Below are positions 1-64,000 of a DNA stretch of 64,000 bases, in pieces. This DNA is from Bacilli bacterium (GTDB taxonomy: Bacteria; Bacillota_I; Bacilli_A; RFN20; CAG-826), in contig JAFZRR010000062.1 in assembly GCA_017619815.1 (NCBI GenBank), positions 18,963 to 82,962 on the forward strand. The letters run 5' to 3'. The notes under the pieces were generated by a model, which did not search any database, had not been told where the DNA came from, and was given only the letters and a program-made list of their open reading frames with translations. Within the stretch, counting starts at the first letter, position 1. Every line of letters begins with the position of its first letter. A program made the position numbers and the translations under genes.

Positions 1-537
1 ATTTATATATCTGTTAAAGTTCATGAGGTTTATTTAATTGAGCTAGATACGTATGAACTAGAACTATTAAATTATCAATATGGTTATTCTTATACAAAAC
101 CAAGTGAACCAATAGAACCGATATGGAAATACTTCCTTTATAATGGTGCGGCCGTCATTGTTGGCTTAATAGTGTGTGGTCTTTTGTTTCGTGCTTATGG
201 CTATGAAAAACAAACCGAACAAAATGTCATTATTTTTGATGACAAAAAAAGACAAATACTTATTTATAAAGATTTCTCATACTGCTCAATTCCTATTAAA
301 TCCATAATCAAAATGGAAAGATTGATTGTTCCGGGTGGAGTCTATACTGGAAAAGTATTTATTCCTACATTACATCCGACAAATAGCATTGTATTCAAAT
401 ACGAAAAAGATGGTAAAAAAAGCACAATCACAAGCGAGCCGGTAAAAGAACCCGATAACGTAATTATTACTATTGAAATGTTAAGAGATTCGATTAAAAA
501 GCAAGATAAAAAAGACGACCAACACCTAAAACAATAA
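1..537 (+). CDS. hypothetical membrane protein, 5'-truncated at the window edge
   Basis: The frame of ORF 172..537 stays open back to nt 1 (IYISVKVHEVYLIELDTYELELLNYQYGYSYTKPSEPIEPIWKYFLYNGAAVIVGLIVCGL...). There is one hydrophobic segment and no recognisable domain. Confidence 0.35.
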   Translation: MYISVKVHEVYLIELDTYELELLNYQYGYSYTKPSEPIEPIWKYFLYNGAAVIVGLIVCGLLFRAYGYEKQTEQNVIIFDDKKRQILIYKDFSYCSIPIKSIIKMERLIVPGGVYTGKVFIPTLHPTNSIVFKYEKDGKKSTITSEPVKEPDNVIITIEMLRDSIKKQDKKDDQHLKQ

Positions 538-612
538 TTTGAAAGATCCAAATCTCTTTGTTGACCCTCTCTTGCTGGCGATCTTTTATATTGTTTTTTA
601 TAATATTTAAGT

Positions 613-1368
613 ATGAAAATAGCAGCAGCAGTATTAAGTTGGATTGGTGGTATTGCCACGATTGGTGTTTTATGGGGGAACTGTGTTCAACTTATCATTT
701 ATGATACGGTTTGGCTAATACTCCCATTGTTATTTACATTAGCTACTATAGGCACTCTTATATATAGACAATGGGCCACTAATCATGGCACCAAAGTTTT
801 AGCGGGTATTCTTACTATTATCTTCTGCGGTTTATTAGGAGGTATCTTTACTCTTTGTATTCCTGAAGAAGATTTAGGTGGATATACATATCAACCAAAG
901 AAGAACTCATATTTATCAAATCCAAGACCAACTAGTGGCACAACAGTTCGTAGAGTGGAACAAGTTGGTATTAAACCCACGAGTGATAACCCAGTCAGAG
1001 TGGGAGATAAGATTGAAATCATTAATGGTTTCTTTGTTAATAGCATTGGTAAAAGAGTGAATACTGGAACACTCACCAAAGCGGAATCAGTTCAAGGTGA
1101 TAAAGTATCATTCTTTGTGAGTGATGGTATATCAACATTCTCCGCAACTACAGATATGAGTAATATTCTTATTAAAGAAAGAACACCAATTCCAGTGGAA
1201 GAGAAAAAAGAAGTAAAAGCTACTCCAAAAACTGAAGAAAAACCAAAAGTGGAATCCACTAAACAAATAGATAAATTTGAAGAAATTAAAAAGTATAAAG
1301 AACTTCTTGATTTAGATATCATCACCAAAGAAGAATTCGAAGCCAAGAAGAAAGAATTAGGTATTTAA
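613..1368 (+). CDS. membrane protein with a C-terminal SHOCT domain
   Basis: The N-terminus has 3 TM helices. The C-terminus 'YKELLDLDIITKEEFEAKKKELGI' matches the SHOCT short C-terminal motif, and a KE-rich linker precedes it. Confidence 0.55.
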   Translation: MKIAAAVLSWIGGIATIGVLWGNCVQLIIYDTVWLILPLLFTLATIGTLIYRQWATNHGTKVLAGILTIIFCGLLGGIFTLCIPEEDLGGYTYQPKKNSYLSNPRPTSGTTVRRVEQVGIKPTSDNPVRVGDKIEIINGFFVNSIGKRVNTGTLTKAESVQGDKVSFFVSDGISTFSATTDMSNILIKERTPIPVEEKKEVKATPKTEEKPKVESTKQIDKFEEIKKYKELLDLDIITKEEFEAKKKELGI

Positions 1369-1370
1369 AA

Positions 1371-1510
1371 GAGAATGGGGAATAGCTTTGTCTATTCCCA
1401 CCCTCAGGAACCCCTAACATTGATTTCACCATCCGAGTACGCTAATATTAAATTGTGGTTAGGAGGAAGTTGCACTAGCGTTAATGCAGCTCCCCCTTTT
1501 TATTTTTATT
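1371..1510 (+). ncRNA. structured sRNA-like repeat element, copy A (5' hairpin, conserved ACCCUCAGGAACCC linker, intrinsic terminator)
   Basis: It starts just after the stop of the 613..1368 gene: GAGAAUGGGGAAUAG-loop-CUAUUCCCC hairpin, then ACCCUCAGGAACCCC, ending in a hairpin plus CCCCCUUUUUAUUUUUAUU. About 80% of the conserved blocks are shared with copy B at 38448..38586 on the - strand, with compensatory changes in the 5' hairpin. Confidence 0.35.
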
Positions 1511-1718
1511 AATTTTTTCTCAATAATAGTTTTACCTTTCTTCTTGTTTCTAAAAATATGAGACTCATATATGTTTCTATAAGATATATATTTCATAAAT
1601 ACGGAAAGATAAATGATGTGAATAGATATATAAATGCCTAAAAATAATAAAAATATATATTAACGGCAATAAAGTATTTATAATTATTTATGCAAAGAGA
1701 TAGGAGAATTAACTATAT

Positions 1719-3206
1719 ATGAAATATCTATCTATAAGTGAAGCGGCAAAAAAGTTTAATTTATCGGAAAGAAGTGTTCGTAATTACTGTGCGAACGGAA
1801 GAATTCCAGGAGCGGTAATGCAAGGAAAGAGCTGGTTAATACCGGAAGATGCTTCTAAACCGGAAAGAAGTAACGGCAAAAATGAAGAATTAGATAACTT
1901 AGTAGTGGAACTCGGCTACGAATTGGTGAATTTTATTAATAAGAGTCCTGTCTCATTTTTCGCTATTAATAATGTAAAAGAACTCTTATTGAGTAATGGT
2001 TATAAAGAATTAAAAGAAAATAAATCATTTGATATATCTAAAGGTGATAAGGTTTTCTTTGTTAGAAACGGTTCTTCAATTGTCGCATTAGATATTGGTG
2101 AAGATATTTCAAAAGATAACTTTGCTTATCACATCATTGCCTCTCATAGTGATTCTCCATGTTTTAAGATCAAACCAGAATGCGATAGCAAGAGTGATAT
2201 CTATAATCGCATTAATGTAGAAGTATATGGAGGACTTATCGCTTCTACTTGGTTAGATAGACCTTTATCTATCGCGGGACGTGTCGTTATTAAAAATGAA
2301 AACGGATTAGAATCTCGTTTAGTGAATTTAAGTAATCACAAGGTGATGATTCCTAACTTATGTATCCATTTCAATAGAGATATTAATAATGGTTATAAAT
2401 ATGATCCATCAGTGGACTTACAAGCTTTCTTGTCTCAAGAATTATCTGGTAAACCACTTAAGACATTATTAAAACAATCTCTTAATGTAAAAGAAGAAGA
2501 TATCGTTAATTTTGATTTATATCTATATAACCAAGAACAAGGATATCTCTGGGGTAATAAGAAAGAATATATCTCTTCTTCTAGACTTGATGACTTAGAA
2601 TGTGTCTTTACTTCTTCTAAAGCTTTAGTGAAATCACATAATAAGACCGCGATTAATGTCTTATATGTTTCTGATAATGAAGAAGTGGGTTCATCTTCCC
2701 GTCAAGGTGCGGATAGTGACTTCTTAGAAAGAATCCTTACACAAGTATCTAATAAATTAGGTATTGAACATAGTGTTGCAGTGGCGAATTCCTTCCTTGT
2801 CAGCGCGGATAACGCACACGCAGTGCATCCAAACAAACCAGGTATCTCTGATCCAAACAATAGACCATATATGAATAAAGGTGTGGCAATTAAATATAAC
2901 GCCGCTCAATCATATACAAGTGATGCCATCAGTGGAGCAATATTCCAAAAGCTTTGTGATAACGCGAATGTACCATATCAATTCTTTACCAATAGAAGTG
3001 ATTTAAGAGGTGGATCTACCTTAGGTAATATTCTTTTAAGTCACATCTCCTTATTAAGCGTAGATATGGGATTACCACAGTTAGCGATGCATTCTTCTTT
3101 TGAAACCGCAGGAACAAAAGATATTAAATATGCGATAGATGTCTTTAAAGAATTCTATTCTTCTAATATCGAAATTGACGGTAATAATTACAAGATTAAC
3201 AAATAG
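1719..3206 (+). CDS. M18-family aminopeptidase with an N-terminal MerR/excisionase-like HTH
   Basis: The RBS TAGGAG is present. The N-terminus 'MKYLSISEAAKKFNLSERSVRNYCANGRIPGA' is a helix-turn-helix. The body has M18 hallmarks 'HIIASHSDSPCFKIKPE', 'SSSRLDDLECV' and 'SADNAHAVHPN' (aspartyl/aminopeptidase I family). A terminator follows at 3244..3266. Confidence 0.75.
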   Translation: MKYLSISEAAKKFNLSERSVRNYCANGRIPGAVMQGKSWLIPEDASKPERSNGKNEELDNLVVELGYELVNFINKSPVSFFAINNVKELLLSNGYKELKENKSFDISKGDKVFFVRNGSSIVALDIGEDISKDNFAYHIIASHSDSPCFKIKPECDSKSDIYNRINVEVYGGLIASTWLDRPLSIAGRVVIKNENGLESRLVNLSNHKVMIPNLCIHFNRDINNGYKYDPSVDLQAFLSQELSGKPLKTLLKQSLNVKEEDIVNFDLYLYNQEQGYLWGNKKEYISSSRLDDLECVFTSSKALVKSHNKTAINVLYVSDNEEVGSSSRQGADSDFLERILTQVSNKLGIEHSVAVANSFLVSADNAHAVHPNKPGISDPNNRPYMNKGVAIKYNAAQSYTSDAISGAIFQKLCDNANVPYQFFTNRSDLRGGSTLGNILLSHISLLSVDMGLPQLAMHSSFETAGTKDIKYAIDVFKEFYSSNIEIDGNNYKINK

Positions 3207-3314
3207 AAAAAGGATGATAGATTTTCTATTTCGAATAGGAAAGCCACAGCGATGTGGTTTTCTTTTAGAATTATTTTTCTATTTCATAATTTAATTTAGA
3301 TAATTAAAATATAT

Positions 3315-4466
3315 TTGACGCTTATGGCAAGAAGTACTATTAAAGAATACTTTCTATATGGTGGTGTCACCAAAGAAGAATATGACTCCATCCGTCCTTT
3401 GATTCAGGAAGAAAATCACCGTGTTTGGCGACTAGTATCTATTCTTTTTGAATTTGTCTTTATTGGCTTATTCATTTTTGCTGTCGTCGCAGAAATCAAT
3501 TACACTTGGACAATTGGTTATGGCATTCTTGCTGGTAGTATGGTTTTCTCCGTCCTTGCTTTCTTCGTTTTATTAAAACCACAATCCAAAGCATTATTAC
3601 CATTTATTTATGTTTCTTTAGCAATTTTATTAGGCGCATGTATATATATCGGTGTCTTCGCTGAACCCCATAGACCTTCGATTGTTGTTCCAGCAATTAT
3701 TATCGGTGTCACATTCTTAACGCTTGATAGGCCTATTAGATTTATCATTATGCAAATTGTTACTTTAGCGGCATTCATCACTTTGGTTTGTATTTTTAAA
3801 CAAAATCAACCAGAAGGGACCACTATGATAGGTGGAATCAATTCAGTTCTTTTAACTGATGTGATGTGTAGTGGTGTCTTTACCGCAGCGGGTGTCTTAA
3901 TTTCCTTATTCTTATCATCCATACGTATGAGAGATTTGGTTATGAGAAAGAATGCCGAACAAGAAAGAGATAGAGATGCTTTAACAAATGTTGCCAACAA
4001 ATTAGCGTATGATCGTAAAGTGGATTATATCAACGGCAAATTAGGAGATAGTAACTTTAAGTTCGCTGTCGCCATCTTTGACGTCAATGGTTTAAAACAA
4101 ACTAACGATACATATGGTCATGATCAAGGTGACAAATTACTTGTTAGATGTTGTGAATTAATACAAAGTTCATTCCCAAATACCCCTATCTATCGTATCG
4201 GTGGTGACGAATTCGCTGCGATCATTCTTGGAGAAGATTACACAAATAGAGAAAAACTCATTCGTGAATTCCATGAAAGAATTGAACATTCTCACGAAGA
4301 AGCGGAATCTTTGTTAGAAGATACAAGTATTGCGATAGGTGTAGCTATCTATAATCCAAAAAGAGATAGAGACTATTTATCAGTCTTCTCTCGCGCAGAT
4401 GCGGAGATGTACGATAATAAGAGAGTGACAAAAGCGAGAAACGCTTTCTTACAAGAGAATCAATAG
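3315..4466 (+). CDS. membrane-anchored diguanylate cyclase (GGDEF domain)
   Basis: There are 5-6 N-terminal TM helices. The C-terminal domain carries 'AIFDVNGLKQTNDTYGHDQGDKLL...RIGGDEFAAI', an intact GGDEF active-site motif. The track start is TTG at 3315, and an in-frame ATG at 3324 is an alternative. A terminator follows at 4470..4494. Confidence 0.8.
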   Translation: MTLMARSTIKEYFLYGGVTKEEYDSIRPLIQEENHRVWRLVSILFEFVFIGLFIFAVVAEINYTWTIGYGILAGSMVFSVLAFFVLLKPQSKALLPFIYVSLAILLGACIYIGVFAEPHRPSIVVPAIIIGVTFLTLDRPIRFIIMQIVTLAAFITLVCIFKQNQPEGTTMIGGINSVLLTDVMCSGVFTAAGVLISLFLSSIRMRDLVMRKNAEQERDRDALTNVANKLAYDRKVDYINGKLGDSNFKFAVAIFDVNGLKQTNDTYGHDQGDKLLVRCCELIQSSFPNTPIYRIGGDEFAAIILGEDYTNREKLIREFHERIEHSHEEAESLLEDTSIAIGVAIYNPKRDRDYLSVFSRADAEMYDNKRVTKARNAFLQENQ

Positions 4467-4565
4467 AAGACCATAGAAATATGGTTTTCTTTTTATATAA
4501 ATAGAAGTACTTAATTGATATAATATTTAAGTCCTTTTGAAGATTGGAAACTTAAGGAGAAATAT

Positions 4566-5036
4566 ATGAAAACATTAATAATGTTAAGTGCCGTCCCGGC
4601 TGCAGGGAAAACCACTTGGGCAAAGAAGTATCAAGAAGAACATAATAATGTCTATATCATCAATAGTGATGAAGTTAGATTAGAAATAACACACGGTGAT
4701 TATCAAGATCATTCCCATCAAAAAGAAGTTTGGGAACTTTTTGAAAAACGCATACACGAGTACGCGAATATAGGGGATGATGTCACAGTCATATTAGATG
4801 CGCTTAACGATGTTAATGAAGTGAGACTCAAATATTTGAGTACCACTCCTGAATATGATAGAAAGGTACTTGTCTTATTCCCCACATCACTAAATAAATC
4901 ATTAGAATATAACTCTATGCGTGTATGGCCAAATAAAGTACCAGATGACATCTTAGTGGCCTTAAATAATAAATTTGAAGAACCATCTAAAGAAGTACTC
5001 GCTCTTGTAGATGAAGTGATAACAGTAAAATGGTAG
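4566..5036 (+). CDS. P-loop NTPase / AAA_33-like predicted kinase
   Basis: RBS AAGGAGAAAT precedes the start. Walker A is 'SAVPAAGKTTWAKKY', and the protein is small, 156 aa. Confidence 0.5.
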   Translation: MKTLIMLSAVPAAGKTTWAKKYQEEHNNVYIINSDEVRLEITHGDYQDHSHQKEVWELFEKRIHEYANIGDDVTVILDALNDVNEVRLKYLSTTPEYDRKVLVLFPTSLNKSLEYNSMRVWPNKVPDDILVALNNKFEEPSKEVLALVDEVITVKW

Positions 5037-5701
5037 TTAAATCATATAAAAAAGATAATTCTATAAGAAAAGATATAGAACCATTGTTTATATCTGCTTT
5101 TCCAAGAGATGAAAGACCAGAAGCAGATTATTACTTCTCTTCTTTTGATAATGAATATAAAGAACTATATGGTTTTTATGATAAACATGAATTCATAGGC
5201 TTTTCTTCAGTTATTATCTATAAGGATATCTGTTACATATTCTTTCTCGCCGTGGAAGAAGAGAATAGAAACAAAGGATATGGCACTAAAATACTTAATG
5301 AATTAAAGAAGAAATATGACAAATATACATTACTTCTTTGTTATGAATATCCTGATTCATCTTATATAGATAATTTAATAAGAAAGAAAAGAGAACAATT
5401 CTATATCAAGAATGGCTTTAAAAAGAATCCATTAGTGACAAATGAATTTGGTGTTATCTTTCAAACCGCGGTTATTGGTAAAAAGAAAGTCACATTTAAC
5501 GAATATCAAGAAATATTTAAGACTGGTTTTGGTGAATGGTCATTAAAACACTTAAAAGAAGTAGGTGTGAATACCGCAAAATGCGAGTACTGCATGAGCG
5601 AGTTCAAATATTTAGAAACCGATGTTGATCATCGTCCTTGGATTAAAGGTGGTTTTGTCACCTGTCCAACATGCGGGAAACAGATTAAACTCAATCAGTA
5701 G
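5030..5701 (+). CDS. GNAT family N-acetyltransferase with a C-terminal zinc-ribbon (CxxC...CxxC)
   Basis: The acetyl-CoA motif 'EENRNKGYGTKILNEL' is present. The C-terminus is 'CEYCMSEF...CPTCGKQ'. It overlaps the upstream gene by 7 nt. Confidence 0.55.
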   Translation: MVVKSYKKDNSIRKDIEPLFISAFPRDERPEADYYFSSFDNEYKELYGFYDKHEFIGFSSVIIYKDICYIFFLAVEEENRNKGYGTKILNELKKKYDKYTLLLCYEYPDSSYIDNLIRKKREQFYIKNGFKKNPLVTNEFGVIFQTAVIGKKKVTFNEYQEIFKTGFGEWSLKHLKEVGVNTAKCEYCMSEFKYLETDVDHRPWIKGGFVTCPTCGKQIKLNQ

Positions 5702-5916
5702 TGGGCTAATCCCACTTTTTATTTATTTTAATAAATAGTCAAAAAGTTCTTCACATATATACGCATTTCAGTATATATTATTTGTGCATGAGAATTAGGG
5801 TAGAAAGTCCCATTCTTAACTAGTTCGAAGCACATAACTATCATCCCATTCAATGAAATAGATATTCGTTGGATGATTTTGTCGTTTATACGATTATTCG
5901 AAAGGAAAATTTATTT

Positions 5917-6762
5917 ATGAAAAAGACAAAAATTTTAGTACCAGCAATGGCGATCTTAGCATTAGGTATGGCCGGTGCTGTTACAGGTACCGTCGCTTGG
6001 TACTCCAGCACAAACGTTGTTTATGCTAAAGGCTTAACAATCAAATCAACAACCGCATCCTCATTACAAATTTCATTAGAACAAAACACAGGTTATGGCA
6101 CAGTTGTTGATCACTCTGGCACAACAGGTGATGCAGCCTATATGACAGCTGCAGTTGATCCAGCTTATTGTTTAGATGCGCCAGGCACACTTACAGCTGC
6201 TCCAGAATTTGTTTACTTAGACAAAATGAAAGTTGACAATCCAGGTAGTGGTACGGGCGAAGACAAATGGTATGTTGACGCTGCAGGTAAAGTACGTGTA
6301 TTCGCAGATAATACTTTAGTTGCCCCAGCTCATGCTGTCGCAAGCGGTGAAAACGCAAACCCATGGGTTGATGATGATCCAGAAGAAGGTACTGGTCGTT
6401 ATACAAACGTTAAATCTGACTCCGATTGGCTCAAATTAGACTCCACAGAAGAAAATCCTTCTAAAACAGTTACAGTCAAAGTCCACTTCTCTAGAGGTGC
6501 TGAACCAAAATTAATTGATAGAGCAATGTCATTCGGTTTCTACAATGTCAATACAAAGAAATGGGAAGTTGAAAAACCATTCACAGGTGATAATGTTTCC
6601 GCAACTAGTGTTGATGTTACATTCACACCCGTTACAGTTACAAAAACACCATCTGAATATATCTTCTATATGTGGTATGATGGTGAAGATGATGTCACAA
6701 TCAACGCCAACGCTATTGTTAACCCAATCGCTGCCGACATCACATACAGAATTTCTGACTAA
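5917..6762 (+). CDS. secreted protein with a SipW-cognate (TasA/camelysin-type) signal peptide
   Basis: The start was moved to ATG 5917, which has RBS AAAGGAAA; the track ORF begins at 5869. The N-terminus 'MKKTKILVPAMAILALGMAGAVTGTVAWYSS' resembles the TasA 'GGGTWAAFND' / camelysin 'GGTFAYFSD' class. A strong terminator follows at 6781..6806. Confidence 0.6.
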   Translation: MKKTKILVPAMAILALGMAGAVTGTVAWYSSTNVVYAKGLTIKSTTASSLQISLEQNTGYGTVVDHSGTTGDAAYMTAAVDPAYCLDAPGTLTAAPEFVYLDKMKVDNPGSGTGEDKWYVDAAGKVRVFADNTLVAPAHAVASGENANPWVDDDPEEGTGRYTNVKSDSDWLKLDSTEENPSKTVTVKVHFSRGAEPKLIDRAMSFGFYNVNTKKWEVEKPFTGDNVSATSVDVTFTPVTVTKTPSEYIFYMWYDGEDDVTINANAIVNPIAADITYRISD

Positions 6763-6780
6763 TTAATTAGCGTAATTAAA

Positions 6781-6806
6781 CTCCCGTTTCGGCGGGAGTT
6801 TTTTTA
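6781..6806 (+). terminator. rho-independent terminator
   Basis: The perfect hairpin CTCCCG-TTTCGG-CGGGAG is followed by TTTTTTT. Confidence 0.8.
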
Positions 6807-6976
6807 TGGATTTAGTAAAATAATTTGCTATACTAAACAAAGATTACAATGCACATTAGTAAGTAGAGTGCTTTGCACTCGATGATTTCAGATTATGACG
6901 CATAACCCACAAAACAAACAAAATAGTTTGATTATTTTCAATAAATGTTTATGATTTAATTAAGTGGGAATGAATT

Positions 6977-7369
6977 ATGAATAAAACCGCAAAAAAAATT
7001 CTAGTATTCACAGGGTTAGGACTTGATGTTGCTCTAACACTTTTCTTATTTGTCGTTGCTATTATTATGATTGCAACTATGCCAAAAGATTCTTTAGCTA
7101 TGGATCATGCGATTGAAACAAATGGCAAATTCATTGGTTATTTACAACAACATTCGACTTTGTACTTATTAACTTGTGTGCTTCCATTATTTGTTTTACT
7201 AGCTGGAAATATTGCTATTTTGATTCTTTATGTTCGTAAAATTAATAAAAAGAAAGAAGCTGCTATTGATGATCTTAATGAAGAACAAAAAGCCGCTCTC
7301 CGTGCAGAATTATTAAAAGAGCTTCAAAGCGAAGCAAAAGAATCTGAAGAAGATAAAAAGTCTGAATAA
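6977..7369 (+). CDS. small membrane protein with a KE-rich C-terminal tail
   Basis: There are two TM helices and a charged coiled-coil tail. A terminator-like hairpin follows at 7401..7431. Confidence 0.5.
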   Translation: MNKTAKKILVFTGLGLDVALTLFLFVVAIIMIATMPKDSLAMDHAIETNGKFIGYLQQHSTLYLLTCVLPLFVLLAGNIAILILYVRKINKKKEAAIDDLNEEQKAALRAELLKELQSEAKESEEDKKSE

Positions 7370-7451
7370 TCAAATAATATCAAACTATAAAAATCAAAAT
7401 AGCGCCGTTAAATCGGTGCTTTTTGTTTCCTTATTATAAATAAAATTAATG

Positions 7452-7481
7452 TTGACAAGATAAATATGATTCCTATATATT
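7452..7481 (+). promoter_or_regulatory. sigma-A-like promoter driving riboswitch 1
   Basis: TTGACA is at 7452-7457, and a 17-18 nt spacer leads to TATATT at about 7476-7481. The aptamer begins about 14 nt downstream. Confidence 0.45.
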
Positions 7482-7492
7482 TGATTATGTAA

Positions 7493-7572
7493 AAAGCAAA
7501 ACAGTAGTGATACTGTGACGCAAAACTATAGGGTCTTAATAAATAAGGGGTAAGACAGCCAGTTGCCTTGTG
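7493..7572 (+). promoter_or_regulatory. c-di-GMP-I (GEMM-I) riboswitch aptamer 1
   Basis: AGCAAAAC-[CAGUA-GUGA-UACUG]-UGACGCAAAACUAUAGGGUCUUA...UAAGACAGCCAGUUGCC. The P2 hairpin has a GNRA (GUGA) tetraloop. The hallmark 'GACGCAAA(A/G)CUAUAGGGUC' is present. The P3 stem is GUCUUA/UAAGAC, and P1 pairs GCAA with UUGC. All of this matches the GEMM-I consensus as in Vc2 ('GGGCAAACC...GGACGCAAAGCC...'). Confidence 0.8.
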
Positions 7573-7620
7573 GATAGAAACAAAACCACTGTTATGATGA
7601 TAGGCAATGGCTTTTTGTTT
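7560..7620 (+). terminator. riboswitch 1 expression-platform terminator
   Basis: The 5' arm CAGUUGCCU is the P1 3' strand. It can pair with AGGCAAUGG at about 7601-7609, which is followed by CUUUUUGUUUU. This is mutually exclusive with P1, which implies an ON switch. Confidence 0.5.
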
Positions 7621-7676
7621 TAGTCCTTGGGACACATATTAATAAAAGACAAGCACTATTAAATTCAATTTTCAAT

Positions 7677-8456
7677 ATGGTCGATCTTAAATACATACGC
7701 AAACGTAAGACAAGACGAATCATAGCGGCGGTTGGAACTTCTTGTGCTGCAACAGCGATTATTATGATGGCTATTGCATTATTAGGTCAGAGGGCCGCTC
7801 CTTTAACTGTTACTTTGTCTAACAGTGGGGCGCAGCTTGCTTTATCTCAACATGCAGAGGAAGATTCTAATGCTGTTTATTTGGTAGCAGATTCAGTTCC
7901 GAGATATGATGAGTTCTGTGAAGAACAACTCATTTTAGCCAACAATGAATTGGAAATAGATGACGAAAATACTTATTCTCATTTAACTCCAAATGAACAG
8001 TCTACACTTTTCTTTAAGTATACATTCTATGTTACTAACAAAGGAAAGAGCGCAGCTAACTATGATTTGACTTTGTCAATGTCTCAACCAACCAAAGACG
8101 CGACGAATCGATACGATCTCGATTCTGTTTTGCGTGTGCGCTTCTACGAAAATAAAAATTTAGATGAGCACAACTACGTTACGTACGCGAAGAAAAGTTC
8201 CGAACCACACAAAGATGAAAACGGTAATCTTTCTTGGAAAGAAAAAGTTTCCGCTTTAGATGAAAGTGGATATGCAGAAGAATTCGTAAATTCTAGAACA
8301 ATTCTTACTTCCGCGGTTACTGGTTTAAAACCACAAGAAAAGATTAGATATACATTTGTATTTTGGATTGAGGGCGATGATCCACAATGCATGGATGAAG
8401 CCCCTGTTAATAGTGCACTTATCCTTGGAGTCGAAATAAGTGCGCACGAATCGTAA
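7677..8456 (+). CDS. secreted or membrane-anchored protein, first gene of the riboswitch-1 operon
   Basis: The N-terminal signal-anchor is 'RRIIAAVGTSCAATAIIMMAIALLG'. No known domain was recognised. The start lies 57 nt after the riboswitch terminator. Confidence 0.55.
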   Translation: MVDLKYIRKRKTRRIIAAVGTSCAATAIIMMAIALLGQRAAPLTVTLSNSGAQLALSQHAEEDSNAVYLVADSVPRYDEFCEEQLILANNELEIDDENTYSHLTPNEQSTLFFKYTFYVTNKGKSAANYDLTLSMSQPTKDATNRYDLDSVLRVRFYENKNLDEHNYVTYAKKSSEPHKDENGNLSWKEKVSALDESGYAEEFVNSRTILTSAVTGLKPQEKIRYTFVFWIEGDDPQCMDEAPVNSALILGVEISAHES

Positions 8457-9537
8457 AATATTCAACATAGCAAAAGACCGACTAATAATGCTGGCAACAG
8501 CAGTATTGTTCAATGTATCTCTCGCAGCAGTCGTCTGCGGGACTTTTGCTTGGTATTCGTACGCGACGCGCACAGGATTGGAAAAAGCATATCATGGAAC
8601 CACCGTTGGTGACATGGGATCATTACAAGCCGGTTTGGTTAGTGAGATTCAATTAGAAGACTATCTTGAATATGATTTAGCTGAAGATGACAGAACACTT
8701 GCCGACGAAGGTAAATACATTTACTGGTGTCAAGAAAATATTGCTGCAAGAACAATTAATTATGTTTTAGATAGCAATGGATATGCTACAACTGAAATGT
8801 ATCCAGTTACTTCCAGCGCTTTTGATTGGAGTGTGGAGAATCCAGAGTCTTTTTCACTATATTCAACACCTACTTATCTAAAAAATTATGATAAAAACGA
8901 TCTAGACTTTTTAGCTAATCCAAGAGACTACTCAGTCATGGATTTTGTTTTTAGATTTGAAGATATTGATAACATTGGCGAATATTTACCTGGTTATAAT
9001 GTTTTTCTTTCTGGCTGCAAAGTCGAAACTTCAAATGAAGAACACGAGATTTATAAATCAGTTCGCATTTTTTACAACAACGGATACGAAGGTGGCATAA
9101 TAAACCCAACAGCGACAGAAAATGGTTTTGATGTTGTTGGTGGTGTTCTCGATTTGAATGCCGATAACTTTTATGATTATGATGAAGAAACTTTCTTTGA
9201 AACAATATATGGTGAAGTCGAAAGTTTTGAATACAATTCAGAAGCAACAGAAAATGATGGAACACTTCCTTGGTATGAAACCGATACATTTATTTCCAAC
9301 CATAAAAAAGGTGTCTTTGCCCTTAATGACGAAACATTTGTTCCTAAAACCGTAAATTATATCGAAGGTGGTAGATTCACTTCCAAAGCGAAACGTATCA
9401 CCTATACAGATGAAACATACCATAATCTTGGCCGTTTTAAGATGTATTTATATTTTGAGGGTTGGGATACACATGTTGTTAATGAAGAGCAAGGATTTGG
9501 TTATAACCTTGATTTAGCATTCGCAGTGCAAATGTAA
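8440..9537 (+). CDS. secreted protein with a SipW-cognate-type signal peptide
   Basis: The start is GTG, with GGAG 10 nt upstream. The N-terminus 'MRTNRKIF...LMLATAVLFNVSLAAVVCGTFAWYSYA' carries the shared motif. Confidence 0.6.
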   Translation: MRTNRKIFNIAKDRLIMLATAVLFNVSLAAVVCGTFAWYSYATRTGLEKAYHGTTVGDMGSLQAGLVSEIQLEDYLEYDLAEDDRTLADEGKYIYWCQENIAARTINYVLDSNGYATTEMYPVTSSAFDWSVENPESFSLYSTPTYLKNYDKNDLDFLANPRDYSVMDFVFRFEDIDNIGEYLPGYNVFLSGCKVETSNEEHEIYKSVRIFYNNGYEGGIINPTATENGFDVVGGVLDLNADNFYDYDEETFFETIYGEVESFEYNSEATENDGTLPWYETDTFISNHKKGVFALNDETFVPKTVNYIEGGRFTSKAKRITYTDETYHNLGRFKMYLYFEGWDTHVVNEEQGFGYNLDLAFAVQM

Positions 9538-10625
9538 TGTACTATATGGACAAGAAAAAAGTAGCATTATTTGGAATAGCTGGATTGTCGCTTGTATTAG
9601 CGGCATCTATTTCTATGACTATCGCTTGGTATAACGGTAGTTCGTATTTAGCTATTAATCAGATTAACGTTGGCTTACATGATAAGAAATTATCTATTTC
9701 CACAGATAATGAAACTTTTAGAGATTTCATTCCTAACGATGAACTGAATAAGGTTGGTAAATTCAGGGCCGTTAGTACGATGTTCTGCGAGGACTGGATT
9801 GAAAGAAAAGAAGCAAAACCTGTATTTAAAGGTAGTTTTGGTACATCATCCAAAGATGTTGTTAATAGTGTGGATGATGCCAACAATACCTCAGGCGGGT
9901 ACTTCTCACAAGAAATCTTCATCAAGTGTGATTCCTCTGTTTATTTAACGTTAGATCCAGAACTAACCACATTTAATTCCGATGAAGAAGAAAACTTAAG
10001 TATGATTCAGGATTTACGTGAAAAATTCCCTGGTTTAACTGACGAGGAAATCTTATTCAACCTCAACAACGTTGTTAAATCATTGCGTATTTCGCTTCTC
10101 GTCTTAAATGATACAGGGGATGAAAGTGAAGAATTTCCTGATTATGCCTACTATATTATTGACCCATTTAAGGATAAAATAACTTTAATGGGTGGTATCC
10201 TAGATACCGATAAAGATGGTTTCTACGACTATTCTTTAGATAAAAATGAAGTCCTATACGGTCAGTCAATCTCGACTGACGAGGAAAAGTCAGTGGAAGA
10301 ATGTATCGTTTATAAAGATCCTACTGAAGCTGATGAAGAAGTAAGCACAAAAGAACTCACATGCTTTACTTCCGGCAACAAAGCAAATGTTAGAAAAATT
10401 GATTTCGATGCTTCGTTTGCCAACGGCCTGGCTATTAAAGAGGAACGTTCAACCGCTCTCGAAGATGTGGAAGAACAAGTTTTAATTCCACTTGAAGCCG
10501 ATGTCTCGAAGAGAATTATCTTATCTTTCTACCAAGAAGGATGGGACATCGAAAATACGGACTTCGTTAGATATTCTCATTTCTATGTGAATGTCATGTT
10601 TAAAATTGCCAGGGCTAGATTTTAG
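9537..10625 (+). CDS. secreted protein with a SipW-cognate-type signal peptide
   Basis: The N-terminus is 'MDKKKVALFGIAGLSLVLAASISMTIAWYNGSS'. The start overlaps the upstream stop as TAATG. Confidence 0.6.
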   Translation: MYYMDKKKVALFGIAGLSLVLAASISMTIAWYNGSSYLAINQINVGLHDKKLSISTDNETFRDFIPNDELNKVGKFRAVSTMFCEDWIERKEAKPVFKGSFGTSSKDVVNSVDDANNTSGGYFSQEIFIKCDSSVYLTLDPELTTFNSDEEENLSMIQDLREKFPGLTDEEILFNLNNVVKSLRISLLVLNDTGDESEEFPDYAYYIIDPFKDKITLMGGILDTDKDGFYDYSLDKNEVLYGQSISTDEEKSVEECIVYKDPTEADEEVSTKELTCFTSGNKANVRKIDFDASFANGLAIKEERSTALEDVEEQVLIPLEADVSKRIILSFYQEGWDIENTDFVRYSHFYVNVMFKIARARF

Positions 10626-10636
10626 GAGGTGGACTT

Positions 10637-12187
10637 ATGTCTGCATATTTTAATTATTTAGGGAAGTTGCTTGCTCAATTCTTTAGAGATTTAGCAGCGT
10701 TTTTCTATCATTTGATAGTGTGTCCATGGGGTGGCCACAGTAAAGGTTGGCCAAACATTGGATATAATTTCAAACTTTATAACGATTATTTGAAGGCATA
10801 TTCGCCAGAATTTGGTCCTCTAGGCTGGATTATGTGGGTGTTATTCTTATTACTCGCTATCGGCATGATCGGTGGTGCGTGTTATGGATTATTCCTACTT
10901 ATCCGTAAGTATGTTAAGTTCGCTAAGACTGAACTTGATAAAGATGCTTTAAAACGTCAAGTCGAAAGACTCAATTACGAGTTATATGACATGATGAAAG
11001 AAAGAGATAAGATTCTTGAATTAAAGATGAAATCTTTAGGTATTGACGGAAAACGTCCACCTGAAGAAGGTATGTCTGAAGAAGAACAAACTATCGATGA
11101 GATTCAATCTCGTTTCCCAAAATTATCACACGTTGATAATGAATATAACGGAAAAGATATGTCTATTCCTGAAGTCCCAGATCTTACTCTTGCACAAGTT
11201 TGCGAAAACTTCAGAAACTTCGCAGCAAGCCAAATGGGCTTGTATTACACAATCGACACCATCCGTCATGTTATTGCCGGTATCGGTGCGGGTAAAATTG
11301 TCATCCTTGAAGGTATTTCCGGTACAGGTAAAACCTCCATGCCTTATGCCTTAGGAAAATTCCTCAAGAACGATGCCAATATTTGTTCTGTCCAACCTAA
11401 CTGGAAGGATAGAAGTGAACTCTTAGGTTACTACAATGAATTCACAAAGAAATTCAATGAATCAGAATTCTTAAGAGCCTTATATACTTCTATTTATAGA
11501 AGAGATGTTAACATTATCGTCCTCGACGAAATGAACTTAGCTCGTGTCGAATACTACTTCGCCGAGTTCTTATCCATTCTTGAAATGCCTAATCCAAATG
11601 AATGGAATATTGAAATGATTGGTTCTCGTGACCCTCACGATCCAAAACTATTTAAAAATGGCAAAATTAAAGTCCCACAAAATGTGTTCTTCTTTGGAAC
11701 AGCGAACAACGACGATAGTACATTCACAATTTCCGATAAGGTCTATGACCGTGCTATCTGTTTATTCTTTGACAATAAAGGTATTGCCTTTGATGCTCCA
11801 TTCCAAGGACCAATGGATATTCCTTATGAACAACTTCAACACTTATATGATGAAGCTCTTGAGAAATTCCCAGTGAGTGAGAAGACACTTGAAAACTTCG
11901 CTTTATTAGATGACTTCGTTATTAAAAAGTTCAGATTGGCGTTTGGTAACCGTATTTTGAAACAACTCAAACAATTCGTTCCATGCTTCGTTGCCTGTGG
12001 TGGCACTGAACTCGATGGTATCGACTTCATCTTTACTAATAAAATTCTTAAGAAGTTCGAATCCTTAAACATCGGCTTCTTAAAACAAGAACTTAAAGAA
12101 CTTAATCAAATGCTCGATAAATTGTTCGGCACAAACACATTCCCAATGGCCCGTAACTTTATCGATCGTATGATTAGAATGAACTAA
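10637..12187 (+). CDS. membrane-anchored AAA+ ATPase of the AAA_5 / McrB-like family
   Basis: RBS GGAGGTGG precedes the start. There is an N-terminal TM ('WIMWVLFLLLAIGMIGGACYGLFLLI') and a coiled coil. Walker A is 'ILEGISGTGKTSMPYALGKF' and Walker B is 'IIVLDEMNLARVEYYFAEFLSILE'. The sensor region 'FFFGTANNDDSTFTISDKVYDRA' follows the McrB/MoxR-dynein pattern. Confidence 0.7.
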   Translation: MSAYFNYLGKLLAQFFRDLAAFFYHLIVCPWGGHSKGWPNIGYNFKLYNDYLKAYSPEFGPLGWIMWVLFLLLAIGMIGGACYGLFLLIRKYVKFAKTELDKDALKRQVERLNYELYDMMKERDKILELKMKSLGIDGKRPPEEGMSEEEQTIDEIQSRFPKLSHVDNEYNGKDMSIPEVPDLTLAQVCENFRNFAASQMGLYYTIDTIRHVIAGIGAGKIVILEGISGTGKTSMPYALGKFLKNDANICSVQPNWKDRSELLGYYNEFTKKFNESEFLRALYTSIYRRDVNIIVLDEMNLARVEYYFAEFLSILEMPNPNEWNIEMIGSRDPHDPKLFKNGKIKVPQNVFFFGTANNDDSTFTISDKVYDRAICLFFDNKGIAFDAPFQGPMDIPYEQLQHLYDEALEKFPVSEKTLENFALLDDFVIKKFRLAFGNRILKQLKQFVPCFVACGGTELDGIDFIFTNKILKKFESLNIGFLKQELKELNQMLDKLFGTNTFPMARNFIDRMIRMN

Positions 12188-12239
12188 TTTTAATAAGCAA
12201 AAATTTGCTTATTATTTCCCCTTATATTAAACTATTACT

Positions 12240-14903
12240 ATGGCAAAATTATCAAAATATCAAACTCTCCAGAAGAAATTAATGGCTCAGACAACTAAGT
12301 TGTTTGATCTTAGTGATGCCAAAGAGCTTTATACTGCACTTTCTAATGGTCAAAATTCTTATTTAAGATTTGATAGATTTGAAAGTACCGCCATGGATAT
12401 GACATGGATTAAACAAATTGAAGACTGTATCCCAGACCTCAATGAAATCGTTTCTAATCCAAAAAGAACTATTCAAACTCTCGCTGAAGTCGTGGAAGTG
12501 GAAAAAGTTAAAAGAACTACCCACGAATCTGTTCAGCATTTAGCGAGCCATTCTCAATTCGTTAAAACCATTGATGAAGATGGAAATGTTACTCCATCTA
12601 AGATTTTGAATGTTTACAACGATGACTTCTTTGCAATTTACGAAAATAAATTCGTTGCTACATTATTAAGAAGATTATTCTTATTCGTGGAAAAGAGATA
12701 TGACTACATCATCCATCAAGCGACATTAAAAGATGTTGAGTTGTTATATTTCAAAAACAAAACCGAAATCAATGGTAGTGAAATTGAGATTGAAACAAAA
12801 ATCAGATATTCAAAACCAGCTTTGGATGAAGCAGATGAAAAATTAAAAGAAATGCTTCGCAGAATTAATGATATTAGAAGATATCTTAGATTCTTTGGTG
12901 GTTCTGAATTTATGAGAATCTTACATCGTGAAAGAGATGTTAGAAACCCAATTCTTCAAACAAACATTATTCGTAAGAACCCAAAATACAGACACTGCTA
13001 CCATTTGTGGCAATTTATCAATTCATATAATGAATCTGGTGTCGAAATTAAAGTTGAAGAAAACTTTGCTAAATTAACCGAAGAAGACTTAAAAGAAATT
13101 AATAAGGTTTTAACTATTAACTTCTTAGCCTTGAAAGGTAGAGATGCACCAGTTCAAGAAGCTAAACCAAAGATTTACCGTCCTCGTATTTTAAGAACGT
13201 ATGACGATGAAATGTACAATCCAGGTGCATCTTTTGACTCACCTGTGGAATTCGTTCGTGTTGATGAGAAATATCGTCAATATAAGGAAACTTTGAAAGA
13301 TCTCAATCCTCATCCTACTAAGGCGTACGCGGAATATATGAAAAATGAGTACGCGGATAATAAATTAAGAAGAGAAGAAACCGCTCAAAAGGATTCTTTA
13401 ATTAAGCGTAAAGAAAACGAATACAAGAAATACGAAAAGACCCAAGAAGAACTTCTCATCAAAGAACAAGAAGATTGGGAAATGATTGGTGATCTTGCTG
13501 AACAACAAATTCAGGAAGAACAAGAAGAAAGACTTAGACCACTTCGTGAAAAACTCGGTATCCAAGGTGATGAAGATGAAACAAGAATTAACGATGCCAT
13601 CTCCACTGAAGGACGTATGCAAGAAATCATCGAAGATGCTCCTATTAGAAAACCTTCTCAACCAGTCGAAGAAGAACCAGAAGAACTCGACTCCATGCCA
13701 ATTGAAGTGGCGGAAGAAGTCGTTAGTAAAAAAGAGCCTCAAAAAGAAGAATCACAACAACCAGCCGAACAACCTAAAGAAGAAAAAGTTAAGGGCAGTT
13801 GGGGTGGTGCTCGTGCAGGTGCTGGTCGTAAACCAAAACCACGTCCTGAACCTGTAGAGGAAGTTCAAGAAGAACAACCACAACCTGAACCAGAACCAGT
13901 CGTGGAAGAAAAGACTGAAGAACCTGTTAAAGTTAAGGGTTCATGGGGCGGAGCACGTCCAGGCGCAGGTAGAAAACGTAAGGTTGTTGAACCAGTAGAA
14001 GAAGCTCCTGTTGAGGAAGAACCTGTGGTTGAAACTCAACCAGAACCTGTCCAAGAACAAGAACCAGTCAAGGTCAAAGGATCTTGGGGTGGTGCAAGAC
14101 CTGGCGCAGGCCGCAAACGCAAAGTGGTTGAAGAACAACCTCAAGAAACTCAACCAGAGCCGCAGCCAGAACCAGTTATAGAAGAACCTCAACCAGTTGC
14201 TGAACAACGTGTCAAAGGTAGTTGGGGCGGAGCTAGACCAGGCGCAGGAAGAAAACGCAAAATCGTTGCAGAACCTGAAGAAGTTAAGGGAGAAACTCCT
14301 ACAGAACCAGAGCCAATTAATGAATCAGAACCAGTAAAAGTGAAAGGCTCATGGGGAGGTGCACGTCCAGGTGCTGGTCGTAAACGTAAAGTGGTGGAAG
14401 AACAACCACAAGAAGCTGCTCCAATTGAAGAAAAACCAGTTGAACAACCACAACCTATAGAAGAAAAAGTTAAAGGATCTTGGGGTGGTGCAAGACCTGG
14501 AGCTGGTAGAAAACGTAAGGTTGTTGAACCTGAACCAGTCGTTGAAGAAACACCAGTTCAAGAAACTCCTATAACAGAAGAACAACCAGTTAAAAAACAA
14601 CGTGGTGGTTATCGCCCAGGTGCAGGTAGGAAACCGAAGAAACCAGTGGTTCATATGGAAGCAGTGGAAAACACACCTGCTGAAGTTGTTATTAAAAAGC
14701 AAAGAGGTGGCGCACGTCCTGGTGCAGGTCGTAAACCAAAACCAAAGACCGAGCAACCTATTAAAGGCAAATGGGGAGGCGCAAGACCAGGAGCTGGCCG
14801 TAAGCCAAAACCAAAATCTGATGTGCCAGTCGTAAAGAAACAACGTGGTGGAGCACGTCCTGGTGCAGGAAGAAAACCAAAACCACGTCCAGAAAACGAA
14901 TAA
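12240..14903 (+). CDS. cytoplasmic repeat protein: about 330-aa N-terminal domain, an E/K/Q/P-rich linker, then about ten 'GGARPGAGRK(R/P)K' basic repeats
   Basis: There is no signal peptide. The units 'VKGSWGGARPGAGRKRKVVE' recur every 42-48 aa from about aa 517, and the final four are 'KKQRGGARPGAGRKPKP'. It is tightly linked within the operon. Confidence 0.6.
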   Translation: MAKLSKYQTLQKKLMAQTTKLFDLSDAKELYTALSNGQNSYLRFDRFESTAMDMTWIKQIEDCIPDLNEIVSNPKRTIQTLAEVVEVEKVKRTTHESVQHLASHSQFVKTIDEDGNVTPSKILNVYNDDFFAIYENKFVATLLRRLFLFVEKRYDYIIHQATLKDVELLYFKNKTEINGSEIEIETKIRYSKPALDEADEKLKEMLRRINDIRRYLRFFGGSEFMRILHRERDVRNPILQTNIIRKNPKYRHCYHLWQFINSYNESGVEIKVEENFAKLTEEDLKEINKVLTINFLALKGRDAPVQEAKPKIYRPRILRTYDDEMYNPGASFDSPVEFVRVDEKYRQYKETLKDLNPHPTKAYAEYMKNEYADNKLRREETAQKDSLIKRKENEYKKYEKTQEELLIKEQEDWEMIGDLAEQQIQEEQEERLRPLREKLGIQGDEDETRINDAISTEGRMQEIIEDAPIRKPSQPVEEEPEELDSMPIEVAEEVVSKKEPQKEESQQPAEQPKEEKVKGSWGGARAGAGRKPKPRPEPVEEVQEEQPQPEPEPVVEEKTEEPVKVKGSWGGARPGAGRKRKVVEPVEEAPVEEEPVVETQPEPVQEQEPVKVKGSWGGARPGAGRKRKVVEEQPQETQPEPQPEPVIEEPQPVAEQRVKGSWGGARPGAGRKRKIVAEPEEVKGETPTEPEPINESEPVKVKGSWGGARPGAGRKRKVVEEQPQEAAPIEEKPVEQPQPIEEKVKGSWGGARPGAGRKRKVVEPEPVVEETPVQETPITEEQPVKKQRGGYRPGAGRKPKKPVVHMEAVENTPAEVVIKKQRGGARPGAGRKPKPKTEQPIKGKWGGARPGAGRKPKPKSDVPVVKKQRGGARPGAGRKPKPRPENE
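13786..14900 (+). repeat. in-frame coding tandem repeats (about 126-144 bp units, degenerate) encoding the GGARPGAGRK motifs
   Basis: AAGGG(T/A)TC(A/T)TGGGG(T/C)GG(T/A)GC(A/T)(C/A)G(T/A)CC(A/T)GG(T/C)GC(A/T)GG(T/C)(C/A)G(T/A)AAAC(G/C)(T/A)AA recurs at 13792, 13933, 14071, 14215, 14341, 14467, 14590, 14695, 14764 and 14839. Confidence 0.8.
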
Positions 14904-14916
14904 AAAGAATTAATTT

Positions 14917-15696
14917 ATGTTTGGAAAAGACAAAAAAGAGAAAAAACCTAAAAGTAAAGCCAGGAAGATAATCGATTGGGTTGTCACTGGTGTCTTTGTG
15001 GCATTAATTACTGGAGTAGTCGTTGTCCAAATTATAAATAAAACAAGTAAGAACCAATTCGTCCTCGGACCTCAATATCAAAAGGTTCTTACAGACTCAA
15101 TGTCCCCTGTCTATAAAGTTAACGATATTATTGTCGTTGAAAAGACAAGTGCAGCAGATTTGTATAAAAGGGTGAATGAGAAACACCAAGATGTTGATCT
15201 TTCATTTAAATGGGATATTGATGGCCAAGAAGTTTCTATGACGCATAGACTTCAAACAGTGACGTATTCCGAGGAAGTCCAATTTGATCCAATCTCTGGC
15301 GTTGGATACCATTACACATTTGTCGCACATGGTATCAATAAAACCAGTGAATGGTGTAAAGGCACTGGTGGCTACTATGATTGTACAAATCAAACTCAAA
15401 CGTTCCATGAGGATGCAATCATAGGAAGAGTAACTAGAAAGAGTTACTTGATGACCTTTGCGACATCTATATGGGGATTACTAATATTATTATTAGTGCC
15501 TTGTATGTATCTCATCATTGCGAGTGTGCTTGATATATTCAAAGCGGTGAAAGATGATGATGAAGTTCCTGCAAATGGTGAAGTAGTGGGTGAAGCCAGT
15601 GATAAACCAAAAGATCCACTTGCTGGATTAAGTGAAAAAGAAAAAGAAAAACTCAAGAAGCAAATGCTTGATGAAATGTTAGGAAAGAAAAAATAG
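14917..15696 (+). CDS. sipW: SipW-type (S26B, archaeal/ER-type) signal peptidase I
   Basis: The N-terminal TM is followed by 'VLTDSMSPVYKVNDIIVVEK' (B. subtilis SipW has 'VLSGSMEPTFKTGSLIAVKK', catalytic Ser). The catalytic His context 'SMTHRLQTV' parallels SipW 'AVTHRIVDI'. There is a C-terminal TM anchor and a KE-rich tail. Confidence 0.75.
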   Translation: MFGKDKKEKKPKSKARKIIDWVVTGVFVALITGVVVVQIINKTSKNQFVLGPQYQKVLTDSMSPVYKVNDIIVVEKTSAADLYKRVNEKHQDVDLSFKWDIDGQEVSMTHRLQTVTYSEEVQFDPISGVGYHYTFVAHGINKTSEWCKGTGGYYDCTNQTQTFHEDAIIGRVTRKSYLMTFATSIWGLLILLLVPCMYLIIASVLDIFKAVKDDDEVPANGEVVGEASDKPKDPLAGLSEKEKEKLKKQMLDEMLGKKK

Positions 15697-15717
15697 TTAG
15701 AAAGGAGAAGCGAAAGT

Positions 15718-17253
15718 ATGTACAAACAAAAAAGAACTGCTCGTGCGTTATTTATTGTCTTTCTTGTTTTTACAGTTGTTGGATTGATTAGCATTGTTGC
15801 TTATCAATTTGTGCCACAGTTAAAGGACTATCACTTTATTACTTTAGGTGCTGCTTTAATCACATGTGGTTATGCTGCGGTTGCTTTTGCTAACCTTTAT
15901 AAATTAATTTCCTACAATGAACAAATCCGTTCTCTTTATGTGGAAAATAGATACAACCTTTCTCGTGAAAGCTTGTTCTATAACTACACAATGTTTGAAA
16001 AGAGAATTAATAAATTAACCAAATTACATAAGAAATCGGGTTCTTATATCATTGCATTCACTGCATCAAAGAGAACCGTCATGAGAAACTTATATAGAAA
16101 CGGAACTGTTACTCAATTAAATGGTTTCATTTCTGACTCATTAAACGAAATCTTGAGTCATAACAAACAATATGAACAAGATGATTTTGCATATTGTTAT
16201 TACCATGGCCAATTTGTCATCTATACATACTTACCACTTAACAAAGTGCAAGATATCATTTTGAACATTCAAAAAGAAATCTACGCAATTGTGGCAAGAA
16301 ATGACTTAAAGGTTTATACAATACCATATTTCGGTGTTGCGGATGTGAGACCAGAATTATCTTTATTTGAATGTTTAGATAACGCATTAACTGCAAGAGA
16401 TTATTCTGAAAAGCACTTTGAAGCGGAAACATTCTATTCTGATGATTTAAGAAAAGATGCTTCTTTAAGTGAAGTTGAAGAATTAAGAGAAGCTATCAAG
16501 AACAATGAAATGGAAGTTTATTATCAACCAAAATTCCATTTAGCCACGAAGAGGTTTGTGGGCTGTGAAGCTTTGGTGAGATGGAATTCTCCAAGATATG
16601 GTTTATTAGCACCAGGCAGATTCTTAGATAAAGCAGAAATCTCTGGTTTAATTCATGAAATTGATATGTTTGTCTTTAAACGTGTCTGTGAAGACTTAGC
16701 GTCCATTCGTAGAAAAGGTGACAGAATGCTTCCTGTCTCTGTCAATTTCTCTATGTATGAATTCTATTCACAAGACTTCTTTGACAACATCTCAAAGATT
16801 ATTAATAAAACCGGTGTTTCTACTTCTTTGATCCAAATTGAAGTTACTGAAACAACCGCACAAGCAAATCCATTTATGACCACATCTATTCTTAAGAAAC
16901 TAAAAGAAAATGGTTTCCGTATTTTAATGGATGACTTTGGTTTAGGTTTTTCTAACCTAGGTAATTTAAACAGAATGGAATTTGATACAGTTAAGATTGA
17001 TAAGACATTTATCGATGGTTTAATTACCGACGCAAAGAGTAGAGAAATCGTTAAATTCTTAATTGCTTTATGTAAAACAAACAATATGGAAGTTATCGCT
17101 GAAGGTGTTGATAAGGTGGAACAAGTGGAAATCTTAAGAAAAGCCAAATGTGATGTTATTCAAGGTTTCTATTATTCCAAACCATTACCAATCAGAGATT
17201 ATCAAGACTTCCTAAAGAATAACCCATTTGAAAAGAAAGAGGAGGCTGAATAG
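15718..17253 (+). CDS. membrane-anchored c-di-GMP phosphodiesterase (EAL domain)
   Basis: RBS AAAGGAGAAG precedes the start and there are 2 N-terminal TM helices. The EAL motifs are intact: 'GCEALVRWNSP', 'LMDDFGLGFSNL', 'IAEGVDKVEQ' and 'QGFYYSKP'. Confidence 0.8.
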   Translation: MYKQKRTARALFIVFLVFTVVGLISIVAYQFVPQLKDYHFITLGAALITCGYAAVAFANLYKLISYNEQIRSLYVENRYNLSRESLFYNYTMFEKRINKLTKLHKKSGSYIIAFTASKRTVMRNLYRNGTVTQLNGFISDSLNEILSHNKQYEQDDFAYCYYHGQFVIYTYLPLNKVQDIILNIQKEIYAIVARNDLKVYTIPYFGVADVRPELSLFECLDNALTARDYSEKHFEAETFYSDDLRKDASLSEVEELREAIKNNEMEVYYQPKFHLATKRFVGCEALVRWNSPRYGLLAPGRFLDKAEISGLIHEIDMFVFKRVCEDLASIRRKGDRMLPVSVNFSMYEFYSQDFFDNISKIINKTGVSTSLIQIEVTETTAQANPFMTTSILKKLKENGFRILMDDFGLGFSNLGNLNRMEFDTVKIDKTFIDGLITDAKSREIVKFLIALCKTNNMEVIAEGVDKVEQVEILRKAKCDVIQGFYYSKPLPIRDYQDFLKNNPFEKKEEAE

Positions 17254-17254
17254 T

Positions 17255-17992
17255 ATGATTTTGATCGTTGGCAGTAATCATGATGATGTCATCTATTTTC
17301 AAAGTGCATTAAAAGACGCTAAAGAAGAAATTATTCTTAACAAGTATCGTGCATCTATCGGCACCATCCTCAATCAAAACGTGATGGTTCTTCAAGATGT
17401 CTATACATCCTATGTTAGCAGTGCATTATTAACTCATATCATTGAGAAATACTTCGTTCTCATGGTATTTGTCGTCGGCACATGTTTTGCGCAAAATAAA
17501 GCCTTAAAAGTGGGAGATATCGCTATCAGCGAAATGGCGACATTTGGTGATGTTGATCAAATCAAAATGCTCAAAGGTACAAATCTTGGTCAAATCCCAG
17601 GATACCCACAACTCTTCTATTCCCATAAAGAATTAATTAGAAATATGGAAGAAGCTCTCAACAGTGTTGGAGCGAATAACTATATGCGCTGCACATTTAT
17701 GAATTCTTCCTACTATAGAAGAGATGAACAATTAATCGAAGAATTATCAATGGAAGATAATATCGCAAATAGAAATAAGAACACTGTCCTTGATGGTGTG
17801 ACAACTGGTGTTGCTTTAGCGGCACATCTATTTGATATTCCATTTATTTCCGTCAAAGTCATTGAAGGACAAGCTGGACAAAGAACATCCATTGATTCAT
17901 ATATGACAATTCTTGAAGAATATAGTGTTGTCGGAAAAGCCGTTACTGTCTGTATTGGTGAAATCAGCCGTAACGATGTTTTGAGAGGATAA
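17255..17992 (+). CDS. MTA/SAH-nucleosidase (Pfs/PNP_UDP_1) family protein, divergent at catalytic positions
   Basis: The start was moved to ATG 17255, which has RBS AGAGGAGG. 'KVGDIAISEMATFGDVDQ' matches Pfs 'KVGDIVVSDEARYHDADV', 'IPGYP' matches 'LPGCP', and 'VTTGVALAAHLFDIPFISVKVIEG' matches '[25 protein letters not shown]'. The Pfs catalytic Asp197 and Glu174 equivalents appear to be replaced by G and D. Confidence 0.55.
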   Translation: MILIVGSNHDDVIYFQSALKDAKEEIILNKYRASIGTILNQNVMVLQDVYTSYVSSALLTHIIEKYFVLMVFVVGTCFAQNKALKVGDIAISEMATFGDVDQIKMLKGTNLGQIPGYPQLFYSHKELIRNMEEALNSVGANNYMRCTFMNSSYYRRDEQLIEELSMEDNIANRNKNTVLDGVTTGVALAAHLFDIPFISVKVIEGQAGQRTSIDSYMTILEEYSVVGKAVTVCIGEISRNDVLRG

Positions 17993-17997
17993 TAATT

Positions 17998-20900
17998 ATG
18001 AAACAAAAACAACAATCCTCATTAAGAACATATATTTCTAAGAGTTACTTAGCTTTAATCATTATCGCAGCGGTGATGATTATTTCACTAGGTTTATTCT
18101 TAGTTGGTTTTATCGTTTTAGATGGAACGCTTCAATTAGTATTTGAAATAGTGGGTGGCTCTCTCTTACTACTTTCACTTATTGGAGTATTTGTTTTATT
18201 CATTCTTTCATCCGAAAAACAATATAACTTGTTCTATAACACCCTTTACAAGGGAAGTATGAAGAACTTAGAAGCTATTAAAGATAGAAATTTAGAAGTT
18301 GATCAAATTCCTGATGAATCAGTGAAAGAATTCCAAGAAATTAACGAAATCTTCAATGATATTAATGATCAATATAAAGGCAAAATTATTACTTCTAAAG
18401 AAGGCGATATTGAGAATATCCCATTAGAATACTTTGATGATGAAAAAGTATTGGTCAGCTATGACTCATTGATGAATAACATCGTTGATTTAATTATTGT
18501 TACCAAATCATTTAGAAATGCTTTAGTGGAAATCTATTATGACTTACAAGCGGAAGATATCTCTGAAAACGATGAGAAGAGAATCTTAAATAAGATTAAA
18601 GAAGGTCTTCAATATAAGAACTTATTAATTTCTAAGAACAAGAAACAAAATGGTTTCATTATTTATGTTCCTGTCTTTGATAGTGTTTCTCAACTTCAAG
18701 AAGAAATCGAAGGCTTGTTCCGTCACATTTCTATTATCAAGAGAACAAATGAAGGTAGAAAGATTGTCGCTCCAAAAGTAGCGATAGTTATTTATCCATA
18801 TTCTTCACCAGAAAATATGGTCAATGATTTAGCAATCGCAAAGAGAAGTGATAAGACAATTAATGTCTTCTTACCATCTAAAGAAAATAAAGCTAATAAT
18901 TCTCCATTATTCGAAAATCTCAATGTTAATGAATTAGCAAAGATATCTGAAAGATTGGATTTATTAGATATCGATGATGTTGATGGTCAAAAAGAAATCA
19001 ATCGCGCCTTGAATGATATTTGTAATTACTTCTCATTCACATCTGTTGGCTACGCAAAACTCAATAAAGTTAAGAAACAATTCCTTTGTGAATATTCATA
19101 TTCTCCAGAAGAAAAACACTTAGTATTACAAGAAAAACCAATCTCCGCGAAGTTTATCAATAAATTAGTGGAAGTTAAAGATAGTGATCAATCTTACTAT
19201 TTCAGCAATAGACAACACCTTAATGATTCTTTAGCGGCGTTTATCGATAGTCACGAAATCAAATCTGGTTTGTTCTATCTCGTTATGAAAGATGGTATCG
19301 CTGTCGGTGTTATTTACTATCTCAATAACGATAAAGAGATGGAATACGATTGTTCCATCAAGCAAGGTTTAATTAATATTTCCAACAAGATTGGTAATTA
19401 CATCAAATCTATTGATGATCAACATATCGCAAATATCAACGCGAAGAGATTCCAAGAAGTCTTAAAACTCAATAATGATATTCTCTATTCTGTTAACCCA
19501 GATGATTATTCATTATTCTTTGTGTCCGCAGCGCTTCAATCTATTTGTCCAAGTGCACAAATAGGTGAGAAGTGTCATAAAGCCTTATATGGTAGTGATA
19601 CTCCATGTAAAGCTTGTCCACTTGTGACCAAGAAACATATGGTGGAAATCTTAAAACGTCGTAAATTTGAAACTAGTGTCGTTTTACATAACTCCGAAGA
19701 TAAAGCGGAACACCTATACTTAAAACCAATGGAAAAGAATAAGAATACAAGTGACTTGTTCTCACCTGATTTCTTAATCAATTCCTATTACTCCTTCTGC
19801 TCATACTTAGAAGATGAATTCGCCTTAGAACATGAAGGTGAAATCTTATTCTTAAATATCGATAACGTTCCTCAATTAATTAAATCATTAGGTAACGATG
19901 GTTATATCAAGGCGATTAGAAACTTCTTTGATGCTATTAGAGAAGAAATTGATATGAACTTAACATTATATTTATATAAGAATGATAACTTTGCGTTATT
20001 ATTCCCAAGCAGTTCAAAAGAAGATGTTATCTCTTTAACCGAATCCTTGTATAGCCTTGCTAAACAAAATATGGTGGGTAGCAAACAAGCTGCATTAAAC
20101 ATTTCTTACTATGACTTCAAATACCCTGAATCAAGCAAGGAATATAAATTATGGATAAATCATGCCGAAAAAGTCATGACAGGTCTCAGAAGAGGCAAAA
20201 AGACCGATTTAATTTACTTTAATGAAGATAAGTACACTAGAAGTGCTTCTAGAGAAGAATTCATGCTTCAAAATGTTCTCGAAGCCTTCAAGAGAAAGAA
20301 ATACTTCATGGAATATCAACCAATTGTTGGCAATAGAGATAGAGTTATCCATGGTGCTGAATTATTGCTCAGATTAAACGATCCATTTACCAATGCTCCA
20401 CTTAACATTGGTGAGGCAATCAATATCGTGACCAAACACAACCGTATTGATTTGGTCGCAGAAGCTATGACTGATTGTCTAGAAAAATTATTCCAAGTTG
20501 CGGATTTACCATTCTTCCAATCCATGGGCCTAGAACATTTATCTGTGAACGTTGATTATCAAACATTATCTGATAAATCATTTATTGAAAGCTTTGATTC
20601 TTTAACCAAGAAACATAACGTTCCAAAAGGATTTATCTGCTTTGAAGTTCCTGAATCTGACATTATGGATCATTATGATGAATTTAGAGATTTACACTTC
20701 GAAAACGAAGTCTTGGTGTGTGACCAATATCATGGTGAACTCTTAAGACTTGACCAATTACAAGCTATTGGATTTAAAGAAGTTAAGATGTCTAGAGACG
20801 TTATCTTAAATATCATTAATGATGACGTTGCCTTACAACGCGCGAATGATGTTTGGAAGTTTGCAAACGAAATCGGTATGTTTGTGACATTTGTCGGTGT

Positions 20901-21051
20901 TGAAAAACGTCAACAAGCTGACTTATTACATGATGATGTCCGTGATAGTAACTTCCAAGGTCGATTCTTCTATTCCCCAATGAGTGAAGAGAAGTTCTTC
21001 AAGACATTACGTGAATCCTCAATTAAATCAATTGCGGATTTAGATAACTAA
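17998..21051 (+). CDS. large membrane-anchored protein with a C-terminal degenerate EAL domain (candidate c-di-GMP sensor)
   Basis: There are 2 N-terminal TM helices and a Cys cluster, 'CPSAQIGEKCHKALYGSDTPCKACP'. The C-terminus 'EYQPIVGNRDRVIHGAELLLRL' is EAL-like with the catalytic E retained, but the DDFG(T/A)G metal-binding motif is replaced by 'DQYHGE'. 'FVGVEKRQQ' and 'QGRFFYSP' are retained. Confidence 0.65.
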   Translation: MKQKQQSSLRTYISKSYLALIIIAAVMIISLGLFLVGFIVLDGTLQLVFEIVGGSLLLLSLIGVFVLFILSSEKQYNLFYNTLYKGSMKNLEAIKDRNLEVDQIPDESVKEFQEINEIFNDINDQYKGKIITSKEGDIENIPLEYFDDEKVLVSYDSLMNNIVDLIIVTKSFRNALVEIYYDLQAEDISENDEKRILNKIKEGLQYKNLLISKNKKQNGFIIYVPVFDSVSQLQEEIEGLFRHISIIKRTNEGRKIVAPKVAIVIYPYSSPENMVNDLAIAKRSDKTINVFLPSKENKANNSPLFENLNVNELAKISERLDLLDIDDVDGQKEINRALNDICNYFSFTSVGYAKLNKVKKQFLCEYSYSPEEKHLVLQEKPISAKFINKLVEVKDSDQSYYFSNRQHLNDSLAAFIDSHEIKSGLFYLVMKDGIAVGVIYYLNNDKEMEYDCSIKQGLINISNKIGNYIKSIDDQHIANINAKRFQEVLKLNNDILYSVNPDDYSLFFVSAALQSICPSAQIGEKCHKALYGSDTPCKACPLVTKKHMVEILKRRKFETSVVLHNSEDKAEHLYLKPMEKNKNTSDLFSPDFLINSYYSFCSYLEDEFALEHEGEILFLNIDNVPQLIKSLGNDGYIKAIRNFFDAIREEIDMNLTLYLYKNDNFALLFPSSSKEDVISLTESLYSLAKQNMVGSKQAALNISYYDFKYPESSKEYKLWINHAEKVMTGLRRGKKTDLIYFNEDKYTRSASREEFMLQNVLEAFKRKKYFMEYQPIVGNRDRVIHGAELLLRLNDPFTNAPLNIGEAINIVTKHNRIDLVAEAMTDCLEKLFQVADLPFFQSMGLEHLSVNVDYQTLSDKSFIESFDSLTKKHNVPKGFICFEVPESDIMDHYDEFRDLHFENEVLVCDQYHGELLRLDQLQAIGFKEVKMSRDVILNIINDDVALQRANDVWKFANEIGMFVTFVGVEKRQQADLLHDDVRDSNFQGRFFYSPMSEEKFFKTLRESSIKSIADLDN

Positions 21052-21067
21052 TAAAACAAACAAAAAA

Positions 21068-21100
21068 GATGCCCAATACAAACAGGGCATCTTTTTCTTT
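21068..21100 (+). terminator. rho-independent terminator at the end of the + operon
   Basis: The hairpin GATGCCC-AATACAAACA-GGGCATC is followed by TTTTTCTTT. Confidence 0.75.
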
Positions 21101-21103
21101 ATC

Positions 21104-21158
21104 TATTAAAAAAGCTGGAAACCACCAGGTACATGACCGGTCTTGATACGAATCCAGC
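21104..21158 (-). terminator. rho-independent terminator at the end of the - operon
   Basis: On the - strand the GCUGGA...UCCAGC hairpin is followed by UUUUUUAAU. It is convergent with the previous terminator. Confidence 0.5.
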
Positions 21159-21202
21159 ACACATATTAAAACAAAGCATTATATTTTATTCAATAAGATT
21201 TG

Positions 21203-22516
21203 TTATTTCTCTTTCTTGACTGATTTCTTTTCTTTGCTTTTCCTGTTGATAATCAAACTCCTAAAGAAGTGCACTAAGAAGGTGATACAAACCACCAAGA
21301 CAACTATTTGAAGAATTGTGACGTTAAATAGAACCGCGATATATTTAGCCACTTTTGGTGCAAAATATGTACTGATTGCGGCGATTTCAAGTAACGAGAA
21401 GAATGCGCTTAATAGTGATATATATCCAACACCTAATTTATATGTATTGTTTTCTCTTCTGCTAACTCTAATGGTTTTAATCGCGTTAACAAATCTTAAG
21501 ATACCAAATGGAGCGATGATGAATAAGAATAATAAGATGTCTTTTCCTAATGTTGCGTCTGTTGTCATTAAGAATATTGCGGCGAATGTAATAACACCAG
21601 AGAAGAAGAAATAGGCAAAAGCATTGAATAAGAGTATAAAAGATGATTTGCGGTTTTCTGCAATTTTATTATCGCCAACTTGTTTCAATATCTTTCTGTG
21701 CCACAAGTAGTTGATTAATCTTATTAAACCTGTACCAAGATAGAATGCTGCTAAAACGATATAAACCCAGTGTTGTTTAGCATTTAATAAAGCAAGGATT
21801 GCTAGATACACTGTAAAGATTAATCCAAAGAACATTGCAACTTCATGTTCATTAAACCATCTAATGGTATGTTTGATTTTTGCCCCTGTAGAGAGTTCTT
21901 CTTTGGTTTTACTACGAATATCTGTGGATAACGCTAAAAGGGCGGCAATAATCGTAAAAGTGGCATTTAAGGCTACATCTATGATGTATACCCAGATAGG
22001 TTTATCACTAAAAGTGAATGTAAACGGATTTAAATTCTCTCCTGGGAAGAATTGATTCATTAACACTAATTCGAAAATAAGTATTAAATAAAATGAACTT
22101 AATAAATCATTATTACGATATGCATGTGAAAGTGGTGCATAGTTTTTCTTAATAGATATATGAAGTATTAATGAAATGAATAACTTTAATAACGCTACTC
22201 CACCAAAGATGAGATATGCAAGTGGCCAATATAACATTGTGTTATTTGGATCATTCCACAATGACATCACAAGTAAGTAGTCCATCATAATAACGACACT
22301 TATGACTTGGAATACACCTTGTACGCGCATGGCTTTATATTCATCTTTGATACCCATTGGAACAAAGATAAATAATCCTTCAAACATGAAGTGAACACCG
22401 ATAGTTATAAACCACCAGTTTTGAAGATATGAAAGATAAAAACAAAATCCGCCGATAGCGAAAGATGCTATAGCGGATATTATTTCTAATAAGATTGTTG
22501 AAGTTTTATTTTTCAT
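21203..22516 (-). CDS. polytopic membrane protein (about 12 TM), last gene of the riboswitch-2 operon
   Basis: It is hydrophobic throughout with a basic C-terminal tail, 'RKSKEKKSVKKEK'. No known family was recognised. Confidence 0.5.
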   Translation of the reverse strand: MKNKTSTILLEIISAIASFAIGGFCFYLSYLQNWWFITIGVHFMFEGLFIFVPMGIKDEYKAMRVQGVFQVISVVIMMDYLLVMSLWNDPNNTMLYWPLAYLIFGGVALLKLFISLILHISIKKNYAPLSHAYRNNDLLSSFYLILIFELVLMNQFFPGENLNPFTFTFSDKPIWVYIIDVALNATFTIIAALLALSTDIRSKTKEELSTGAKIKHTIRWFNEHEVAMFFGLIFTVYLAILALLNAKQHWVYIVLAAFYLGTGLIRLINYLWHRKILKQVGDNKIAENRKSSFILLFNAFAYFFFSGVITFAAIFLMTTDATLGKDILLFLFIIAPFGILRFVNAIKTIRVSRRENNTYKLGVGYISLLSAFFSLLEIAAISTYFAPKVAKYIAVLFNVTILQIVVLVVCITFLVHFFRSLIINRKSKEKKSVKKEK

Positions 22517-22566
22517 AAATCTTATTGTATAAGGATTGTTTTGATTTTAGTAGTAATAGTGCATCA

Positions 22567-25500
22567 TCAAGGCGTATTATTAGCCGGAATGGTAATTGAT
22601 ATCGTGCCAGTGTAATAAGTTGTCGATACACCATTTACTACAACGACTAATGTAGTGGCGTTGTTATCGTATTTAAAGAAGTTGATTATCAATGGTTCTG
22701 TTAGAACAGTTTTTGTTGAGTCAATAGTAACTGTGTAAGTTGTTCCTTGGAATGTTACATTGATTCCAACCTTTTGACCTGTTGCTGTGACATCGTAATA
22801 AATACTTAATGCGGAAAAATCAACTTGTTGTCCTCCAGCAACCGAACCTGTAAATGCGCCTGTGTTGGCATCATATGAAGCGCTTCTATAATCAACTTTA
22901 CCTCCATAGCCAATGTTGCCAGGAACAGCATTAAATGTGAACGTAACGTTTTCAATATGAACATCTGGAGAAGCCCCTAAGACGACTAGATATTTAGTCA
23001 TATCAGGATCATCAGCGGAGCAGTATTTAAATGGTTCAACAGCATCACCTACACCCTTAATACATGCATAGGCTAATGATTGAATATTTATTGCATTGAT
23101 ATTAAGTAAATATGACTTCCGGTCATTTGAAGGGCTCGTATCAACTGCCCCTGCCTCAACCAGATTTTCCGTCGTACCATCCGCTAATTTAAAGTATGGT
23201 ATTGTACTTGTCGAAGTACATTCAAATATCAAGGTACCCAAATCCCTTGATCCGTTATTATCAATCAATAGTGTGATTGCATTTTTGAATTGAACAGATG
23301 GGTAGAAATTATCGCCATTTGAAGGTGCAGAAATTACTGATGGACTTTGATTCATTTTCATGTATGTAGAATGATATTCAATATTTGGACCAACAGCATC
23401 CATACGGAATGGTTCAAAGTCATTGATTAAATCACCAACATATGTTGCCTTGTCAGCACTTGATTGTGCTAATTTATAGAGCTGAATTGAGGTTTGATTG
23501 CCGGTAAAACATGAGAAGTATCCGCTGTTCCACCTTGAATAATATTGTATTTTATTATGCGTGTAATTGCCTTGTGAAACAATGCTTGCCGTTCCATCGG
23601 TTAAAATAGAAATTGACCAGTTGGCATTTCCGTTAGTATCTGGTGTTGCCTCCGTTCGTAAATAGTTTTGGCTGGACGAACAGGCATACAAGAAGCCATT
23701 TCCAGAGTCAAATCGCCAACCAGTTTCAGTTCGGACAATGGTAAATCGTTGTGCATTGCTCGGCACGTTTTGAGCTTTAACGTATGGCGGTGCAAAGTTT
23801 ACGCTCGACGATCGATTTCGATAGTTGCTCGCTTGCGAGCCCATAAAGTAGTGGGTCGGTGTATTACCGCTTCCTGTCTTTGCGGCAATCATGACTTGAT
23901 CACCACTTTTAATTTCGCTAACAATATTTACTCTCTTCCAAACTTCTATCAAAGCATCAAAATATTGAACTTTACTTTGTGTCGTATTGAAATACACGTT
24001 ATAAGAAGGATTGACTGTAAAATTTGTATATTTTGCATAATCTGTTGGACTATTTTCTACATCTGAACCTAATAAGTCATAATAAGTCACTGTTTTAAAT
24101 GGGTGAATCGTGCCTTGAATTTCAATTGTTTTTGAAATTGTAAAATGGACGTTTTGAATGGTTTGACCGATTTGTTGCTTGTAAATATAGAACCAACATC
24201 TAACATTTGGATATCCATCATAGTCGTTATTAACATTTTCATTACTAAATCCAGTTGCGCCAGCAGCAACTACTTCAGGTTTTGCTAGATATGAAGATAA
24301 TGAATATGTAGCGAAAACATTACTTCTAATGTTGTAACATAGATATCTATCTGGATCACCGACATTTTGGAATCTATATCTTGTATAATATCCAGATTGA
24401 ACATATGGATCGAATTTCCATTGCGAATAAGGAATTCTATTTGAGTGTCCTTCTTCGTAGATTGTGTCGTAGTCGAATGTTCTTAGCCAGTTGGATCCAT
24501 TGGTTCCGTGTTCATAAACACCGTCGCCTTTTGGAAATGCTAAATAACCAGTTCCGTCATACAAAGTAAAAATTGTTTTTCCATCATTTGGATCTGTTCC
24601 AACTTCGTCAAAAATAAGTTTGGCAACACCGGTTGTTTCGTTTAAAACATAACCGCTTGTGTCTCTAACTTCTTTAACTTGTAAAACAGCACGGTTATTT
24701 TGTGTTTGTGTTCCCATCGCATAGTCGAGAGAATATGTGCTTGTTTGTTCGCCCTTATAACCAGCAATAACTAAAGTTGAGTCATCTACGATTTCTGATG
24801 AGTAGGAAGTTAATTTATAGTTAATAGCATCAGTTAATGTTGTTGTTTGCTCTTCGATATAATCACCAATAGTAAAGAATCCACCAGGACATTGAGCAGT
24901 CATTTTGTGACCGCCAAAAGCGCCAGCAGCGTTTGTAATATTTGAACCTTGTAAAGCACCCTTGTATGGGCCAGCAGTACGTCCAGCATTAGCATCAAAG
25001 TCATCGTTAACGTTGCGCTCATTACCTGTGAATTTATTATCAACTGCATCATATGAAATTTGAGTTTTTGGACCTCCAATAGTGAATTTCATTGGCATAT
25101 GTCGTTTGTTTGTTTCAACTTCTATTCCTTCTTCTGGAACGAAAATAGGAGTATGAACTAAATTTGCAGCCAAATATGGTTCGTCTGAATTAACGTTTTG
25201 TGGTGAATATGTGCAAAGATATTTTTGCCCAACTGGAGAATAAATATAGTAATCATTTTCGCCTGAACATTCTGTAAAACGGGAAACACCGTTACTGCCA
25301 AAAGATGTTTTAAAGCAGAAATAATAATCATCCGTTTGTGGTGGAGTACTACTCGTCCATTCAACCGGTAACATCTTGTCGTAAGCACCGTTTGCGCCTG
25401 CAACATAATGCAAGAAATATTTTTTGGTAACACTGTTGACTGTTTGTTCAAAAGAAATAGTGAAACAGTTTAATTCAACTGTGCCTTGTGATGATTCGTT

Positions 25501-26883
25501 TGTGGCGACAACTTCAGCATATTTCCATTTTTCGTTTGTGGCATCATAGAAAATGTAAGAGCCGTCATTCATGCCATAGAAATCATATCTACTTTCATTA
25601 CCATGGTTAATTGGTTCTGTTGGATCACCATTTTCATCAACACCATATTCAATATATACTGGCTTTTCAGTTAAAATGTTTTCTGGTTCGACGTGTTCAA
25701 TTCCTTTATAGTGTTGAGCATTATCGTTCGGATCGTAATAACGGATATATTTAGATGAACCGGCATCACCAGAAGAGTAACCTATTGATGATAATGAATA
25801 TGGTTTTGTCCCGCTATTACCATCTTGTCCAATTGTGTAAACTTCATTTGAAGAAGAAACAGCATTGCTAAATGTTTTGCCTGGACTTGTTTCGCTTGTA
25901 TATCTTCTAGCTAATGGGTTGCTATAACCTGTTGAGTATGTATAGGCTAGTGCATCATATGCGTTAGATGCAACTAATTGAGATGTGTAACTACTAGAAT
26001 CAGATGTCGATTCAAGAGGTTCATCAGTATGACCAAAATAACCATATGTATTGATCATTTCATATGTGTTGTTTCTGTCGTTATATATAACGCAGTTGTT
26101 TAAATAAACGTTATAGAAAACATTTGGATTATAAACATGTCCTGCTAAATATCCAACATATACGTGAGATCTATGCGCGGCATGCCCAATAGAACCAGGA
26201 GCATCACCAACAGCACCACCAGCATTAATGGATGGAGAATCAAAATATAATTCATTCACGACAGCATTTGAGGCAACATAACCAAAAATGCCAACATCTG
26301 AATATCCAGAACCATCAATATGTAGATTTTGGACTGTTAAATTATGACCGATTATATGACCTTCAAAAGGATGTCTTGCAGATCCTATAGGAGCTAATGC
26401 TAAAGAACCACTGTAATACTCCATGTTTAAGTAAGGAGTATATTCGCCTTCTTGAATAACACCATTATCGTTGTAATCATAGAAAAGATAAGGATATTCT
26501 GTTGTTTGCTGACCGTGTGGAACACTTGATGGTTTGCCAAATTGTTTTCCAAATTCAAAATACGTATTATTATCGAAACCATATTCGCCACCTTCATGCA
26601 ATCTAACCAAATTGTAATAGTGGACTGGCCTTGTAATGACATATGGATTATTGGCACTACCATGAGGATAAACACTCTCATCAATTTCGCCATCTCTTCT
26701 ATCGAAGTAACTAGTCAAAATAGAACTAGGAATATTTGTTTCTGGCTCAATTGTTTCCATGGCGCTAAACCAAGAAACGGTCGAAATAATTAAGGCCGCA
26801 CTTAAAGTTGCAATCACAGTCGATAATAATGTGATTAATCTTGCTTTTTTACTTCTAAATATTTTTAATTTTAGCAATTTCAT
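22567..26883 (-). CDS. giant secreted/surface protein (1438 aa), S/T/N/Y-rich, with a SipW-cognate-type signal
   Basis: The N-terminus is 'MKLLKLKIFRSKKARLITLLSTVIATLSAALIISTVSWFSAME'. It is low-complexity and adhesin-like. It lies 18 nt downstream of the 1491-aa gene. Confidence 0.65.
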   Translation of the reverse strand: MKLLKLKIFRSKKARLITLLSTVIATLSAALIISTVSWFSAMETIEPETNIPSSILTSYFDRRDGEIDESVYPHGSANNPYVITRPVHYYNLVRLHEGGEYGFDNNTYFEFGKQFGKPSSVPHGQQTTEYPYLFYDYNDNGVIQEGEYTPYLNMEYYSGSLALAPIGSARHPFEGHIIGHNLTVQNLHIDGSGYSDVGIFGYVASNAVVNELYFDSPSINAGGAVGDAPGSIGHAAHRSHVYVGYLAGHVYNPNVFYNVYLNNCVIYNDRNNTYEMINTYGYFGHTDEPLESTSDSSSYTSQLVASNAYDALAYTYSTGYSNPLARRYTSETSPGKTFSNAVSSSNEVYTIGQDGNSGTKPYSLSSIGYSSGDAGSSKYIRYYDPNDNAQHYKGIEHVEPENILTEKPVYIEYGVDENGDPTEPINHGNESRYDFYGMNDGSYIFYDATNEKWKYAEVVATNESSQGTVELNCFTISFEQTVNSVTKKYFLHYVAGANGAYDKMLPVEWTSSTPPQTDDYYFCFKTSFGSNGVSRFTECSGENDYYIYSPVGQKYLCTYSPQNVNSDEPYLAANLVHTPIFVPEEGIEVETNKRHMPMKFTIGGPKTQISYDAVDNKFTGNERNVNDDFDANAGRTAGPYKGALQGSNITNAAGAFGGHKMTAQCPGGFFTIGDYIEEQTTTLTDAINYKLTSYSSEIVDDSTLVIAGYKGEQTSTYSLDYAMGTQTQNNRAVLQVKEVRDTSGYVLNETTGVAKLIFDEVGTDPNDGKTIFTLYDGTGYLAFPKGDGVYEHGTNGSNWLRTFDYDTIYEEGHSNRIPYSQWKFDPYVQSGYYTRYRFQNVGDPDRYLCYNIRSNVFATYSLSSYLAKPEVVAAGATGFSNENVNNDYDGYPNVRCWFYIYKQQIGQTIQNVHFTISKTIEIQGTIHPFKTVTYYDLLGSDVENSPTDYAKYTNFTVNPSYNVYFNTTQSKVQYFDALIEVWKRVNIVSEIKSGDQVMIAAKTGSGNTPTHYFMGSQASNYRNRSSSVNFAPPYVKAQNVPSNAQRFTIVRTETGWRFDSGNGFLYACSSSQNYLRTEATPDTNGNANWSISILTDGTASIVSQGNYTHNKIQYYSRWNSGYFSCFTGNQTSIQLYKLAQSSADKATYVGDLINDFEPFRMDAVGPNIEYHSTYMKMNQSPSVISAPSNGDNFYPSVQFKNAITLLIDNNGSRDLGTLIFECTSTSTIPYFKLADGTTENLVEAGAVDTSPSNDRKSYLLNINAINIQSLAYACIKGVGDAVEPFKYCSADDPDMTKYLVVLGASPDVHIENVTFTFNAVPGNIGYGGKVDYRSASYDANTGAFTGSVAGGQQVDFSALSIYYDVTATGQKVGINVTFQGTTYTVTIDSTKTVLTEPLIINFFKYDNNATTLVVVVNGVSTTYYTGTISITIPANNTP

Positions 26884-26901
26884 TGTTCGACCTCCTTATT
26901 A

Positions 26902-29900
26902 CTATGTTGATATTTTTGTATATGTTATTGTCAGATTCACTATTTGGCAGTTGTTATCATTAGTGACATATAACATAAAGTATGAATAACTTGTGTTTGT
27001 ATTTGTTAATGTAATTGTTGCACCTTTAACTGCTTTTGCTAAGTTTGTGGCATTTGACGGAGTAGTTAAAGCAGTTGCCCCATAACTAATACTTAATATT
27101 ACTTTTTCGGATGTGTTGTTTGAGTAAGTGAAAACAATTTGAGAAATATAATAACCACTTGGTGCACTAATATTTCTTAAATATGCACCAGTTTTACCGA
27201 ATAAAATATAAGTCGTAGATGATGGATTTGCTGCAGATGCTTTAGCACCATTTCCTCCACCGAAAACTAAACCAGCGCCATCACCCGTAAGAGTTTGATC
27301 GCCTTGCGTTCCTGTAATGCCATAGAAATTCTGTGTAAAATCAAGTGATATAACCACGGTATCGGATTGGCTTCCTCCGCTGCTAACCGTAATAGGTTGA
27401 GCACATGTTTTGCCTTGATATGTAATAGTTATAGAAGTATCGGTTGTTGTTAATTCATAAGATGTTGTTGGGCTGAATGTAAAGCCGCTCGAGTTGCTAG
27501 CATAAGAAACATCAGTTGTTGATCCATCATTGTAATGTAATGTGATTTCTAAACCAGTAGGATCAAATGTTTCTCCAGCTGTATATGCAATTTTTGTTGG
27601 AGCTGTTTTAACTGAAATGCTGACCAAAGAGACAACCGGTGCTACGTTTGTTTCGACTTTCTTATATAATTCAATACTCGATTGTGTGCTTGTGTATGGA
27701 ATGAAACGGCCACTTCCGTTGTTGTGATTGTATTGCAAACTACCACAGTCTGCATTTGTACTTGTTATTGTGGCTGTTCCACTGCTTATTGAAACAGTCC
27801 AAGTTCCAGTTCCGTTACTATCGTAGTTAATTTTCTTTGCTGCTTGGGTATATAATTGACCACTCGATGATGTAAATGTCCAAGCGCCTGTTGTACCGCC
27901 TACTGTAAATTCAACACCATCACATTTGAATGGAATTGTACCATTGTTATCAATTGTAACGGAGGCAGGCAATAACAAATCACCAGATTTTGCGCCAGCA
28001 ACCACATTGTATTGAGCACACCCAATTAATACTATGTCGCCAGCAGCTAATCCTGCAGTACTGGTAATCCTTTGATAAATATAATAGACAGGTCCTGTGC
28101 TAGACACAGTGATTGAATATGTCGTTTCTTTTGTAACACCACCTTCTGTATAAGTGATAGTAACTGTCTTTGAACCAGATGTTGACATATCTGGAGAACT
28201 AATTGTTAAATTTGGTGAGGAAGTGACATTTGCGGTCGTACCATCGCTATATGTTGCTGTAACAACACCATTTCCAATCGTAAATGTATCACCAACATTG
28301 AATGTTACTGTTTGTCCACTTATAGCAATTGATGATAATGTTTTAGTTAAATTTGACCAAGTTAAAGTGAATGTTGCTTCTACTGGATTGCCATTTGAAT
28401 CTAAATCAGTAGTGGTCGCTTTTATGGTTGCGCTTCCAGAAACAGAGTTAATAGAGATTTGTCCTGAACTTTGATTAATTGTTAATCCTGTTCCGCTTGT
28501 TATTGACCATGTAACATTGTTACTTGTTGTAGTATCGCTATATGTAACGAGTGCGGTTGGCGTCCAAACATATGGAATAGTTCCGTTTGAAACAGTCTTT
28601 GTTCCACTCGTTATATCGGTATTTCCATCTTTAATTGCTAATGACGTGACGGAAGCAAGTGTTCCTTGTTCGTAATAAATAGTGTAGCTTTCGCAATAAA
28701 GTGAGTTAACAGTTGCGGCAATTGTTAAAACAACATTTTGACCATTTTGAACTGTTAAATCATTAGTTATCATTGGTTCAACTGTGACGAAATTAGTTGA
28801 CCATGATCCATGCCAACTTGAATCATTAAAGTTAGCAGTGGCAATGGAAGAAATGGTGTTGCTTCCGACAACAGCGTTAAAATTACCAGCACCTTTATCG
28901 GAGTTGGATTTCATACTCAAAAGAATTCTTGTGATTTTATAACCTTTATAACCGCTTAAAGTTAAGGTCATTGAGTTACCTGCGGTTAATTGATATTTCT
29001 GATTATAAGTGGATGAATATATAGCACTCGAGCCAGATGGAACATCTCCTGATGCAGTAACTGCACTAGTAGATGTAATTGTGTAAGTTGCATATGTTTC
29101 CGAACCATCAGAAACCCTAATAATGCATGTATCTTTAATATTTGTGCCGTGAATAGTTGCAGTAAGGGTAGATGTACCTGCCGCCAAACCATAAACAGTA
29201 ATTGTTCCATTTTGTATTTCGAAGTTAGAACCTGTGTATGTGGTGGATGAAGTTAATACGGTTGCATCGGAGCTTGAAAATGATAAAGAACCTGATGTTC
29301 CTATGATTGACCAATCGACATCTCCATTAAACGAGAAGTCTAATGTTAAACTCGAGTTCAAAGTAATTACTTCATTCGTTCCATCAATATCTATATTGTA
29401 ATTGTAAATAGTGATTTTAAACGTCTTATCAGCGTAGAAGTCACCTAATGTTGCGCCGCCATTATAATGGACAAGAACTGAAAGGTTATTTCCTGAAATA
29501 TTTAATGTTTGACCATTAGCATAATATGTTCCGCCAATACTAAAAACACAATCTGATGTGACATCGATCTCACCAACTGTTGCAAAGTGTCCTGTAACGA
29601 CCAAACCACTTGTGTCGAATTGATCACCTTTAACATATGTTGTTTTAGTTGGTTGAGTTGTAATGGCAATATATTCAAGAACATCTGCTAAAACAGTGAT
29701 AGGGAATGAACCATTTTTTGTAGTACCTCTATCCGTATATGTAACATTAATGGTTTTTGGACTACCAATGTTAGTGAATACAGTTTTATTTGGAATTAAT
29801 GTTCCTTCGCCTGAAGTCGTGTAAGAGCAATCGGAAGTTACATTAAGTGTAAACGTATCATTATTAGGTTTTGTATATGTTGCGATACATGTTATGCCCC

Positions 29901-31332
29901 TTAAACTGAAATATTCACCGACACTATAAATTGCATCTGAACCTTGTGGTCCGGTAATAGATAAACTTGTTAAGGAAGCACTAATGATGTCATTTTCATG
30001 GAATCGATATAAACTAATGTCATTTTTGGACGTTCCATAATACGCAAATTTGGAATTAGCAGTGTCATATTGCATTTGCATTGAACTGTGTGCGGCAGAT
30101 TTAACAACAGCAGAAGTCCCGTTATATGCTAATGTATTAGACATATTTTCAGCACTAGAATTAGAAATGATGCCGTCTGTTGTTGTGTTGTTACCAACAT
30201 AGTAGTTGTTATCTGTGCGGTATGTTCCATTTGCTCTATCATATGTTAAAGAGGCATCATCAATTGCATCAGTTGAATAAACTGTGTCTTTTCCGTTTGA
30301 TATATAATCACCAATATTTAATTGGTTGTTGTTTGTATTGATACCACTTGATGATCCAATTGTTTCAGAGCCTGTTGCTTTTGAACCATCTAAAATTTGT
30401 TGGCTAGAATCTGTAATGTATGAAGATAAATATTGGCCGCTATAAGAGCCGCCAACATCATTCATACGAATGTATTTGCCTGTATTATTATTTCCATAGG
30501 TTGAAGTAGAAAAATCTCTAATATAGAAATCAATATTAGAAATATCACCAACAAGATTATGAATGGCATCTGTGGAATTAATATGGTCTTCAACGAAGCC
30601 ATCGACTAATTTTTCATTATATGAACACTCAATATAAACGATTGATTTTTTAATAGTACCAACATTATATAGTTCAGGAACAATTGTAATCTTGTTGCCG
30701 TTTTCTGGATCAACAGGTTGATTGTTCATCAAAGAGATAAACGTTGATGGTGTTTTTCTAGAAGCAAAATACGCAATAGAAGTTCTATACATTGCGTCTT
30801 CTTCATCTTTATAGGTTCCTTGGTCTTCTGAAATGCCAACACCAATTGGTATTGCAGTATCACTATTAAATGGTGTGTATGAAGTAGCGATGCATTGGAA
30901 TTGAACAACGTTCGAAGTTAATAATCTAATGCCATCAGCATCTGTTAATGTTGAACTAGCTAATTTGCGAACATCAATTTCAACTGCCTTCGTGGTTGTA
31001 TCCAATCCATTAGGAAAAGATAATTCGGTTCTGATAACGATATTTGAATAAACATTTCTAGCTTTAATGTATTGGTCGTAATCAGGCAATACAAATTCGC
31101 TTGCATCATTAGTAAAAGCAACACCCTTCTTTAGGTCGTCGTCATATTTTAGAATTGTAAAATTATCAATAATTAAATTTCTTGATGCCGATTTAATTGA
31201 AAGATTGGTGGAGTGTGTAACTTTATTAGAATTGTACCAGGCGAACGTGGCTGCGCCTGCAACTGCAACAGAAAAAGAAAGATTGGCGATTGCGCCTGCT
31301 AATGCTAAAACTTTCTTTTTACTTAGACTCAT
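26902..31332 (-). CDS. giant secreted/surface protein with multiple Big_3 (bacterial Ig-like) repeats and a SipW-cognate-type signal
   Basis: The likely start is ATG 31332, 'MSLSKKKVLALAGAIANLSFSVAVAGAATFAWYNSN'. The track start at 31377 lies inside the riboswitch terminator loop. Repeated Big_3-like units include 'TKTTYVKGDQFDTSGLVVTGHFATVGEIDVTSD', 'TKIAYTAGETFDPTGLEITLHYNDGSTTDVS' and 'VTFNVGDTFTIGNGVVTATYSDGTTANVT'. Confidence 0.7.
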   Translation of the reverse strand: MSLSKKKVLALAGAIANLSFSVAVAGAATFAWYNSNKVTHSTNLSIKSASRNLIIDNFTILKYDDDLKKGVAFTNDASEFVLPDYDQYIKARNVYSNIVIRTELSFPNGLDTTTKAVEIDVRKLASSTLTDADGIRLLTSNVVQFQCIATSYTPFNSDTAIPIGVGISEDQGTYKDEEDAMYRTSIAYFASRKTPSTFISLMNNQPVDPENGNKITIVPELYNVGTIKKSIVYIECSYNEKLVDGFVEDHINSTDAIHNLVGDISNIDFYIRDFSTSTYGNNNTGKYIRMNDVGGSYSGQYLSSYITDSSQQILDGSKATGSETIGSSSGINTNNNQLNIGDYISNGKDTVYSTDAIDDASLTYDRANGTYRTDNNYYVGNNTTTDGIISNSSAENMSNTLAYNGTSAVVKSAAHSSMQMQYDTANSKFAYYGTSKNDISLYRFHENDIISASLTSLSITGPQGSDAIYSVGEYFSLRGITCIATYTKPNNDTFTLNVTSDCSYTTSGEGTLIPNKTVFTNIGSPKTINVTYTDRGTTKNGSFPITVLADVLEYIAITTQPTKTTYVKGDQFDTSGLVVTGHFATVGEIDVTSDCVFSIGGTYYANGQTLNISGNNLSVLVHYNGGATLGDFYADKTFKITIYNYNIDIDGTNEVITLNSSLTLDFSFNGDVDWSIIGTSGSLSFSSSDATVLTSSTTYTGSNFEIQNGTITVYGLAAGTSTLTATIHGTNIKDTCIIRVSDGSETYATYTITSTSAVTASGDVPSGSSAIYSSTYNQKYQLTAGNSMTLTLSGYKGYKITRILLSMKSNSDKGAGNFNAVVGSNTISSIATANFNDSSWHGSWSTNFVTVEPMITNDLTVQNGQNVVLTIAATVNSLYCESYTIYYEQGTLASVTSLAIKDGNTDITSGTKTVSNGTIPYVWTPTALVTYSDTTTSNNVTWSITSGTGLTINQSSGQISINSVSGSATIKATTTDLDSNGNPVEATFTLTWSNLTKTLSSIAISGQTVTFNVGDTFTIGNGVVTATYSDGTTANVTSSPNLTISSPDMSTSGSKTVTITYTEGGVTKETTYSITVSSTGPVYYIYQRITSTAGLAAGDIVLIGCAQYNVVAGAKSGDLLLPASVTIDNNGTIPFKCDGVEFTVGGTTGAWTFTSSSGQLYTQAAKKINYDSNGTGTWTVSISSGTATITSTNADCGSLQYNHNNGSGRFIPYTSTQSSIELYKKVETNVAPVVSLVSISVKTAPTKIAYTAGETFDPTGLEITLHYNDGSTTDVSYASNSSGFTFSPTTSYELTTTDTSITITYQGKTCAQPITVSSGGSQSDTVVISLDFTQNFYGITGTQGDQTLTGDGAGLVFGGGNGAKASAANPSSTTYILFGKTGAYLRNISAPSGYYISQIVFTYSNNTSEKVILSISYGATALTTPSNATNLAKAVKGATITLTNTNTSYSYFMLYVTNDNNCQIVNLTITYTKIST

Positions 31333-31353
31333 TTTTAATTCTTCTTTCCTTAG

Positions 31354-31385
31354 AAATAAAAAACCGAAGTTTTTCATCCCCTCGG
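31354..31385 (-). terminator. riboswitch 2 expression-platform terminator
   Basis: On the - strand, CCGAGG-GGAUGAAAAA-CUUCGG is followed by UUUUUUAUUU. The 5' arm overlaps the 3' end of P1 (GUUGCC|GAGG). Confidence 0.55.
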
Positions 31386-31450
31386 CAACTGGCTGTCTTC
31401 GATTAAGACCCTATAGCTTTGCGTCACCACATCACTGTGGGTTTGCTATT
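31382..31450 (-). promoter_or_regulatory. c-di-GMP-I (GEMM-I) riboswitch aptamer 2
   Basis: On the - strand: AGCAAACC-[CACA-GUGA-UGUG]-GUGACGCAAAGCUAUAGGGUCUUAAUCGAAGACAGCCAGUUGCC. The P2 base pairs covary relative to aptamer 1 (CAGUA/UACUG becomes CACA/UGUG) while the conserved nucleotides are identical. Confidence 0.8.
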
Positions 31451-31460
31451 AACGTCTTAT

Positions 31461-31489
31461 ATTATATTTATATAAATAATATCACGCAA
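31461..31489 (-). promoter_or_regulatory. sigma-A-like promoter driving riboswitch 2
   Basis: On the - strand, TTGCGT is followed by a 17-nt spacer and TATAAT. The aptamer starts about 10 nt downstream of the -10. Confidence 0.45.
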
Positions 31490-31587
31490 GTGTTTTTGTA
31501 TACGCGTATATGAATAAAGATTTATAAAAGTGCAAAATGTATGTACAAAAGATGTACAAATGGTATTATTATTCATGAGGTGATATT

Positions 31588-32466
31588 ATGCCCACAGTTT
31601 ATAAAACCAATAGAATCAACATTAGATTATCTAATGAAGATAAAGACTTGTTAGAAGCCGCAGCAAAGAGAAATAGACAAAGTCTATCTTCTTACATTAT
31701 CAGCGCGGCTATTAGACAAGCAGATCATTCTGGTTATATAGAAGAATCTAATAACTCTCCATATAAATCCATCTGCAGCAAAGAAATTTTAGATTTTTAT
31801 TATTCTGCGGAGAATTATGTTTTAAGTTGTAGCAATGATTTAGAGAGAGTAAAGGAACTATATTTATCTACTATTAAGAGGAACAAAGAGGAAGCTAATA
31901 CATTCGCGAATAAATTAGTTTTAGTGAGGAAACAATTAGATGATGACTTAACCTTCTTCATGGATAGTGACCCTGCTGTGGATTCAAGAGAAGAAGTCAT
32001 ACTTGCGTATCCTGGTTTTAAGGCTATTAGATTTCATAGAATTGCTCATGAATTATATCTATTAAATGAAAAGCTGTTCGCAAGAATTATTGCAGAAGAG
32101 GCTCATAAAGAAACTGGTGTAGATATTCATCCAGGTGCTACAATTGGATCACCTTTCTTTATTGACCATGGCACCGGTATTGTTATTGGTGAAACCACAG
32201 TCATTGGTCAAAGAGTAAAGATATATCAATCAGTGACATTGGGAGCGTTATCATTAGCCAAAGGCAGTAAGATGAAAGGTGAAAAACGCCACCCTACAAT
32301 TGGTAATGATGTTACTATATATGCTGGTGTATCTATTTTAGGTGGAGATGTACAAATTGGTGATCGTGTCACAATTGGTAGTAACGTCTTCTTAACCGAA
32401 TCAATACCCGCGAATACGCGCGTATTAAATGGAAAACCAGAATTGGTTCTCCAAGAAAGAAAATAA
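31588..32466 (+). CDS. serine O-acetyltransferase (CysE-like) with an N-terminal RHH/TacA(DUF1778)-like extension
   Basis: 'LAYPGFKAIRFHRIAHELY', 'DIHPGATIGSPFFIDHGTGIVIGETTVIG' and 'IGNDVTIYAGVSILGGDVQIGDRVTIG' are CysE hexapeptide motifs. The N-terminus 'TNRINIRLSNEDKDLLEAAAKRNRQSLSSYII' resembles ribbon-helix-helix antitoxins. Confidence 0.7.
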   Translation: MPTVYKTNRINIRLSNEDKDLLEAAAKRNRQSLSSYIISAAIRQADHSGYIEESNNSPYKSICSKEILDFYYSAENYVLSCSNDLERVKELYLSTIKRNKEEANTFANKLVLVRKQLDDDLTFFMDSDPAVDSREEVILAYPGFKAIRFHRIAHELYLLNEKLFARIIAEEAHKETGVDIHPGATIGSPFFIDHGTGIVIGETTVIGQRVKIYQSVTLGALSLAKGSKMKGEKRHPTIGNDVTIYAGVSILGGDVQIGDRVTIGSNVFLTESIPANTRVLNGKPELVLQERK

Positions 32467-32529
32467 AAAATAGTAGAAGTTTTTTAACTAGTTAATATAA
32501 TAATTTATGAAATCGAAGGGAGAATTTTT

Positions 32530-32943
32530 ATGAGAAAACTTCAAGAACTCTTTTATAAAATCGGTAGAATTGTTAACTTTGTCATGGTTGGTATTCATGG
32601 CTTAGTGGTTCTCATCAACATCATTCTTTTAATCGTTGATGCAATTGCTGGTAATTATGTTGCTGACAATATCAGCGCTATTATCACAAACATTATCTTT
32701 GCCGGTTTCGCTGTTGCTTTGATTATTGTGGATCGCATTTATGCAAAGGATGCCCTTAATGCACCAATCAACAACTTAAAACCAGTCATCATCTTAATGG
32801 TTGGTGGTTTATTTGTCGCATTCTGGTGCCACGTCGCTGGCGGTGTCTTTGGTATCATCGCAGCCATCCAAGAAAAAAACAACGGTGGCGAAGCTAAGAA
32901 AGAAGAACCAGCTGAAGAGAAAAAAGAAGAAAAGGCTGAATAA
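32530..32943 (+). CDS. small membrane protein with a KE-rich C-terminal tail
   Basis: RBS GAAGGGAG precedes the start. There are 3-4 TM helices and the tail is 'EAKKEEPAEEKKEEKAE'. Confidence 0.5.
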   Translation: MRKLQELFYKIGRIVNFVMVGIHGLVVLINIILLIVDAIAGNYVADNISAIITNIIFAGFAVALIIVDRIYAKDALNAPINNLKPVIILMVGGLFVAFWCHVAGGVFGIIAAIQEKNNGGEAKKEEPAEEKKEEKAE

Positions 32944-33102
32944 TTCAGTTTTATCAAATTACAGATGGGACCTATTAAGGTCTCTTTTGTTATATGCATT
33001 TATCTAATATTTGGTATAATTAAAACAACAAAAAACATTTATCCATTATTATCGCGATTTTTGGATTGATGTTATTTACTACTTTATAGGAGGTCTCTAT
33101 CC

Positions 33103-33516
33103 ATGGAAGAAGAAAAGAAAGAAGTAGTCGAAGCAGAAGTTAAAGAAGAACAAGTTGAAGAAGCTCCTGCTCAAGAAGTTAATGCTGAATAAAATGAGAA
33201 AAATGCATTAGTCGCATTCATTCTCGCCGTTGTTGGCTTTGTCTTAGCATCAACCGCTCTTGGCTTACTCATTTGTGGTATTATCTCAAAGAGTTTTGTC
33301 AAGAAAGTTAACGGCCCAGTTGAAAAGAAACCACATGCTGTTTTCTACAAAGTAGCCAAAGTTGCCGCACCAATCGAAATTATCGTTGGTATCGTCTTAC
33401 TCTGTTTAGCGGTTCTCGGCTTATTGATTTGGCTCATTTACTTCATCGTAGTGGTCGTTATTATTGGTGGCGCAGCTGCTGCTGATGCTGCATCAATCGC
33501 AATGTTATTATTCTAA
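33103..33516 (+). pseudogene. small membrane-protein gene interrupted by an in-frame TAA at codon 30 (pseudogene or readthrough candidate)
   Basis: A strong RBS (AGGAGGT, 9-nt spacer) precedes ATG 33103. The 29-aa acidic segment 'MEEEKKEVVEAEVKEEQVEEAPAQEVNAE' ends at TAA 33190-33192. The same frame then continues for 107 codons of hydrophobic sequence (...ALVAFILAVVGFVLASTALGLLICGI...LLIWLIYFIVVVVIIGG...) with no ATG, GTG or TTG start, to TAA 33514-33516. A terminator follows at 33533..33565. Confidence 0.45.
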
Positions 33517-33614
33517 TCATTAAGTTAGAAAATGGAGAAGAGGGTTTATCCCTCTTTTCTTTTTGTGTTTGAATAATAATTCTATAGTAAGATAGAATAG
33601 TTAGCGAATTTACT

Positions 33615-34358
33615 ATGGATCTATTAGCGTGGCATAAATATAACAAAGAGTTACTTCATGAGAACGCTTATGAATTAACACCTTATTTAAGTGAGGATAA
33701 AAACGCTCCAGTGGTGATTGTCTGCCCAGGTGGTGGATACCGCATGGTATGTACTTTTAGAGAGGGACATCCAGTGGCAAAGTTTTTCCAAGAACAAGGT
33801 TATAACGCTTTTGTTTTAAGATACCGTATCAAAGATCAAGCTCATTATCCTCATCCACTTGAAGATATTGCTCGCGCTTTAAAAGATGTACAAGAACTAT
33901 ATAACTTATCTTTAGATAACTATTCTCTCTGTGGATTCTCCGCAGGAGGACATATGTGTGCGTTATTTGGCGTGGAAGAATATGGCTATGGAAAATATAA
34001 TCTTCCAAAACCAAATCTCTTGATGCTTGTATATCCTGTTATTTCTTTAGAAAAGAAAATCACCCACAGAAGTACAAGAAAGTACTTTGCGGGAGAAAAA
34101 GATAAAGAAGCTTTAGAAGTCGGCAATATCTATCATCACGTGAATGATTCTTATCCAAAGACATTTATTTGGAGAGGGGATATTGATCGCTCTGTTAAAC
34201 ATGTAAATAGTGATTTAATGATTGATGAATTATTAAAACACAATGTTCCATGCAAATACTTTAAATATGGCAAAGTTGGTCATGGTGTTGGTTTAGCAGA
34301 AAAAACCATCGCCAAAGATTGGCCATATGAAGCCGTAAAATTCTGGAAAGAAAACTAA
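33615..34358 (+). CDS. alpha/beta-hydrolase fold esterase/lipase
   Basis: 'VIVCPGGGYRMV' is the oxyanion HGG-type motif and 'GFSAGGHM' is the GxSxG nucleophile elbow. Confidence 0.7.
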   Translation: MDLLAWHKYNKELLHENAYELTPYLSEDKNAPVVIVCPGGGYRMVCTFREGHPVAKFFQEQGYNAFVLRYRIKDQAHYPHPLEDIARALKDVQELYNLSLDNYSLCGFSAGGHMCALFGVEEYGYGKYNLPKPNLLMLVYPVISLEKKITHRSTRKYFAGEKDKEALEVGNIYHHVNDSYPKTFIWRGDIDRSVKHVNSDLMIDELLKHNVPCKYFKYGKVGHGVGLAEKTIAKDWPYEAVKFWKEN

Positions 34359-34398
34359 TATTTTTTGATTAAATCAAACAATCATATAGAATAAGTGT

Positions 34399-35991
34399 AT
34401 GAAAAAGAAACTATTAATACTTCCTTTAATAACCTTATTAGCGGTACCTGGTTGTAAGAACAACACAAACGGAAATAAAAAAGGTGATGTTGTTAACGAG
34501 GCCGTTTTAAGAGCGAATACAAAAGAAATTAAGAAAAGTATTTTTTCTGACTTTGAATTAAAAGAAAAGAGTTTACCAGTTGCTAATGCAACTTCATATA
34601 CCATTTCCAATGGATTCTATGTAATTAAAGATTCCACAAATACACATTTCTATAGTCCACTTATTGAAGGTGTGGTGGCCACGATTGGTAACAGTGATGA
34701 CTACCATACATATACATCTGATGTGGCTGGAAGTTATTTGGTGTACACAAATGAAAATGGTGCCTCAGTGGTGGATGCTTTAGGCAACAAGCTTGTTGAA
34801 GATTCAAAAAGAACATATTCGTCCTTATCTATTACCAGTGGAATTAATTCCAAAGGTATTTATTACGCAGATGTGGCGTTTGATGATACACATCTATATT
34901 TCCACTATAGCGATAAAGGTGTGGCAACAGTCCACTCCACAGAAATCGGTGATGACTATGGTTCTGGCACAACAGTGCAAGGATTAGATTATGTTTTACT
35001 CGATGACTTTGGTCATCCTGGATATCAAAGAATTAAGAATAGTTCTAGATACATTATCTTTGATAACAAAGGAAATGAAATATCTTCCTTTACCGATCCA
35101 CATGCGGATGCATCTTTCTTTGTGGGCGATTATTTGATTTATCAAAACAGTGTGAAATTAGATAATAACAATAATAACTATGACTATATTTCTGAAACCG
35201 GAGAAAGGTATTCTTTAGAAACATATCGTATTAACTATTTAAATGCGAAGAAAGAAGCGATTGATGTTTCTTATCTCCTATCAACGGGTTCTAATGATAT
35301 CCATTCCTTTAGAAACGCAAAAGGTATTTATGCATATGCTTACGCAAATATGAGAACTATCTCTGATAAGAAGATTCTTTCTAGCACACTAGAAACATAT
35401 ATCGTTGATGGAAATGGAAACCTCCATGACAATGTCACCGGAATTAACTTAGGAGCGTTTGAAAGAATTGGTAATAACTTCTATAACACTGAAAACCAAA
35501 CCATCTATGATGGCAATCTTAATGAATTATCCATATTAACCAATATGAATCCAAATAAGATTGATAACGCGGAAATGATTATTTGTGAAGTCGAAGGCTT
35601 ATATGGCGCAGTCAATCAAAAAGGACAAGTTGTTTTACCATTTCAATATGATGCGATTATTACCACTTATATTTCTAATAACAAAGCCCTTGTTTTTGAT
35701 GATGGTGTAACCAAGATTGTGGAATTTGATGTTAATAAAGCCACATATAAAGATTTCAAAACATATGACACTAATACTTTCTCTTATTTTGGATGTGGTA
35801 TTTATAAAATTGGCGATCAATTCTTCAATTTAATTGATGGTGAATTAGATACACTTCTATTTGAAGAAGACTATCATATCGTGGCCACCAAGACCATTAG
35901 CTATGCTATCAATACGGCAAAGATATTTACTTTGCAAGGCAATGCTTCAACAACAGTTTATGGTTCTGGAACAATTACAATTACTCGTTAA
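34399..35991 (+). CDS. lipoprotein, function unknown
   Basis: The signal plus lipobox is 'LITLLAVPGCKNN'. The C-terminal half has WG/KWG-like repeats ('YGAVNQKGQVVLPFQYD'). Confidence 0.55.
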   Translation: MKKKLLILPLITLLAVPGCKNNTNGNKKGDVVNEAVLRANTKEIKKSIFSDFELKEKSLPVANATSYTISNGFYVIKDSTNTHFYSPLIEGVVATIGNSDDYHTYTSDVAGSYLVYTNENGASVVDALGNKLVEDSKRTYSSLSITSGINSKGIYYADVAFDDTHLYFHYSDKGVATVHSTEIGDDYGSGTTVQGLDYVLLDDFGHPGYQRIKNSSRYIIFDNKGNEISSFTDPHADASFFVGDYLIYQNSVKLDNNNNNYDYISETGERYSLETYRINYLNAKKEAIDVSYLLSTGSNDIHSFRNAKGIYAYAYANMRTISDKKILSSTLETYIVDGNGNLHDNVTGINLGAFERIGNNFYNTENQTIYDGNLNELSILTNMNPNKIDNAEMIICEVEGLYGAVNQKGQVVLPFQYDAIITTYISNNKALVFDDGVTKIVEFDVNKATYKDFKTYDTNTFSYFGCGIYKIGDQFFNLIDGELDTLLFEEDYHIVATKTISYAINTAKIFTLQGNASTTVYGSGTITITR

Positions 35992-35992
35992 T

Positions 35993-36367
35993 ATGGAATG
36001 TGTATTTTGCAATATTATCAAAGATAAAAAAGAGATTATCGCTGAAAATGATTTAGCAGTGGCTTTTTATGATTCTTTTCCAGTTAGTAAAGGTCATACA
36101 TTAATCATTCCTAAAAGACATGTCGAAACATATTTCGATTTAAATGAAGAAGAGATGAAAGCGATATTTAATTTATCGCAAGAAGTGAAAAAGATATTAA
36201 CCAACTTATATCAACCAGATGGATATAACGTTGGATTCAATGTTGGTGTTGATGGTGGGCAATCCGTCATGCACTGCCACATGCACGTTATACCTAGATA
36301 CCACGGCGATGCGTTAAACCCACGTGGTGGTATAAGGAAAGTCGTTAAGAACGAGAAAAAATATTAG
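35993..36367 (+). CDS. HIT-family hydrolase
   Basis: The start was moved to ATG 35993, because the track ORF overlaps the upstream gene in another frame. The histidine-triad motif 'HCHMHVIP' is present. A terminator follows at 36368..36392. Confidence 0.75.
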   Translation: MECVFCNIIKDKKEIIAENDLAVAFYDSFPVSKGHTLIIPKRHVETYFDLNEEEMKAIFNLSQEVKKILTNLYQPDGYNVGFNVGVDGGQSVMHCHMHVIPRYHGDALNPRGGIRKVVKNEKKY

Positions 36368-36431
36368 ACCACAATAATGTGGTTTTTTATTTGATTCACA
36401 TTTTTTGTATAATACATGTGAGGAACTTTTA

Positions 36432-36647
36432 ATGGTTATTTCAATAAAATTGACAAAAGAAGAACAACAAGAAGCGGAATCATATGCAAAACGCAATGGT
36501 CTTTCTTTAAACGATGCCATTAAAAGAGTATTTTTTGAAAAGATCGAAGATGAATATGATGCCGCAATTGCGGATGTCGCAATGGAAAAATATGAAAAGA
36601 ATCCAAAAACGTATTCTTTGGACGAACTTATAAAATCATTAAATTAA
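36432..36647 (+). CDS. small ribbon-helix-helix / RelB-DinJ-like antitoxin-domain protein (orphan)
   Basis: The start was moved to ATG 36432, with GAGGA 7 nt upstream. The track start at 36405 sits in a TGnTATAAT promoter. 'IKLTKEEQQEAESYAKRNGLSLNDAIKRVFF...YDAAIADVAMEKYEKNPKTYSLDEL' is typical of RHH antitoxins. No toxin gene is adjacent. Confidence 0.4.
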   Translation: MVISIKLTKEEQQEAESYAKRNGLSLNDAIKRVFFEKIEDEYDAAIADVAMEKYEKNPKTYSLDELIKSLN

Positions 36648-36764
36648 AATCTCAAATTATGTATAGAATATAGAAATCATCATTTGATGATTTTTATTTT
36701 ACTCTCCTTAATTAAATAAACTTGTTTATCTTTGTTAAACATGTTTAATTATTAAAACGAGATT

Positions 36765-37547
36765 ATGAAGAACAAAAACATCCTCTACATTTCAATAGCC
36801 TTAGCGATATATGTCTTATTCATTACATTCCCGACATATCTTTTCATTAAGGATGATCCAGAGCTCTGCTATATCATCGAAATCATTTTAAGAAGTGTTT
36901 ATCTCGTCTTCATTGTTTTATTCTCTATATTTACTAAATTAGCTAAGTCTTATACTGGTAAAACTAAATGGATGAATATGTTATTCTTACTCCCACTTTT
37001 CTTTGTGGCGTTTTTTAACATCTTCTATTACCGCGTTGTCGCTGGTTCTTCTGTTGAATCCTTGTGGAACAATCTCACCAAAGTATTCTATAGCGATGGT
37101 GTGAATACATATGAAATCTTAAGATTTACTTCAGTGGTCATCACTGTTGTCGAAGAAGAAATCTTATTTAGATTCTTATTACAAAAGAACCTCAATTTAG
37201 GTCATAAGTTTGTCCGTATCGCCATTACCGCTGCAGTATATGCCACATGCCACTTCTTTATGATGCTATATGACGGATATGGATTTATTGAACCATTACA
37301 ATTATTAGAAATCTTATTTGTCTTCGGCATCGGTATGATTCTCGGTGTTCTTTATGAATACACAAATAGCATTGCCTATTCCATGACATTTAATATGTTA
37401 TTCTCCTTAGGAGTTAGCATTTATCCAATCGCGATTACTAACACTGTAGGATATAAGATTTATTTAACATCCGCATTATTTATATTAGGTGCGGCAGCAT
37501 ATATCTGTTTATTTTATTTTGTCATTCTTAAGAAAGAACAAAGATAA
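36765..37547 (+). CDS. CPBP-family (CAAX/Abi) intramembrane metalloprotease
   Basis: Motif 1 is 'VEEEILFRFLLQ' (EExxxR) and motif 2 is 'ATCHFFMM' (FxxxH). The protein is polytopic. Confidence 0.7.
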   Translation: MKNKNILYISIALAIYVLFITFPTYLFIKDDPELCYIIEIILRSVYLVFIVLFSIFTKLAKSYTGKTKWMNMLFLLPLFFVAFFNIFYYRVVAGSSVESLWNNLTKVFYSDGVNTYEILRFTSVVITVVEEEILFRFLLQKNLNLGHKFVRIAITAAVYATCHFFMMLYDGYGFIEPLQLLEILFVFGIGMILGVLYEYTNSIAYSMTFNMLFSLGVSIYPIAITNTVGYKIYLTSALFILGAAAYICLFYFVILKKEQR

Positions 37548-37548
37548 C

Positions 37549-38199
37549 ATGAAAAAGCCCATATTATTACTCTTACCATTAATCCTTGCCTTAGGAGCTT
37601 GTAACAACAAAAATAACAAACCAAGTTGGGGCGAAACATCCACAAAAACAATTGTTTTTAAAGGTGATAAGAATAGAAGTGGGCTTGGTAGTGGTTCTCA
37701 ATTAGGAACAGAAGCATTCGATAATGCATTAACCAGTTTAATTAATGAACAAGCAGATAATTCTTTAACTAAATTAGGTGGAAAGAAATGTGGCACCCAA
37801 TTAGTGGGTGGTGACAGTGGTACTGATACATCCCTTACAATAGGTACAGGTAGTTATGATGGGTTGATATATCTCACTTTTAATCTTGATATTGTAAAGA
37901 TTGATGTCACACTTCAAAACTATTACAAACCACATCATGATTATCAAACCAATCAAGATGTCAGTGGTATTGACGCAAACGCAGAAGCCACAATCTGTTC
38001 ATATGATCCCTCAGGCGATGGAACAGTGATTGAACAGAAAGAAATTGATTTATCAACTGAAGATGTTGTCAATGTTCCCGCGGAAAGAGAAGAAACATTA
38101 GAACTAAAAGAAAAGACAAACACAATTGCCTTCTATAATAGTGCGGAAAAGCATAGAACATATATTCATTCATTAACCGTTACATATTTAGTTAAATAA
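37549..38199 (+). CDS. lipoprotein, function unknown
   Basis: The start was moved to ATG 37549, 'MKKPILLLLPLILALGACNN', which carries the lipobox. A terminator follows at 38216..38243. Confidence 0.6.
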   Translation: MKKPILLLLPLILALGACNNKNNKPSWGETSTKTIVFKGDKNRSGLGSGSQLGTEAFDNALTSLINEQADNSLTKLGGKKCGTQLVGGDSGTDTSLTIGTGSYDGLIYLTFNLDIVKIDVTLQNYYKPHHDYQTNQDVSGIDANAEATICSYDPSGDGTVIEQKEIDLSTEDVVNVPAEREETLELKEKTNTIAFYNSAEKHRTYIHSLTVTYLVK

Positions 38200-38382
38200 A
38201 AAATGAAACCAAATCATCCCGTTTTAAACGGGATTTTTTCTTGCTGAAAAGTTTTTTGTAAAAGATTTATGAAATGACCACTATTAGTTTAATAGGAGGG
38301 CAAATTGCCCCTGGAGGGAAGAAGCATGAAAATGTTTCGGAAATTCAGGCCCTCGATCCTCCAGGAAGGAGGAGACCCCTTG

Positions 38383-38448
38383 ATGGAGTCTGTTCTGATA
38401 CTCCTGATACTTGCGGTGCTTATTTATCTTTTACGAGGTAAGAGGTAA
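38383..38448 (+). CDS. 21-aa hydrophobic peptide ORF 'MESVLILLILAVLIYLLRGKR' (type-I-toxin-like); a possible longer 40-aa form starts at ATG 38326
   Basis: A perfect SD, GGAAGGAGGAG, ends 9 nt before ATG 38383. It encodes a single TM helix plus a basic C-terminus. The in-frame upstream ATG 38326 also has a GGAGGG SD. It is convergent with sRNA-like copy B, whose terminator abuts the stop codon. Confidence 0.35.
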   Translation: MESVLILLILAVLIYLLRGKR

Positions 38449-38586
38449 ATAAAAAGGGAGAGACTAACGGTTGTGCTAGGTTAGTCCTCTCTCTAACGAC
38501 AAGTAAATACTAGCACATCAGGGTGGCTTTTTCAAGGTTCGAGGGTTCCTGAGGGTGGGGATAGGTTCGCCTATTTCCCATTCTCA
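38448..38586 (-). ncRNA. structured sRNA-like repeat element, copy B
   Basis: On the - strand: GAGAAUGGGAAAUAGG-CGAA-CCUAUCCCC hairpin, then ACCCUCAGGAACCC, then the GAGAGAGGACUAACC-loop-GUUAGUCUCUCCC hairpin plus UUUUUAUUU. It is homologous to copy A at 1371..1510. Confidence 0.4.
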
Positions 38587-38685
38587 TATTGGTGGCAATC
38601 AATAAAAAAAATAGATAGATAAGTTGAGCACTTAAAAATCTACCTATGTGTAACGATTGTTACGTAATTATTATAAATAATATTT

Positions 38686-38716
38686 TTTCAAAAGAAAAGG
38701 GAGGTTGCCCTCCCTA
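38686..38716 (-). terminator. rho-independent terminator of the marR-ABC operon
   Basis: On the - strand, GGGAGGGCAACCUCCC is followed by UUUUCUUUUG, directly after the stop of 38720..40696. Confidence 0.7.
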
Positions 38717-38719
38717 GTT

Positions 38720-40696
38720 TTATTCGAGTTCGAATGCTCCGGTGTATAACTGATAGTAAACACCTTTTTGAGCAATCAAATCTGTGTGGCTACCACGTTC
38801 TATAATACGTCCATGATCTAACACCATAATCGCATCACTGTTTTGAACTGTGGATAATCTATGAGCAATCACAAATACCGTTCTACCTTCCATCAGTTTA
38901 TCCATGCCTTCTTGGACAAGTTTTTCGGTTCTGGTATCGATTGATGATGTCGCTTCATCGAGAATCATAACTGGTGCATCAGCGACCGCCGCTCTAGCGA
39001 TAGAGAGCAATTGTCTTTGACCTTGTGATAAGTTACTACCATCACCGTTGAGCATGGTGTTAAATCCTTCTGGTAGTCTGGTAATGAAGTCATAAGCATT
39101 AGCAATCTTTGCGGCTTCATAAACTTCTTCATCAGTCGCATCTAATCTACCATAACGGATATTATCCATAACTGTTCCGGTGAACAAGTTAGTATCTTGC
39201 AAAACAATGCCTAATGAACGACGTAAGTCATCTTTTTTAATTTTATTAATATTTATGCCATCGTATCTGATTTTGCCATCTGCAATGTCATAAAAACGGT
39301 TTAAAAGGTTAGTAATTGTGGTCTTACCCGCACCAGTGGCACCGACAAAGGCAATTTTTTGACCTGGATGGGCATAAATAGAGACATCGTGTAAGACCGG
39401 CTTATCTGGTGTATAAGCGAAATCAACATCCGTTAAAACGATATCACCTTTGAGTTCGGTATATGTCGTTGTGCCATCGGCTTTGTGGTAGTGTTTCCAA
39501 GCAAAGTCTCTAGTCTTTTCTGTGGTTTCTTCAAATGAACCATCTTCATGTTTCTTGATATGGACTAATTCAACATAGCCTTCATCCGCTTCTTTTTGTT
39601 CATCTAATAAATCGAAGCATCTTGAAGCACCCGCCATACCCATGACGATGAATGTCACTTGTTGTGAGAAGTTATTCACGTTATTGGAGAACATTCTGGA
39701 TAGCATTAAGAATGACACAATAACATTGAAGAATTCTGTTGGATCGGCAACATCTTGGATAAATGGTCGTGATAGGGCGACGTTTTTGAATCCTGGAATA
39801 ACAGCGATAAGAACACCCATAATCGCGGTTAAGACATACATGAAGTTACCAATGTTACCATTGATAGGCATCATTGTATTACCAGCGATATTCGCTGTAG
39901 TGCTATGTCTTCTGAGTTCTTCATTGAGTTTATCAAAGTCTTCCGCAGATTTTTCTTCGTGGCAGAATACTTTAACAACTTTAAGACCTTGGATAGTTTC
40001 TTCAATATCACCTTCGACCTTCGCCATTTGAATTTGTTGTTTGACGAAATATTTCGCAGAACGACCACCGATAAAGATGGTGTTGAGTAACATGAGCATC
40101 GCGCAGAAGACGACCACAAGAGTCATCCATAAGCTGTTCATTAACATAACAACGAAACTGAAGACCACCGCTAAACCAGCGCTTAAGAAGCTTGGCAAAG
40201 CTTGTGAAATGAATTGTCTAATGGTGTCGATGTCGTTTGTATATACGGACATGATTGCACCGTGAGCGTGTGTATCAAAATATTTGATTGGTAAATCTTG
40301 CATATGATTGAACATCGCTTTTCTAAAGATGTTCATAAATCTTTGTGTGACAATCGCCATTGTTCTATTCCAGAACCATGAAGCAAAGACACCTAAACTA
40401 TAAATACCGATTAAGATACCCACTAAAACGGTGACGTTTGTGTTTAAAGTAATACCCATAGCTTCAGTTGGGTGAGCACCCACTAATGGGTTAGTTCCAT
40501 CTTTAATACATACTGTAAGAACTTTAGTAACAAAGTTCATAAAGATAGAGGATGAAAGGTTTGCGAATATGTTAAAGATGATACATAACGCAGAGACGAT
40601 TAATTGGCCAGGATATCTCTTGAAGAGTTCTTTTAATAATCTCTTCATTGTACCTTTCTTGGCTCTTGCTCTTTCTTTAATTCTAATTGGAGGCAT
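38720..40696 (-). CDS. ABC transporter ATP-binding/permease protein (exporter half, heterodimer partner)
   Basis: There are six N-terminal TM helices. Walker A is 'GATGAGKTT', the signature is 'LSQGQRQLLSIARA' and Walker B is 'ILDEATS'. The start overlaps the upstream stop as ATGA. Confidence 0.8.
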   Translation of the reverse strand: MPPIRIKERARAKKGTMKRLLKELFKRYPGQLIVSALCIIFNIFANLSSSIFMNFVTKVLTVCIKDGTNPLVGAHPTEAMGITLNTNVTVLVGILIGIYSLGVFASWFWNRTMAIVTQRFMNIFRKAMFNHMQDLPIKYFDTHAHGAIMSVYTNDIDTIRQFISQALPSFLSAGLAVVFSFVVMLMNSLWMTLVVVFCAMLMLLNTIFIGGRSAKYFVKQQIQMAKVEGDIEETIQGLKVVKVFCHEEKSAEDFDKLNEELRRHSTTANIAGNTMMPINGNIGNFMYVLTAIMGVLIAVIPGFKNVALSRPFIQDVADPTEFFNVIVSFLMLSRMFSNNVNNFSQQVTFIVMGMAGASRCFDLLDEQKEADEGYVELVHIKKHEDGSFEETTEKTRDFAWKHYHKADGTTTYTELKGDIVLTDVDFAYTPDKPVLHDVSIYAHPGQKIAFVGATGAGKTTITNLLNRFYDIADGKIRYDGININKIKKDDLRRSLGIVLQDTNLFTGTVMDNIRYGRLDATDEEVYEAAKIANAYDFITRLPEGFNTMLNGDGSNLSQGQRQLLSIARAAVADAPVMILDEATSSIDTRTEKLVQEGMDKLMEGRTVFVIAHRLSTVQNSDAIMVLDHGRIIERGSHTDLIAQKGVYYQLYTGAFELE

Positions 40697-42504
40697 TATC
40701 TATCACCTCCTTGGTTATTTTGAGTGTAGTAGATTTCTTGGTAAATATGGTTATTCTTGAGTAACTCATTATGTGTACCAATCGCGTTAATCTTGCCGTC
40801 TTCCATAATGATGATTTGATCAGCATCTTCAATAGAAGAAATACGTTGGGCAATCACGATCTTTGTGGTTTGTGGTAAGTCTTCTCTTAAACCACGTCTA
40901 ATCAATCTATCAGTCTTTGTGTCGACTGCGGAAGTGGAGTCATCCAAGATAAGAATCTTTGGTTTCTTTAATAACGCACGAGCGATACAAAGTCTTTGTT
41001 TTTGACCACCGGAAACGTTACTACCACCTTGTTCAATTCTCGTTTCATATTTTTGAGGGAAGGATTCAATGAATTCTTCCGCTTGAGAAATCTTACAAGC
41101 TTGTTCGAGTTCTTCTTGTGTGGCGTTTAAATCGCCCCATCTTAAGTTGTCCGCGATTGTGCCACTGAAAAGGAAATTCTTTTGTAAGACAACAGCGACG
41201 TTATTTCTTAAGACTTCTAAGTCATATTCTTTGACATCGTGTCCACCGACTTTAAGAGAACCTTCTTGGATGTCATATAATCTAGAGATTAAGTTCACTA
41301 ATGATGTCTTTCCGGAACCTGTACTTCCGAGGATACCGATGAATTGACCGGATTTAATATTGATATTGATATTTTCTAAGGCATTCTTTTCCGCAGTTTC
41401 AGAGTATTTGAAGTTCACATTATCGAAGATAACTTCACCATTAGGAACTTCCATAATTGGATTTTCTGGGTTCTTAATTGTGGGTTCTTCTTCAAGAACT
41501 TCACCAATTCTTCTCACACCTTCAATGGACATGACTAACATGACCATGATCATGGAGACAAACATTAAGGACATTAAGATTTGAATACCATATGTAAGTA
41601 ATGCGGACATTTGTCCGATTGTTAATGTTTCTGTGCCATTTTGAATATCGCGTCCGATGAAGTATGCACCTAAACCAATAATTAAAACGTTAGATAAGTG
41701 AATACCTGTGTTCATAACAGGGTTATTCAAAGCGACAATCTTTTCCGCTTTCACGAATTCGCCAGTCATACCGTCAGAGGCTCTATTGAATTTTTCTTTT
41801 TCATAATCTTCTCTAACATATGATTTCACAACACGCATACCGGTGATGTTTTCTTGGACGGATTCATTGAGCTTATCGTATCTCTTAAATAATCTTCTAA
41901 AGATTTTCATCGCTACGCGAATGATTAAGAATAAGCAAAGACCAATAACTGGAATTAAGCAAACGAAGATCCACGCCATTTGACCACCAGTCATAAAGGC
42001 CATGACTGCGGAGAATATCATCATAAGTGGTGCGCGGACAACCGCTCTAATGACCATTTGGAAAGCCATTTGCACTGTCGATATATCTGTTGTCATTCTA
42101 GTCACTAAACTAGATGCGGAGAATTTATCGATATTAGCAAAGCTAAATGTTTCAAGTTTCTTATACATATCGCTTCTGAGGTTTGCGGCTAAACCAACGG
42201 ATGCTCGAGAAGCAAATACGCCACCTAAGATACCAAACATCAAGGAGAGCAACGCCATGACCACTAAAGTGATGAGGATATAGAATAATGAGATTTCTAA
42301 TTGAATAGGACCATTTTCATATGGGAATGGTGTCATGATATCTTCGAGTTTGGTGATATTTCTCATCGTATCCACGAACATGGACATGACAAATGGAAGA
42401 GCGCATTCTAATGCGGCTTCGCCAATCATGAAGAAAGGAGTCACAATCGCGTCTTTTTTATATTGTCTAAGTGATTTAAGAATTAATTTGATTTTCTTCC
42501 ACAT
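40696..42504 (-). CDS. ABC transporter ATP-binding/permease protein (exporter half)
   Basis: Walker A is 'GSTGSGKTS', the signature is 'VSGGQKQRLCIARA' and Walker B is 'ILDDSTS'. There is an ATGA overlap with marR. Confidence 0.8.
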   Translation of the reverse strand: MWKKIKLILKSLRQYKKDAIVTPFFMIGEAALECALPFVMSMFVDTMRNITKLEDIMTPFPYENGPIQLEISLFYILITLVVMALLSLMFGILGGVFASRASVGLAANLRSDMYKKLETFSFANIDKFSASSLVTRMTTDISTVQMAFQMVIRAVVRAPLMMIFSAVMAFMTGGQMAWIFVCLIPVIGLCLFLIIRVAMKIFRRLFKRYDKLNESVQENITGMRVVKSYVREDYEKEKFNRASDGMTGEFVKAEKIVALNNPVMNTGIHLSNVLIIGLGAYFIGRDIQNGTETLTIGQMSALLTYGIQILMSLMFVSMIMVMLVMSIEGVRRIGEVLEEEPTIKNPENPIMEVPNGEVIFDNVNFKYSETAEKNALENININIKSGQFIGILGSTGSGKTSLVNLISRLYDIQEGSLKVGGHDVKEYDLEVLRNNVAVVLQKNFLFSGTIADNLRWGDLNATQEELEQACKISQAEEFIESFPQKYETRIEQGGSNVSGGQKQRLCIARALLKKPKILILDDSTSAVDTKTDRLIRRGLREDLPQTTKIVIAQRISSIEDADQIIIMEDGKINAIGTHNELLKNNHIYQEIYYTQNNQGGDR

Positions 42505-42947
42505 TATTCGTTACCTCCTTCCATGTTTTCGATTAATTTATTTAGTTCTTCTTTAAGAATGGTTTGTTGTTCTTTAGTTAGACCATCCATTAATTTATTA
42601 TCAACATCTGTTTTCTTATCAATTAATTGATGAATAATACATTCACCTTTTTCACTCGGTCTAAGTACTGCGTAAGGGTGTTGCTTTTCTATAGAAATAA
42701 CACCTTTTTTCTCCATCCTTTTGACTAGTCCACTGACCGTGGATTTAGATAAGTGGAATTCTTGTTCAATATCGTTTTGATGAACTTCTAATTTACATAT
42801 GTTCGTACGCTTCGCGATAAAGAAAAGAATTCGACCCTGTTGCCCTGTTAAATCAAATTCTGATAAACGAGCATCTAAGTCTTTATCGAGTAATTTCCCT
42901 AAGTATTTAATAAGGAAGATAATATCGTCTCTACGGCTTTGATTCAT
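42504..42947 (-). CDS. MarR-family transcriptional regulator
   Basis: The wHTH is 'LTGQQGRILFFIAKRTNICKLEVHQNDIEQEFHLSKSTVSGLVKRMEKKGVI'. Confidence 0.75.
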   Translation of the reverse strand: MNQSRRDDIIFLIKYLGKLLDKDLDARLSEFDLTGQQGRILFFIAKRTNICKLEVHQNDIEQEFHLSKSTVSGLVKRMEKKGVISIEKQHPYAVLRPSEKGECIIHQLIDKKTDVDNKLMDGLTKEQQTILKEELNKLIENMEGGNE

Positions 42948-42972
42948 AAAAATCTCCGGAATTATATAGTAC

Positions 42973-42988
42973 AGTTCGCATACGAACT
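42973..42988 (-). promoter_or_regulatory. candidate MarR operator (inverted repeat within the marR promoter)
   Basis: AGTTCG-CATA-CGAACT is a perfect palindrome lying between the -35 TTGACA (plus 42987-42992 on the - strand) and the -10 region. Confidence 0.4.
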
Positions 42989-43115
42989 TGTCAATAAAAC
43001 AATTAAATGTTTTGCTGTTTAACTACATATTTTTTACTGAGTTTATCTTTCAATACTTGAAAATTCCCAATAAATACTTAAAATAGAAAATCTCACTATA
43101 TTGGAGGTGGGGATT

Positions 43116-44447
43116 ATGAAAAAAGGAATCATCGCAGTCGGATTAACAACGTTGGCGTTACTCCTCAGTGGCTGCAACATCAAATTCGGTTCTAAAAAAG
43201 CCAAGGCCACGATTATGGTCTATATGTGTGGTAGTGACCTCGAAAGTGGTTACGATGGTTATCACACAAACGTACAATACGCCGGCATGGGTAGTGCGGA
43301 TATTTTAGAAATGTGCCAAGCTGACAACAAACCAAAAGATGTGAATGTTATCATTCAAACTGGTGGTTCTAAAGCCTGGAAAAATAGCAAAATCTCTGCA
43401 AAGAAATCCCAAAGATGGTATATCAAAGATGGCGCTTTACAAGCGGATTCCGAACTCACTCTTTCCAATATGGGTAAAGCCAGTACTTTCCAAGAATTCT
43501 TGGAATGGGGTTTAAAGAAATATCCTGCAGAGAAGACTGGTGTCATTATGTGGAACCATGGTGGTGCAATGCAAGGCGTTTGTTCTGATGAAAATTTCAG
43601 TGGCGATACATTACTCGCAGATGAAGTGACAACCGCACTTGAAGGAGCTTTTAAAAACACAAAAAGAAAAGAAAAATTAGAATGGATTGGCTATGATGCC
43701 TGCCTTATGGCAGTTCAAGACATTGCTGAAAAGAATAGTGACTATTTTAACTATATGGTTTCCGCTCAAGAATCCGAAGCGGGTTCCGGTTGGAAATATA
43801 ATGCTTGGTTAAGAAATCTTTACGAAGGTAAATCCACAGAAGAAGTCCTATCTTCCATCTGCGATTCATTTGTTGCATCAGTGGGTAGTATATCTTCTAA
43901 ATCTAACGATCAAACCTTATCAGTTTTGAATCTTAATAAGATGGCAAAATACAAAGAAGAGTTTGAGTCTTTAGCGGAACGTATTTTAGAAGTTGTTCCT
44001 AGTTCACAAAAGAAAACATTCCAAAATACCGGAAAACAAGCTAAAACATACGGCACAGATGTCTATACATTATCTGATCTTCAAGAAGCAGGTTTAAGCA
44101 CAAATCCATCCAGTTCTTACTATTATGAGAATTACGGATTTGAAAAAGAAGGTAATTTATATTACCTCTATGGCTATAGCACCTTTGGTGTTCTTGACCT
44201 TGTTGACTTCTTAAATAATATCGAAAATCAATATTCATCTTTATCTAGTGATATTGCTAAAGTCAAAGCCGCTTACAACGATATGCTCGTGCATAACACA
44301 GTGGGTAAAGGCGCAGGAAATAGCAATGGCTTATGCTTATTCTTCCCAATGAATCAAATGTGTCATTCCAGTACCTATTACTCCGCAAAACAAACAAGAT
44401 TCACCAACTGGAGAAACGTGACTTTGGCGTTGGGTGAAAATAAATAA
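43116..44447 (+). CDS. clostripain-like (peptidase C11, clan CD) lipoprotein
   Basis: The start was moved to ATG 43116, which has RBS GGAGGTGG. The lipobox is 'LLLSGCN'. The His motif is 'IMWNHGGAMQG' and the Cys motif is 'IGYDACLMAVQD'. A terminator follows at 44476..44508. Confidence 0.7.
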   Translation: MKKGIIAVGLTTLALLLSGCNIKFGSKKAKATIMVYMCGSDLESGYDGYHTNVQYAGMGSADILEMCQADNKPKDVNVIIQTGGSKAWKNSKISAKKSQRWYIKDGALQADSELTLSNMGKASTFQEFLEWGLKKYPAEKTGVIMWNHGGAMQGVCSDENFSGDTLLADEVTTALEGAFKNTKRKEKLEWIGYDACLMAVQDIAEKNSDYFNYMVSAQESEAGSGWKYNAWLRNLYEGKSTEEVLSSICDSFVASVGSISSKSNDQTLSVLNLNKMAKYKEEFESLAERILEVVPSSQKKTFQNTGKQAKTYGTDVYTLSDLQEAGLSTNPSSSYYYENYGFEKEGNLYYLYGYSTFGVLDLVDFLNNIENQYSSLSSDIAKVKAAYNDMLVHNTVGKGAGNSNGLCLFFPMNQMCHSSTYYSAKQTRFTNWRNVTLALGENK

Positions 44448-44625
44448 TATTTATAAAAAAGTTAGTTTATTAATGAAGACTGCACTTCTGGTGCGGTCTT
44501 TCTTATTTAAGAACATTATTTATTTTGTATAGATAAATCTACATACATAATATTTTCACTTTCATTACACATAGACTTACGCATATAATGTGCTTTCACG
44601 TGTGTGAAGAATTAAGGTAAAAAAC

Positions 44626-47600
44626 ATGGACAAAAGAAAGACGTTAGGAGTATTGACTGCAACAAGCTTGACCGCGGTCGGGTTAGCTTTAAGTACACTT
44701 GCATTCAGTAACTACAAAACTAGCACTCGTTTGAAGGCTAGTGATTACACCTTAACACTTAACTCCAGCAATGGTATCAGTGGCACAAATGTTACTACAA
44801 CACAAAATGTAACCACTGATAGCGGTGCTTACGAAGTGGAATTCGGTTACACAAACTGTTCCTCTTACGCAAGCGGACACGCAACCATCAATGCTGGTGG
44901 AAAGATTGTTAACAATGACCACATCCGTTCTATTTATTCTTTAGTCGCTGACTTTGAAACAAGTGGTGAATTAAAGTTTAGAACATCCTATGATGGCGCA
45001 ACTTGGGGTGGATATACCTCAATGAAAGCCTCTGAAGAATATCAACTTGGAAGCAATCCTTACTATGTTGAATTCACTACAGATGGAACTCATTCCGTCA
45101 ATTTAAAAACAGTGCAATTCTCATATACTTGCGAAGAAAATCCAAATGCTATTCCACAACCAAGTGATGAATACCAATATGAAAAGGTAACATCTTCTCA
45201 AACAGATTGGTCTGGCGATTATATCCTTGTTAATGAAGCTTCGTCAACAAGTGGACGAGTTTATAGAGGGTTGTATTACAATACAAGCTCATCAAATTAT
45301 GAATATGAATCACTTTCTATTAGTAATGGTGTCATTACAGAAACTCCCTATACCACAGTCACATTAACAGCGATGTCTGGTGGATATTCAATGTTGATTA
45401 ACAGTGGAACAAACAGTGGTAAATATGCTTATGGCGATGATGGTCAAAATCATATGAACTATGGTACAACCGCTAGTGCTTGCACAGTCATTTGGAATTC
45501 TAATGGATATGCCGAAATTGCTTGGATTGGCGATAGTGGAAACCACATTTTAAGAATGAATGATGGCTCTAATGGTAGCACCGCAACATATCAATTTAGA
45601 TTCTTTAAACCTACTTCTTCTTATGGTGGAAATGCTACTGATGCAGTTGCAGCCAGTGCAGCCGTCAAACTTTATAAAAAAGTCACTATTGAATCAGTTC
45701 AAACTCCAGTTGATGAAAATGGTTTTACCGCAGTTGATAGCAATAAAGATAACTACACAACCAATTCTATCTTTGATAGTGCTAACGGTTTAACAGTCAA
45801 AGCCACATTCACAGATGGTTCAACACAAACATTATCAAAAGGTGCTGATGGCTATTCTTATGTCATTAAGAACAGCAGTGGCACTGCGATTGATACATCA
45901 AAAGCATTTGGTACCGAAGATGTATATACATTATTCGTTTCTTATAAGAACTACATCCCAGTTCAAATCACATTAAATGTTGGCTTATACACATACTTAA
46001 CTGGTATTACACCAAGTATGACCAATACAGCATTTAATACCGCTGATGTGTTATCTAACACAATTTCAAACACATTATCCGCGGCCTTAACATATAACGT
46101 CTCTTCTTTAAATAAATCAGTCAATTATGGTAACTTCTCCGCTAACAACTTAGCGGTTACATTAATTGATCCAAATGGTGTTACAAAGAGTATCTCTTCC
46201 GCCTTTGGCGTTGCAGGTACTTGGACATTAAAAGTTTCTTCAACCGAAGATACTTCCATTTATGGAACAATTGAATTAACAGTCTCTGCTATTGCAGTTA
46301 CTGATATTTCATTAGATAACAGCGCATTAACACTTTATGTTGGTGGCACCGCTCAATTAACAGCAACAGTTAATCCAACCAACGCAACAAACCAAGGCAT
46401 TGCTTGGTCAAGCGACGATACCACAGTAGCAACAGTTAGCGAAACTGGTTTAGTTACCGCTAAGAAAGTTGGTACAGCCACAATTACCGCAACATCATCT
46501 GATGGTGGTAAAACAGCAACTTGTGCAATCACTGTTAAGAAACAATCCGCAACACAAGCAACAATCACTGCCAGTAATCCACAAACAGACACTTCCAAAA
46601 CTGTTACATATTCAAGTTCAGGTTTTACAACAAATGGTATTACATTAACTGATGGTTCTTTAACACAAGCATATGGTACAAGTGATGGATCATATAGAAT
46701 GTCTTCTAAAAACAATGCTGGCGAAATTGTCTTATACTTTGATGAAGTCCTTATTACAGGCATCACACTCAATGCAAAAGTATATGACAGTAATGCTAGT
46801 GTTAATATTTCTACAAGCGCAAATACTACTGGTGAAACCGTTACAATTTCAGAAGATGGTGATTACGTTACAACAGCATTTGCTTCTGATACTGAAAAAT
46901 CAACAAGCATTACAATTAGCAATGCTAAGAAAAACCGTTATTACTTTGTGAGTTTAACAATTACTTGTGGTGTTGCTGAACCTGTTTATCCAACAGCAAT
47001 TTCTTTAGAAAACACTACATGTAATGTCGGATATACAACACAATTAACACCAGTATTCACACCTTCTGATACAAACCAAACAACATTAGTGTGGGAATCA
47101 AGCAACACAAGTGTTGCCACAGTTTCTCAAACAGGTTTAGTGACAGGCGTTGCTGCTGGTACATCCACAATTACTGCAACTGGATATGATGAAAATGATC
47201 AACCAGTCGTTGGTACATGTACTGTTACAGTTACAACGGTCGCAGTTACAGGCGTTTCATTGAATAAAACATCCAGTGATTTATCACTCGGTGCAACATT
47301 AACTCTTGAAGCAACAGTTGCTCCTGCTAACGCCACAAACAAGAATGTGACATGGACAAGTAGTAACACAAGCGTTGCTACAGTCAGCGCAGGTACAGTT
47401 ACCGCTAAAGCAGTTGGCTCAACAACAATCACTGTTAAAACAGTTGATGGCAACAAAACCGCAACATGTGCAATTACAGTTGTGGAAGCCGCATCAGATG
47501 ACTACACAATTATGATTTATATGTGTGGTGCAGACTTAGAATCTGATAGTGGTTTAGCTACAGGCGACTTAGCGGAAATCTTCAACGTTACTGGTCAACC

Positions 47601-48606
47601 AGATGGAGTCAATATTATTGTTGAAACTGGTGGTGCTACATCTTGGAAGAATTACAACATTAGTGCAAACTACTTAACTAGATATCACGTAGCAAATCAA
47701 GGTCTTGTTAAAGATACCCAATTAACAAAAGCGAGCATGGGCTTGCAAAGCACATTCCAAAGCTTCCTTGAATGGGGTATGACTGAATATCCTGCAAAGA
47801 AGACTGGTGTCATTATGTGGAACCATGGTGGTGCTTTAGATGGTTGTTGCTTCGATGAAAACTTCAACGATGACCCAATCACCAACGATGAAGCAAATGC
47901 CGCATATGCCGCAGCCTTCAGCAATGTTAATAGAACTGAAAACCTTGAATGGATTGGTTACGATGCCTGCTTAATGGCAGTTCAAGATGTTGCTGAATTC
48001 AATAGTCATTACTTCAACTACATGGTTTGTTCACAAGAAACCGAAGGTGGCTATGGTTGGGACTATGATGGCGGTTGGTTAAAGAACCTTTACAATAATC
48101 CAACTGGTATCACAACAAGCAACTTGTTAACTCAAATCTGTACAACATTTATCGCGGATAACACATCAGAATCCACATTATCTGTCTTAGATTTAACTAA
48201 GATGTCTGCTTATAAGACAGCTTGGGAAACTGTTGCTTCTGAACTTACAAGCATTATTAACAGTTCTTCAAAATGGACAACATTTAAAAACGTTGTTAAT
48301 CAATGTAAGAAGTTTGGTTACTATTCGGATTATTCCCAATATAACGGCGGATATGTTTATGACGTCTTTGACGCTCAAGACTTAATCACAAAGTGTCAAA
48401 GTAATTCCACATATTCTTCATGCTCTTGGTCAGCATTACAAACAGCATTCAACAATTTAGTTGTTTGTAGCAAGTACACAAGTGACTACAGTGGCTCTCA
48501 TGGTTTGAACTTCTTCTGCCCAATTTCCGGTATTAATAGTTCAAGTTATTACTCCACAAGCGTGACTAACTTCACAACTTGGAGAACACTTTGCTTTAAA
48601 TATTAA
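44626..48606 (+). CDS. large surface protein: N-terminal signal-anchor, conserved about 170-aa N-domain, Big_2 domains and a C-terminal C11 peptidase domain
   Basis: The Big_2 units include 'ISLDNSALTLYVGGTAQLTATVNPTNATNQGIAWSSDDTTVATVSETGLVTAKKVGTATITA' and the C-terminus carries 'IMWNHGGALDG' and 'IGYDACLMAVQD'. A terminator follows at 48629..48658. Confidence 0.7.
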   Translation: MDKRKTLGVLTATSLTAVGLALSTLAFSNYKTSTRLKASDYTLTLNSSNGISGTNVTTTQNVTTDSGAYEVEFGYTNCSSYASGHATINAGGKIVNNDHIRSIYSLVADFETSGELKFRTSYDGATWGGYTSMKASEEYQLGSNPYYVEFTTDGTHSVNLKTVQFSYTCEENPNAIPQPSDEYQYEKVTSSQTDWSGDYILVNEASSTSGRVYRGLYYNTSSSNYEYESLSISNGVITETPYTTVTLTAMSGGYSMLINSGTNSGKYAYGDDGQNHMNYGTTASACTVIWNSNGYAEIAWIGDSGNHILRMNDGSNGSTATYQFRFFKPTSSYGGNATDAVAASAAVKLYKKVTIESVQTPVDENGFTAVDSNKDNYTTNSIFDSANGLTVKATFTDGSTQTLSKGADGYSYVIKNSSGTAIDTSKAFGTEDVYTLFVSYKNYIPVQITLNVGLYTYLTGITPSMTNTAFNTADVLSNTISNTLSAALTYNVSSLNKSVNYGNFSANNLAVTLIDPNGVTKSISSAFGVAGTWTLKVSSTEDTSIYGTIELTVSAIAVTDISLDNSALTLYVGGTAQLTATVNPTNATNQGIAWSSDDTTVATVSETGLVTAKKVGTATITATSSDGGKTATCAITVKKQSATQATITASNPQTDTSKTVTYSSSGFTTNGITLTDGSLTQAYGTSDGSYRMSSKNNAGEIVLYFDEVLITGITLNAKVYDSNASVNISTSANTTGETVTISEDGDYVTTAFASDTEKSTSITISNAKKNRYYFVSLTITCGVAEPVYPTAISLENTTCNVGYTTQLTPVFTPSDTNQTTLVWESSNTSVATVSQTGLVTGVAAGTSTITATGYDENDQPVVGTCTVTVTTVAVTGVSLNKTSSDLSLGATLTLEATVAPANATNKNVTWTSSNTSVATVSAGTVTAKAVGSTTITVKTVDGNKTATCAITVVEAASDDYTIMIYMCGADLESDSGLATGDLAEIFNVTGQPDGVNIIVETGGATSWKNYNISANYLTRYHVANQGLVKDTQLTKASMGLQSTFQSFLEWGMTEYPAKKTGVIMWNHGGALDGCCFDENFNDDPITNDEANAAYAAAFSNVNRTENLEWIGYDACLMAVQDVAEFNSHYFNYMVCSQETEGGYGWDYDGGWLKNLYNNPTGITTSNLLTQICTTFIADNTSESTLSVLDLTKMSAYKTAWETVASELTSIINSSSKWTTFKNVVNQCKKFGYYSDYSQYNGGYVYDVFDAQDLITKCQSNSTYSSCSWSALQTAFNNLVVCSKYTSDYSGSHGLNFFCPISGINSSSYYSTSVTNFTTWRTLCFKY

Positions 48607-48741
48607 GCAATAGAAAAACCTATAATTTAAGGAGAACTTATGTTCTCCTTTTAATTTGTTTACTTATTTTTGACTATGTTTACTCATACATATGCGTATA
48701 TAATCTAAACGAATTAGCACACTGTGCAAAAAGGAGAATAT

Positions 48742-49722
48742 ATGAATAAATTAAAATTCATTCCTACTTTAGCGGTTGTCGCTTTGCTATCCGCATGTGG
48801 AGCAAGCAAATCAGCATCATCCGTTAAAGAACCTAAGTTTGAAAAAGAAGGCTCTCAAATTGAATCTGATGAATTTTTCTTAGGTGTTCAAAATGGCTTA
48901 GACGGTATGGATATTTTCGGTGAAAAGAAAATCGGTTCCAAAGTCGCCAATTCAACCTCAGGTACAGAAATAAGATCTACACTTTCCAACAGCAAAGGTA
49001 AACTCATTGCCGATGAAGGCACTTCACAAGTTTACGAATATGATGTCAAAAACGATGCGAAGAATTTCGTTGGCGTTTTATCAGGAAAAGACACAAACAA
49101 ACAATGGGAAAAGATGGTAGGCAAACAAGAAAGCTCTTCCGCCAGAGTTTCAGACTACAAAGTCACTTATCAACAAATTGAATACGATGGTGATGAATAC
49201 TTTGGCATGGTTGATGAAAAAGCCAAACTCTTTGCTACACAAATGCAAATTACCGAAGCTAACCCAATCGCTGATGCATTTGATTACTACAACAAGAGCG
49301 TGCTCGAATACGCTTCTGGTCTTTATGAAATATTTGACATGATTGATGAAGTTTCTAGCTACACTTCATTTGAAGGTTACACATTCTATAAGAATGGCAA
49401 TACATATACATATGTGTCTGAAGTTAGTGAAGATCCAGAAGAAACCAGAAACGATGAAGATGTCCTTCTTTACGTTACCGAATTCTCATATAAAGCGAAA
49501 TTCCAACTCACAATTAACGGTAATGATTTAAAAGGCGCTTTCTATGGTTGTGTTACTCAAAAAACAACATATCACACACCTATGTATACAAATGGTTATG
49601 ATGTGTTTGAAGGTGACGTTGCGGAAATAACATACAAAAACGCAAAAACCATGGAATTAAAAGATAAAAATTTATCTTTGAAACCAGTTAGCTATGAAGG
49701 CTATCAATTCACCAATTATTAA
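48742..49722 (+). CDS. lipoprotein, paralog family A (copy 1)
   Basis: The start was moved to ATG 48742, which has RBS AAGGAGAA. The lipobox is 'LLSACGAS'. It is 40-50% identical to 50782..51774. Confidence 0.6.
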   Translation: MNKLKFIPTLAVVALLSACGASKSASSVKEPKFEKEGSQIESDEFFLGVQNGLDGMDIFGEKKIGSKVANSTSGTEIRSTLSNSKGKLIADEGTSQVYEYDVKNDAKNFVGVLSGKDTNKQWEKMVGKQESSSARVSDYKVTYQQIEYDGDEYFGMVDEKAKLFATQMQITEANPIADAFDYYNKSVLEYASGLYEIFDMIDEVSSYTSFEGYTFYKNGNTYTYVSEVSEDPEETRNDEDVLLYVTEFSYKAKFQLTINGNDLKGAFYGCVTQKTTYHTPMYTNGYDVFEGDVAEITYKNAKTMELKDKNLSLKPVSYEGYQFTNY

Positions 49723-49742
49723 TTAAAGGAGCAAATGAAATT

Positions 49743-50762
49743 ATGAAAAACTTTAAAATTATTCCTTTATTAGCAATCGTTCCATTCCTCGCTGGATGTA
49801 ACATCTCTAAGGCCGGTGGCTCCGTGAAATCACCAAACTTTGCCAAATTAGGTGAAGAAGTGGAATTCGAAGACTTTTCTAAAGAAATCGAAGAACCAGG
49901 ACTTATGGGCGTTTGGGAAAACCTCAATAATAACCATGTTCCATCCTCAGTTATCAAAATGAAAGTGAATACGTTAGATGAGTTTAAACTTGTTTCCAAA
50001 AAGAAAACTGTCGAAAACGAGAAAACAACTGGTGTTGGTGATCTCCTACTCAAAGCGGACATGAACAATCTTCGTCTTGCTTCTAAACTCACTTCCAAAT
50101 ACGTTGTTGAATCCAAAAATGAATTAGGCAGTCAAAATGTTGAACAAATATTTAACATGGATGAAAACTTCCAATTTTCCAACCTCACAATGGGTGAAGA
50201 AGAAATTAATAGTTGGGTGGCAATTGATAACACTAATAAGATTTATTATCCATTAGAAGACGCGACAAATTATGTTGCGAACCAAAAGAGAGAACTTGCG
50301 GAAGGCGAAGTTATTGATTTACTTAATCAATACCAAGTCTATCCAGCAGATTTCTTTAATTTAATCACTTCTTATGGAAATTCATCTGTTGAAGGAAAGA
50401 AAGAATACAAATTCTATAAGAATAACAAGATTTACACAATTACACGCGAATCAGAATATAGCATTGCGGTCAATGGTGCTGATGGAACTGTTAATAACAT
50501 CACCAATGTCAAAGTAGAAACAAAAGCGCAACTTGACGCTACTGATGGTGATTCCTTCAAAGTCAAATTCTACGAAGTTGAAACACAAGAAGTTGAATTC
50601 CTTAAAAACTTTGTCGATACCGATAATGATGTCGCAAGATTCTTAGGTGATAAAGGAACAGGTAAATCTGTTTACGCTATGGAAATTGATATCAAGGCAC
50701 AAGATGTCAACCTCAAAGAAGTTGATTTATCCAAATATCATATGACCAATCAAAATATCTAA
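49743..50762 (+). CDS. lipoprotein, paralog family B (copy 1)
   Basis: RBS AAAGGAG precedes the start and the lipobox is 'FLAGCNIS'. It is a paralog of 51795..52799. Confidence 0.6.
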   Translation: MKNFKIIPLLAIVPFLAGCNISKAGGSVKSPNFAKLGEEVEFEDFSKEIEEPGLMGVWENLNNNHVPSSVIKMKVNTLDEFKLVSKKKTVENEKTTGVGDLLLKADMNNLRLASKLTSKYVVESKNELGSQNVEQIFNMDENFQFSNLTMGEEEINSWVAIDNTNKIYYPLEDATNYVANQKRELAEGEVIDLLNQYQVYPADFFNLITSYGNSSVEGKKEYKFYKNNKIYTITRESEYSIAVNGADGTVNNITNVKVETKAQLDATDGDSFKVKFYEVETQEVEFLKNFVDTDNDVARFLGDKGTGKSVYAMEIDIKAQDVNLKEVDLSKYHMTNQNI

Positions 50763-50781
50763 TTACGTGAAAGGAGTTTAT

Positions 50782-51774
50782 ATGAAAAATTTAAAAATCA
50801 TTCCTATCTTAGCGATTGTTGCTTTGCTATCAGCTTGTGGCGAATCAAAACAACAAAAAGTTAAAGCCCCAAAATTTGACAAAGAAGGCGACGCTATTGA
50901 AAAAGCAGATTTCTTTGAAACTTTAGAATTTAATTCCGCTGGTATCGATATCTCTAACAGTAAGAGAATTGGTTCCAAAGTATTAACAATGTCATACGGT
51001 TCTAGCTGGGCCACTTCTGTGACTAGAGAAAACAAATTATATAAAGAAACAGCGGAACTTGATTTTGGAAACAGCAAATCCGAAATGGATGCCAAATCAG
51101 CTGTTATTAGATCTACTAGTGAATGGACCTCTACAGACTACACAAATTACCCAAATTTCGGTAGTGAAGAAGAATCATACAAAGAAATGTATGATGACTA
51201 CTATCAAGTAGTAAACTTTGATGGTAAAGATTACTATGCCTATGTCAATGCTAAACAAAAAACCGTTAGCATTATGGGCCCAGCTGAAAATGTAGAAGAA
51301 CGCGCTGAAGCATTTGACTATTTTGCCAAGAGTTCATTCTATTATGGTGTTGGCTTACAATATGCCGAACAAATGTTTAATACCGCTTCTGGAGCATCTG
51401 ATGAAGAAATCGCCAAATACTGGGGATTCTATAAGAATGGTGACACACTTACCCTTTCTTATAATTACGAAGAAGAACCAGTTGAAGTTTATGATAATCC
51501 AGATAGTGAAAATCCAGTCTTGCAATATACAGAAAAAAATAGTGCAACCGCAAAACTTCAAATCACATTTACCGGATCAAGTTTCAAATTAGTACAATAC
51601 CAAGAATATAACTATGAATGCACATATGCTGTTGATATCATGGGCAACATGCAATACTATGCCGGCGATGTTTATAAAGAAGGTAGAAAATTCTCATTAA
51701 CATCTGAAATGAAAGATGCCAAGTTAAATGTTAAACCAGTTAACTACGAAGGTTTCTACTTCTACGTTAGTTAA
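50782..51774 (+). CDS. lipoprotein, paralog family A (copy 2)
   Basis: The start was moved to ATG 50782, which has RBS AAGGAG. The lipobox is 'LLSACGES'. Confidence 0.6.
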   Translation: MKNLKIIPILAIVALLSACGESKQQKVKAPKFDKEGDAIEKADFFETLEFNSAGIDISNSKRIGSKVLTMSYGSSWATSVTRENKLYKETAELDFGNSKSEMDAKSAVIRSTSEWTSTDYTNYPNFGSEEESYKEMYDDYYQVVNFDGKDYYAYVNAKQKTVSIMGPAENVEERAEAFDYFAKSSFYYGVGLQYAEQMFNTASGASDEEIAKYWGFYKNGDTLTLSYNYEEEPVEVYDNPDSENPVLQYTEKNSATAKLQITFTGSSFKLVQYQEYNYECTYAVDIMGNMQYYAGDVYKEGRKFSLTSEMKDAKLNVKPVNYEGFYFYVS

Positions 51775-51794
51775 TTAAAGGAGCAAACGAAATT

Positions 51795-52799
51795 ATGAAA
51801 AACTATAAAATTATTCCTTTATTAGCCATTATCCCATTCCTTGCTGGATGCAACGTTTCTAAATCCGGTTCTGCGAAAGCTCCTAGCTTTGCTAAAATGG
51901 GTGAAAAAGTCTCATATGAAGACTGGGCTGAAGCCATGACAAAAAACGATTTACTAGGCGCTTGGACAAATCCAAATGAATTACATATTCCTTCCGCAGT
52001 CGCTACCGTCAAACGTTCTTATGTAGAATCCAGCAAAATCACTTCCAATAAGAAAGTTGTTGAAAGCTATTTAATGTCTGATGCCTATGACATCAACATG
52101 AAAGCGGATATGGCCAACCTCCGTTTACAATTCTCAGGAACAGGCGAACACAAGGAAGAATATCTCCGTGAAGCTGAAGAAGAACGCGAAATCGCAAAAG
52201 AAAAAGAAGAATTAGTTTTGCAATATTCCGATGTTCAAGTTAATGATGAAAGCAAATTATATTTTGTGAGTGTTAATATGCTTGACAAAACCTATTCTTT
52301 AAACGCGAATGCTTCTAATTACACACCTGCAGAAAAGAAGGCTCTTGTGGAGAATCAAGCTGTTCAAGCAGTTTATAACTACGCAATGCCATATTTCTTC
52401 AGTTACTTATTTAATAACTATCCAAACTATAGTGTGGAACAAAAAGAGAAATACACTTTCTATCAAAAAGGACAAGTTTTCTCTTATACCTATACTGATG
52501 AATATTCCAGAGCCACTACTGATAGCAATGGTTTTGTCAAAACAATTACGACACACAAGATTGAAGAAAAACATCAATTAGATGCAACAAAAGTTGAAAC
52601 ATGGAGCTATAAAGAATTCGTCGAAGATAAATACGAAACGAAGTATTTACGCGATCAAGTTGAGTATAGCACCGCAAGATTTAAAGGCGATGTTCTTAAA
52701 GGCTCTGATGTCACTTGTATCGACGCCAACGTCAAAGCACAAGACGTCACAATTAAAGAAGTCGACATTTCCGGTTATAAAGAGGCCAATGCACATTAA
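51795..52799 (+). CDS. lipoprotein, paralog family B (copy 2)
   Basis: RBS AAAGGAG precedes the start and the lipobox is 'FLAGCNVS'. A terminator follows at 52822..52850. Confidence 0.6.
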   Translation: MKNYKIIPLLAIIPFLAGCNVSKSGSAKAPSFAKMGEKVSYEDWAEAMTKNDLLGAWTNPNELHIPSAVATVKRSYVESSKITSNKKVVESYLMSDAYDINMKADMANLRLQFSGTGEHKEEYLREAEEEREIAKEKEELVLQYSDVQVNDESKLYFVSVNMLDKTYSLNANASNYTPAEKKALVENQAVQAVYNYAMPYFFSYLFNNYPNYSVEQKEKYTFYQKGQVFSYTYTDEYSRATTDSNGFVKTITTHKIEEKHQLDATKVETWSYKEFVEDKYETKYLRDQVEYSTARFKGDVLKGSDVTCIDANVKAQDVTIKEVDISGYKEANAH

Positions 52800-53055
52800 T
52801 CGGTGAAAAATACCGAGATAGAGAGGGACCAAAACGGTTCCTCTTTTTAGTTTACATATTCCAAAAAGTGTAAATTTAACTTACATAATAGATATTATAG
52901 ATATATTAATAGTATAACTATTAATGATTTCAATTTTATATATTTGTTTACTTAAAAGCATATATTTGTTTATAAGTTTCGCTTTGTGTTTATCGCGCAT
53001 AAGAGTATAGTTAGACACATATTATTTACCCAAAAAGCGGAAAGGATGTGGTTTT

Positions 53056-56000
53056 ATGAATAGGAATAAGACTACGGGAATGCTTGTGGGCACAGGATTA
53101 TTGTTGTTGACAATAGTCGCATCTACATTAGCATTCAAAAATAACATTACCACCAGAACCCAAGCGAGTGATTACTCATTAACGCTCAATAACAGCAATG
53201 GTATCAGTGGAAATAATGTATCAATTAATCAAAACGTCACCACCGATAGCGGAAACTATCAAGTCGCGTTTGCGTATGACAAATGTTCAGCTTTAAACAA
53301 TGGACACGCAACGATTCTTTCAGGTGGCACAATTAAAAATGCTGATCATATCCTTTCTATTCATGCTATTACAGCCAACTTCTCCACAAGCGGTGTTTTA
53401 AAATTTAGAACATCTTATGATGGCTCTTCTTGGGGAACTTATACATCCTTAACTAGTGGTGTGCCATATGCTTTTAGCAGCAATCCATATTACGTTGAAT
53501 TGGCCACAGATGGCGCGCACGCAGTTAATTTAAATACTTTTAGATTTGATTACACATGTGAAGTGAATCCAAGCGCCAGTGGTTTACCAAGCGAAGAAAA
53601 TGGATTTACCGCCACAGATACAAAGAAAGATGACTACACAATCGCAGACGTCTTTGATGAAGATAATGAATTAGAAGTCAGAGCTCTAAATACAAATGGT
53701 GAAGACACATTATTAAATAAATCTCAATACACATACTCTGTTAAAAACAGTAATGGTGTGGCGATTAATACTGCTCAAGCATTTGCTAGCGAAGGTACAT
53801 ATTACTTAACAGTTAACTATAAGTCCTATCCAGCAGTGCAAATTGAATTAACAGTTTCTTCAATTCACGTTATTGATATCTCTTTAAATACAGACTTAAT
53901 TAGATTAAGAGTTGGTGAAACCGCTCAATTGACCGCATCAGTTAATCCAGTGAATGCCACAAATCAATCTATTAACTGGTCAAGCTCTAACACATCCGTT
54001 TTAACAGTTTCCGCTACAGGTTTAGTTACTGCTAAAGCAGTTGGTCAAGCTACAGTTACTGCTTCTTCTGTTGACGGTAATAAGACTGCAACATGTGATT
54101 TCTATGTGAAAGCTCAAGCCAGCAACTCAACCGCAACAATTATTCCAAACTATACTGGTTCAGCTGGTTATAGTACAAGTTACTCTAATAGCGCTTTTAC
54201 AACAAATGGCATTTCATTAATTGATGGCCAATTCTCAAGCGTTTATGGCATGAGTACAACATCATATTTGCTCTATGCAAATGGTGGTCAAGCCTACATG
54301 ATTATGTACTTTGATAGACCATACATTATTAGAGGCATTTCCGTTAATGCTAAATACTATGGTAGTGCTACTACACTTTCATACATCACTGATGATGACT
54401 CCACAGGTGCTAGCGTCAGCGTTAGCTCAAGTAGTAATACAAATTACTCTTTAGGCAGTTTATCTAGTAACACAAGTGCATCAAATGGTATTGCGTTTAT
54501 TGCTTCTAACAGCACAAGTGGCACTGGCGTCTACATCAATCAAATTTCTTTGACTTTATATGATGCAGAAGCTAGATTCCCAACTCAAATTGCTTTACAA
54601 GATACAGATTGTAGTTTGGGTTACACAAAACAATTAACCCCAACATTCTATCCTGCTGATACAGATATGACAGGAGTGACCTGGACAAGTAGTAATACAA
54701 ATATTGCTACAGTTACCGCAAACGGTTTGGTCTATGGTAACGCTGTTGGTACAGCCACAATTACTGCCTCAATCGTCAACGAATATGGCAGAACAATTAG
54801 TGGTTCATGTGAAGTTAATGTTCATACAGTTTCTGCAACTGGTGTTGCTATCTATGCCGCATCTACAGAACTTGCAATTGGACAAACAACACAATTACAT
54901 CAAGTTTTAACACCAAGTGACACAACAAATAAGAATGTTACATGGTCATCATCTAACAATAATGTCGCAACAGTTGATTCTGAAGGTGTTGTTACCGCTA
55001 TTAGTGCTGGCACAGCCACAATTACCGTTAGAACAGTTGATGGTGGATTTACAAACACCGTATTAATCACAGTCTTGAATCAACAATTAGATGCATACAC
55101 AATCTTGCTCTACTTATGTGGTGCTGACTTAGAAAGTGAAAACGGCCAAGCAACAACTGATATTGCAGAAATTCTTTCAGTAAGTTGCCCAAGCAATGTT
55201 AACTTTGTTATTCAAACTGGTGGTGCTGCTGCATGGAAGAATTACAATATTAGCGCTACTAACATTGGCAGATATCACGTCAATAATAAGTCATTAGTAC
55301 AAGATGCTTCATTGGATCAAGCAAGCATGGGTGATTATGAAACATTTAGAGATTTCCTTGAATGGGGTATGGTTACATATCCAGCTCAAAAATATGGCGT
55401 TATCATGTGGAACCATGGTGGTGCTATGCAAGGTGTCTGTTATGATGAAAATTTCAACGATGACAGCTTATACAATAGTGAAGTCTATTGGGGCGTCAAT
55501 GATGCCAGAATCTTAGCTGGTGTTAGTGAAAAATTAGAATTCATTGCTTACGACGTCTGCTTAATGGCAGTTCAAGATGTTGCTGAATTCAATAGTCACA
55601 ACTTCAACTATATGATTGCTTCTCAAGAGAGCGAGTCTGGAACAGGATATGATTATGATGGATGGTTACCAACCTTATATAACAATCCTGCCAACGTTAA
55701 TACAGTTACATTATTAACAAAGATTGCTGATACATTTATGGCAGAACAAGGCACAAGAAATAACCAAACTCAAGCCGTTTATGATTTGAGCAAAATGTCA
55801 GCTTACCTTACTGCATTTGAATCCTTGGCTTCCAAACTCACAACAGTGATTACAAGTTCATCAGTTTGGACTAGATTTAAAAACGTTTGTAACTCCGCAC
55901 AAAGATACGGCGCGCAAACATATCAAGGAACAACATATTATTTATTTGATGTATTTGATGTTTCTACATTCATTACAAAGATGCAGTCAAATACCACTTT

Positions 56001-56214
56001 CAAGAATCAATGTTCTTCACAATTAACTACTTTGAAAACAGCTCTTACTAATTTAGTTGTTTATGAAAAACATGGTAGTCAAACAAGTGGCGGTGGCTTA
56101 TGCTTCTTCTGCCCAATCAGTGGTTATGCTGCACATGTTGAATATGATGAATACGAGACCAACTTCACAACTTGGAGACTCCTTTGTGAAAAATACGGTT
56201 CTTGGTACGACTAA
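53056..56214 (+). CDS. large surface protein: signal-anchor, conserved N-domain, Big_2 domains and a C-terminal C11 peptidase domain (paralog of 44626..48606)
   Basis: The N-terminus 'ASDYSLTLNNSNGISGNNVSINQNVTTDSGNYQVAFAYDKCS...' is shared with 44626. The C-terminus carries 'IMWNHGGAMQG' and 'IAYDVCLMAVQD'. A terminator follows at 56232..56260. Confidence 0.7.
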   Translation: MNRNKTTGMLVGTGLLLLTIVASTLAFKNNITTRTQASDYSLTLNNSNGISGNNVSINQNVTTDSGNYQVAFAYDKCSALNNGHATILSGGTIKNADHILSIHAITANFSTSGVLKFRTSYDGSSWGTYTSLTSGVPYAFSSNPYYVELATDGAHAVNLNTFRFDYTCEVNPSASGLPSEENGFTATDTKKDDYTIADVFDEDNELEVRALNTNGEDTLLNKSQYTYSVKNSNGVAINTAQAFASEGTYYLTVNYKSYPAVQIELTVSSIHVIDISLNTDLIRLRVGETAQLTASVNPVNATNQSINWSSSNTSVLTVSATGLVTAKAVGQATVTASSVDGNKTATCDFYVKAQASNSTATIIPNYTGSAGYSTSYSNSAFTTNGISLIDGQFSSVYGMSTTSYLLYANGGQAYMIMYFDRPYIIRGISVNAKYYGSATTLSYITDDDSTGASVSVSSSSNTNYSLGSLSSNTSASNGIAFIASNSTSGTGVYINQISLTLYDAEARFPTQIALQDTDCSLGYTKQLTPTFYPADTDMTGVTWTSSNTNIATVTANGLVYGNAVGTATITASIVNEYGRTISGSCEVNVHTVSATGVAIYAASTELAIGQTTQLHQVLTPSDTTNKNVTWSSSNNNVATVDSEGVVTAISAGTATITVRTVDGGFTNTVLITVLNQQLDAYTILLYLCGADLESENGQATTDIAEILSVSCPSNVNFVIQTGGAAAWKNYNISATNIGRYHVNNKSLVQDASLDQASMGDYETFRDFLEWGMVTYPAQKYGVIMWNHGGAMQGVCYDENFNDDSLYNSEVYWGVNDARILAGVSEKLEFIAYDVCLMAVQDVAEFNSHNFNYMIASQESESGTGYDYDGWLPTLYNNPANVNTVTLLTKIADTFMAEQGTRNNQTQAVYDLSKMSAYLTAFESLASKLTTVITSSSVWTRFKNVCNSAQRYGAQTYQGTTYYLFDVFDVSTFITKMQSNTTFKNQCSSQLTTLKTALTNLVVYEKHGSQTSGGGLCFFCPISGYAAHVEYDEYETNFTTWRLLCEKYGSWYD

Positions 56215-56354
56215 TATCAAAACAATAACTAGGGACAGGGAAACCTGTTCCTTTTTATATGAAAATAGGCGATTTAAGACATTTTTATAATATAAACGGT
56301 TAATTGCTCGTTTTGTGCGTGTTACGCGTATCAGCGCATTAAAAAAGAACAGGA

Positions 56355-57338
56355 TTATTGTTGTTCTTCCTGTTCTTCTTTGTTTTCAATTTCTTTTCTA
56401 TTCTTTCTTTCAAGTCTTACAAGCATATACGAACCGAATGCACACGCCGCTAAGACGATAATTCCAATTAGTATTTCTAACCACATTGGTAAGACTGGGT
56501 TGATGACTTCCACTGTTGGCCTACCCGCCCAATGGAGATAGTAGTTATAGATTTGATAATTGAAGAATAAGACTAATATTGATCCACCGATGAAACCGAT
56601 AATGGTGAAGAATGTGTTATCTCTGAACTTCTTCAATAAGAGAGTCATGACTTTACTAACAAGTACCACACCGATGAGACATCCTAGTCCGAAACATCCT
56701 ATGACACCGAGAAGTGGTCCAATCATTGACCAATCTCCGTGTATACACATAGAACCCCATCCTTTGACAGAATCCACAAGTGGGCGATAGAAGCCAATGA
56801 CTAATAAGATTAATGAACCGGATAAACCTGGAACTGTTAACGCGACTGCGGCAAGAACACCAACAGGCACTAATACAAAGTATAACCACCAGTTTTGATT
56901 AATATTTGCGAATAATCCACCGATATTCATCTTATCGCCAAAGGCTACTGATAAGATGCCTAATGCGATAACGAATAATGCACCTGTGATAATTAATGCT
57001 ATTTGAAGCTTATTCGGTTTAATACCTTTTACTTTTTCAGTAATACTTGGGAATGAACCAATTAAGAATCCTGCAAAGATACATATGAGAACAAACATCA
57101 AATGTTCAAACGCTAATGAGAAGAGATAAATACAAGGAATGACCGCAAGAACGATACCTAATAAAATTGGAATGAGAACTAAGATGGCATGACCAAACTT
57201 TTTTCTAAAGTTATTAACGGCATCAATGATGTCTTCATAAACTCGAAAAATAACGGCAATAGCGGCACCTGATACTCCTGGTATAGCAGCACCAACACCG
57301 ATGCCCATACCTGCTAATAATCGTTTCAAAAACTTCAT
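56355..57338 (-). CDS. DUF368-family membrane protein (putative polyprenyl-phosphate transporter family)
   Basis: The N-terminus 'LAGMGIGVGAAIPGVSGAAIAVIFRVYEDII' matches the DUF368 'IPGvSRSG' signature region. A second repeat, 'VPGLSGSLILLVIGFY', is present and the protein is polytopic. Confidence 0.6.
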   Translation of the reverse strand: MKFLKRLLAGMGIGVGAAIPGVSGAAIAVIFRVYEDIIDAVNNFRKKFGHAILVLIPILLGIVLAVIPCIYLFSLAFEHLMFVLICIFAGFLIGSFPSITEKVKGIKPNKLQIALIITGALFVIALGILSVAFGDKMNIGGLFANINQNWWLYFVLVPVGVLAAVALTVPGLSGSLILLVIGFYRPLVDSVKGWGSMCIHGDWSMIGPLLGVIGCFGLGCLIGVVLVSKVMTLLLKKFRDNTFFTIIGFIGGSILVLFFNYQIYNYYLHWAGRPTVEVINPVLPMWLEILIGIIVLAACAFGSYMLVRLERKNRKEIENKEEQEEQQ

Positions 57339-57385
57339 ACGTTATTAAATATAACACAAAAAAGTGTATAATACGTGGAGAGCGT

Positions 57386-57943
57386 ATGAAATTAATTGTC
57401 GGCTTAGGAAATCCAGGAAAGAAATATGAGCATACCCGTCACAATATGGGTTTTGATGCCATAGATCTATTATCTGACTTATCGCAAATTGATGTTGATA
57501 AGGAAGTTTTTCATGGTTTGATGGGAAGAGGCAATGTCTTTGATGAAGATATTATGCTTTTTAAACCAACAACCTTTATGAACCTTTCTGGTACAGCGGT
57601 TAGAGAAGTCGTTAATTATTTCAAAATACCATTAGAAGATGTGATTATCATTTTCGATGATATGGCGCTTGCACCCGGCAAAATTAGATTAAGACCTGAT
57701 GGATCTAGTGGTGGACATAAGGGAATGCAAAACATTATCGATAATTTAGGTACCGATAAGATTAAACGCATTCGTATCGGTATTGGTGAACCAGAAGAAA
57801 ATGACAATATCGACTATGTCTTATCTAAACCAATTAAAGAAGAAAGAGAATTAATCGACGAAGCCATTAAGAATGTAATCGAAGCAGTAAAGGAGATCTT
57901 GAAGTCCGATAATTTTGAACGGGCGATGAACAAATTCAACTAA
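57386..57943 (+). CDS. pth: peptidyl-tRNA hydrolase
   Basis: The N-terminus is 'MKLIVGLGNPGKKYEHTRHNMGF'. A TGnTATAAT promoter lies at about 57360-57373 and the RBS is GGAGAG. Confidence 0.9.
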   Translation: MKLIVGLGNPGKKYEHTRHNMGFDAIDLLSDLSQIDVDKEVFHGLMGRGNVFDEDIMLFKPTTFMNLSGTAVREVVNYFKIPLEDVIIIFDDMALAPGKIRLRPDGSSGGHKGMQNIIDNLGTDKIKRIRIGIGEPEENDNIDYVLSKPIKEERELIDEAIKNVIEAVKEILKSDNFERAMNKFN

Positions 57944-57953
57944 GGAGGTCATT

Positions 57954-60900
57954 TTGAACCTATTTGAAAAGTTGAAAACCAATATGCCTACCCCCTCCCT
58001 CTTGAAGAAAAAGGGACATTTTGTCGTGGATGACTCTATTGGAATCTCCTTATTAACCGCGTTAAATTACTACGAAAACAAAGGCAGTTATCTATTAGTA
58101 ACTAGCAATTTATATAAAGCTCAAAACATCTATTCCAAGATTTGTTCTTTTGTTCCAGAAAAGGATGTTTTGTTATTCCCTTCCGATGAACTTATTAGAG
58201 CGGAAACTTTAGCCCAAACAAAAGAAATGGTGGCGACAAGGTTATACACACTTAATGAGCTACTTAATGGTCATGGAAAAATCGTTGTTGCCAATTTAGC
58301 TAGTGCGACAAGATATTTACCAAATCCAAGTGTCTTTAAGAACTTAACTTTAGATTTTGAAGTTGGTGGTCATTACAACATTTCCGAGATTAAAAAGCAA
58401 CTCATCAAAGCGGGTTATTATCTCGTAAATAAAATTGATCAATCATTACAGTTCGCTAGCCGTGGTGACATCGTTGATATCTTCTCAGTTAATTACGATA
58501 AACCGATAAGAATTGAGTTCTTTGATGATGAAATTGAGTCAATAAGATTTTTCGAAATATCTACGCAAATCTCAGTTAAAAGTTTGCAAAAAGTCACTAT
58601 TTTGCCAGCATCCGATATTATTTTATCTGATGAAGAAGTGCAAAAATGTGGAGATATAATTCTTGACCAATTGCAAAAGGATCAAGAGCATTTAGACCTT
58701 GGAACTTTTGAGAAATTAAGAGATCAAACAATGAATGATGTTTCCGATATTATGGAAGGAAATGTCTCAGAAAGACTTTATAAATATTACGGATTAATAA
58801 CACAAAAACATAATTCCATTTTTGACTATTGTGAGGGTTTCACAACCATCTTTGTGGATGAAGATTCTTTAAAACATTCTTACGACATTTTATTTAATGA
58901 ATCGTTTAATTACTTAGAAGAATTACATGAAAGTGGAAGACTCATTTCTCATCTCCAAATGTATCAAAATATCGATTCACTAAATACAGGCAAATCGATA
59001 AGGACTTCTTCTCTTTCTAGTTCTCCAGATGATGTTATTTTCAATGTTAGAACCGTTCCGTTCCAAGCAAATAAATCTAGTGATGCGATAAATATCATCC
59101 ATACATATTTAAATGAGAGTTATACAATTTGTGTTTGTTTAAATAACCATGAGCAAGCCTCTTTGTTAACTAAACAATTAAATGAACTAGTTATTCCATA
59201 TGAGCTTACGCACGCATTCGATTTACCAGAGAAAACTAATATTGGAATATCTTTAACTAACTTAGATTCTGGATTTGTTTTACCGGATGCGAAGATTGTT
59301 TTCCTTACAAGTAAGGAACTCTTTAATGAAAAAGTAAGAGTATCTCGTTTTGACTCACGTTTTAAAGAAGGAACTATTCTTAAGAGTTATGAAGACTTAG
59401 AACCTGGTGATTATGTTGTTCATGAATATCAAGGTATTGGTCAATTCTTAGAACTTCAAACTTTAGAGGTTGATGGAACACATCGCGATTATTTAAAGAT
59501 TGCATATCACGGCGGAGAAATCCTTTACGTCCCATTATCTCAATTCCAATTAGTGAGAAAGTATATTGGTAAAGAAGGTTCCGCACCTCGTTTATCTCAT
59601 CTCCACACAAAGGATTGGGAGAATACCAAAAAGAAGATTAAAGAAAGAGTTAACGATTTAGCAAATCGCTTAATGAACTTATATATCGAAAGAAATAAAG
59701 TCAAAGGATTTGCCTTCCAAAAAGATGATGAATTCCAAAAGCAATTCGAAGATTCTTTTGAGTACGAATTAACACCTGATCAAGTCACCGCATTAAAAGC
59801 AATTAAAGACGATATGGAATCGCCTCACCCAATGGATAGGCTTCTTTGTGGTGATGTTGGATTTGGTAAAACTGAGTTAGCATTCCGAGCCGCATTTAAG
59901 GCCATATTATCTGGCAAACAAGTTGCAATTCTTTGTCCAACAACATTATTAGCGAGACAGCATTATGAGCTAGCTTTGCAGCGTTTTTTACCATTTGATG
60001 TCAATATTGCAGTGTTTTCGAGATTAGTTCCAGAACGACAACAACAAGAATTTTTAAAGCAAGTCAGTAGTGGAAAAGCTCATCTTGTAATAGGCACTCA
60101 TAGATTGTTAAGTAAAGATATTTGTTTTAAAGATTTAGGTCTTTTAATCGTCGATGAAGAGCAAAGATTTGGCGTGGAACAAAAAGAGAAAATTAAAGAA
60201 CTAAAAACTAATATTGATGTTTTGTCTTTATCCGCGACACCTATTCCAAGAACGCTTCAAATATCTTTATTAGGTGTGAGATCAATGTCCATCATCAATA
60301 CTGCACCTAAAGAAAGAATGCCAATACAAACATATGTCACACCATTTGATTTAGATGTTGCTAAAGAACTTATTGAAAGAGAACTTGGAAGAAATGGTCA
60401 AGTCTTCTATATGCATAACAATATTTCTACTTTGTATATGCGCGCTAATAGATTAGAAAAACTTCTTCCAGGAGTAACTATCGGAGTTGCTCATGGACAA
60501 ATGAGTAGAGATGATATTGAAGATGTCATGATTCGTTTCTATAACGGAGAAATAAAGGTACTCGTATGTACATCAATCGTGGAGAACGGTATCGATGTTC
60601 CTAACGCAAATATGATTATCGTCGAAGATAGTGATAAATATGGATTATCTCAACTTTATCAGATCAAAGGTCGTGTGGGACGTAGCGATCGTATTGCGTA
60701 CGCGTATTTAATGTATAACAAATACAAGCAATTAAATGAAAAGGCACAAAAGAGATTAAAAGCCCTTCAAGATTTCACAGAACTTGGTAGTGGATATAAG
60801 ATTGCTCAACGTGACTTAATGATTCGTGGCGCAGGTGATATTCTCGGTCCTGAACAAGCTGGCTTTATTGATTCCATTGGTTTAGACATGTACATCAAAT

Positions 60901-61424
60901 TATTAAATGAAGCAGTTCAAGATAAGATGAACCCACATGAAGAAAAGCCAATTGAAGCCAATCCAGAACTTGGTTTGGATGCATATATTCCAAAGGAATA
61001 TGCTTCTGATAGTGATAAGATTGGTTTGTATCAAGAAATCTTAATGGCGCCTTCTTTAGAAGATTTAGCAATTTTAAAGAATAAAACCAAAGATATATAT
61101 GGTGATTTACCAGATGAAGTTGATAAATTATTCACTAAACGAATGATTGATTTATTGGTAAGAGAAGGACAAGTTGAAAACTTATCTGAAGTCTATCAAA
61201 AGATTGAAATTGTTTTAGGAGATGCTTATCTCAAGATTAAAGGTATCGGAAATATACTTTTTGAAGCTTTAATTCCATATCTCAATTTCATCAAAGTTAG
61301 TTATACAAATAACAAATTTAAAATATTAGTAACTAAGAGAAAAACTTGGATAAGTGATTTAGAAAAGATATTAAGAACCTTAACTAATATCGTTAAAGGA
61401 AATAAAATAAAAGAAGTTATATGA
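57954..61424 (+). CDS. mfd: transcription-repair coupling factor
   Basis: The protein is 1156 aa. Helicase motifs include 'LLCGDVGFGKTE', 'LIVDEEQRFGV' and 'QLYQIKGRVGRS', plus a UvrB-interaction N-domain. It lies immediately downstream of pth. Confidence 0.9.
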   Translation: MNLFEKLKTNMPTPSLLKKKGHFVVDDSIGISLLTALNYYENKGSYLLVTSNLYKAQNIYSKICSFVPEKDVLLFPSDELIRAETLAQTKEMVATRLYTLNELLNGHGKIVVANLASATRYLPNPSVFKNLTLDFEVGGHYNISEIKKQLIKAGYYLVNKIDQSLQFASRGDIVDIFSVNYDKPIRIEFFDDEIESIRFFEISTQISVKSLQKVTILPASDIILSDEEVQKCGDIILDQLQKDQEHLDLGTFEKLRDQTMNDVSDIMEGNVSERLYKYYGLITQKHNSIFDYCEGFTTIFVDEDSLKHSYDILFNESFNYLEELHESGRLISHLQMYQNIDSLNTGKSIRTSSLSSSPDDVIFNVRTVPFQANKSSDAINIIHTYLNESYTICVCLNNHEQASLLTKQLNELVIPYELTHAFDLPEKTNIGISLTNLDSGFVLPDAKIVFLTSKELFNEKVRVSRFDSRFKEGTILKSYEDLEPGDYVVHEYQGIGQFLELQTLEVDGTHRDYLKIAYHGGEILYVPLSQFQLVRKYIGKEGSAPRLSHLHTKDWENTKKKIKERVNDLANRLMNLYIERNKVKGFAFQKDDEFQKQFEDSFEYELTPDQVTALKAIKDDMESPHPMDRLLCGDVGFGKTELAFRAAFKAILSGKQVAILCPTTLLARQHYELALQRFLPFDVNIAVFSRLVPERQQQEFLKQVSSGKAHLVIGTHRLLSKDICFKDLGLLIVDEEQRFGVEQKEKIKELKTNIDVLSLSATPIPRTLQISLLGVRSMSIINTAPKERMPIQTYVTPFDLDVAKELIERELGRNGQVFYMHNNISTLYMRANRLEKLLPGVTIGVAHGQMSRDDIEDVMIRFYNGEIKVLVCTSIVENGIDVPNANMIIVEDSDKYGLSQLYQIKGRVGRSDRIAYAYLMYNKYKQLNEKAQKRLKALQDFTELGSGYKIAQRDLMIRGAGDILGPEQAGFIDSIGLDMYIKLLNEAVQDKMNPHEEKPIEANPELGLDAYIPKEYASDSDKIGLYQEILMAPSLEDLAILKNKTKDIYGDLPDEVDKLFTKRMIDLLVREGQVENLSEVYQKIEIVLGDAYLKIKGIGNILFEALIPYLNFIKVSYTNNKFKILVTKRKTWISDLEKILRTLTNIVKGNKIKEVI

Positions 61425-61654
61425 GATTAGATTTAGTACTCAAACAAACACGAATAATTAAAAGAAGAACCATCGCCAAAGAAGTATGCGACGCAGGTAA
61501 AATTTTCGTTAACGGTAAAGTGGGAAAACCATCCACTGAAGTTAACGATCAAGATATTTTAGAACTTCATTTAGGTCAAAAAATCTTAAAAGTAAAAATA
61601 ACCTATATTCAACAAGGTAAAAAGCAAGTTCCAACATTTGAAGAATTACAATAA
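61421..61654 (+). CDS. S4-domain RNA-binding protein (YabO/Hsp15-like)
   Basis: 'MRLDLVLKQTRIIKRRTIAKEVCDAGKIFVNGKVGKPSTEV' is an S4 fold. The gene has 4-nt overlaps on both sides. Confidence 0.7.
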   Translation: MRLDLVLKQTRIIKRRTIAKEVCDAGKIFVNGKVGKPSTEVNDQDILELHLGQKILKVKITYIQQGKKQVPTFEELQ

Positions 61655-62871
61655 TGTTAAATTTAGATAAAAACAAAAAATACTTATTAGCATGTTCGTT
61701 TGGACCTGATTCAATGGCGCTTTTTGATATGCTTCTTAAAGCTGGCTACATCTTTGAAGTGGCCCACGTGAATTACCATTTAAGAAAAGAATCTGACTAC
61801 GAAGAATTATGTTTAAGAAACTACTGCAAAGAATACGACATCAAGCTTCATGTATTTAGAAATAAGAAAAAGATTAGAAATAACGTCGAAGCTATTTGTC
61901 GTGAAATTAGATATGACTTTTTCGCGAAAATTTATCACAAGAATAAGTTTGATGGTTTATTGATCGCACATAATGAAGATGACTTAATTGAGACATATTT
62001 GCTGCAAAAAAAGCGCAAAAACCTCGTATTTTGCTTTGGATTAAGTAAAGAAAATATCATCAAAGGAATGAGAGTTTTGAGACCGTTACTTGATGTTAAG
62101 AAAAACGAACTTTTAAATTACTGCAAAGAAAACGAGATTCCGTACTCAATTGATAAAACGAACCTTCTTCCGATTTTTGAGAGAAATAAAATCAGAATTA
62201 ACGTTGTTTCGAAAATGAAAGAAGATGACAGACAATATGTTCTCTACAATATTTGCATTGAGAATGAGTCCTTACATAAAATGATCGAAAAAGTTAAATT
62301 ATGTTCTGATCAAATTAAAGAACTTCAACAATTGACTGAAATTGAATTTGCGTATTATCTCAATATTAAATTACGAAATTTGGAAATTTATAAACCGATA
62401 ACCTACAAACAAAGTATTGAAGTAGGGAAGTTTTTGCATTCAGAAAAGCCGAATATTTTCTTAAAAGTCGCTCAAAACGAAGCATGCGTTTATAAAGCAT
62501 ATGACCGTTTGCTTATTGAAAAAAACGAACAATCATTTGAACCATTCAACATTGAAAAGCCATGCGTTATTGATAACCAAGTTCTTTTTGCTGATTTAGT
62601 TAAAGAAGGCGAAAAGAGAAATATCAAAGAAAATGATTACCCATTAACGATTAGAACTTATCAAGCTGGAGACAAAACAATGATCTCTGATTACCAAGTT
62701 CTTGTTCGTCGTTTATTTATCGATTGGAAGATGCCACTTTATTTAAGAAAGAGATGGCCTCTATTTGTTAATAAAGATAATAAGATTGTTTATATTCCTC
62801 GTTACAGATCTGATTTTCAAGTATCCAATTCTCCAAATTTTTACGTTAAAGAGTGTTTTACTTTGAAATAA
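61654..62871 (+). CDS. tilS: tRNA(Ile)-lysidine synthetase
   Basis: The PP-loop is '[17 protein letters not shown]'. '[13 protein letters not shown]' is present and the synteny before ftsH fits. Confidence 0.8.
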
Positions 62872-62923
62872 AGTAATTTATCTTTATAATATTTTCACTA
62901 CCAAAAAAGAGGAGGTATTTAAT

Positions 62924-64000
62924 ATGGCTGAAGAACAACAACCTGTTAGAAGACGCTTTTCGTGGAGTTATTTATTCTCGTTTTTACTTATTGCCGGTAT
63001 TATCGTTACCGTTATAGTTTTACTATTCAATAGAAGTGGCGCTAAAGAATTTAAGCAAACTGAATTCTTAGCACAATTAGGCCAAAACAATATTACCGAA
63101 GTTAGAGAAACCCCTAAAGAAAACACCATCGTTAATTTAGCGGGTACTTATAAGTACACCACTCAAAGTGGAAAAACCGCTTATAAGAGTTTCACATTCA
63201 ATATTTCTTATCACGAATTATATGAAGATGAAAATCCATGGACCTATGTTGGTACAGATGGTCAAAACTACTACTTAATCGATAATGAAAAAGTAGCAGA
63301 TTTCGCTGGTGATCCATCCACAAAGGCAATTACCTTATACTCATTCATGAGTAACAAAGCCGCTTTAGCCGCAACTGAAGAAAAACCTTCATTTGTTTTA
63401 CATAGTGCTAAAGACCCATATGTTACCTCTTGGTGGGATCAATGGGGACCAACCATCATTATGCTTGGTGGTAGCTTATTAATCTGTATCTTCTTATTCA
63501 CAAGATTATCTGCCTCTGTTGCTGGAAGCAACAACAAGGCTTTGGAATTCAATAAATCCCGCGCTAGAAGAATGACTAACTCAAAGGTTCACTTTGATGA
63601 TGTCGCTGGTGCAGAAGAAGAAAAAGTGGAAATGGCTGAACTCGTTTCCTACTTAAAAGAACCAAAGAAATTCGCCAAATTTGGTGCCAAATTACCAAAA
63701 GGCGTCTTATTAGTGGGCCCTCCAGGATGTGGTAAAACCTTATTAGCGAAAGCTGTTGCTGGTGAAGCAGGCGTTCCATTCTATTACATTTCCGGTTCCG
63801 ACTTTGTCGAAATGTTCGTCGGTGTCGGTGCAGGACGTGTCAGAGATATGTTTAAGATTGCGAAAGAAAATGCACCATGTCTTGTTTTCATCGATGAAAT
63901 CGATGCAGTCGGTCGTCAAAGAGGCGCTGGCTTAGGTGGTGGCAACGATGAACGTGAACAAACACTTAACCAATTACTCGTTGAAATGGATGGTTTCTCT
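62924..64000 (+). CDS. ftsH: ATP-dependent zinc metalloprotease FtsH, 3'-truncated at the window edge
   Basis: RBS GGAGG ends 9 nt before ATG 62924. Two TM helices flank a periplasmic region. The AAA module includes '[47 protein letters not shown]' and '[15 protein letters not shown]'. Confidence 0.9.

Follow-up and report, generated by a model that had tools for sequence, protein, structure and literature searches.

The window analysed here, a stretch of 64,000 nucleotides from a Bacilli bacterium (GCA_017619815.1), contains a gene cluster in which five proteins carrying a common N-terminal motif are encoded near a divergent signal peptidase. Its features are listed below, and genes and their products are referred to by their first coordinate.

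3315-4466, plus strand: GGDEF diguanylate cyclase gene (Pfam GGDEF, 1.1e-24)
5917-6762, plus strand: first-slot protein of 281 aa, candidate major subunit, with the motif and an invariant leader
5986-6009, plus strand: motif GTVAWYSS of gene 5917
6778-6801, plus strand: terminator-like hairpin (10-bp stem and T-run) directly 3' of the first-slot gene
6977-7369, plus strand: small membrane protein of 130 aa with two TM segments, syntenic, lacking the motif
7401-7420, plus strand: terminator-like site 3' of the gene at 6977-7369
7452-7481, plus strand: promoter-like site TTGACA-18-TATATT (11/12 matches, a consensus match only), preceding the riboswitch
7485-7570, plus strand: c-di-GMP-I riboswitch aptamer (RF01051, 63.4 bits), heading the operon 7677-21051
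7677-8456, plus strand: protein of 259 aa with a very basic n-region and one TM helix, lacking the motif
8440-9537, plus strand: motif protein of 365 aa with a GTG start, candidate minor subunit
8539-8562, plus strand: motif GTFAWYSY of gene 8440
9537-10625, plus strand: motif protein of 362 aa, candidate minor subunit, a paralogue of 8440 in its C-terminal half
9615-9638, plus strand: motif MTIAWYNG of gene 9537
10637-12187, plus strand: membrane-anchored McrB-like AAA_5 NTPase of 516 aa (Pfam AAA_5)
12240-14903, plus strand: DUF2357 (McrC N-domain-like) protein of 887 aa (Pfam DUF2357, 1.5e-6)
14917-15696, plus strand: divergent ER-type (Sec11/SipW-like) signal peptidase I of 259 aa (profiles, boxes, AF2/Foldseek)
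15718-17253, plus strand: EAL phosphodiesterase (Pfam EAL)
17228-17992, plus strand: PNP_UDP_1-family protein (Pfam PNP_UDP_1, 1.4e-8)
17998-21051, plus strand: large TM and EAL protein (Pfam EAL)
22567-26883, minus strand: motif protein of 1438 aa, candidate accessory adhesin
26784-26761, minus strand: motif STVSWFSA of gene 22567
26902-31332, minus strand: motif protein of 1476 aa with Big_3 domains, candidate accessory adhesin
31251-31228, minus strand: motif ATFAWYNS of gene 26902
31381-31457, minus strand: second c-di-GMP-I riboswitch aptamer (RF01051, 57.6 bits), immediately upstream of the gene at 26902-31332

Six-frame translation of the 64 kb yielded exactly five matches to the regular expression [GASM]T[VFIL][AS]W[YF]. 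All lie inside long ORFs and just 3' of an N-terminal hydrophobic stretch, which excludes a chance distribution, and the W-[YF] motif is absent from the remaining 38 kb. The five proteins share T at -3, A or S at -1, W at P1' and Y or F at P2', and none has an acidic residue at P4' (WYSS, WYSY, WYNG, WFSA and WYNS). Each motif string quoted in the original prediction was found at its gene, but the count of six carriers given there holds for five only, as no further carrier is present. The proteins at 44626 and 53056, which had been put forward as weaker members, read STLAF[SK]N, with neither the W nor an aromatic second residue, and are Big_2 and clostripain (C11) proteins unrelated to the cluster.

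The peptidase encoded at 14917 has TM helices at its N- and C-terminus and a conserved cytoplasmic C-terminal helix. It matches the SipW profile NF046067 with an E value of 1.3e-12 (47.6 bits, below the 190-bit threshold) and TIGR02228 with 23.9 bits (below the 51.85-bit threshold), while no Pfam peptidase (S24/S26) match was obtained for it and no precomputed Pfam domain was found in the 120 listed of its 344 homologue matches. The boxes T-D-S61-M-x-P and T-H110-R are invariant in the family: neither S61 nor H110 varies among 23 diverse homologues, and the two align with Ser56 and His96 of human SEC11A. The top three PDB matches of a profile search were SEC11A/C, and the general base is predicted to be His rather than Lys. 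A search with the AF2 model (pLDDT 72 overall, 76-94 in the core) using Foldseek returned SEC11C (7p2q) first, with a probability of 1.00 and a TM score of 0.53 on the target, followed by E. coli LepB and S. pyogenes SipA; the model thus indicates an S26 signal-peptidase fold. The SipW profile, the Ser/His boxes, the SEC11 matches and the Foldseek result together support the earlier identification of this protein as an ER/SipW-type signal peptidase homologue. It is also, as had been claimed, the sole SipW-like peptidase of the window, where a single S-x-S-M-x-P box falls within a real ORF. In the GDN box, the Asp that matters in both Sec11 and SipW is replaced by Ile throughout the 14917 family, which reads G139-I-N141, and the invariant D94 and E165 are candidate stand-ins for it.

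Motif genes and peptidase are tightly linked across 76 related loci. Of the 37 loci whose upstream DNA spans 8 kb or more, to which the co-occurrence count was confined, all but one (36/37) have motif genes upstream of the peptidase, usually three or four, and motif ORFs number 146 upstream versus 13 downstream. Gene order, including the McrB-like ATPase, the DUF2357 protein and two EAL genes, is conserved, and the position and order of the cluster are fixed wherever enough sequence is available, at peptidase identities of 25-80%. The proposed tie between the motif proteins and the SipW-like peptidase is supported by linkage. The enzyme could instead be the only type I signal peptidase of reduced genomes, with T-x-A↓aromatic (the arrow marks the cut) as its general preference, and the motif would then mark ordinary secreted proteins. 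ER-type enzymes are indeed the general peptidases of archaea and eukaryotes (PMC10269814), the window holds no LepB-type gene, and its other exported proteins are all lipoproteins or T-L-A↓F carriers, so that no classical A-x-A secretory protein is seen in it. We nevertheless regard such a house-keeping role as unlikely, because the W-[YF] motif is confined to genes around the peptidase, with the upstream bias and the empty 38 kb noted above, because 44626 and 53056 lack the aromatic P2', and because a position in mid-operon, under riboswitch control and together with its putative substrates, would be odd for an essential enzyme.

Related loci totalling 1.1 Mb contain 190 regex matches, of which 147 come after a hydrophobic N-terminal stretch. 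The motif occurs in 11/11 members of the first-slot family, 44/55 of the 8440 family (where most homologues outside the regex have near-variants) and 45/51 of the 9537 family, and in none of the 270 members of five non-substrate families. The first-slot family is large (1,950 representative clusters), and the leader is present in 140 of the best 141 new ones. The pattern of T/S at -3, A/S at -1, W/F at P1' and Y/F/W at P2' extends to about 150 relatives, and family members with the variants AWW, AFF and SFY keep an aromatic second residue. In the leader profile, residues -3, -1 and -4 to -7 are consistent with a signal-peptidase cleavage site, and the positions under no constraint with its c-region. 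P4', which is +3 in the profile, takes Y, S, A, G or T, and from +7 to +16 hydrophobic residues take turns with polar ones. Judging from these patterns, the motif is most likely the cleavage region, with the predicted cut between A and W.

The shared element had been described as a signal motif; its extent exceeds a signal peptide. With HHalign, families whose bodies are otherwise unrelated match over residues ~1-55 at 96-98% probability: the N-terminal module of 8440 is homologous to that of 5917 (98%), and the 9537 family matches the 8440 family at 99.9% and, over its N-terminal module, the 5917 family at 96.5%. The conserved element is thus, on alignment, a module of about 55 residues that would reach some 25 residues beyond the predicted cleavage site. 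Conservation of the leader exceeds 90% while the bodies drop to 11% mean column identity, which argues for selection on the leader itself. Its h-region is near-invariant in sequence, beyond mere hydrophobicity, which is unusual for a discarded peptide and could mean that the segment is retained.

If it were retained, the leader would anchor the protein in the membrane or form a core helix like that of pilins, A-W-Y/F making up an aromatic belt at the interface, and the peptidase homologue would be a SipA-like assembly chaperone or cut something else. Pilins classically combine a conserved N-terminus with a variable body, the structural matches of 14917 include S. pyogenes SipA, and the GDN Asp is missing. 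S. pyogenes SipA itself is not known to have the catalytic Ser and His, whereas both are invariant in 23/23 aligned homologues of 14917. We tentatively place the present MAG in RFN20. In that group, mraY/murG are reported to be missing from most genomes (PMC7301438), and released proteins would need an anchor if these genes are missing. Against retention, residues -3, -1 and -4 to -7 suit a cleavage site, the leaders contain no G↓F-x-x-x-E prepilin site and have their conserved site after the hydrophobic segment, and no long N-terminal helix is predicted in the AF2 model of 5917. Moreover, the motif is missing from 7677, the cluster's own candidate anchor, and the leaders of TasA and CalY, which are also unusually conserved, are cleaved (PMC10269814). 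A retained leader is accordingly distinctly unlikely, and cleavage by the cluster's own peptidase remains our preferred reading.

The leader of 5917 comprises residues 1-27, with predicted cleavage at A27↓W28, and is invariant in 22 homologues. The AF2 model of 5917 has a beta-sandwich body with residues 1-59 disordered. The AbpA pilin (7UEG) was the second-best Foldseek match, although the body matches TasA-like pilins weakly in fold (TM 0.22-0.30, with a poor rmsd) and none of the top 50 matches is TasA. In relatives, unrelated bodies fill the same first slot. DNA comparison there shows a 5'UTR and ~35 codons that are 86% identical, a body with no homology and flanks that are 75-76% identical, indicating that the body is exchanged like a cassette while the leader module is kept. 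The first-slot gene has its own promoter-like site and a strong terminator.

Downstream of the first slot, 7677 is a candidate for an uncleaved membrane anchor; the motif is absent from all 38 of its homologues, which show weak C-terminal similarity to the subunit families. The GTG start of 8440 is backed by alignment from residue 1 in relatives. Among the accessory proteins, relatives of 22567 with the motif occur in a few loci, near the cluster, and 26902 has 35% identity to the N-terminus of 5917, which it resembles over ~30 residues past the site. For 26902 we chose the start codon at 31332 (ATG), since the ATG further upstream, at 31377, falls within a hairpin just after the aptamer. The distal part of the operon (15718-21051), with two EAL genes whose Pfam matches have E values of 9e-69 and 1.1e-25, is syntenic in 52-71 loci. 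Upstream of the cluster, the GGDEF gene, which has counterparts upstream in L083 and L084, may be a local source of c-di-GMP and is mentioned as context only.

The McrB-like NTPase is the most conserved protein of the cluster (141 positions at least 95% conserved) and is syntenic in 62 loci. It matches McrB in the PDB (E 0.002) and the PADLOC model PDC-M26A (1.7e-39), and has a TM segment, found in 59/59 homologues, and a coiled coil in place of the DNA-binding N-domain of McrB. In the DUF2357 protein, conservation among relatives is confined to the first ~450 aa, and the C-terminal half consists of basic KGSWGGARPGAGRKRK-type repeats. That the motif merely reflects common descent (paralogy), or that the cluster is a McrBC-type anti-phage island with surface sensors, in either case with no link between motif and peptidase, would agree with the homologous N-terminal modules and with the ATPase matches to McrB and to a candidate defence model, but is very improbable given the contrast between leader and body conservation, a position and gene order that do not vary among loci with sufficient sequence (defence islands being sporadic), the lack of a conserved D..(D/E)xK nuclease triad in the DUF2357 protein (63 homologues), the lack of a PADLOC match for any other cluster protein, and the c-di-GMP riboswitch control and EAL genes, which point to surface or biofilm physiology.

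Both aptamers score above the RF01051 gathering score of 35 bits. In relatives, RF01051 was found at 47.6-68.3 bits in 13/14 and a clade-specific model gave 51 matches. A c-di-GMP-I aptamer lies upstream of 31/31 assessable 7677 homologues, at the operon heads; aptamers also precede accessory motif genes in L011, L055, L067, L071 and L078, and an AWL-variant gene in L069. The folds of the expression platforms are ambiguous (z-scores -1.4 to -2.1). The shared leader had been taken to mark a regulon; what it defines is a set of putative substrates. Common regulation is supported instead by the riboswitches: that at 7485-7570 heads the operon holding 8440, 9537 and the peptidase, and that at 31381-31457 heads a unit with 26902 and, probably, 22567. 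No c-di-GMP-I riboswitch was found at the head of 5917, and the sequence evidence thus supports co-regulation of the cluster apart from this gene.

We posit that the cluster of this uncultured gut bacterium probably builds a variable surface fibre or adhesin, and consider it reasonably likely that the motif belongs to a specialised leader, cut by the cluster's own peptidase, on the subunits of a surface fibre. Such a leader would comprise a basic n-region, the conserved h-region and a small-residue c-region that closes with [TS]-x-[AS], and the mature protein would begin with the two residues W-[YF]. The motif proteins would be exported by Sec and then cut at A↓W by the ER-type (Ser/His) peptidase, a dedicated enzyme being needed because bulky aromatics at P1'/P2' would make them poor substrates for a LepB-type peptidase. 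The first ~25 mature residues are common to otherwise unrelated bodies and alternate in hydrophobicity as beta-strands typically do; they could act in assembly much as the N-terminal donor strand does in TasA, BsaA and AbpA (for donor-strand precedents see PMC9245690 and PMC11580942). The resulting fibre would arise by polymerisation of the hypervariable 5917 as major subunit with the two minor subunits 8440 and 9537 and, optionally, the giant adhesins 22567 and 26902, and would be held on the membrane by 7677 as an uncleaved anchor. The riboswitches would control everything but the major subunit, with a GGDEF gene upstream and two EAL genes inside the operon.

TapA reads AFHD, with an acidic P4' as in TasA (AFND) and CalY (YFSD). 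The TasA and camelysin sequences to which the leaders had been likened were quoted correctly, and both match TIGR04088 as controls (TasA 38-42 bits, CalY 54 bits; curated cut-off 19 bits). The comparison with this family proposed earlier places most leaders outside it: of the five window leaders 5917 alone is reported, at 14.1 bits, and matches were obtained for 11/109 clade leaders at E<=1 (best E 3e-4) and 12/141 representatives at E<=0.1 (best E 0.008), although TIGR04088 is the curated family matched most often. PF12389, NF046066, TIGR04089 and TIGR04090 have no match in the window proteins, the 22 first-slot homologues or the 141 representatives, and the TasA model (513.8 bits for the TasA control) matched 1/109 leaders, at E 0.057. 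The suggested parallel therefore holds for T at -3, A at -1 and the aromatic P2', and does not extend to a TasA, camelysin or BsaA signature.

The closest analogues are tapA-sipW-tasA of Bacillus subtilis and sipW-calY of the B. cereus group, which likewise have unusually conserved leaders (TWA↓AF in TasA and TFA↓YF in CalY, compared with TVA↓WY here), beta-sandwich bodies with an unstructured N-terminal segment, and major and minor components. LepB cleaves sites with an aromatic P2' poorly, and this residue is reported to be why TasA relies on the ER-type SipW instead (PMC10269814). In the present cluster, by contrast, P1' is invariably W/F, P4' lacks the Asp, no Peptidase_M73/TasA signal is seen in the bodies, and the peptidase forms a separate family of ~260 aa with an insertion, G-I-N for G-D-N and a conserved cytoplasmic tail. 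Here there are also the membrane-anchored McrB-like ATPase, the DUF2357 protein, EAL genes and c-di-GMP riboswitches.

In Clostridium perfringens, sipW-bsaA-bsaB-bsaC similarly places SipW beside several secreted matrix proteins, a disordered N-terminal loop is proposed to enter the neighbouring subunit by donor-strand exchange, and efficient release needs ATPase-containing machinery (PMC7395162, PMC11580942). The proteins described here have no TIGR04090/BsaA match, and the C. perfringens ATPases are type IV pilus proteins encoded elsewhere, whereas the ATPase here is McrB-like and lies within the operon. Archaeal AbpA/AbpB (7UEG; PMC9245690) have a jelly-roll subunit, a leader processed by signal peptidase I and an N-terminal donor strand, comparable to what is proposed here, but the structural match is weak, as given above, and the archaeal system has no dedicated peptidase nearby. 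An invariant N-terminus on a hypervariable body also recalls type IV pilins and archaeal class III signal peptides, systems that further resemble the cluster in that the major subunit is transcribed separately and that minor subunits, a dedicated peptidase and an ATPase come after it. In pilins, however, the cut (G↓F..E) precedes the hydrophobic segment and is made by an aspartic prepilin peptidase, unlike the site after the segment and the S26 fold found here, and the cluster has no PilB/PilT-type ATPase.

A McrB-like NTPase with a DUF2357 domain is shared with McrBC, from which the pair differs in lacking a conserved nuclease triad, and it has no precedent in TasA-type systems. Tentatively, and as a rather doubtful proposition, the cluster might encode an undescribed surface-filament machine of possibly wall-less, uncultured gut Bacilli. 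This would combine a Sec11/SipW-like "prepilin peptidase", a near-invariant N-terminal assembly domain of ~55 residues, interchangeable bodies and switching by c-di-GMP riboswitches, with the McrB-like NTPase and its nuclease-less DUF2357 partner powering assembly, extrusion or retraction. For the riboswitches there is a parallel in another Firmicute, C. difficile, in which surface and colonisation factors are under riboswitch control, with class I aptamers in the 5' leaders of their genes (PMC6200980); in the present cluster the riboswitch heads a whole operon that includes the processing peptidase and two EAL phosphodiesterases.

The leader motif, a T-x-A|W-Y/F cleavage-region pattern directly after the N-terminal hydrophobic core, is restricted in the window to a small set of genes. 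Six-frame translation of the whole 64-kb window gave exactly five matches to the pattern [GASM]T[VFIL][AS]W[YF], all at the start of a long open reading frame (ORF) and directly behind a basic n-region and a hydrophobic stretch, while the relaxed core [AS]W[YF][SN] added just two matches in the same scan, both in stop-interrupted frames. This distribution cannot be due to chance. Each of the five motif strings quoted in the original prediction was found at its gene (named by position as 5917, 8440, 9537, 22567 and 26902), but of the six proteins proposed only these five qualify. The products of 44626 and 53056, put forward as weaker members, read STLAF[SK]N, with neither the tryptophan nor an aromatic second residue, and were rejected; they are Big_2 plus clostripain-family (C11) proteins. 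One S26-type peptidase gene (14917-15696) was found, bearing out the expectation of a single SipW-like peptidase in the window.

The window derives from the MAG of an uncultured Bacilli bacterium of ruminant gut metagenomes. Species-representative genomes were searched with an alignment of the peptidase and about 10 kb per side was retrieved around each match, giving 76 loci (1.1 Mb in all). Clostridium sp. CAG:288 and Candidatus Onthovivens are among the labels of these relatives, which we take to belong to the order RFN20. Six-frame translation of this 1.1 Mb contained 190 matches to x[TSA]x[AS]W[YF], 147 of them directly behind a hydrophobic N-terminal stretch. At the ORF level the motif is carried by all 11 homologues of 5917, 44 of the 55 of 8440 and 45 of the 51 of 9537, the family members missed by the regular expression mostly having AWW, AFF or SFY in the motif position, and by 44 more ORFs, about 42 of which resemble real genes with an N-terminal signal. 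By comparison, it was present in none of 270 homologues, in the same loci, of 6977 (a small membrane protein), 7677 (a one-TM protein), the ATPase, the DUF2357 protein and the peptidase. Occurrence on many cytoplasmic proteins had been named as one refuting test, and none was found in the related-locus sample. Motif ORFs, usually three or four, lie upstream of the peptidase gene in 36 of the 37 loci having at least 8 kb of upstream sequence; in the one exception a 5-kb insertion has pushed them beyond the contig end. Over roughly 0.5 Mb on each side, 146 motif ORFs were upstream of the peptidase and 13 downstream. The order recovered by tblastn is conserved: a variable first-slot gene (5917 in the window), 6977, 7677, 8440, 9537, an AAA_5 ATPase, DUF2357, peptidase, EAL, PNP-like, EAL. 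Four loci (L017, L033, L035 and L051) have about 5 kb of extra DNA separating the DUF2357 gene from the peptidase gene. One locus (L082) is labelled Muribaculaceae and one homologous protein (P0018) Alphaproteobacteria despite a Bacilli-type cluster or leader; misbinning in the source MAGs probably explains these labels. The genes mraY and murG have been reported missing from most RFN20 genomes (PMC7301438).

An Rfam scan of the whole window at the gathering threshold returned exactly two matches, both c-di-GMP-I riboswitches, which are given here with the associated features.

3315-4466: GGDEF gene, upstream of the operon
5917: first-slot gene, with its own promoter-like site and a terminator with a 10-bp stem
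7485-7570, plus strand: c-di-GMP-I aptamer, between a promoter match (11/12) and 7677
31377, minus strand: ATG, alternative start of the giant motif gene (26902), giving the longest ORF and lying inside a hairpin just past the aptamer
31381-31457, minus strand: c-di-GMP-I aptamer, immediately upstream of the gene for the 1476-aa motif protein (26902)

For the giant gene, ATG 31332 (MSLSKKK..., with a normal n-region) appears the likelier start, in agreement with the original prediction. No riboswitch was detected upstream of 5917 at E<=1, where one was sought since conservation of the 5'UTR exceeds that of the genes around it. Among 14 Rfam-scanned relatives, 13 have an aptamer before the 7677 homologue, and in the fourteenth this position is outside the locus. 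A covariance model built from 18 aptamers found 51 copies, 47 of them in the 76 related loci, with 7677 homologues downstream in 36 cases, the equivalent first gene of the most divergent loci in five and accessory genes in six, all of these six carrying the motif or an AWL variant. The aptamer is present at 31/31 of the 7677 homologues with enough upstream sequence, one ORF-calling artefact discounted, and two EAL genes lie within the riboswitch-headed operon. Because aptamers head their units, four of the five motif proteins and the peptidase do form, judging from sequence, a c-di-GMP-controlled set; for these genes, though not for 5917, the proposed regulon gains support that had gone unseen. 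For each riboswitch, a hairpin with a T-run behind it can recruit the aptamer's 3' strand, a possible sign of ON switches, but the MFE structures disagree and z-scores are weak. Riboswitch control of surface and colonisation factors has precedent in a Firmicute (PMC6200980). The aptamer before an accessory giant motif gene in one related locus (L011, 16217-16292) fits best as c-di-GMP-I-GGC (RF03167; 60.7 bits, gathering threshold 59), a hint of altered ligand specificity in one paralogous unit.

Two profile models match the peptidase (259 aa), each below its curated cut-off: the SipW equivalog NF046067 (1.3e-12, 47.6 bits) and, for archaeal signal peptidases, TIGR02228 (3e-5). A Pfam scan of it gave no match. 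The peptidase family comprises at least 344 metagenomic proteins; a precomputed Pfam domain is absent from all of the 120 that were listed. Invariant in an alignment of 23 members (40-80% identity) are a T-D-S61-M-x-P box, a T-H110-R box and G139-I-N141. PDB sequence searches with 5917 or the peptidase as single queries returned nothing useful, and only a family profile reached SEC11: the profile of the 23-member alignment had SEC11A, SEC11C and SEC11A as its sole PDB matches (E 0.04-0.2), aligning S61 with Ser56, H110 with His96 and G-I-N opposite G-D-N. In an AlphaFold model (pLDDT 72), TM helices flank a beta core on its N- and C-terminal sides and there is an extra cytoplasmic helix, with human SEC11C (prob 1.00), E. 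coli LepB and S. pyogenes SipA as best structural matches. Given the sub-threshold SipW match, the invariant boxes and the SEC11 profile and fold matches, the predicted product of 14917 is a homologue of ER/SipW-type signal peptidases that keeps the Ser/His pair but has another residue in place of the GDN aspartate. A conserved cytoplasmic C-terminal helix (DPLAGLSxxxKExLKKxMLxEML; window 15628-15693, residues ~238-258) runs through the family, and the cytoplasmic ATPase/DUF2357 pair might dock there; we know of no such conserved helix in canonical SipW or Sec11.

The leader had been likened to those of TasA and camelysin, and the likeness is real at individual positions: TasA/CalY and clade leaders share T at -3, A at -1 and an aromatic P2'. 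In the clade leaders, however, aromatic residues fill P1' (W or F) as well as P2' (Y, F or W), and the P4' Asp of TasA, CalY and TapA is missing. TIGR04088 scored its positive controls TasA and CalY at 38-54 bits (cut-off 19), while among the window leaders 5917 alone was reported, at 14.1 bits, and the other four were not. It is the family most often matched by 109 distinct clade leaders, yet matches 11 of them (best E 3e-4), and 12 of 141 first-slot family representatives match it weakly. TasA-family membership was rejected at the sequence level, since neither the window proteins nor 22 first-slot homologues nor the 141 representatives matched TasA, camelysin or BsaA in Pfam and NCBIfam scans. 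Because the -3/-1/P2' likeness is real while TIGR04088 mostly fails and the P4' Asp is absent, we regard the leader as probably resembling the SipW-cognate signal in its working, as a distinct variant and a non-member by the curated test. An aromatic P2' makes for poor LepB cleavage, and TasA, with Phe at P2', is processed by a dedicated ER-type SipW (PMC10269814). An explanation through a house-keeping peptidase is less well supported than the reading set out below. So too is a retained pilin-like N-terminus next to a chaperone-type peptidase homologue. A type IV pilin reading was rejected on the position of the cleavage site, the S26-fold neighbouring peptidase and the lack of a predicted long helix. 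Among the 22 first-slot leaders (5917-5997 and homologues), Pfam DUF6520 matched 12 weakly (best E 0.021, residues 1-27) and NCBIfam Psb35 matched 19 in the hydrophobic region; both are probably composition-driven.

Similarity among the motif proteins extends a short way past the leader. HHalign of the 5917 family against the 8440 and 9537 families covers residues ~1-55 only (98% and 96.5% probability), with hydrophobic/polar alternation at positions +7 to +16 past W, and along this stretch the 1476-aa protein and 5917 share 35% identity at the N-terminus. Over the C-terminal half, the 8440 and 9537 families are paralogous (HHalign 99.9%). Mere paralogy is less well supported as an account of the whole set. 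Homologues of 5917 in a large protein collection keep MKKTKILVPAMAVLALGMAAAVTGTVAW[YF]S on unrelated bodies, and two of these (P0012 and P0022) occupy the first slot of the same cluster. An exhaustive profile search with the first-slot family reached 1,950 representative clusters (663 at E<=1e-10); T-x-A-W-[FY] is present in 140 of the top 141 new representatives, in which conservation reaches 90% or more at 16 leader positions, compared with a column identity that averages 11%. In a DNA comparison with the related locus L083, identity is 86% over the 5'UTR and ~35 codons of 5917 and 75-76% over the flanking genes, while no homology was detectable between the first-slot bodies (6021-6901 and L083 7382-8277). 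The swap is cassette-like with sharp boundaries, and the pattern suggests replacement of the body by recombination anchored in the leader. With its invariant N-terminus, interchangeable body and highly insulated transcription unit, 5917 is a candidate major filament subunit. In its AlphaFold model (pLDDT 72.6, pTM 0.70) the body is a confident beta-sandwich, and residues 1-59 are unstructured. Foldseek matches in the PDB were generic jelly-rolls with low TM-scores, the archaeal TasA-like pilin AbpA (7UEG) second, and TasA itself was not listed among them; the model is compatible with a TasA/AbpA/BsaA-type N-terminal strand donor (PMC9245690, PMC11580942). A similar C-terminal strand-plus-acidic-turn motif occurs in 5917, 7677, 8440 and 9537 (6720-6760, 8380-8420, 9480-9520 and 10560-10600), reading W-Y-D-G-E-D, W-I-E-G-D-D, Y-F-E-G-W-D and Y-Q-E-G-W-D, respectively. 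HHalign over these C-termini finds weak similarity only (probabilities 6.5-61%), a hint that 7677 may have the same fold as the motif-bearing subunits.

The ATPase is the best-conserved cluster member, with 57-94% identity and 141 positions conserved at 95% or more; it is McrB-like by sequence and has a TM segment in all 59 homologues. Its DUF2357 partner has no conserved nuclease triad. That the pair is universally syntenic, has a membrane anchor and lacks a nuclease motif speaks for a role inside the system rather than in defence, and a defence island, disfavoured by the synteny, the missing triad and riboswitch control, is the less well supported reading. The 12240-14903 protein carries in its C-terminal half (window 13700-14900) about 12 basic repeats (KGSWGGARPGAGRKRK, KKQRGGARPGAGRKPKP) with acidic Pro-rich spacers, which look like AT-hook-type or polyanion-binding elements; conservation in relatives is limited to the first ~450 residues.

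The best-supported reading has four parts. The co-encoded ER-type peptidase would recognise a specialised leader and cut it at [TS]-x-[AS]|W-[YF]; the conserved strand-forming segment that follows would build a surface structure from the variable major subunit, the minor subunits and, optionally, giant adhesins; and the uncleaved 7677 protein would anchor this structure. Cleavage, polymerisation and anchoring are what we infer here. The original prediction was right about the finding and in part about its interpretation: what was found is a new, unannotated variant of SipW plus cognate substrates inside a larger conserved c-di-GMP-riboswitch-controlled cluster. This distinct version spans a whole lineage of uncultured gut and rumen Bacilli and escapes current profile libraries, the peptidase having no Pfam match, the leaders mostly failing TIGR04088 and the subunit families lacking a domain assignment. 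Reports on TasA-type systems do not describe a major subunit that varies in pilin-like cassettes, a membrane-anchored McrB-like NTPase encoded in the operon alongside a DUF2357 partner, or direct c-di-GMP riboswitch control with built-in EAL genes. If the reading is true, it would supply a marker by which the surface proteome of these organisms can be found, the system would be a natural test case for how an ER-type peptidase handles aromatic P1'/P2' residues, and a McrBC-like motor may have a non-defence role.

A second surface-protein region, with three clostripain-like (C11) proteins, occupies window positions 43101-56214.

43101: C11 lipoprotein
44626 and 53056: large Big_2-containing C11 proteins with paralogous N-terminal domains
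48724-52799: four tandem paralogous lipoproteins, between the C11 genes

Follow-up and report, generated by a model that had tools for sequence, protein, structure and literature searches.

Analysis of a 64,000-nucleotide stretch of DNA (the window) points to a class-I c-di-GMP riboswitch that probably acts as a transcriptional ON switch for a nine-gene operon. The sensor part of the riboswitch is ordinary, and the riboswitch itself brings no new principle. Its only unusual features are a conserved alternative helix and a conserved box in the expression platform, which are partly unexplained. The element would tie c-di-GMP directly to a gene cluster that appears uncharacterised and that is conserved across some 60 species-level genomes of uncultured Bacilli from ruminants and the gut. 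The riboswitch gives a first functional handle on this cluster, suggesting a surface or matrix structure that would be induced at high c-di-GMP under built-in negative feedback.

A c-di-GMP-I aptamer behind a sigma-A-type promoter

We identified two matches to the Rfam c-di-GMP-I family (RF01051) in a covariance-model scan of the whole window. The match upstream of the operon lies at 7485-7570 on the forward strand and scores 63.4 bits (Rfam cmscan, E 4.7e-10) against a gathering score of 35 bits, with an alignment that spans the full model (1-87). The same match was recovered when 7400-7760 was rescanned alone (E 2.6e-12), and no other Rfam family came near threshold on the platform in that scan. 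The search thus bears out a preliminary description of this DNA, which had recognised a GEMM-I aptamer from its motifs and proposed RF01051 as the check.

All of the listed motifs are found at their claimed places on the forward strand. GCAAAAC (7496-7502) leads into a first hairpin, ACAGUA-GUGA-UACUGU, with a GNRA loop (7501-7516). The aptamer core GACGCAAAACUAUAGGGUC follows (7517-7535), then a second hairpin (GUCUUA, 7533-7538; UAAGAC, 7551-7556) and CAGUUGCC (7560-7567). Two adjacent hairpins, the first of them GNRA-capped, are the arrangement that characterises the RF01051 class. The alignment shows agreement at conserved positions of the consensus, among them the GCAAA core, its G, and AGC. 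At the tetraloop receptor, the consensus CUAAg...uAuG is aligned to CUUAA...UAAG with low posterior (4-6), and the inner helix is non-canonical. The stem of the GNRA-capped hairpin covaries across related leaders (CCGUA/UACGG, CCACA/UGUGG, UUAUA/UAUAA). Judged by its sequence, 7485-7570 is a genuine class-I c-di-GMP riboswitch aptamer, with predicted selectivity for c-di-GMP.

A sigma-A-type promoter with 11/12 matches lies immediately upstream (7452-7481, forward strand). Its elements, TTGACA (7452-7457) and TATATT (7476-7481), are those of the preliminary description, which gave the spacer as 17 nt; we measure 18 nt, or 16 nt when the -10 is read as TATATA. Comparable promoters were found 5-14 nt upstream of the aptamer in 23/52 related leaders by a crude scan. 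We infer a transcription start near 7487-7489. A promoter so placed, which is directly supported, would put the 5' end of the RNA a few bases ahead of the aptamer.

The riboswitch is conserved upstream of the same gene

Homologues of the first gene of the operon (gene 1) fall into 58 clusters, all metagenomic. A scan of one genome per species identified 60 loci that encode such a homologue, nearly all of them carrying the label of an uncultured rumen or gut member of the Bacilli or Erysipelotrichaceae. The aptamer lies 140-270 nt upstream of gene 1 at nearly every locus. RF01051 was the sole Rfam match in each of the related loci tested (17/17, 41-69 bits). The same riboswitch design stands before the same gene in about 55 species-level genomes, all from uncultured Bacilli of ruminants and the gut.

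A predicted terminator shares its 5' strand with the aptamer

Strand a (GCCAGUUGCCU, 7558-7568, forward strand) serves as the 3' strand in the basal helices of the aptamer and again as the 5' strand of a terminator stem, so that one strand belongs both to the helix modelled by Rfam and to the terminator. Its partner, strand a' (AGGCAAUGGC, 7602-7611, forward strand), forms the 3' side of the stem and is directly followed by the U-tract UUUUUGUUUU (U5GU4, 7612-7621, forward strand). The duplex of 7558-7568 with 7602-7611 has 10 bp, six of them G-C, with G7562 bulged. The stem, at -15.6 kcal/mol, combines with U5GU4 to give the stable stem and U-tract of a terminator.

Folding of the RNA up to the end of the U-tract gave -29.0 kcal/mol for the terminator and -22.9 kcal/mol for the aptamer-enforced structure, a gap of about 6 kcal/mol in the absence of ligand. 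The default state would therefore be termination, which a ligand-stabilised aptamer would prevent. In the proposed mechanism, 7558-7568 of an empty aptamer would pair with 7602-7611 to form a branched hairpin followed by U5GU4, a step with direct support, and this hairpin would terminate RNA polymerase. With c-di-GMP bound, the 3' strand would be held in the aptamer, the terminator stem would stay open and the polymerase would read on.

Comparison of related leaders is consistent with this arrangement. Strand a is kept as GCCAG(U/C/G)U(G/A)CC in all leaders, and the duplex of a with a' has a mean energy of -16.6 kcal/mol among 54 leaders. When the RNA is cut at the U-tract, the terminator pairing appears in the minimum-energy fold of 51/54 distinct leaders. 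Compensatory changes, which offset the shared-strand changes only partly, pair GCCAGCUGCC with GGCAGCUGGC in two loci (L007 and L037) and GUUACC with AGGUA in two others (L030 and L035). A U-tract, defined as at least 6 U within 8 nt at that position, follows the terminator in 47/54 leaders. It is weak or absent in 7/54, so termination may not be the sole or universal read-out. The earlier proposals of a terminator built on the aptamer's 3' strand and of the ON logic that follows from it are both supported computationally, by the conserved overlap and by the energetic preference for the terminator without ligand.

A simple terminator scan did not list the terminator at 7558-7621 because its loop is 33 nt long; an interior of this size is unusually large and atypical. 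Single-sequence folds were no better than those of shuffled sequences (z -1.3, -1.7 and -0.5). With these weak z-scores and the missed terminator, the evidence for the element comes from its covariance-model score and from the related leaders.

We also observed a duplicated arrangement in nine loci of a sister clade (L036, L043, L047, L048, L049, L051, L052, L058 and L060). Here a degenerate copy of the 3' strand, AGCCAGCAACC, forms the end of the aptamer and runs into a strong inserted hairpin (AACCUCAAU...AUUGAGGUU, -15 to -16 kcal/mol) and then UUUAUAUUU. The stem of the inserted hairpin covaries among the nine loci. An exact second copy, AAGAUAGCCAGUUGCC, and the normal platform follow (for example, L049:9745-9990). 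These loci therefore carry two terminator-like hairpins in series, each after its own copy of the aptamer strand (AGAUAGCCAG). The first copy scores lower in Rfam (46-48 bits). One aptamer could here read two terminators in succession, which would amount to a built-in double check.

A second covarying helix in the platform

Fold predictions place a hairpin, which we call hairpin A, within the terminator loop (7570-7589, forward strand), with GUGG (7570-7573) paired to CCAC (7586-7589) around an A-rich loop. Its stem varies by locus (GGGG/CCC, GAGA/UCUC, GGCUUGA/UCAAGCC). The 5' strand and loop of hairpin A double as the 5' strand of an alternative hairpin, in which 7572-7588 (GGAUAGAAACAAAACCA) pairs with 7608-7626 (UGGCUUUUUGUUUUAGUCC, forward strand) at -16.4 kcal/mol. 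In this alternative helix the U-tract is buried, together with the 3' half of the terminator and a few bases that follow the tract.

Once strand a is blocked in folding, as a stand-in for the ligand-bound aptamer, the alternative helix appears in the minimum-energy fold of 54/54 leaders. A partner-swap test gave -11.3 kcal/mol for native pairs and -5.5 kcal/mol (sd 3.0) for swapped pairs, and 43/54 native pairs ranked within the best 10%. These comparisons identify 7572-7588 and 7608-7626 as a covarying second helix that the preliminary description had not seen. Conservation of the helices was judged in this way for each sequence, by duplex energies and by swapping partners. Counting covariation by column in a MAFFT alignment was dropped, as one-base register shifts between clades misalign both helices.

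The strands follow one another in the order a, b, a', b'', so the alternative helix crosses the terminator stem and the two are mutually exclusive alternatives. A pseudoknot that combines the a:a' stem with the second helix was considered and appears sterically unlikely, given connectors of 1-4 nt against an 11-bp stem. Part of the 3' strand of the alternative helix lies beyond the U-tract, and the helix therefore cannot itself cause antitermination. Pairing of 7572-7588 with 7608-7626 in read-through RNA, with burial of the terminator's 3' half and U-tract, is directly supported; the resulting long hairpin would lock the ON, or read-through, conformer. Being unusually conserved, the platform lends itself naturally to studying how ON riboswitches keep the read-through state stable.

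A conserved box and a possible second regulatory step

We identified two further conserved elements on the forward strand of the platform. The segment GAUGAUAGG (7596-7604) occupies near-invariant alignment columns and runs into the 3' strand of the terminator from upstream. The box UUGGGACA (7627-7634) directly follows the alternative hairpin; its GGGA is invariant in the alignment, and the box as a whole is near-invariant in all clades, across gene-1 identities down to about 26%. Each of the two elements occurs a single time in the 64-kb window. A simple ON-terminator model needs neither of them, nor the second helix, and all three count against it. The preliminary description had presented the platform as a plain two-state terminator. 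The terminator stands, but the platform also holds a second conserved helix and an invariant box, and both its elaboration and its sequence conservation exceed what such a terminator would require.

Several candidate roles for the box were tried and rejected. As a repeated protein site it would be expected to recur, but the box and GATGATAGGCA were each found once in 64 kb. Read by eye, no -10 stands at a consistent and correct spacing for a -35 or alternative-sigma element, and no reading frame is conserved that would make it a mini-ORF. A sliding duplex search over each leader found no conserved box partner. GUCUUA, the 5' strand of the second aptamer hairpin, was the most frequent partner, but at only -6 to -7 kcal/mol and without following sequence changes.

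It is possible, though we hold this only tentatively, that the leader is a conserved multi-state device that couples c-di-GMP antitermination to a second step in RNA stability, processing or translation. Two partners covary with the strand adjoining the shared strand: hairpin A and the segment beyond the terminator. Sequences resembling the aptamer strand GCCAGUUGCC recur in the terminator loop and again past the terminator (CCAUUG). If such a device exists, the UUGGGACA box would be freed or buried according to its state.

Two-layer control seems to us unlikely. Here the terminator would act first, and the alternative hairpin and box would serve a second, post-transcriptional step in the read-through RNA, in which a protein, a ribosome or an RNase could gain access to the box, or translation of gene 1 could be controlled. 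The covarying helix that forms in all 54 leaders and the retention of the box at low gene-1 identity favour such a step, as does the persistence of helix and box in some leaders that lack the U-tract. Gene 1 (start at 7677) has no Shine-Dalgarno sequence upstream in the window or in most related leaders, unlike the many other window genes that carry strong AGGAGG-type sites. The sequence after the box (GAC-A-CAUAUU) pairs with the start-codon region AAUAUGGUC at -8.4 kcal/mol in the window and in one related locus (L001). As a general mechanism this pairing fails, because native and swapped energies are nearly equal (-4.7 vs -4.4 kcal/mol, median rank 0.5). Dual control of transcription and translation has been reported for the long Bc1 platform (PMC11218506). 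Against two-layer control stand the lack of a consistent box partner in the leaders searched and of any protein candidate, and the helix could merely stop refolding or shield the RNA.

A syntenic operon with c-di-GMP signalling genes

The genes that the transcriptional ON switch would control lie on one strand, from 7677 to 21051. Gene 1 (7677-8456, forward strand, 259 aa) encodes an N-terminal membrane or signal helix and a predicted beta-sandwich. Genes 2 and 3 (8440-10625, forward strand; 365 or 349 aa, and 362 aa) are distant paralogues whose N-terminal hydrophobic segments end in FAWY and IAWY. The two lengths of gene 2 reflect its start: the mechanical ORF begins at a GTG at 8440 and overlaps gene 1, and the public call begins at an ATG at 8488 and gives 349 aa. 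Neither Pfam nor NCBIfam gave a match for genes 1-3, even with the E limit relaxed to 5. Nor did we find in them a TasA or camelysin (Peptidase_M73) domain or a SipW-cognate signal peptide, as would mark TasA/SipW substrates.

Profile matches describe the remaining genes, all on the forward strand. Genes 4 and 5 span 10637-14903. Gene 4 encodes a membrane-anchored, McrB-like AAA_5 ATPase (AAA_5, 5.5e-05; PADLOC PDC-M26A, 1.7e-39; McrB chains, E 0.002) and, unlike McrB, has N-terminal membrane segments. Gene 5 encodes an 887-aa DUF2357 protein (1.5e-06), in which domain searches detected no nuclease domain. In McrBC-type pairs of a GTPase with a nuclease, a McrC-like subunit comes after the McrB-like AAA+ subunit. 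Genes 6-9 span 14917-21051. Gene 6 is distantly SipW-like: it matches NCBIfam SipW at E 1.3e-12, but with 47.6 bits against a cut-off of 190, and it also matches archaeal-type signal peptidase I (3.2e-05). Gene 7 encodes an EAL protein, gene 8 a PNP_UDP_1 (MTA-nucleosidase-like) protein and gene 9 a degenerate GGDEF domain with an EAL domain. The operon was earlier called a secreted-protein operon. That label fits the three genes with N-terminal membrane or signal segments, but leaves out the AAA+, DUF2357, SipW-like, EAL, nucleosidase-like and GGDEF-EAL genes.

The order gene 1, gene 2, gene 3, AAA_5, DUF2357, SipW-like, EAL, PNP_UDP_1 (window 7677-17992) is kept in all sufficiently long related contigs (L002-L059). 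By this conserved order, the operon is a syntenic eight-to-nine-gene cluster. Gene 4 is by far its best conserved member (53-93% identity), and in some related loci genes 1 and 2 are separated by an additional 1-3.6 kb.

The cluster probably makes a surface or matrix structure. It would supply three beta-sandwich proteins that are membrane-bound or secreted, the proteins that probably process and assemble these three, and an EAL phosphodiesterase. When c-di-GMP is high, it would then induce both the surface structure and, through the EAL protein, its own degradation; the presence of this phosphodiesterase in the operon implies negative feedback. The EAL and GGDEF genes in and beside the operon argue for a c-di-GMP switch.

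We made two observations on the surroundings of the operon. The first 21 kb of the window contain a GGDEF gene (3315-4466), an EAL gene (15718-17253) and a GGDEF-EAL gene (17998-21051); with two c-di-GMP riboswitches, the window is unusually dense in c-di-GMP signalling genes. Directly upstream of the leader lies a 130-aa ORF (6977-7369, forward strand) that has only sub-threshold Pfam matches and ends in its own terminator (7401-7420). A homologue of this ORF occupies the same position in 44/60 related loci.

Alternative ligand responses

The leader could bind ligand without regulating, its terminator being ligand-independent and the element merely attenuating expression; we consider this very unlikely. 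A precedent that counts against the ON reading is Bc1 of Bacillus thuringiensis, which binds ligand yet gave no expression response to c-di-GMP in reported assays (PMC11218506). Positions 7586-7588 and their counterparts in other loci (GCCAUUG) can also pair with a', which would give a second, ligand-independent hairpin before the U-tract. However, at least 50 species-level genomes keep the overlap, with compensatory changes to the strand that aptamer and terminator have in common, which is hard to explain without selection for switching.

Even less room is left for an OFF switch, in which c-di-GMP binding would favour termination or block translation, although class-I c-di-GMP riboswitches of both polarities exist (reviewed in PMC6366702). 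Because a single strand serves as the 3' strand of the aptamer and the 5' strand of the terminator, the folded aptamer and the terminator exclude one another; upstream of the terminator we found no separate antiterminator, and gene 1 has no ribosome-binding site to sequester.

Sensing of 3'3'-cGAMP (by a GEMM-Ib-type variant) or of another dinucleotide is just as improbable: GEMM-I variants with changed specificity are known from Geobacter, but EAL and GGDEF proteins are encoded in the operon and its neighbourhood, and the leader retains both the G before CAAA (G7496) and the cytosine of AGC (C7559), which we take to be the c-di-GMP-specific Vc2 G20 and C92, cGAMP variants presumably carrying A20. 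In the RF01051 alignment, G7496, A7523 and C7559 fall on upper-case conserved consensus positions. We take these to be the ligand-contacting Vc2 positions G20, A47 and C92, an assignment that argues for c-di-GMP over cGAMP.

Comparison with a second aptamer and with known riboswitches

The other RF01051 match in the window lies at 31381-31457 on the reverse strand and scores 57.6 bits. It precedes three ORFs on the minus strand, which are 1491, 1438 and 437 aa long; the first has a Big_3 domain. The likely true start of the ORF that it precedes is an in-frame ATG 45 nt downstream of the listed start. The 3' end of this aptamer, UUGCCGAGG, continues into a weak hairpin (CCGAG...CUUCGG) with U6AUUU behind it, and the element may be another ON-type design. 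Its leader has neither the GAUGAUAGG segment nor the UUGGGACA box.

Among characterised systems, Bc2 of Bacillus thuringiensis BMB171 is a c-di-GMP-I ON switch, shown experimentally to act by antitermination upstream of cap, which encodes a collagen adhesion protein (PMC4933901). The leader described here shares with Bc2 its aptamer class, a Bacilli host, a position in the 5' UTR, a transcriptional ON design and a cell-surface target (both predicted here). It differs in the genes downstream and in that the platform itself is strongly conserved and includes an invariant box as well as a second helix that covaries.

Bc1, from B. thuringiensis, is a c-di-GMP-I riboswitch whose expression platform is long and contains two terminators (PMC11218506). 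The present leader is likewise a long, multi-element platform with alternative structures, and the sister-clade loci also have two terminator-like hairpins. The leader in the window, however, has one terminator, and separate copies of the aptamer strand for each hairpin, as in the sister clade, are not described for Bc1.

Vc2 of Vibrio cholerae is the structural reference for RF01051, and the aptamer shares its GCAAA, GNRA-capped hairpin, ACGCAAA and AGC. The second-hairpin loop, in contrast, aligns poorly (posterior 4-6), which leaves the tetraloop-receptor match uncertain, and the expression platforms are unrelated.

A parallel in logic is the pbuE (ydhL) adenine riboswitch, a textbook ON terminator in which the 3' strand of the closing helix is the 5' strand of the terminator. 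Both systems use a shared strand and need no separate antiterminator. The pbuE riboswitch differs in ligand and fold, and it lacks the conserved post-terminator helix and box that mark the leader described here.

Follow-up and report, generated by a model that had tools for sequence, protein, structure and literature searches.

A c-di-GMP Riboswitch-Led Operon Combining a SipW-Type Peptidase, Predicted Secreted Beta-Sandwich Proteins, and a McrB/McrC-Like Pair in Uncultured Gut Bacilli

Operon Layout and Riboswitch

The 64,000-nucleotide stretch of Bacilli DNA that was analyzed (the window) contained nine co-directional, tightly packed genes at 7677–21051, with a c-di-GMP-I riboswitch upstream. 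In order, these genes encoded: three secreted or signal-anchored proteins (S1, S2, and S3); a membrane-tethered McrB-like GTPase; an 887-aa McrC homolog; a SipW-like signal peptidase; an EAL protein (EAL1); an MTAN-fold protein; and a second, degenerate EAL protein (EAL2). Spacing between the genes was ~0–52 nt, and all features given below lie on the plus strand. The nine genes form a genuine operon, strongly conserved, that belongs to uncultured gut Bacilli.

The riboswitch aptamer (GEMM-I; 7485–7570) matched Rfam RF01051 with a covariance-model score of 63.4 bits (gathering score 35). An RF01051 element lay directly 5′ of the S1 ortholog in 7/7 diverse related loci (47.7–71.1 bits) and upstream in one of seven distant loci. 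Folding revealed an intrinsic terminator as the expression platform (7558–7621). The 5′ arm of this terminator, GCCAGUUGCC, falls inside the aptamer's 3′ end; its pairing partner is GGCAAUGGC, after which comes UUUUUGUUUU. The same terminator helix and U-run were clear in six of eight loci, with covariation in 6–7 of the eight, including compensatory changes (e.g., UUACC/GGUAG in locus L040). In L046 the same helix was offset from the aptamer end called by Rfam, and L022 retained only the 3′-arm motif. Because the terminator arm overlaps the aptamer, ON-switch logic is implied.

A sigma-70-like promoter, TTGACA-18-TATATT (7452–7481), was assigned by consensus match only, agreeing at 11/12 consensus positions and being the top match within 6700–22700. 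With the RF01051 element, the co-directional genes, and their short gaps, it upholds the single riboswitch-led operon proposed in the earlier note, whose described features are present in the sequence where it had placed them.

Upstream of the operon, a gene at 6977–7369 encoded a small protein of 130 aa with two transmembrane (TM) segments (7–42 and 59–90, hydropathy). It was found upstream in 45 of 80 related loci, and the terminator at 7401–7420 belongs to it. This gene is a conserved upstream neighbor and a separate transcription unit. An HMM built on the C-terminal tails of the SipW-like peptidases matched 37/43 orthologs of the 130-aa protein and had no other match among 190 window ORFs; judged by this profile, the two proteins have a cytoplasmic C-terminal motif in common. 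Giant Big_3 surface proteins encoded nearby are controlled by a second c-di-GMP riboswitch, in keeping with an adhesion regulon.

Secreted Proteins and the SipW-Type Peptidase

S1 (7677–8456; 259 aa) was a predicted signal-anchored beta-sandwich protein without the AWY motif and was the best conserved among the extracytoplasmic proteins. S2 (8440–9537) is a candidate secreted beta-sandwich subunit carrying the motif CGTFA↓WYSYATR (arrow, predicted cleavage). Its start is either 8440 (GTG) or 8488 (ATG), the latter giving a 349-aa product as called on public contigs. S3 (9537–10625; start likely at 9546) is a candidate secreted, pilin-like beta-sandwich subunit with the motif MTIA↓WYNGSS. A single N-terminal hydrophobic segment was found by hydropathy in each of the three proteins.

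AW[YF] occurred near position 32 in 55/65 S2 orthologs, and homologs kept T-[FILVY]-A-W-[YF] where the h-region ends (55/65, 68/75, and 70/70). S2 and S3 were weak paralogs (BLASTP E 7e-5). The number of S2/S3 paralogs per locus ranged from two to four, with extra copies in some loci, a variability that may be likened to that of major and minor pilins.

The earlier note had described three secreted proteins, two of them bearing a TasA/camelysin-like motif. The part of this claim that stood was the presence of SipW-cognate-like signal peptides on S2 and S3; a TasA/camelysin sequence match was absent. Pfam, NCBIfam, and PDB profile searches gave no match of S1 or S3 to TasA/camelysin (Pfam Peptidase_M73), and hhalign against TasA returned probabilities of 2% (S3) and 0.8% (S1). 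The fold matches of the S proteins were to generic beta-sandwiches and did not reveal a donor-strand feature. The SipW-cognate signal model TIGR04088 had no match in the window S1–S3 at E ≤ 0.1, and one distant substrate homolog (L160) scored 19.7 (cutoff 19). By the position of the conserved motif, S2 and S3 would be cleaved at T-[FILV]-A↓W-[YF], mirroring the site in TasA; mature TasA begins AFND in 8aur.

The SipW-like (S26B, archaeal-type) signal peptidase (14917–15696) had two TM segments, one N-terminal and one C-terminal, as well as a cytoplasmic tail that was conserved. The Ser of TDSM(E/S)P (TDSMSP in the window) and the His of MTHR were invariant in 26 orthologs, in agreement with the SipW type assigned previously, while the family scores of the window protein lay below cutoffs: 47.6 bits for NCBIfam SipW (NF046067; cutoff 190) and 23.9 bits for TIGR02228 (cutoff 51.85). 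The GDN box reads G(I)N. Distant homologs in the same context exceeded the TIGR02228 cutoff with 94.6 and 86.3 bits; across loci, assignment to the signal peptidase family rests on TIGR02228 and Peptidase_S26.

The secreted proteins might instead be SipW-matured adhesins (membrane-anchored or released) or matrix proteins rather than polymerizing pilins, with the McrB/McrC pair acting as a regulatory GTPase switch or chaperone and not as a mechanical assembly motor. The pair would then control SipW or the assembly of a membrane complex, possibly downstream of EAL2. The generic beta-sandwich matches agree with this reading, as does S1, which lacks the cleavage motif and appears signal-anchored. 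In addition, the cytoplasmic motif common to the SipW tail and the 2-TM protein could dock a cytoplasmic regulator, and a precedent exists in PcdA of Staphylococcus aureus, a McrB-family NTPase co-opted for a positioning or regulatory role (PMC10602043). However, the strictly conserved aromatic motif that directly follows the predicted cleavage site is a typical trait of fiber-forming SipW substrates, and pili typically have such sets of paralogous subunits (two to four at each locus). We regard the adhesin explanation as unlikely.

The McrB-Like GTPase and Its Nuclease-Less McrC Homolog

The membrane-tethered McrB-like AAA+ GTPase (10637–12187; Pfam AAA_5) contained one TM segment at ~57–90 (hydropathy), followed at 95–135 by a heptad-like charged helix resembling a coiled coil. 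The sole domain match of this helix was a weak one to the Bap31 coiled-coil (Pfam, E 0.04). The N-terminus gave no FtsB/DivIC Pfam match at E ≤ 0.1, and the published FtsB homology was thus not reproduced. Neither was the DNA-binding N-domain of McrB found in the GTPase, the N-terminus of which consisted of the TM segment and the helix.

Three motifs were identified in the GTPase: Walker A GISGTGKTS, Walker B LDEMN, and the signature GTANNDDST (NxD-D). The protein matched PADLOC PDC-M26A at 1.7e-39, and its profile matched E. coli McrB in the PDB (E 2e-4) in an alignment running from Walker A through the signature motif, where GTANNDDST aligns with GLMNTADRS. The AAA_5, E. coli McrB, and PDC-M26A matches support the earlier view of the membrane ATPase as McrB-like. 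N-x-D-[DE]-S-T was kept in almost every one of the 150 best representatives, and on this motif the GTPase is placed in the NxD-signature clade, the NNDD of the window protein being formally readable as NxxD too. In total, 8310 cluster representatives matched the GTPase at E ≤ 1e-3. It was the most conserved protein of the operon, with a median identity of 60% vs. ~30% for the S proteins.

The adjoining gene (12240–14903) encoded the 887-aa protein, which was comprised of a DUF2357 N-domain (~1–330), a charged helical segment (~360–470, read from sequence only), and a C-terminal part in which an acidic linker rich in E/P is accompanied by ten copies of the basic motif WGGARPGAGRK(R/P)K (DNA 13791–14885). 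DUF2357 scored 28.1 bits (cutoff 23.3) in the window protein and was above the cutoff in 40/46 orthologs (scores of 28.1–31.8 bits reported); in a distant locus it reached 41.2 bits. No Pfam domain besides DUF2357, no PD-(D/E)xK nuclease, and no TM segment (hydropathy) was found in the 887-aa protein. Because this protein starts with DUF2357, the N-terminal domain of McrC, the membrane ATPase and its neighbor are, by domain assignment, a McrB/McrC pair without nuclease.

The 887-aa protein had previously been described as a basic-repeat partner of the ATPase. The ten repeats were confirmed by count (G[GAS]xRxG[AS]GR[KPR], ten copies), but the protein is a nuclease-less McrC homolog and its repeats are not conserved: GGARPGAGRK repeats are lineage-specific, occurring only in the closest relatives and L067. 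With DUF2357 identified, both the partner of the ATPase and its evolutionary origin are defined. The ten copies were only 60–84% identical as DNA; the motif is thus conserved at the peptide level and is no product of recent slippage. TRF found no array in the repeat region. Among orthologs the tail of the McrC homolog was hypervariable, ranging from ~120 to 1900 aa and differing in content between lineages. Variants included canonical KRGRPRK AT hooks in L079, basic ends in 37/72 orthologs, and, in some tails, 17 Big_2 domains.

Such a pair could also belong to an anti-phage or anti-MGE conflict system derived from Type IV restriction, like the CoCoNuT sister clade, with the membrane and secreted proteins as effectors or surface sensors instead of a fiber. 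The McrB/McrC pair would then sense or act on foreign nucleic acid via its AT-hook or basic tails. In keeping with this are the McrBC ancestry, the NxD clade shared with the predicted-defense CoCoNuTs, and the match of the ATPase to PDC-M26A, a PADLOC defense candidate. Tails that look nucleic-acid-binding recur (AT-hook-like here, KRGRPRK in L079, basic ends elsewhere), and both the tail and S2/S3 are hypervariable in a manner reminiscent of arms-race evolution. However, no nuclease or toxic effector domain was detected in the McrC homolog or its neighbors, PADLOC detected no further component, and PHROG gave no matches. Further, the same chromosomal context and gene order were found in 80 species, unlike patchy defense islands, and the c-di-GMP riboswitch, the EAL genes, and the neighboring c-di-GMP adhesin operon point to surface or biofilm physiology. 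We consider a conflict system quite improbable.

EAL Proteins and the MTAN-Like Protein

EAL1 (15718–17253) was a 2-TM EAL phosphodiesterase-domain protein (Pfam EAL, 231.9 bits). The motifs YYQP, EALvRW, N, EIEITE, DDFG, KID, EGV(D/E), and Q were kept in 64 orthologs, and on these residues EAL1 looks catalytically intact. EAL2 (17998–21051) was a 1017-aa 2-TM protein with a degenerate GGDEF domain (18.4 bits, below cutoff) and a degenerate EAL domain (Pfam EAL, 90.8 bits). Across 46 orthologs DqYtG stood in place of DDFG, KisR in place of KxD, and VGVE in place of EGVE, leaving EAL2 without DDFG, the Asp of KxD, and the first Glu of EGVE. EAL2 is a candidate c-di-GMP receptor.

The MTAN-fold protein (17255–17992; PNP_UDP_1, 34.9 bits) probably starts at ATG 17255 and not at TTG 17228. 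Its TIGR01704 score was 52.1 bits, below the cutoff of 73.8. Relative to E. coli Pfs, the Asp197 equivalent was variable (R/S/G/Y/A/N), as was the Glu174 equivalent; the SAGG ribose loop was lost; and the change of Glu12 to Asp was invariant. By these residues it is probably a pseudoenzyme. Motif conservation and the TIGR01704 score thus agree with the earlier description of an active-looking EAL1, a degenerate EAL2, and a divergent MTAN-like protein.

Conservation of the Gene Set

The genes from S1 to the MTAN-like gene were collinear in 80 species-level genomes, and all nine genes were in order in 39 of these. The SipW-like gene adjoined the GTPase/McrC pair in 69/80 related loci, the remainder being cut by contig ends, and was present in two copies in 30 of the 80. 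A distant set was comprised of 28 far more distant metagenomic loci with enough flank (GC 23–59%). In this set the genes found alongside the GTPase were: McrC-like (28/28), SipW (27/28), S1-like (27/28), S2/S3-like (24/28), and EAL (12/28). Linkage of the ATPase and its partner to sipW and the secreted-protein genes therefore extends through the 80 related genomes and the 28 distant loci, and the refuting condition named in the earlier note, absence of such linkage, did not hold.

These data bear on whether a sipW fiber operon merely came to carry an inserted, degenerate McrBC defense remnant. McrBC systems are mobile and often decay, and the McrC homolog has lost its nuclease. However, the two gene sets were adjacent in all 80 related loci and in 27–28/28 distant loci despite rearranged gene order. 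The GTPase is conserved beyond every other protein of the operon and has its Walker and signature motifs intact, so it is no decaying remnant, and it has a dedicated TM anchor. Chance juxtaposition is effectively refuted by the comparative data, and we hold it to be extremely improbable.

Comparison With Known Systems

The claim that the system was previously undescribed did not survive, as the combination had already been named CoCoPALM in eLife 2024 (PMC11090510), though in only one paragraph that deferred analysis to a forthcoming publication. CoCoPALM was defined there as a McrB GTPase fused to an FtsB-like TM and coiled-coil segment, an adjacent McrC homolog that usually has a coiled coil, and an associated signal peptidase, within a clade having “NxD ... 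usually followed by E or a second D” (PMC11090510). The main text of that paper does not contain the following features found here: c-di-GMP riboswitches, EAL proteins, SipW-cognate-type substrates, the S1 anchor, the MTAN-fold protein, and tail variability. At the level of predicted proteins, the operon architecture fits the published description in having an NxD-clade McrB-like GTPase with an N-terminal TM and coiled-coil segment, an adjoining DUF2357 McrC homolog that has a region resembling a coiled coil but lacks a nuclease, and an association with genes of the signal peptidase family. No later paper on CoCoPALM was found in the literature.

The operon resembles tapA-sipW-tasA of B. subtilis and sipW-bsaA-bsaB-bsaC of C. 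perfringens (PMC11580942) in combining a SipW-type peptidase with at least two secreted beta-sandwich proteins. BsaA oligomers are membrane-anchored (PMC11580942), as is proposed for S1. On both sides the signal peptides terminate in G/T-T-aromatic-A, with an aromatic residue next at P1′/P2′ (GTFA↓WY here, GTWA↓AF in TasA), whereas S1 and S3 have no detectable sequence homology to TasA. Unlike the operon described here, the tapA-sipW-tasA and bsa operons lack both an NTPase and a McrC-like protein. To our knowledge, neither of them is riboswitch-controlled.

Common to this operon and E. coli McrBC (PDB 6hz4, 6ut6) are the AAA+ GTPase core and a partner with DUF2357, the McrC domain that inserts into the McrB hexamer and activates McrB (PMC11090510). 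In contrast to McrBC, a TM helix and coiled coil replace the DNA-binding N-domain of McrB, a low-complexity tail stands in place of the absent PD-(D/E)xK nuclease, and the signature is NxD(D) rather than NxxD. The CoCoNuTs are a sister group in the same NxD GTPase clade, and relatives of 700–870 aa without a TM segment share the GTANxD[DE]ST motif. CoCoNuTs are cytoplasmic, with nucleases or HEPN domains and predicted RNA targeting; the present system differs in its membrane anchor, its lack of a nuclease, and its pilus-type gene neighborhood.

PcdA, a McrB-family AAA+ NTPase of division-plane selection, offers a precedent for exaptation of the family from restriction into cell biology (PMC10602043). 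Unlike the operon, PcdA has neither a McrC partner nor peptidase or pilin neighbors. In Clostridioides difficile, c-di-GMP riboswitches control pili and adhesins, the pili being type IV and the riboswitch class II; the likeness is that c-di-GMP turns on surface appendages at the RNA level. EAL2 can likewise be compared with LapD-type receptors, which are degenerate membrane GGDEF-EAL proteins and whose partner protease, LapG, is unrelated to SipW.

Proposed Model

With moderate confidence, we interpret the operon as a c-di-GMP-induced surface-fiber system with a co-opted GTPase engine. The sequence data establish the riboswitch and the set of genes, which domains they encode, their conserved linkage, and how far motifs and catalytic residues are kept; from these we infer the ON logic, the cleavage site, fiber formation, and all GTPase steps. 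At high c-di-GMP the aptamer would sequester GCCAGUUGCC, no terminator would form, and the nine genes would be transcribed. S1, S2, and S3 would enter the membrane by their N-terminal helices, and the SipW-type peptidase would cleave S2 and S3 at the conserved motif as SipW cleaves TasA at GTWA↓AF. The freed beta-sandwich subunits would then form a surface fiber or pilus on membrane-anchored S1, probably by strand complementation.

The McrB-like GTPase may form a ring on the cytoplasmic face, tethered to the membrane via its TM helix and coiled coil. DUF2357 of the McrC homolog would dock into this ring and stimulate GTP hydrolysis, as in McrBC, and the co-opted motor or switch would power or gate the processing of subunits and their assembly across the membrane. 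A tether role could fall to the hypervariable McrC tail, which in many cases is basic or AT-hook-like. EAL1 would degrade c-di-GMP, providing negative feedback, and the degenerate EAL2 would act as a post-translational c-di-GMP sensor.

Energized assembly or export by the operon, as proposed in the earlier note, may thus be envisaged. Bacillus TasA-type fibers are not known to need an NTPase, and hence there is no requirement that the GTPase act in assembly. McrBC relatives are otherwise known as defense systems. The fiber model leaves the AT-hook or 17-Big_2 tails of the McrC homolog unexplained.

A more far-reaching extension, which we put forward as speculative and rather doubtful, is that the McrBC-derived ring and shaft constitute a new envelope-spanning, NTP-driven class of fiber assembly. 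If true, a membrane-tethered GTPase hexamer turning over around an asymmetric McrC-like plug would mechanically couple SipW cleavage to subunit insertion, and the apparatus would stand apart from sortase, chaperone-usher, type IV, and TasA-type self-assembly. In its boldest form the McrC tail would be part of the appendage or a pilus-base/DNA coupler: the signal-less tail, with its E/P-rich spacers, AT-hook-like motifs, and, in some cases, 17-Big_2 arrays, would be threaded out. The setting for such a ring and shaft would be wall-less, sortase-less bacteria. From the GTDB placement of MAG names of this kind, the host lineage may be RFN20, and if that is so, a membrane-based, sortase-independent fiber machine would make sense.

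Class membership of the GTPase and the McrC homologue

The fourth gene of the operon (10637-12187, +) encoded a 516-aa protein with one transmembrane (TM) segment (approximately residues 57-90), a heptad-like helix and an AAA_5 core. This core matched E. coli McrB structures with E values of 0.002 (single sequence) and 2e-4 (profile), and the protein matched the PADLOC candidate PDC-M26A at 1.7e-39. It was the only component of the operon recognised by PADLOC; PHROGs recognised none. The signature position of the GTPase read GTANNDDST, and the pattern N-x-D-[DE]-S-T occurred throughout the best 150 of 8310 cluster representatives of its relatives. Three architectures were found among those representatives: proteins of about 500 aa with one or two TM segments, the type seen in the window; proteins of about 600 aa with four or five TM segments; and CoCoNuT-like proteins of 700-870 aa without a TM segment.

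The neighboring gene (12240-14903, +) encoded an 887-aa protein that the earlier note had described as a basic-repeat protein. Its ten repeats are real, but it is more than a repeat protein, since its first ~330 residues were a DUF2357 domain (28-32 bits; cutoff 23.3), which 40 of 46 orthologues also carried. According to PMC11090510, this is the N-terminal domain of McrC, the part that docks into the McrB hexamer and activates it. Beyond DUF2357, the domain search identified neither a nuclease nor any other domain, and the protein had no TM segment. A PDB profile search with the DUF2357-domain alignment gave chance-level matches only.

McrB GTPases with an NxD signature, fused to an FtsB-like TM and coiled-coil segment, form a large clade that was treated in one paragraph by Bell, Makarova, Wolf and Koonin (eLife 2024, PMC11090510), who named the systems CoCoPALM and deferred their analysis to a future paper. 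A literature search found no later paper on CoCoPALM, and the supplementary text files of PMC11090510 contained nothing on it. Because the GTANNDDST signature, the N-x-D-[DE]-S-T pattern and the architecture agree with the described clade, the window locus is a member of this named, uncharacterised class. The proposal of a previously undescribed system therefore falls, the name having already been given. The genes observed in the earlier note were confirmed, and its interpretation was partly right; as a member of a named class, the locus is not new in kind. The main text of PMC11090510 mentions neither the c-di-GMP layer nor the substrate motif nor the delimited core.

Conserved linkage and the core gene set

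In a scan of one genome per species, GTPase relatives were found in at least 555 species. The best 80 of these were all uncultured gut or rumen Bacilli, including Candidatus Onthovivens, Candidatus Enterosoma and Clostridium sp. CAG:288 (hereafter the near clade). As far as contigs extended, the genes for the secreted proteins S1, S2 and S3, the GTPase, the McrC homologue, the SipW-like peptidase, the first EAL protein (EAL1) and the MTAN-fold protein were collinear in 80/80 loci, and all nine genes, including that of the second EAL protein (EAL2), occurred in order in 39 of the 80. Some near-clade loci contained one or two additional S2-like paralogues. Median identities in the near clade were 60% (GTPase), 45% (DUF2357) and about 30% (S proteins).

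A distant set of 80 metagenomic loci (GC 23-59%) was fetched with representatives 37-44% identical to the window GTPase, and the 28 loci with at least 6 kb on both sides were annotated by HMMs of the near-clade proteins. McrC-like proteins were found in 28/28 of these loci, SipW in 27/28, S1-like proteins in 27/28, S2/S3-like proteins in 24/28 and EAL proteins in 12/28. The usual order was EAL-S1-S3-SipW-McrB-McrC-SipW. Pfam and NCBIfam independently confirmed several of the assignments: EAL at 88-163 bits, DUF2357 at 41 bits, the peptidases as TIGR02228 archaeal-type signal peptidases (86-95 bits against a cutoff of 51.85) and one S3-like protein with the TIGR04088 SipW-dependent-type signal peptide (19.7 bits against a cutoff of 19). 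A c-di-GMP-I riboswitch headed the cluster in one of seven distant loci. In many distant loci (L090-L163), two SipW-type peptidase genes flanked the McrB/McrC pair and the first gene encoded a stand-alone 250-aa EAL protein.

From the counts over the 28 distant loci, the core consists of five components: S1-like, S2/S3-like, SipW, McrB-like and McrC-like. The c-di-GMP connection is recurrent, not universal, and the MTAN-like protein, EAL2 and a small upstream protein are near-clade members. The co-occurrence in related genomes that the earlier note had proposed to look for was thus found in both sets, and the comparative data exclude the explanation that these modules adjoin by chance.

Tails of the McrC homologues

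The ten WGGARPGAGRK(R/P)K motifs of the window McrC homologue were confirmed. The peptide was conserved and its DNA copies were just 60-84% identical, visible solely as diverged direct repeats; a TRF scan for tandem arrays in the DNA of this region was negative. Repeats of the GGARPGAGRK type were restricted to the closest relatives and, separately, locus L067, and were rejected as a defining feature, most orthologues having none. Across 72 orthologues the tails ranged from about 120 to 1900 residues and were E/K/P-rich; in 37 the final 50 residues were basic (net charge of +5 or more).

Other tails differed in content. The tail in locus L079 contained canonical AT hooks (KKRGRPAK, KKRGRPRK and GKRGRPRK) in place of GGARPGAGRK-type repeats, which supports a putative DNA-minor-groove-binding role for at least some tails. 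A C-terminal domain of about 50 residues, IPGRFIVKTxxGYYVxxxxYSxxKxDAxVFDDFNxAxxIKxxLGGKVVKL, occurred in 14 loci (including L063, L065, L067, L071, L078 and L083) and had no Pfam, PDB or PHROG match. The McrC homologue reached 2054-2247 aa in three related species (loci L024, L030 and L070); the L024 protein (5430-11591) bore 17 or more Ig-like Big_2 domains (407 bits), with neither a signal peptide nor a TM segment evident by eye, and the L030 and L070 tails resembled that of L024. On the simplest reading, the tail would be a DNA- or polyanion-binding tether; on the boldest, it would be an exported stalk.

Secreted proteins and signal peptidase

The products of S1 (7677-8456, +), S2 (8440-9537, +) and S3 (9537-10625, +) each had a single N-terminal hydrophobic segment. 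In orthologues this helix ended in G/S-T-[FILV]-A-W-[YF] in 55 of 65 S2 and 68 of 75 S3 proteins, and distant S2/S3 homologues had [AS]W[YFW] in 70/70 cases, mostly as T-[YF]-A-W-F-[TS]. The TasA counterpart is GGGTWA↓AFND, with AFND as the start of the mature protein in fibre structure 8aur; because TasA is cut at this position, S2 and S3 are predicted to be cleaved at A↓W[YF].

The secreted proteins had been proposed to be TasA-like. This held for the signal peptides, with their conserved motif, but the mature domains were not demonstrably TasA by Pfam, NCBIfam, PDB-profile or hhalign searches: hhalign detected no similarity between the S1 and S3 profiles and TasA, and PDB profile searches with the S1 and S3 alignments gave chance-level matches only. 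AlphaFold models were confident (pLDDT 86.7 for S3 and 81.2 for S1), and each showed a beta-sandwich joined to an N-terminal helix by a low-confidence linker. Foldseek found no match with E < 0.08 for the S3 model in the PDB; across the structure searches, an enrichment in donor-strand fibre subunits was a suggestive but weak signal. S1 lacked the AW motif, contained a conserved ALLGQRAAPLT segment and was the best-conserved extracytoplasmic protein across distant loci, and for these reasons a role as membrane anchor or nucleator would fit. Sub-threshold Pfam matches to EACC1 (S1), NCE101 (S2), CUE (S3) and SieB (a small 2-TM protein encoded upstream) were rejected as TM or low-complexity noise.

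The peptidase (14917-15696, +) resembled SipW weakly by score, yet its TDSM(E/S)P serine and MTHR histidine boxes were invariant in orthologues. The C-terminal motif of the small 2-TM protein (6977-7369, +), DLNEEQKAALRAELLKEL, was also the cytoplasmic-tail motif of the peptidase (LSEKEKEKLKKQMLDEML; 15550-15696, +). Of 43 orthologues of the small protein, 37 were matched by an HMM of the SipW tails, which otherwise matched no ORF in the window. By sequence, this protein resembles a SipW whose catalytic domain has been lost, and the common motif may be a docking site for one cytoplasmic partner. The motif was rejected as universal; the near-clade HMM matched just 1 of 103 distant SipW-like ORFs.

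Riboswitch control and c-di-GMP context

The nine ORFs of the operon (7677-21051, +) ran in one direction, spaced approximately 0-52 nt apart, and five public metagenome contigs with identical proteins showed the same gene calls. A c-di-GMP-I aptamer lay at 7485-7570 (+; Rfam, 63.4 bits with a gathering threshold of 35). Among promoter-like sites of the region, the best was at 7452-7481 (+), and the upstream gene had its own terminator at 7401-7420 (+), so that the transcription unit plausibly starts at the riboswitch, in agreement with the single riboswitch-led operon proposed previously. A terminator hairpin was located 3' of the aptamer: GCCAGUUGCC (7558-7567, within the aptamer) pairs with GGCAAUGGC (7603-7611), followed by UUUUUGUUUU. 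Most of the eight orthologous leaders compared had the same helix, with compensatory substitutions, and the riboswitch was 5' of S1 in 7/7 loci tested. Because aptamer and terminator compete for one strand, we infer an ON switch.

EAL1 (15718-17253, +) retained all catalytic motifs in 64 orthologues. In EAL2 (17998-21051, +), DDFG, the Asp of KxD and the first Glu of EGVE had been lost, and the GGDEF match was sub-threshold; motif comparison of orthologues thus agrees with the description of EAL1 as active-looking and EAL2 as degenerate. The MTAN-fold protein (17255-17992, +), always between the two in the near clade, fell below the family cutoff and the equivalent of catalytic Asp197 was not conserved; it is probably a pseudoenzyme, which may be structural or ligand-binding. 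It may be compared with the Spiroplasma cytoskeletal protein Fibril, which has a nucleosidase-like (MTAN-like) N-domain.

A GGDEF diguanylate cyclase (87.5 bits) was encoded at 3315-4466 (+), 3 kb upstream of the operon. A second c-di-GMP-I riboswitch (31381-31457, -; 57.6 bits) headed a convergent operon of ORFs 26902-31377, 22567-26883 and 21203-22516 (all -), encoding a 1491-aa protein with Big_3 and a 1438-aa protein, both with N-terminal hydrophobic segments, and a 437-aa multi-TM protein. The giant proteins are probably c-di-GMP-controlled adhesins. Several related loci encoded homologues of them close to the CoCoPALM operon; in L011 a riboswitch preceded one of these homologues. A stretch of 30 kb thus holds a source and sinks of c-di-GMP together with both riboswitches and a candidate receptor. 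At 31588-32466 (+), a 292-aa protein combined an N-terminal TacA-like/ribbon-helix-helix antitoxin segment with a C-terminal hexapeptide-repeat transferase, an unusual fusion.

These features bear on whether the locus is a defence system, as its McrBC ancestry, the PADLOC hit of the ATPase and the nucleic-acid-type tails would suggest. That explanation is weakened by the absence of an effector domain, vertical synteny, regulation by c-di-GMP and the second c-di-GMP riboswitch nearby, which precedes the genes for giant Big_3 surface proteins. The inferred ON riboswitch, the active-looking EAL, the degenerate EAL candidate receptor and the presence of EAL in distant versions favour a role at the surface or in biofilms over defence.

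Discussion

The evidence best supports a model in which a surface fibre is induced by c-di-GMP and its assembly is driven or gated by the GTPase. c-di-GMP would induce the operon, SipW would mature the fibre subunits, and a membrane-tethered, nuclease-less McrBC-type GTPase module would drive or gate assembly, with EAL1 providing feedback and EAL2 acting as sensor. We infer the GTPase steps from homology and linkage alone.

CoCoPALM is abundant, with GTPase relatives in at least 555 species and thousands of protein clusters, and the class is functionally unexplored. The window is a clean, well-conserved example in which the c-di-GMP layer can serve as a handle for experiments, a conserved SipW-type cleavage motif defines the probable substrates, and comparison across a wide GC range delimits the core gene set. 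If the GTPase does power or gate fibre assembly, a restriction motor would have undergone a striking exaptation, and this would also account for the building of appendages by bacteria that lack sortase, some of which are predicted to be wall-less; if the lineage consists of such bacteria, as the CAG:288 locus suggests, this may be the rationale for a membrane-based machine.

Follow-up and report, generated by a model that had tools for sequence, protein, structure and literature searches.

The window analysed here, a 64,000-nucleotide stretch of DNA from an uncultured gut or rumen bacterium, encodes an 887-aa protein (ORF 12240-14903, + strand) whose repetitive C-terminal tail, judging from its sequence, probably binds DNA; the same peptide starts many phage small terminases. 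We hold with about even confidence that this DUF2357 protein is a McrC-like subunit of the CoCoPALM type in which the nuclease has been replaced by a multivalent, AT-hook-like DNA-binding tail.

The tail carries exactly ten in-frame 18-aa basic units, bearing out the roughly ten tandem units described in an initial annotation of this DNA, with the consensus [V/I]K[GK][SKQ][WR]GG[AY]R[PA]GAGRK[PR]K and the core GGARPGAGRK(P/R)K. All lie on the + strand, units 1-5 at 13788-13841, 13932-13985, 14073-14126, 14211-14264 and 14340-14393 and units 6-10 at 14469-14522, 14589-14642, 14691-14744, 14760-14813 and 14832-14885, so that the array with its acidic P/E/V/Q spacers, which shorten from 30 to 5 aa along its length, occupies 13788-14885. 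Start-to-start spacings are 144, 141, 138, 129, 129, 120, 102, 69 and 72 bp, every one a multiple of 3; the 126-144-bp period first assigned to the array therefore describes the first six or seven units but not the last three, which are packed closer (69-72 bp). Units 1-6 (13788-14522, + strand) are of a 'VKGSWGGAR(P/A)GAGRK(R/P)K' type, in which each motif carries a charge of +5/+6 and each spacer one of -6 to -9, and units 7-10 (14589-14885, + strand) are of a 'KKQRGG…GAGRKPKP' type, with short spacers and a strongly basic character. Trp together with K/R clusters is found in units 1-6 and 9, with Arg standing for Trp in units 7, 8 and 10. The string GGARPGAGRK is exact in eight of the ten units and the 12-residue peptide GGARPGAGRKPK is exact in units 8-10, while a back-translated pattern of the core matches the window eight times, against 0 matches expected from 100 shuffles.

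The peptide has been kept as the DNA beneath it drifted. At the DNA level the repeat copies share no more than 60-84% identity, and exact repeats within the array reach 29 nt at most; Tandem Repeats Finder, run on the window DNA, does not call the array because its copies are too diverged. Over the 11-codon core, identity is 43% at third positions vs 90% at first and second positions, and differences between codon pairs comprise 249 synonymous vs 39 non-synonymous changes. A strain variant (P0124) has substitutions at 22 of 227 spacer positions and 7 of 502 N-terminal positions but at none of 117 core positions, a zero with a P of ~1e-4 if substitutions were uniform, and by this comparison the spacers evolve about seven times faster than the folded domain. 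The repeat motif is thus under purifying selection, as the initial annotation had proposed from the degenerate in-frame repeats. We regard it as unlikely that the tail is mainly physical, that is, a block-polyampholyte linker, entropic spacer or condensate former whose motifs pair with acidic spacers or protein. Such a role would suit the alternating blocks of +6 and -6 to -9, the composition of the tail (68% E, P, G, K and V together), the fast evolution of the spacers and homologue tails that are hypervariable in charge and length, some of them purely acidic; however, it leaves unexplained both a strict 13-residue core maintained over ten copies, strains and species and the identity of that core with an arm seen, among the matches listed, only on DNA-acting proteins.

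The ten-copy form is also recurrent. The exact 887-aa sequence was found on four contigs, which come from two samples or more (ENA ERZ27256909, Logan SRR12529214), and as NCBI MAG protein MBO4856809.1, and three further 887-aa variants, 1-2 residues different, all have 10 copies. The alternative named at the outset, an assembly artefact with the repeat missing from all close homologs, is contradicted by this recurrence in independent assemblies. Copy number does vary, as had been asked of strain comparisons, with 10, 9, 7, 5, 4, 3 or 0 copies per protein among strains and sister species and 10 vs 9 within one strain pair, and this variation is what could be said for an artefact of assembly or for a contingency repeat whose phase variation is driven by slippage. 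Yet every indel is in frame, and the array is not slippage-prone, since its longest exact repeat is those 29 nt and the 887-aa form with ten copies keeps reappearing; taken with the diverged copies and the lack of a Tandem Repeats Finder call, this led us to reject a contingency repeat locus and leaves artefact or slippage with a practically negligible probability. In sister species, 1-3 'GAGRPRKVVE' units occupy the place of units 1-6 and the last three units are shared, so that units 1-6 read as a lineage-specific expansion. The resulting series of 0-10 copies among close species offers a clean natural experiment on the evolution of multivalency in a disordered tail.

Further afield, the tail is far less constant than the domain to which it is attached. 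We collected 182 homologues of the N-terminal domain, and of 99 family members 24 have a basic tail, 30 an acidic one and 31 a mixed one, with the tail missing or short in the other 14; the motif itself is absent from most members. With basic tails in only 24 of the 99, nucleic-acid binding is no conserved requirement of the system, and the tail is a fast-evolving, lineage-specific accessory outside the core of the machine. Should it bind no nucleic acid, it would be of modest interest, as a low-complexity tail specific to one lineage. Distant homologues have a small 'GYYVG…KARVY' C-terminal domain, which has no match in Pfam or PDB.

The conserved portion of the protein is its N-terminal alpha/beta domain (aa 1-370, 12240-13349, + strand; AF2 pLDDT 81), in which aa 40-157 match DUF2357 (PF09823, the McrC N-terminal domain) at 31.6 bits vs a Pfam gathering score of 23.3, this one partial match constituting the link to McrC. 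A long beta-hairpin spans aa 164-193 of this domain. It is followed by a long single helix, a coiled-coil segment, at aa 368-453 (13341-13598, + strand; H368-453 in the AF2 secondary structure), with a net charge of -19 over aa 371-513, so that the C-terminal half consists of this helix and a low-complexity tail of ~375 aa (aa 514-887) whose composition indicates disorder. No nuclease family was matched in Pfam, NCBIfam or PADLOC. The AF2 model of the N-domain has no Foldseek match in PDB at E<=0.001, a profile search against PDB gave no match, and hhalign against E. coli McrC gave a probability of 0.2%. Directly upstream lies a 516-aa McrB-like NTPase (10637-12187, + strand) with a TM segment at aa 57-90, a coiled coil at ~aa 96-127 and an AAA_5 domain at aa 222-372 (Pfam, 23.6 bits vs a cut-off of 22), and its best PDB sequence matches are McrB 6hz4 (E. 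coli; E 0.002) and 7vsr. The coiled coil is a weak coiled-coil-type match (aa 96-127), and the TM and coiled-coil part has no match to the FtsB/DivIC family. These results uphold the earlier description of a membrane AAA_5 partner of the McrB type, and the DUF2357 match, being above the Pfam gathering score, gives substance to the suggestion that the repeat protein is the specific partner subunit of that ATPase: on sequence grounds it is the putative cognate subunit of the adjacent McrB-like protein.

The locus resembles CoCoPALM, a class that has been named with its description deferred (eLife 2024, PMC11090510). The traits given for it are a McrB-like GTPase with TM and coiled coil (FtsB-like), a DUF2357 McrC homologue with a coiled coil, an associated signal-peptidase-family gene and a signature that is NxD rather than NxxD, with D or E usually next (PMC11090510). 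Here we find a McrB-like NTPase with N-terminal TM and coiled coil, an adjacent DUF2357 McrC homologue with the AF2 helix at aa 368-453 and no nuclease, and a signal-peptidase-family gene next door (14917-15696). The GTANNDDS signature of the NTPase, unchanged in four orthologues, can be read as N-N-D then D; an ungapped HMMER alignment to the E. coli NTAD gives NxxD. The pair of McrB-like and McrC-like proteins and the SipW-like peptidase match the CoCoPALM class, named but uncharacterised. The source paper makes no mention of c-di-GMP, riboswitches, disordered tails or the motif found in the window, and a search of its supplement for CoCoPALM examples found nothing (PMC11090510). Set against EcoKMcrBC, the protein is like E. 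coli McrC in having an N-terminal DUF2357-type domain and a gene directly downstream of a McrB-type NTPase; it differs in that E. coli McrC has a PD-(D/E)xK nuclease where the window protein has a helix and disordered basic tail, in that no direct sequence-profile or Foldseek similarity was detected between the two, and in its context, which is a fibre operon rather than restriction. One clade of this McrBC offshoot has a nuclease-less McrC homologue with a probable nucleic-acid-binding array.

An indication of what the tail does comes from the other proteins that carry its motif. In keeping with the initial impression of an undescribed domain, the motif has no Pfam match at E<=10, no PDB chain contains it and its peptide strings were not found in the literature. 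A pattern scan with back-translated GGARPGAGRKPK hits at least 120 IMG/VR contigs, and in the matches listed the motif almost always lies close to the N-terminus (~15 residues from it or fewer) in proteins of ~55-230 aa. The peptide is invariant in 105 unique viral proteins among those matches, for which terminase small subunits head the PHROG matches (phrog_641 with 34, phrog_18735 with 32 and phrog_83 with 29), and further terminase small-subunit PHROGs (2538, 309, 57 and 141) are also represented. Other carriers listed include Peptidase_S24, RHH_1, NikA-like, RepB-RCR_reg, HNH, Endonuclease_7 and DUF559 proteins, and every Pfam-matched carrier among the matches listed belongs to a DNA-acting family, with no non-DNA family represented. 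As an N-terminal arm on phage small terminases and on further proteins that act on DNA, the motif is widespread and apparently unannotated, and GGARPGAGRKPK deserves a family model. From its position and its partner domains we infer that the terminase arm contacts DNA, and it is because the core of our array matches the arm of phage small terminases and small DNA-acting proteins that we favor DNA binding for the tail.

The arrangement nonetheless differs between carriers. The phage terminase small subunits with the identical peptide (phrog_641, 18735, 83, 2538, 309 and 57, and carriers of Terminase_4 and DUF1441) have it once, or in up to 3 copies, at the extreme N-terminus of a small oligomeric protein, unlike the ten tandem C-terminal copies of a cellular protein seen here. 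The sole other long array among 1.84 billion representative proteins is that of P0246, an uncultured Peptidase_S24 (LexA/CI/UmuD-like) protein with six tandem KSKRGGARPGAGRKPKVAK units, whose near identity suggests recent duplication; in contrast to the array in the window, this one is N-terminal and fused to a self-cleaving, repressor-type domain. Since the matches listed show the motif chiefly as the arm of small terminase subunits, the array might be an anti-phage decoy or sensor that mimics the small-terminase arm ring in cis and competes with it for the DNA of phages or for partners in packaging. The origin of McrBC in Type IV restriction, the rapid copy-number evolution of the array and the match of the McrB-like NTPase to the PADLOC candidate defence model PDC-M26A (1.7e-39; a literature search for 'PDC-M26' found nothing) would agree with such a role, but we consider it extremely unlikely, with no nuclease or other effector domain, a conserved, riboswitch-controlled operon of housekeeping type in place of a variable defence island, and a motif missing from most family members.

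AT-hooks, as found in HMGA, in Myxococcus CarD and, in their RGR-type form, in H-NS and Lsr2, are short Gly/Arg/Pro/Lys motifs that are repeated in disordered regions with an acidic flank, a description that the array shares. The likeness is closest in sister species, where orthologous units (in L128, L129 and P0247) read GAGRPRK, containing G-R-P-R-K and the GRP core of AT-hooks. The units in the window lack the R-G-R-P core, and their GGARPGAG half has no AT-hook counterpart. They read GAGRK(P/R)K and have no Pfam match at E<=10, on which ground a canonical AT-hook (PF02178) was rejected, as was an RGG/GAR box, there being one RGG per unit, in units 7, 8 and 10 only, with the triplets at least 23 residues apart. 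Of the original suggestion of an AT-hook or RGG-like nucleic-acid binder, then, the nucleic-acid part stands by association with DNA-acting carriers and GAGRPRK orthologues, while the RGG and Pfam AT_hook identities do not. A literature search for a link between terminases and AT-hooks found nothing relevant. An NLS-like reading of 'GRKRKV' was also discarded in view of the missing export signal, the conserved operon and the clear bacterial and phage pedigree of the motif.

The initial annotation had also raised polyanions as possible ligands, and basic Trp-containing units could attach to anionic lipids of the membrane or to polyanions of the envelope, pressing the McrC-like subunit to the membrane in which its McrB-like partner is anchored. 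The Trp and K/R clusters of units 1-6 and 9 would lend themselves to this, but Arg replaces Trp in the remaining units, as it does in the majority of orthologous units and of the phage copies listed, and the other carriers of the motif among the matches listed are soluble DNA-binding proteins. Moreover, the 887-aa protein contains no hydrophobic segment (maximum KD19 0.96) and therefore neither a signal peptide, as claimed from the outset, nor a TM segment; having no export signal, it was rejected as a secreted or teichoic-acid-binding protein, teichoic acids being out of its reach. We judge lipid or envelope binding to be decidedly unlikely.

Under the DNA-binding reading that we prefer, the N-terminal ~370 aa would dock on the ring of the neighboring McrB-like NTPase, by analogy with McrC, and the ring would be kept in the membrane by its TM segment and coiled coil. 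The position of the McrC nuclease would be taken by the ~85-residue helix and the ~375-aa disordered tail, in which each unit may act as an AT-hook-like nucleic-acid arm, probably for the DNA minor groove, so that ten such units could give the membrane-bound complex a multivalent, low-specificity attachment to DNA. In canonical McrB the nucleic-acid contact resides in its own N-terminal domain, and here the array would supply that contact instead. The acidic proline-rich spacers would hold the arms extended and may also damp them electrostatically; units 1-6 are charge-neutralised by their own spacers, which counts against DNA binding.

The pair belongs to an operon on the + strand headed by a c-di-GMP-I riboswitch aptamer (7485-7570; Rfam RF01051, 63.4 bits vs a gathering score of 35), directly 5' of which a consensus scan places a sigma-70-like promoter, TTGACA-18-TATATT (7452-7481, 11/12 consensus matches). 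The predicted fold points to competition between a terminator and the 3' arm of the aptamer, and the riboswitch would therefore be an ON switch. The product of the first gene (7677-8456) is 259 aa long, has a TM or signal anchor at its N-terminus and matches no family. It is followed by a 365-aa exported, beta-rich protein (8440-9537) and a 362-aa protein (9537-10625), both with SipW/TasA-type signal regions (…CGTFAWYSYA and …MTIAWYNGS). The AF2 model of the 365-aa protein (pLDDT 86) has an N-terminal helix and then a beta domain, for which Foldseek against PDB gave no significant match, whether to a TasA/AbpA-like fold or to any other. Beyond the repeat protein is a SipW-like (ER/archaeal-type) signal peptidase I (14917-15696, + strand) with two TM segments, which matches NF046067 (1.3e-12) and TIGR02228 (3.2e-5), both under the curated (equivalog) NCBIfam cut-offs. 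With the whole operon behind a c-di-GMP-I riboswitch, the complex would be co-produced with a surface fibre or matrix. The membrane-anchored McrB-like ring and its McrC-like partner might form a motor that is induced by c-di-GMP, handles nucleic acid and is linked to a surface fibre dependent on SipW, an idea that we rate as very improbable; a literature search for a link between McrB and SipW found nothing relevant. Were it true, DNA could be tethered, exported or taken up for a biofilm matrix, the ten arms in cis would feed DNA to the NTPase much as the small-terminase arm ring does in trans, and McrBC would have been domesticated for DNA transactions at the cell envelope that involve neither defence nor a nuclease.

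This organization is well conserved. A c-di-GMP-I riboswitch lies upstream in all 12 loci compared (the window and 11 related), and an operon found so consistently behind this riboswitch makes CoCoPALM, an McrBC offshoot named but uncharacterised, accessible to concrete tests. Gene order is kept at relatives down to 42% identity (L123-L125), which have a counterpart of the 259-aa protein and preserve the positions of the 362-aa protein and the SipW-like peptidase. The same relatives also have, in the same order, the three genes that follow on the + strand at 15718-21051, encoding an EAL phosphodiesterase (511 aa), a PNP_UDP_1 nucleosidase-like protein (254 aa) and an EAL-containing membrane protein (1017 aa).

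The ORF at 12240-14903 (+) encodes an 887-aa protein whose C-terminal tail carries ten in-frame units of 18 aa each (13788-14885, +), six reading VKGSWGGAR(P/A)GAGRK(R/P)K and the remaining four (V/I)K(K/G)(Q/K)(R/W)GG(A/Y)RPGAGRKPK(P/K). These ten units, and the recovery of the same 887 residues on four contigs, bear out the tandem basic repeat tail described in the initial annotation, while the 126-144 bp period proposed there fits only the array's first two thirds, as start-to-start distances run 144, 141, 138, 129, 129, 120, 102, 69 and 72 bp. Spacers between units are acidic and P/E/V/Q-rich, and the closer they lie to the C-terminus the shorter they are (30 residues down to 5). In units 1-6 a motif charge of +5/+6 is offset by a spacer charge of -6 to -9; units 7-10, nearly without spacers, are strongly basic. 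With charges so offset in units 1-6, the tail might act in a physical way only, as a polyampholyte linker or a condensate former, a reading we regard as unlikely. Selection acts on the encoded peptide: across the 11-codon cores, identity is 43% at third positions vs 90% at first and second positions, and codon-pair differences comprise 249 synonymous and 39 non-synonymous changes.

As DNA, the copies share just 60-84% identity, the longest exact repeat is 29 nt, and Tandem Repeats Finder did not call the array; a degenerate core pattern matches eight times in the window vs zero expected from shuffles. An assembly artefact is ruled out because four contigs, drawn from two or more samples, carry the exact sequence (which is also NCBI MAG protein MBO4856809.1), and three further 887-aa variants differing by one or two residues all carry ten copies. 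Copy number does vary in a strain of the same 90% cluster (P0124), which has nine units via a 41-aa in-frame deletion; that the array is an artefact or a contingency locus is nonetheless, in our judgment, extremely improbable. An antisense ORF of 164 aa within the repeat region (14349-14843, -) is a by-product of repetitive, stop-poor composition and shows no sign of being a gene.

The tail matched nothing in Pfam even at E<=10, no PDB chain contains the motif, and a literature search for the peptide strings found no paper. Phage proteins nevertheless commonly carry the exact 12-mer GGARPGAGRKPK: when IMG/VR was scanned with a back-translated pattern, at least 120 contigs matched, where the estimated chance expectation for ~22 fixed bases is well below one match. 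Among the matches listed, the motif-bearing proteins are ~55-230 aa long and nearly always have it within ~15 residues of their start, and the leading PHROGs of the 105 unique proteins are terminase small subunits (phrog_641, 34 proteins; phrog_18735, 32; phrog_83, 29), with further terminase PHROGs (2538, 309, 57, 141) and the Pfam families Terminase_4 and DUF1441 also represented. The motif's identity with a widespread, apparently undescribed terminase arm is new. That the tail serves as an anti-phage mimic of terminase is a highly improbable extension of this identity. Carriers in the general protein database are again small, with one to three copies close to the N-terminus, and their recognized domains are Peptidase_S24, RHH_1, NikA-like, RepB-RCR_reg, HNH, Endonuclease_7, DUF559 and Terminase_4; all identified partner domains act on DNA. 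When units 7-10 were searched exhaustively with phmmer against 1.84 billion representatives, just seven proteins reached E<=0.001, one of them a family member. The one other long array in these representatives, in P0246, has six copies ahead of a Peptidase_S24 domain, making our ten copies the longest array of the motif seen. P0246 is a metagenomic, LexA/CI/UmuD-like protein of 425 aa whose N-terminal region consists of six near-identical KSKRGGARPGAGRKPKVAK units.

DNA-binding basic repeat tails are a known kind, and G-R-P/K-basic arms preceding DNA-binding domains sit in the minor groove in Hin and resolvase-type HTH domains and in AT-hooks. By analogy, these arms lend support to DNA binding by the tail, and the orthologous units of sister species read GAGRPRKV, including the AT-hook GRP core. 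Our leading reading, at about even odds, is that terminase-type, AT-hook-like arms on what would be a flexible acidic-proline scaffold make the tail a multivalent array that binds nucleic acid with low specificity. Binding of the basic units to an anionic membrane is a decidedly less probable alternative.

No hydrophobic segment occurs in the 887-aa protein. Its first 370 aa score above the gathering threshold for Pfam DUF2357, the N-terminal domain of McrC (31.6 bits vs 23.3), and the existing annotation says nothing more than 'DUF2357 domain-containing'. An AF2 model from 100 homologues (pLDDT 81) has an alpha/beta domain at ~aa 1-300, including a long beta-hairpin (aa 164-193), and one single helix (aa 368-453); no nuclease family matched anywhere in the protein in Pfam, NCBIfam or PADLOC. 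Directly upstream, the McrB-like gene (10637-12187) encodes a TM segment (aa 57-90), a coiled coil (~aa 96-127) and an AAA_5 domain that is closest in PDB, by sequence, to E. coli McrB, along with a GTANNDDS signature invariant among orthologues. Residues 199-317 also match the PADLOC candidate-defence model PDC-M26A (E 1.7e-39); of the operon's other proteins, the five that were scanned (McrC-like partner and SipW-like peptidase among them) matched no PADLOC model, and a literature search found no mention of PDC-M26.

With its TM segment and coiled coil in the McrB-like protein, its helix in the McrC-like protein and an adjoining SipW-like signal peptidase, this set fits the architecture already named CoCoPALM, a name coined for systems in which an FtsB-like TM plus coiled coil is fused to an McrB GTPase, both homologues have coiled coils and signal-peptidase-family proteins are associated (Bell et al., eLife 2024, PMC11090510). 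That paper defers treatment of the class to a forthcoming one, which our literature search did not find, and makes no mention of c-di-GMP, riboswitches or such tails. New here is a tenfold motif expansion where the McrC nuclease would be. The coiled coil would link the tail to the McrC-like domain, which may dock on the membrane-anchored McrB-like ring; in this clade the tail would supply the nucleic-acid contact made in canonical McrB by its own N-terminal domain, with the nuclease lost.

The tail is an accessory, fast-evolving module, as its copy number, charge and presence vary across strains, sister species and 99 family members. In P0124, substitutions fall at 22 of 227 spacer positions, none of 117 core positions and 7 of 502 N-terminal positions. 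Sister species with N-domain identities of 90%, 85% and ~75-80% have 5, 7, 4 and 3 units, and another, P0003, has a K/P-rich tail in place of any. The last three units are common to this sister-species clade and units 1-6 look like a 'GAGR(P/K)RKVVE' unit that expanded in this lineage; the closest clade's conserved terminal peptide, …KILxxNSSRxGKKFGRR, is lost here. Sorted by charge, the family tails comprise 24 basic, 30 acidic and 31 mixed ones (some of the mixed with a small folded domain), and in 14 members the tail is absent or short; basic character is typical only of the wider clade of our protein. C-terminal types among homologues P0001-P0120 and loci L128-L134 are …KILxxNSSRxGKKFGRR, …FRSKKK at the end of long K/P/E/V tails, wholly acidic ends, and a ~50-aa 'GYYVG…KARVY…GKIIK' domain matching nothing in Pfam or PDB.

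The operon is headed by a promoter-like site (7452-7481, +) and a c-di-GMP-I riboswitch (7485-7570, +; 63 bits), followed by genes for a 259-aa membrane-anchored protein, two ~360-aa proteins with TasA/SipW-type N-terminal signal regions (…GTFAWYSYA, …TIAWYNGS), the McrB-like and McrC-like proteins, the SipW-like signal peptidase, an EAL phosphodiesterase, a PNP_UDP_1 protein and a large EAL protein. These genes overlap or are separated by 5-52 nt; a search of 12100-17800 gave no convincing terminator on the plus strand, and gene order is kept around homologues down to 42% identity. A same-strand c-di-GMP-I riboswitch lies upstream in every locus examined (12 of 12: the window, L123, L124, L125, L128, L132, L134, L136, L145, L147, L154 and L158), an association that is also new. 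The aptamer's 3' arm pairs with what may be a terminator, suggesting an ON switch. A c-di-GMP-induced DNA-handling motor at the envelope, coupled to fibre assembly, is a very doubtful synthesis. AF2 models the 365-aa exported protein (pLDDT 86) as an N-terminal helix and a beta-rich domain; it may have a TasA-like fold, and Foldseek found no significant PDB match for the model. In species-representative genomes 136 relatives were found, every one in an uncultured MAG; the samples are from rumen, gut and related anaerobic sources, and the labels are mostly Bacilli, Bacillales, Erysipelotrichaceae, Mollicutes or Candidatus Enterosoma.

Enzymes of c-di-GMP are dense around the operon, with a GGDEF cyclase upstream (3315-4466) and two EAL proteins within (15718-17253, 17998-21051), between whose genes lies the PNP_UDP_1 (MTA/SAH-nucleosidase-like) gene. 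Upstream of the riboswitch lie the genes for an exported protein with the same signal region (5869-6762, +; …GTVAWYSS), which may be the major fibre subunit, and then for a 130-aa protein with two TM segments (6977-7369, +); both have equivalents in L123-L125. A second c-di-GMP-I riboswitch (31381-31457, -) precedes two giant ORFs (26902-31377 and 22567-26883, both -; 1491 and 1438 aa), probably adhesins, one with a Big_3 domain; equivalent second riboswitches occur downstream of the operon in L123, L124, L132, L134 and L136, two scoring as the GGC variant RF03167. Elsewhere (43101-44447, 44626-48606, 48724-52799, 53056-56214), three clostripain-family (Peptidase_C11) proteins, two fused to Big_2 repeats, flank four tandem ORFs of 332-339 aa, the first of which, the one scanned, has no Pfam match. 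The N-terminal HTH_17 domain (aa 3-44) of an M18 aminopeptidase (1719-3206) reflects either an unusual fusion or a start codon called too far upstream.
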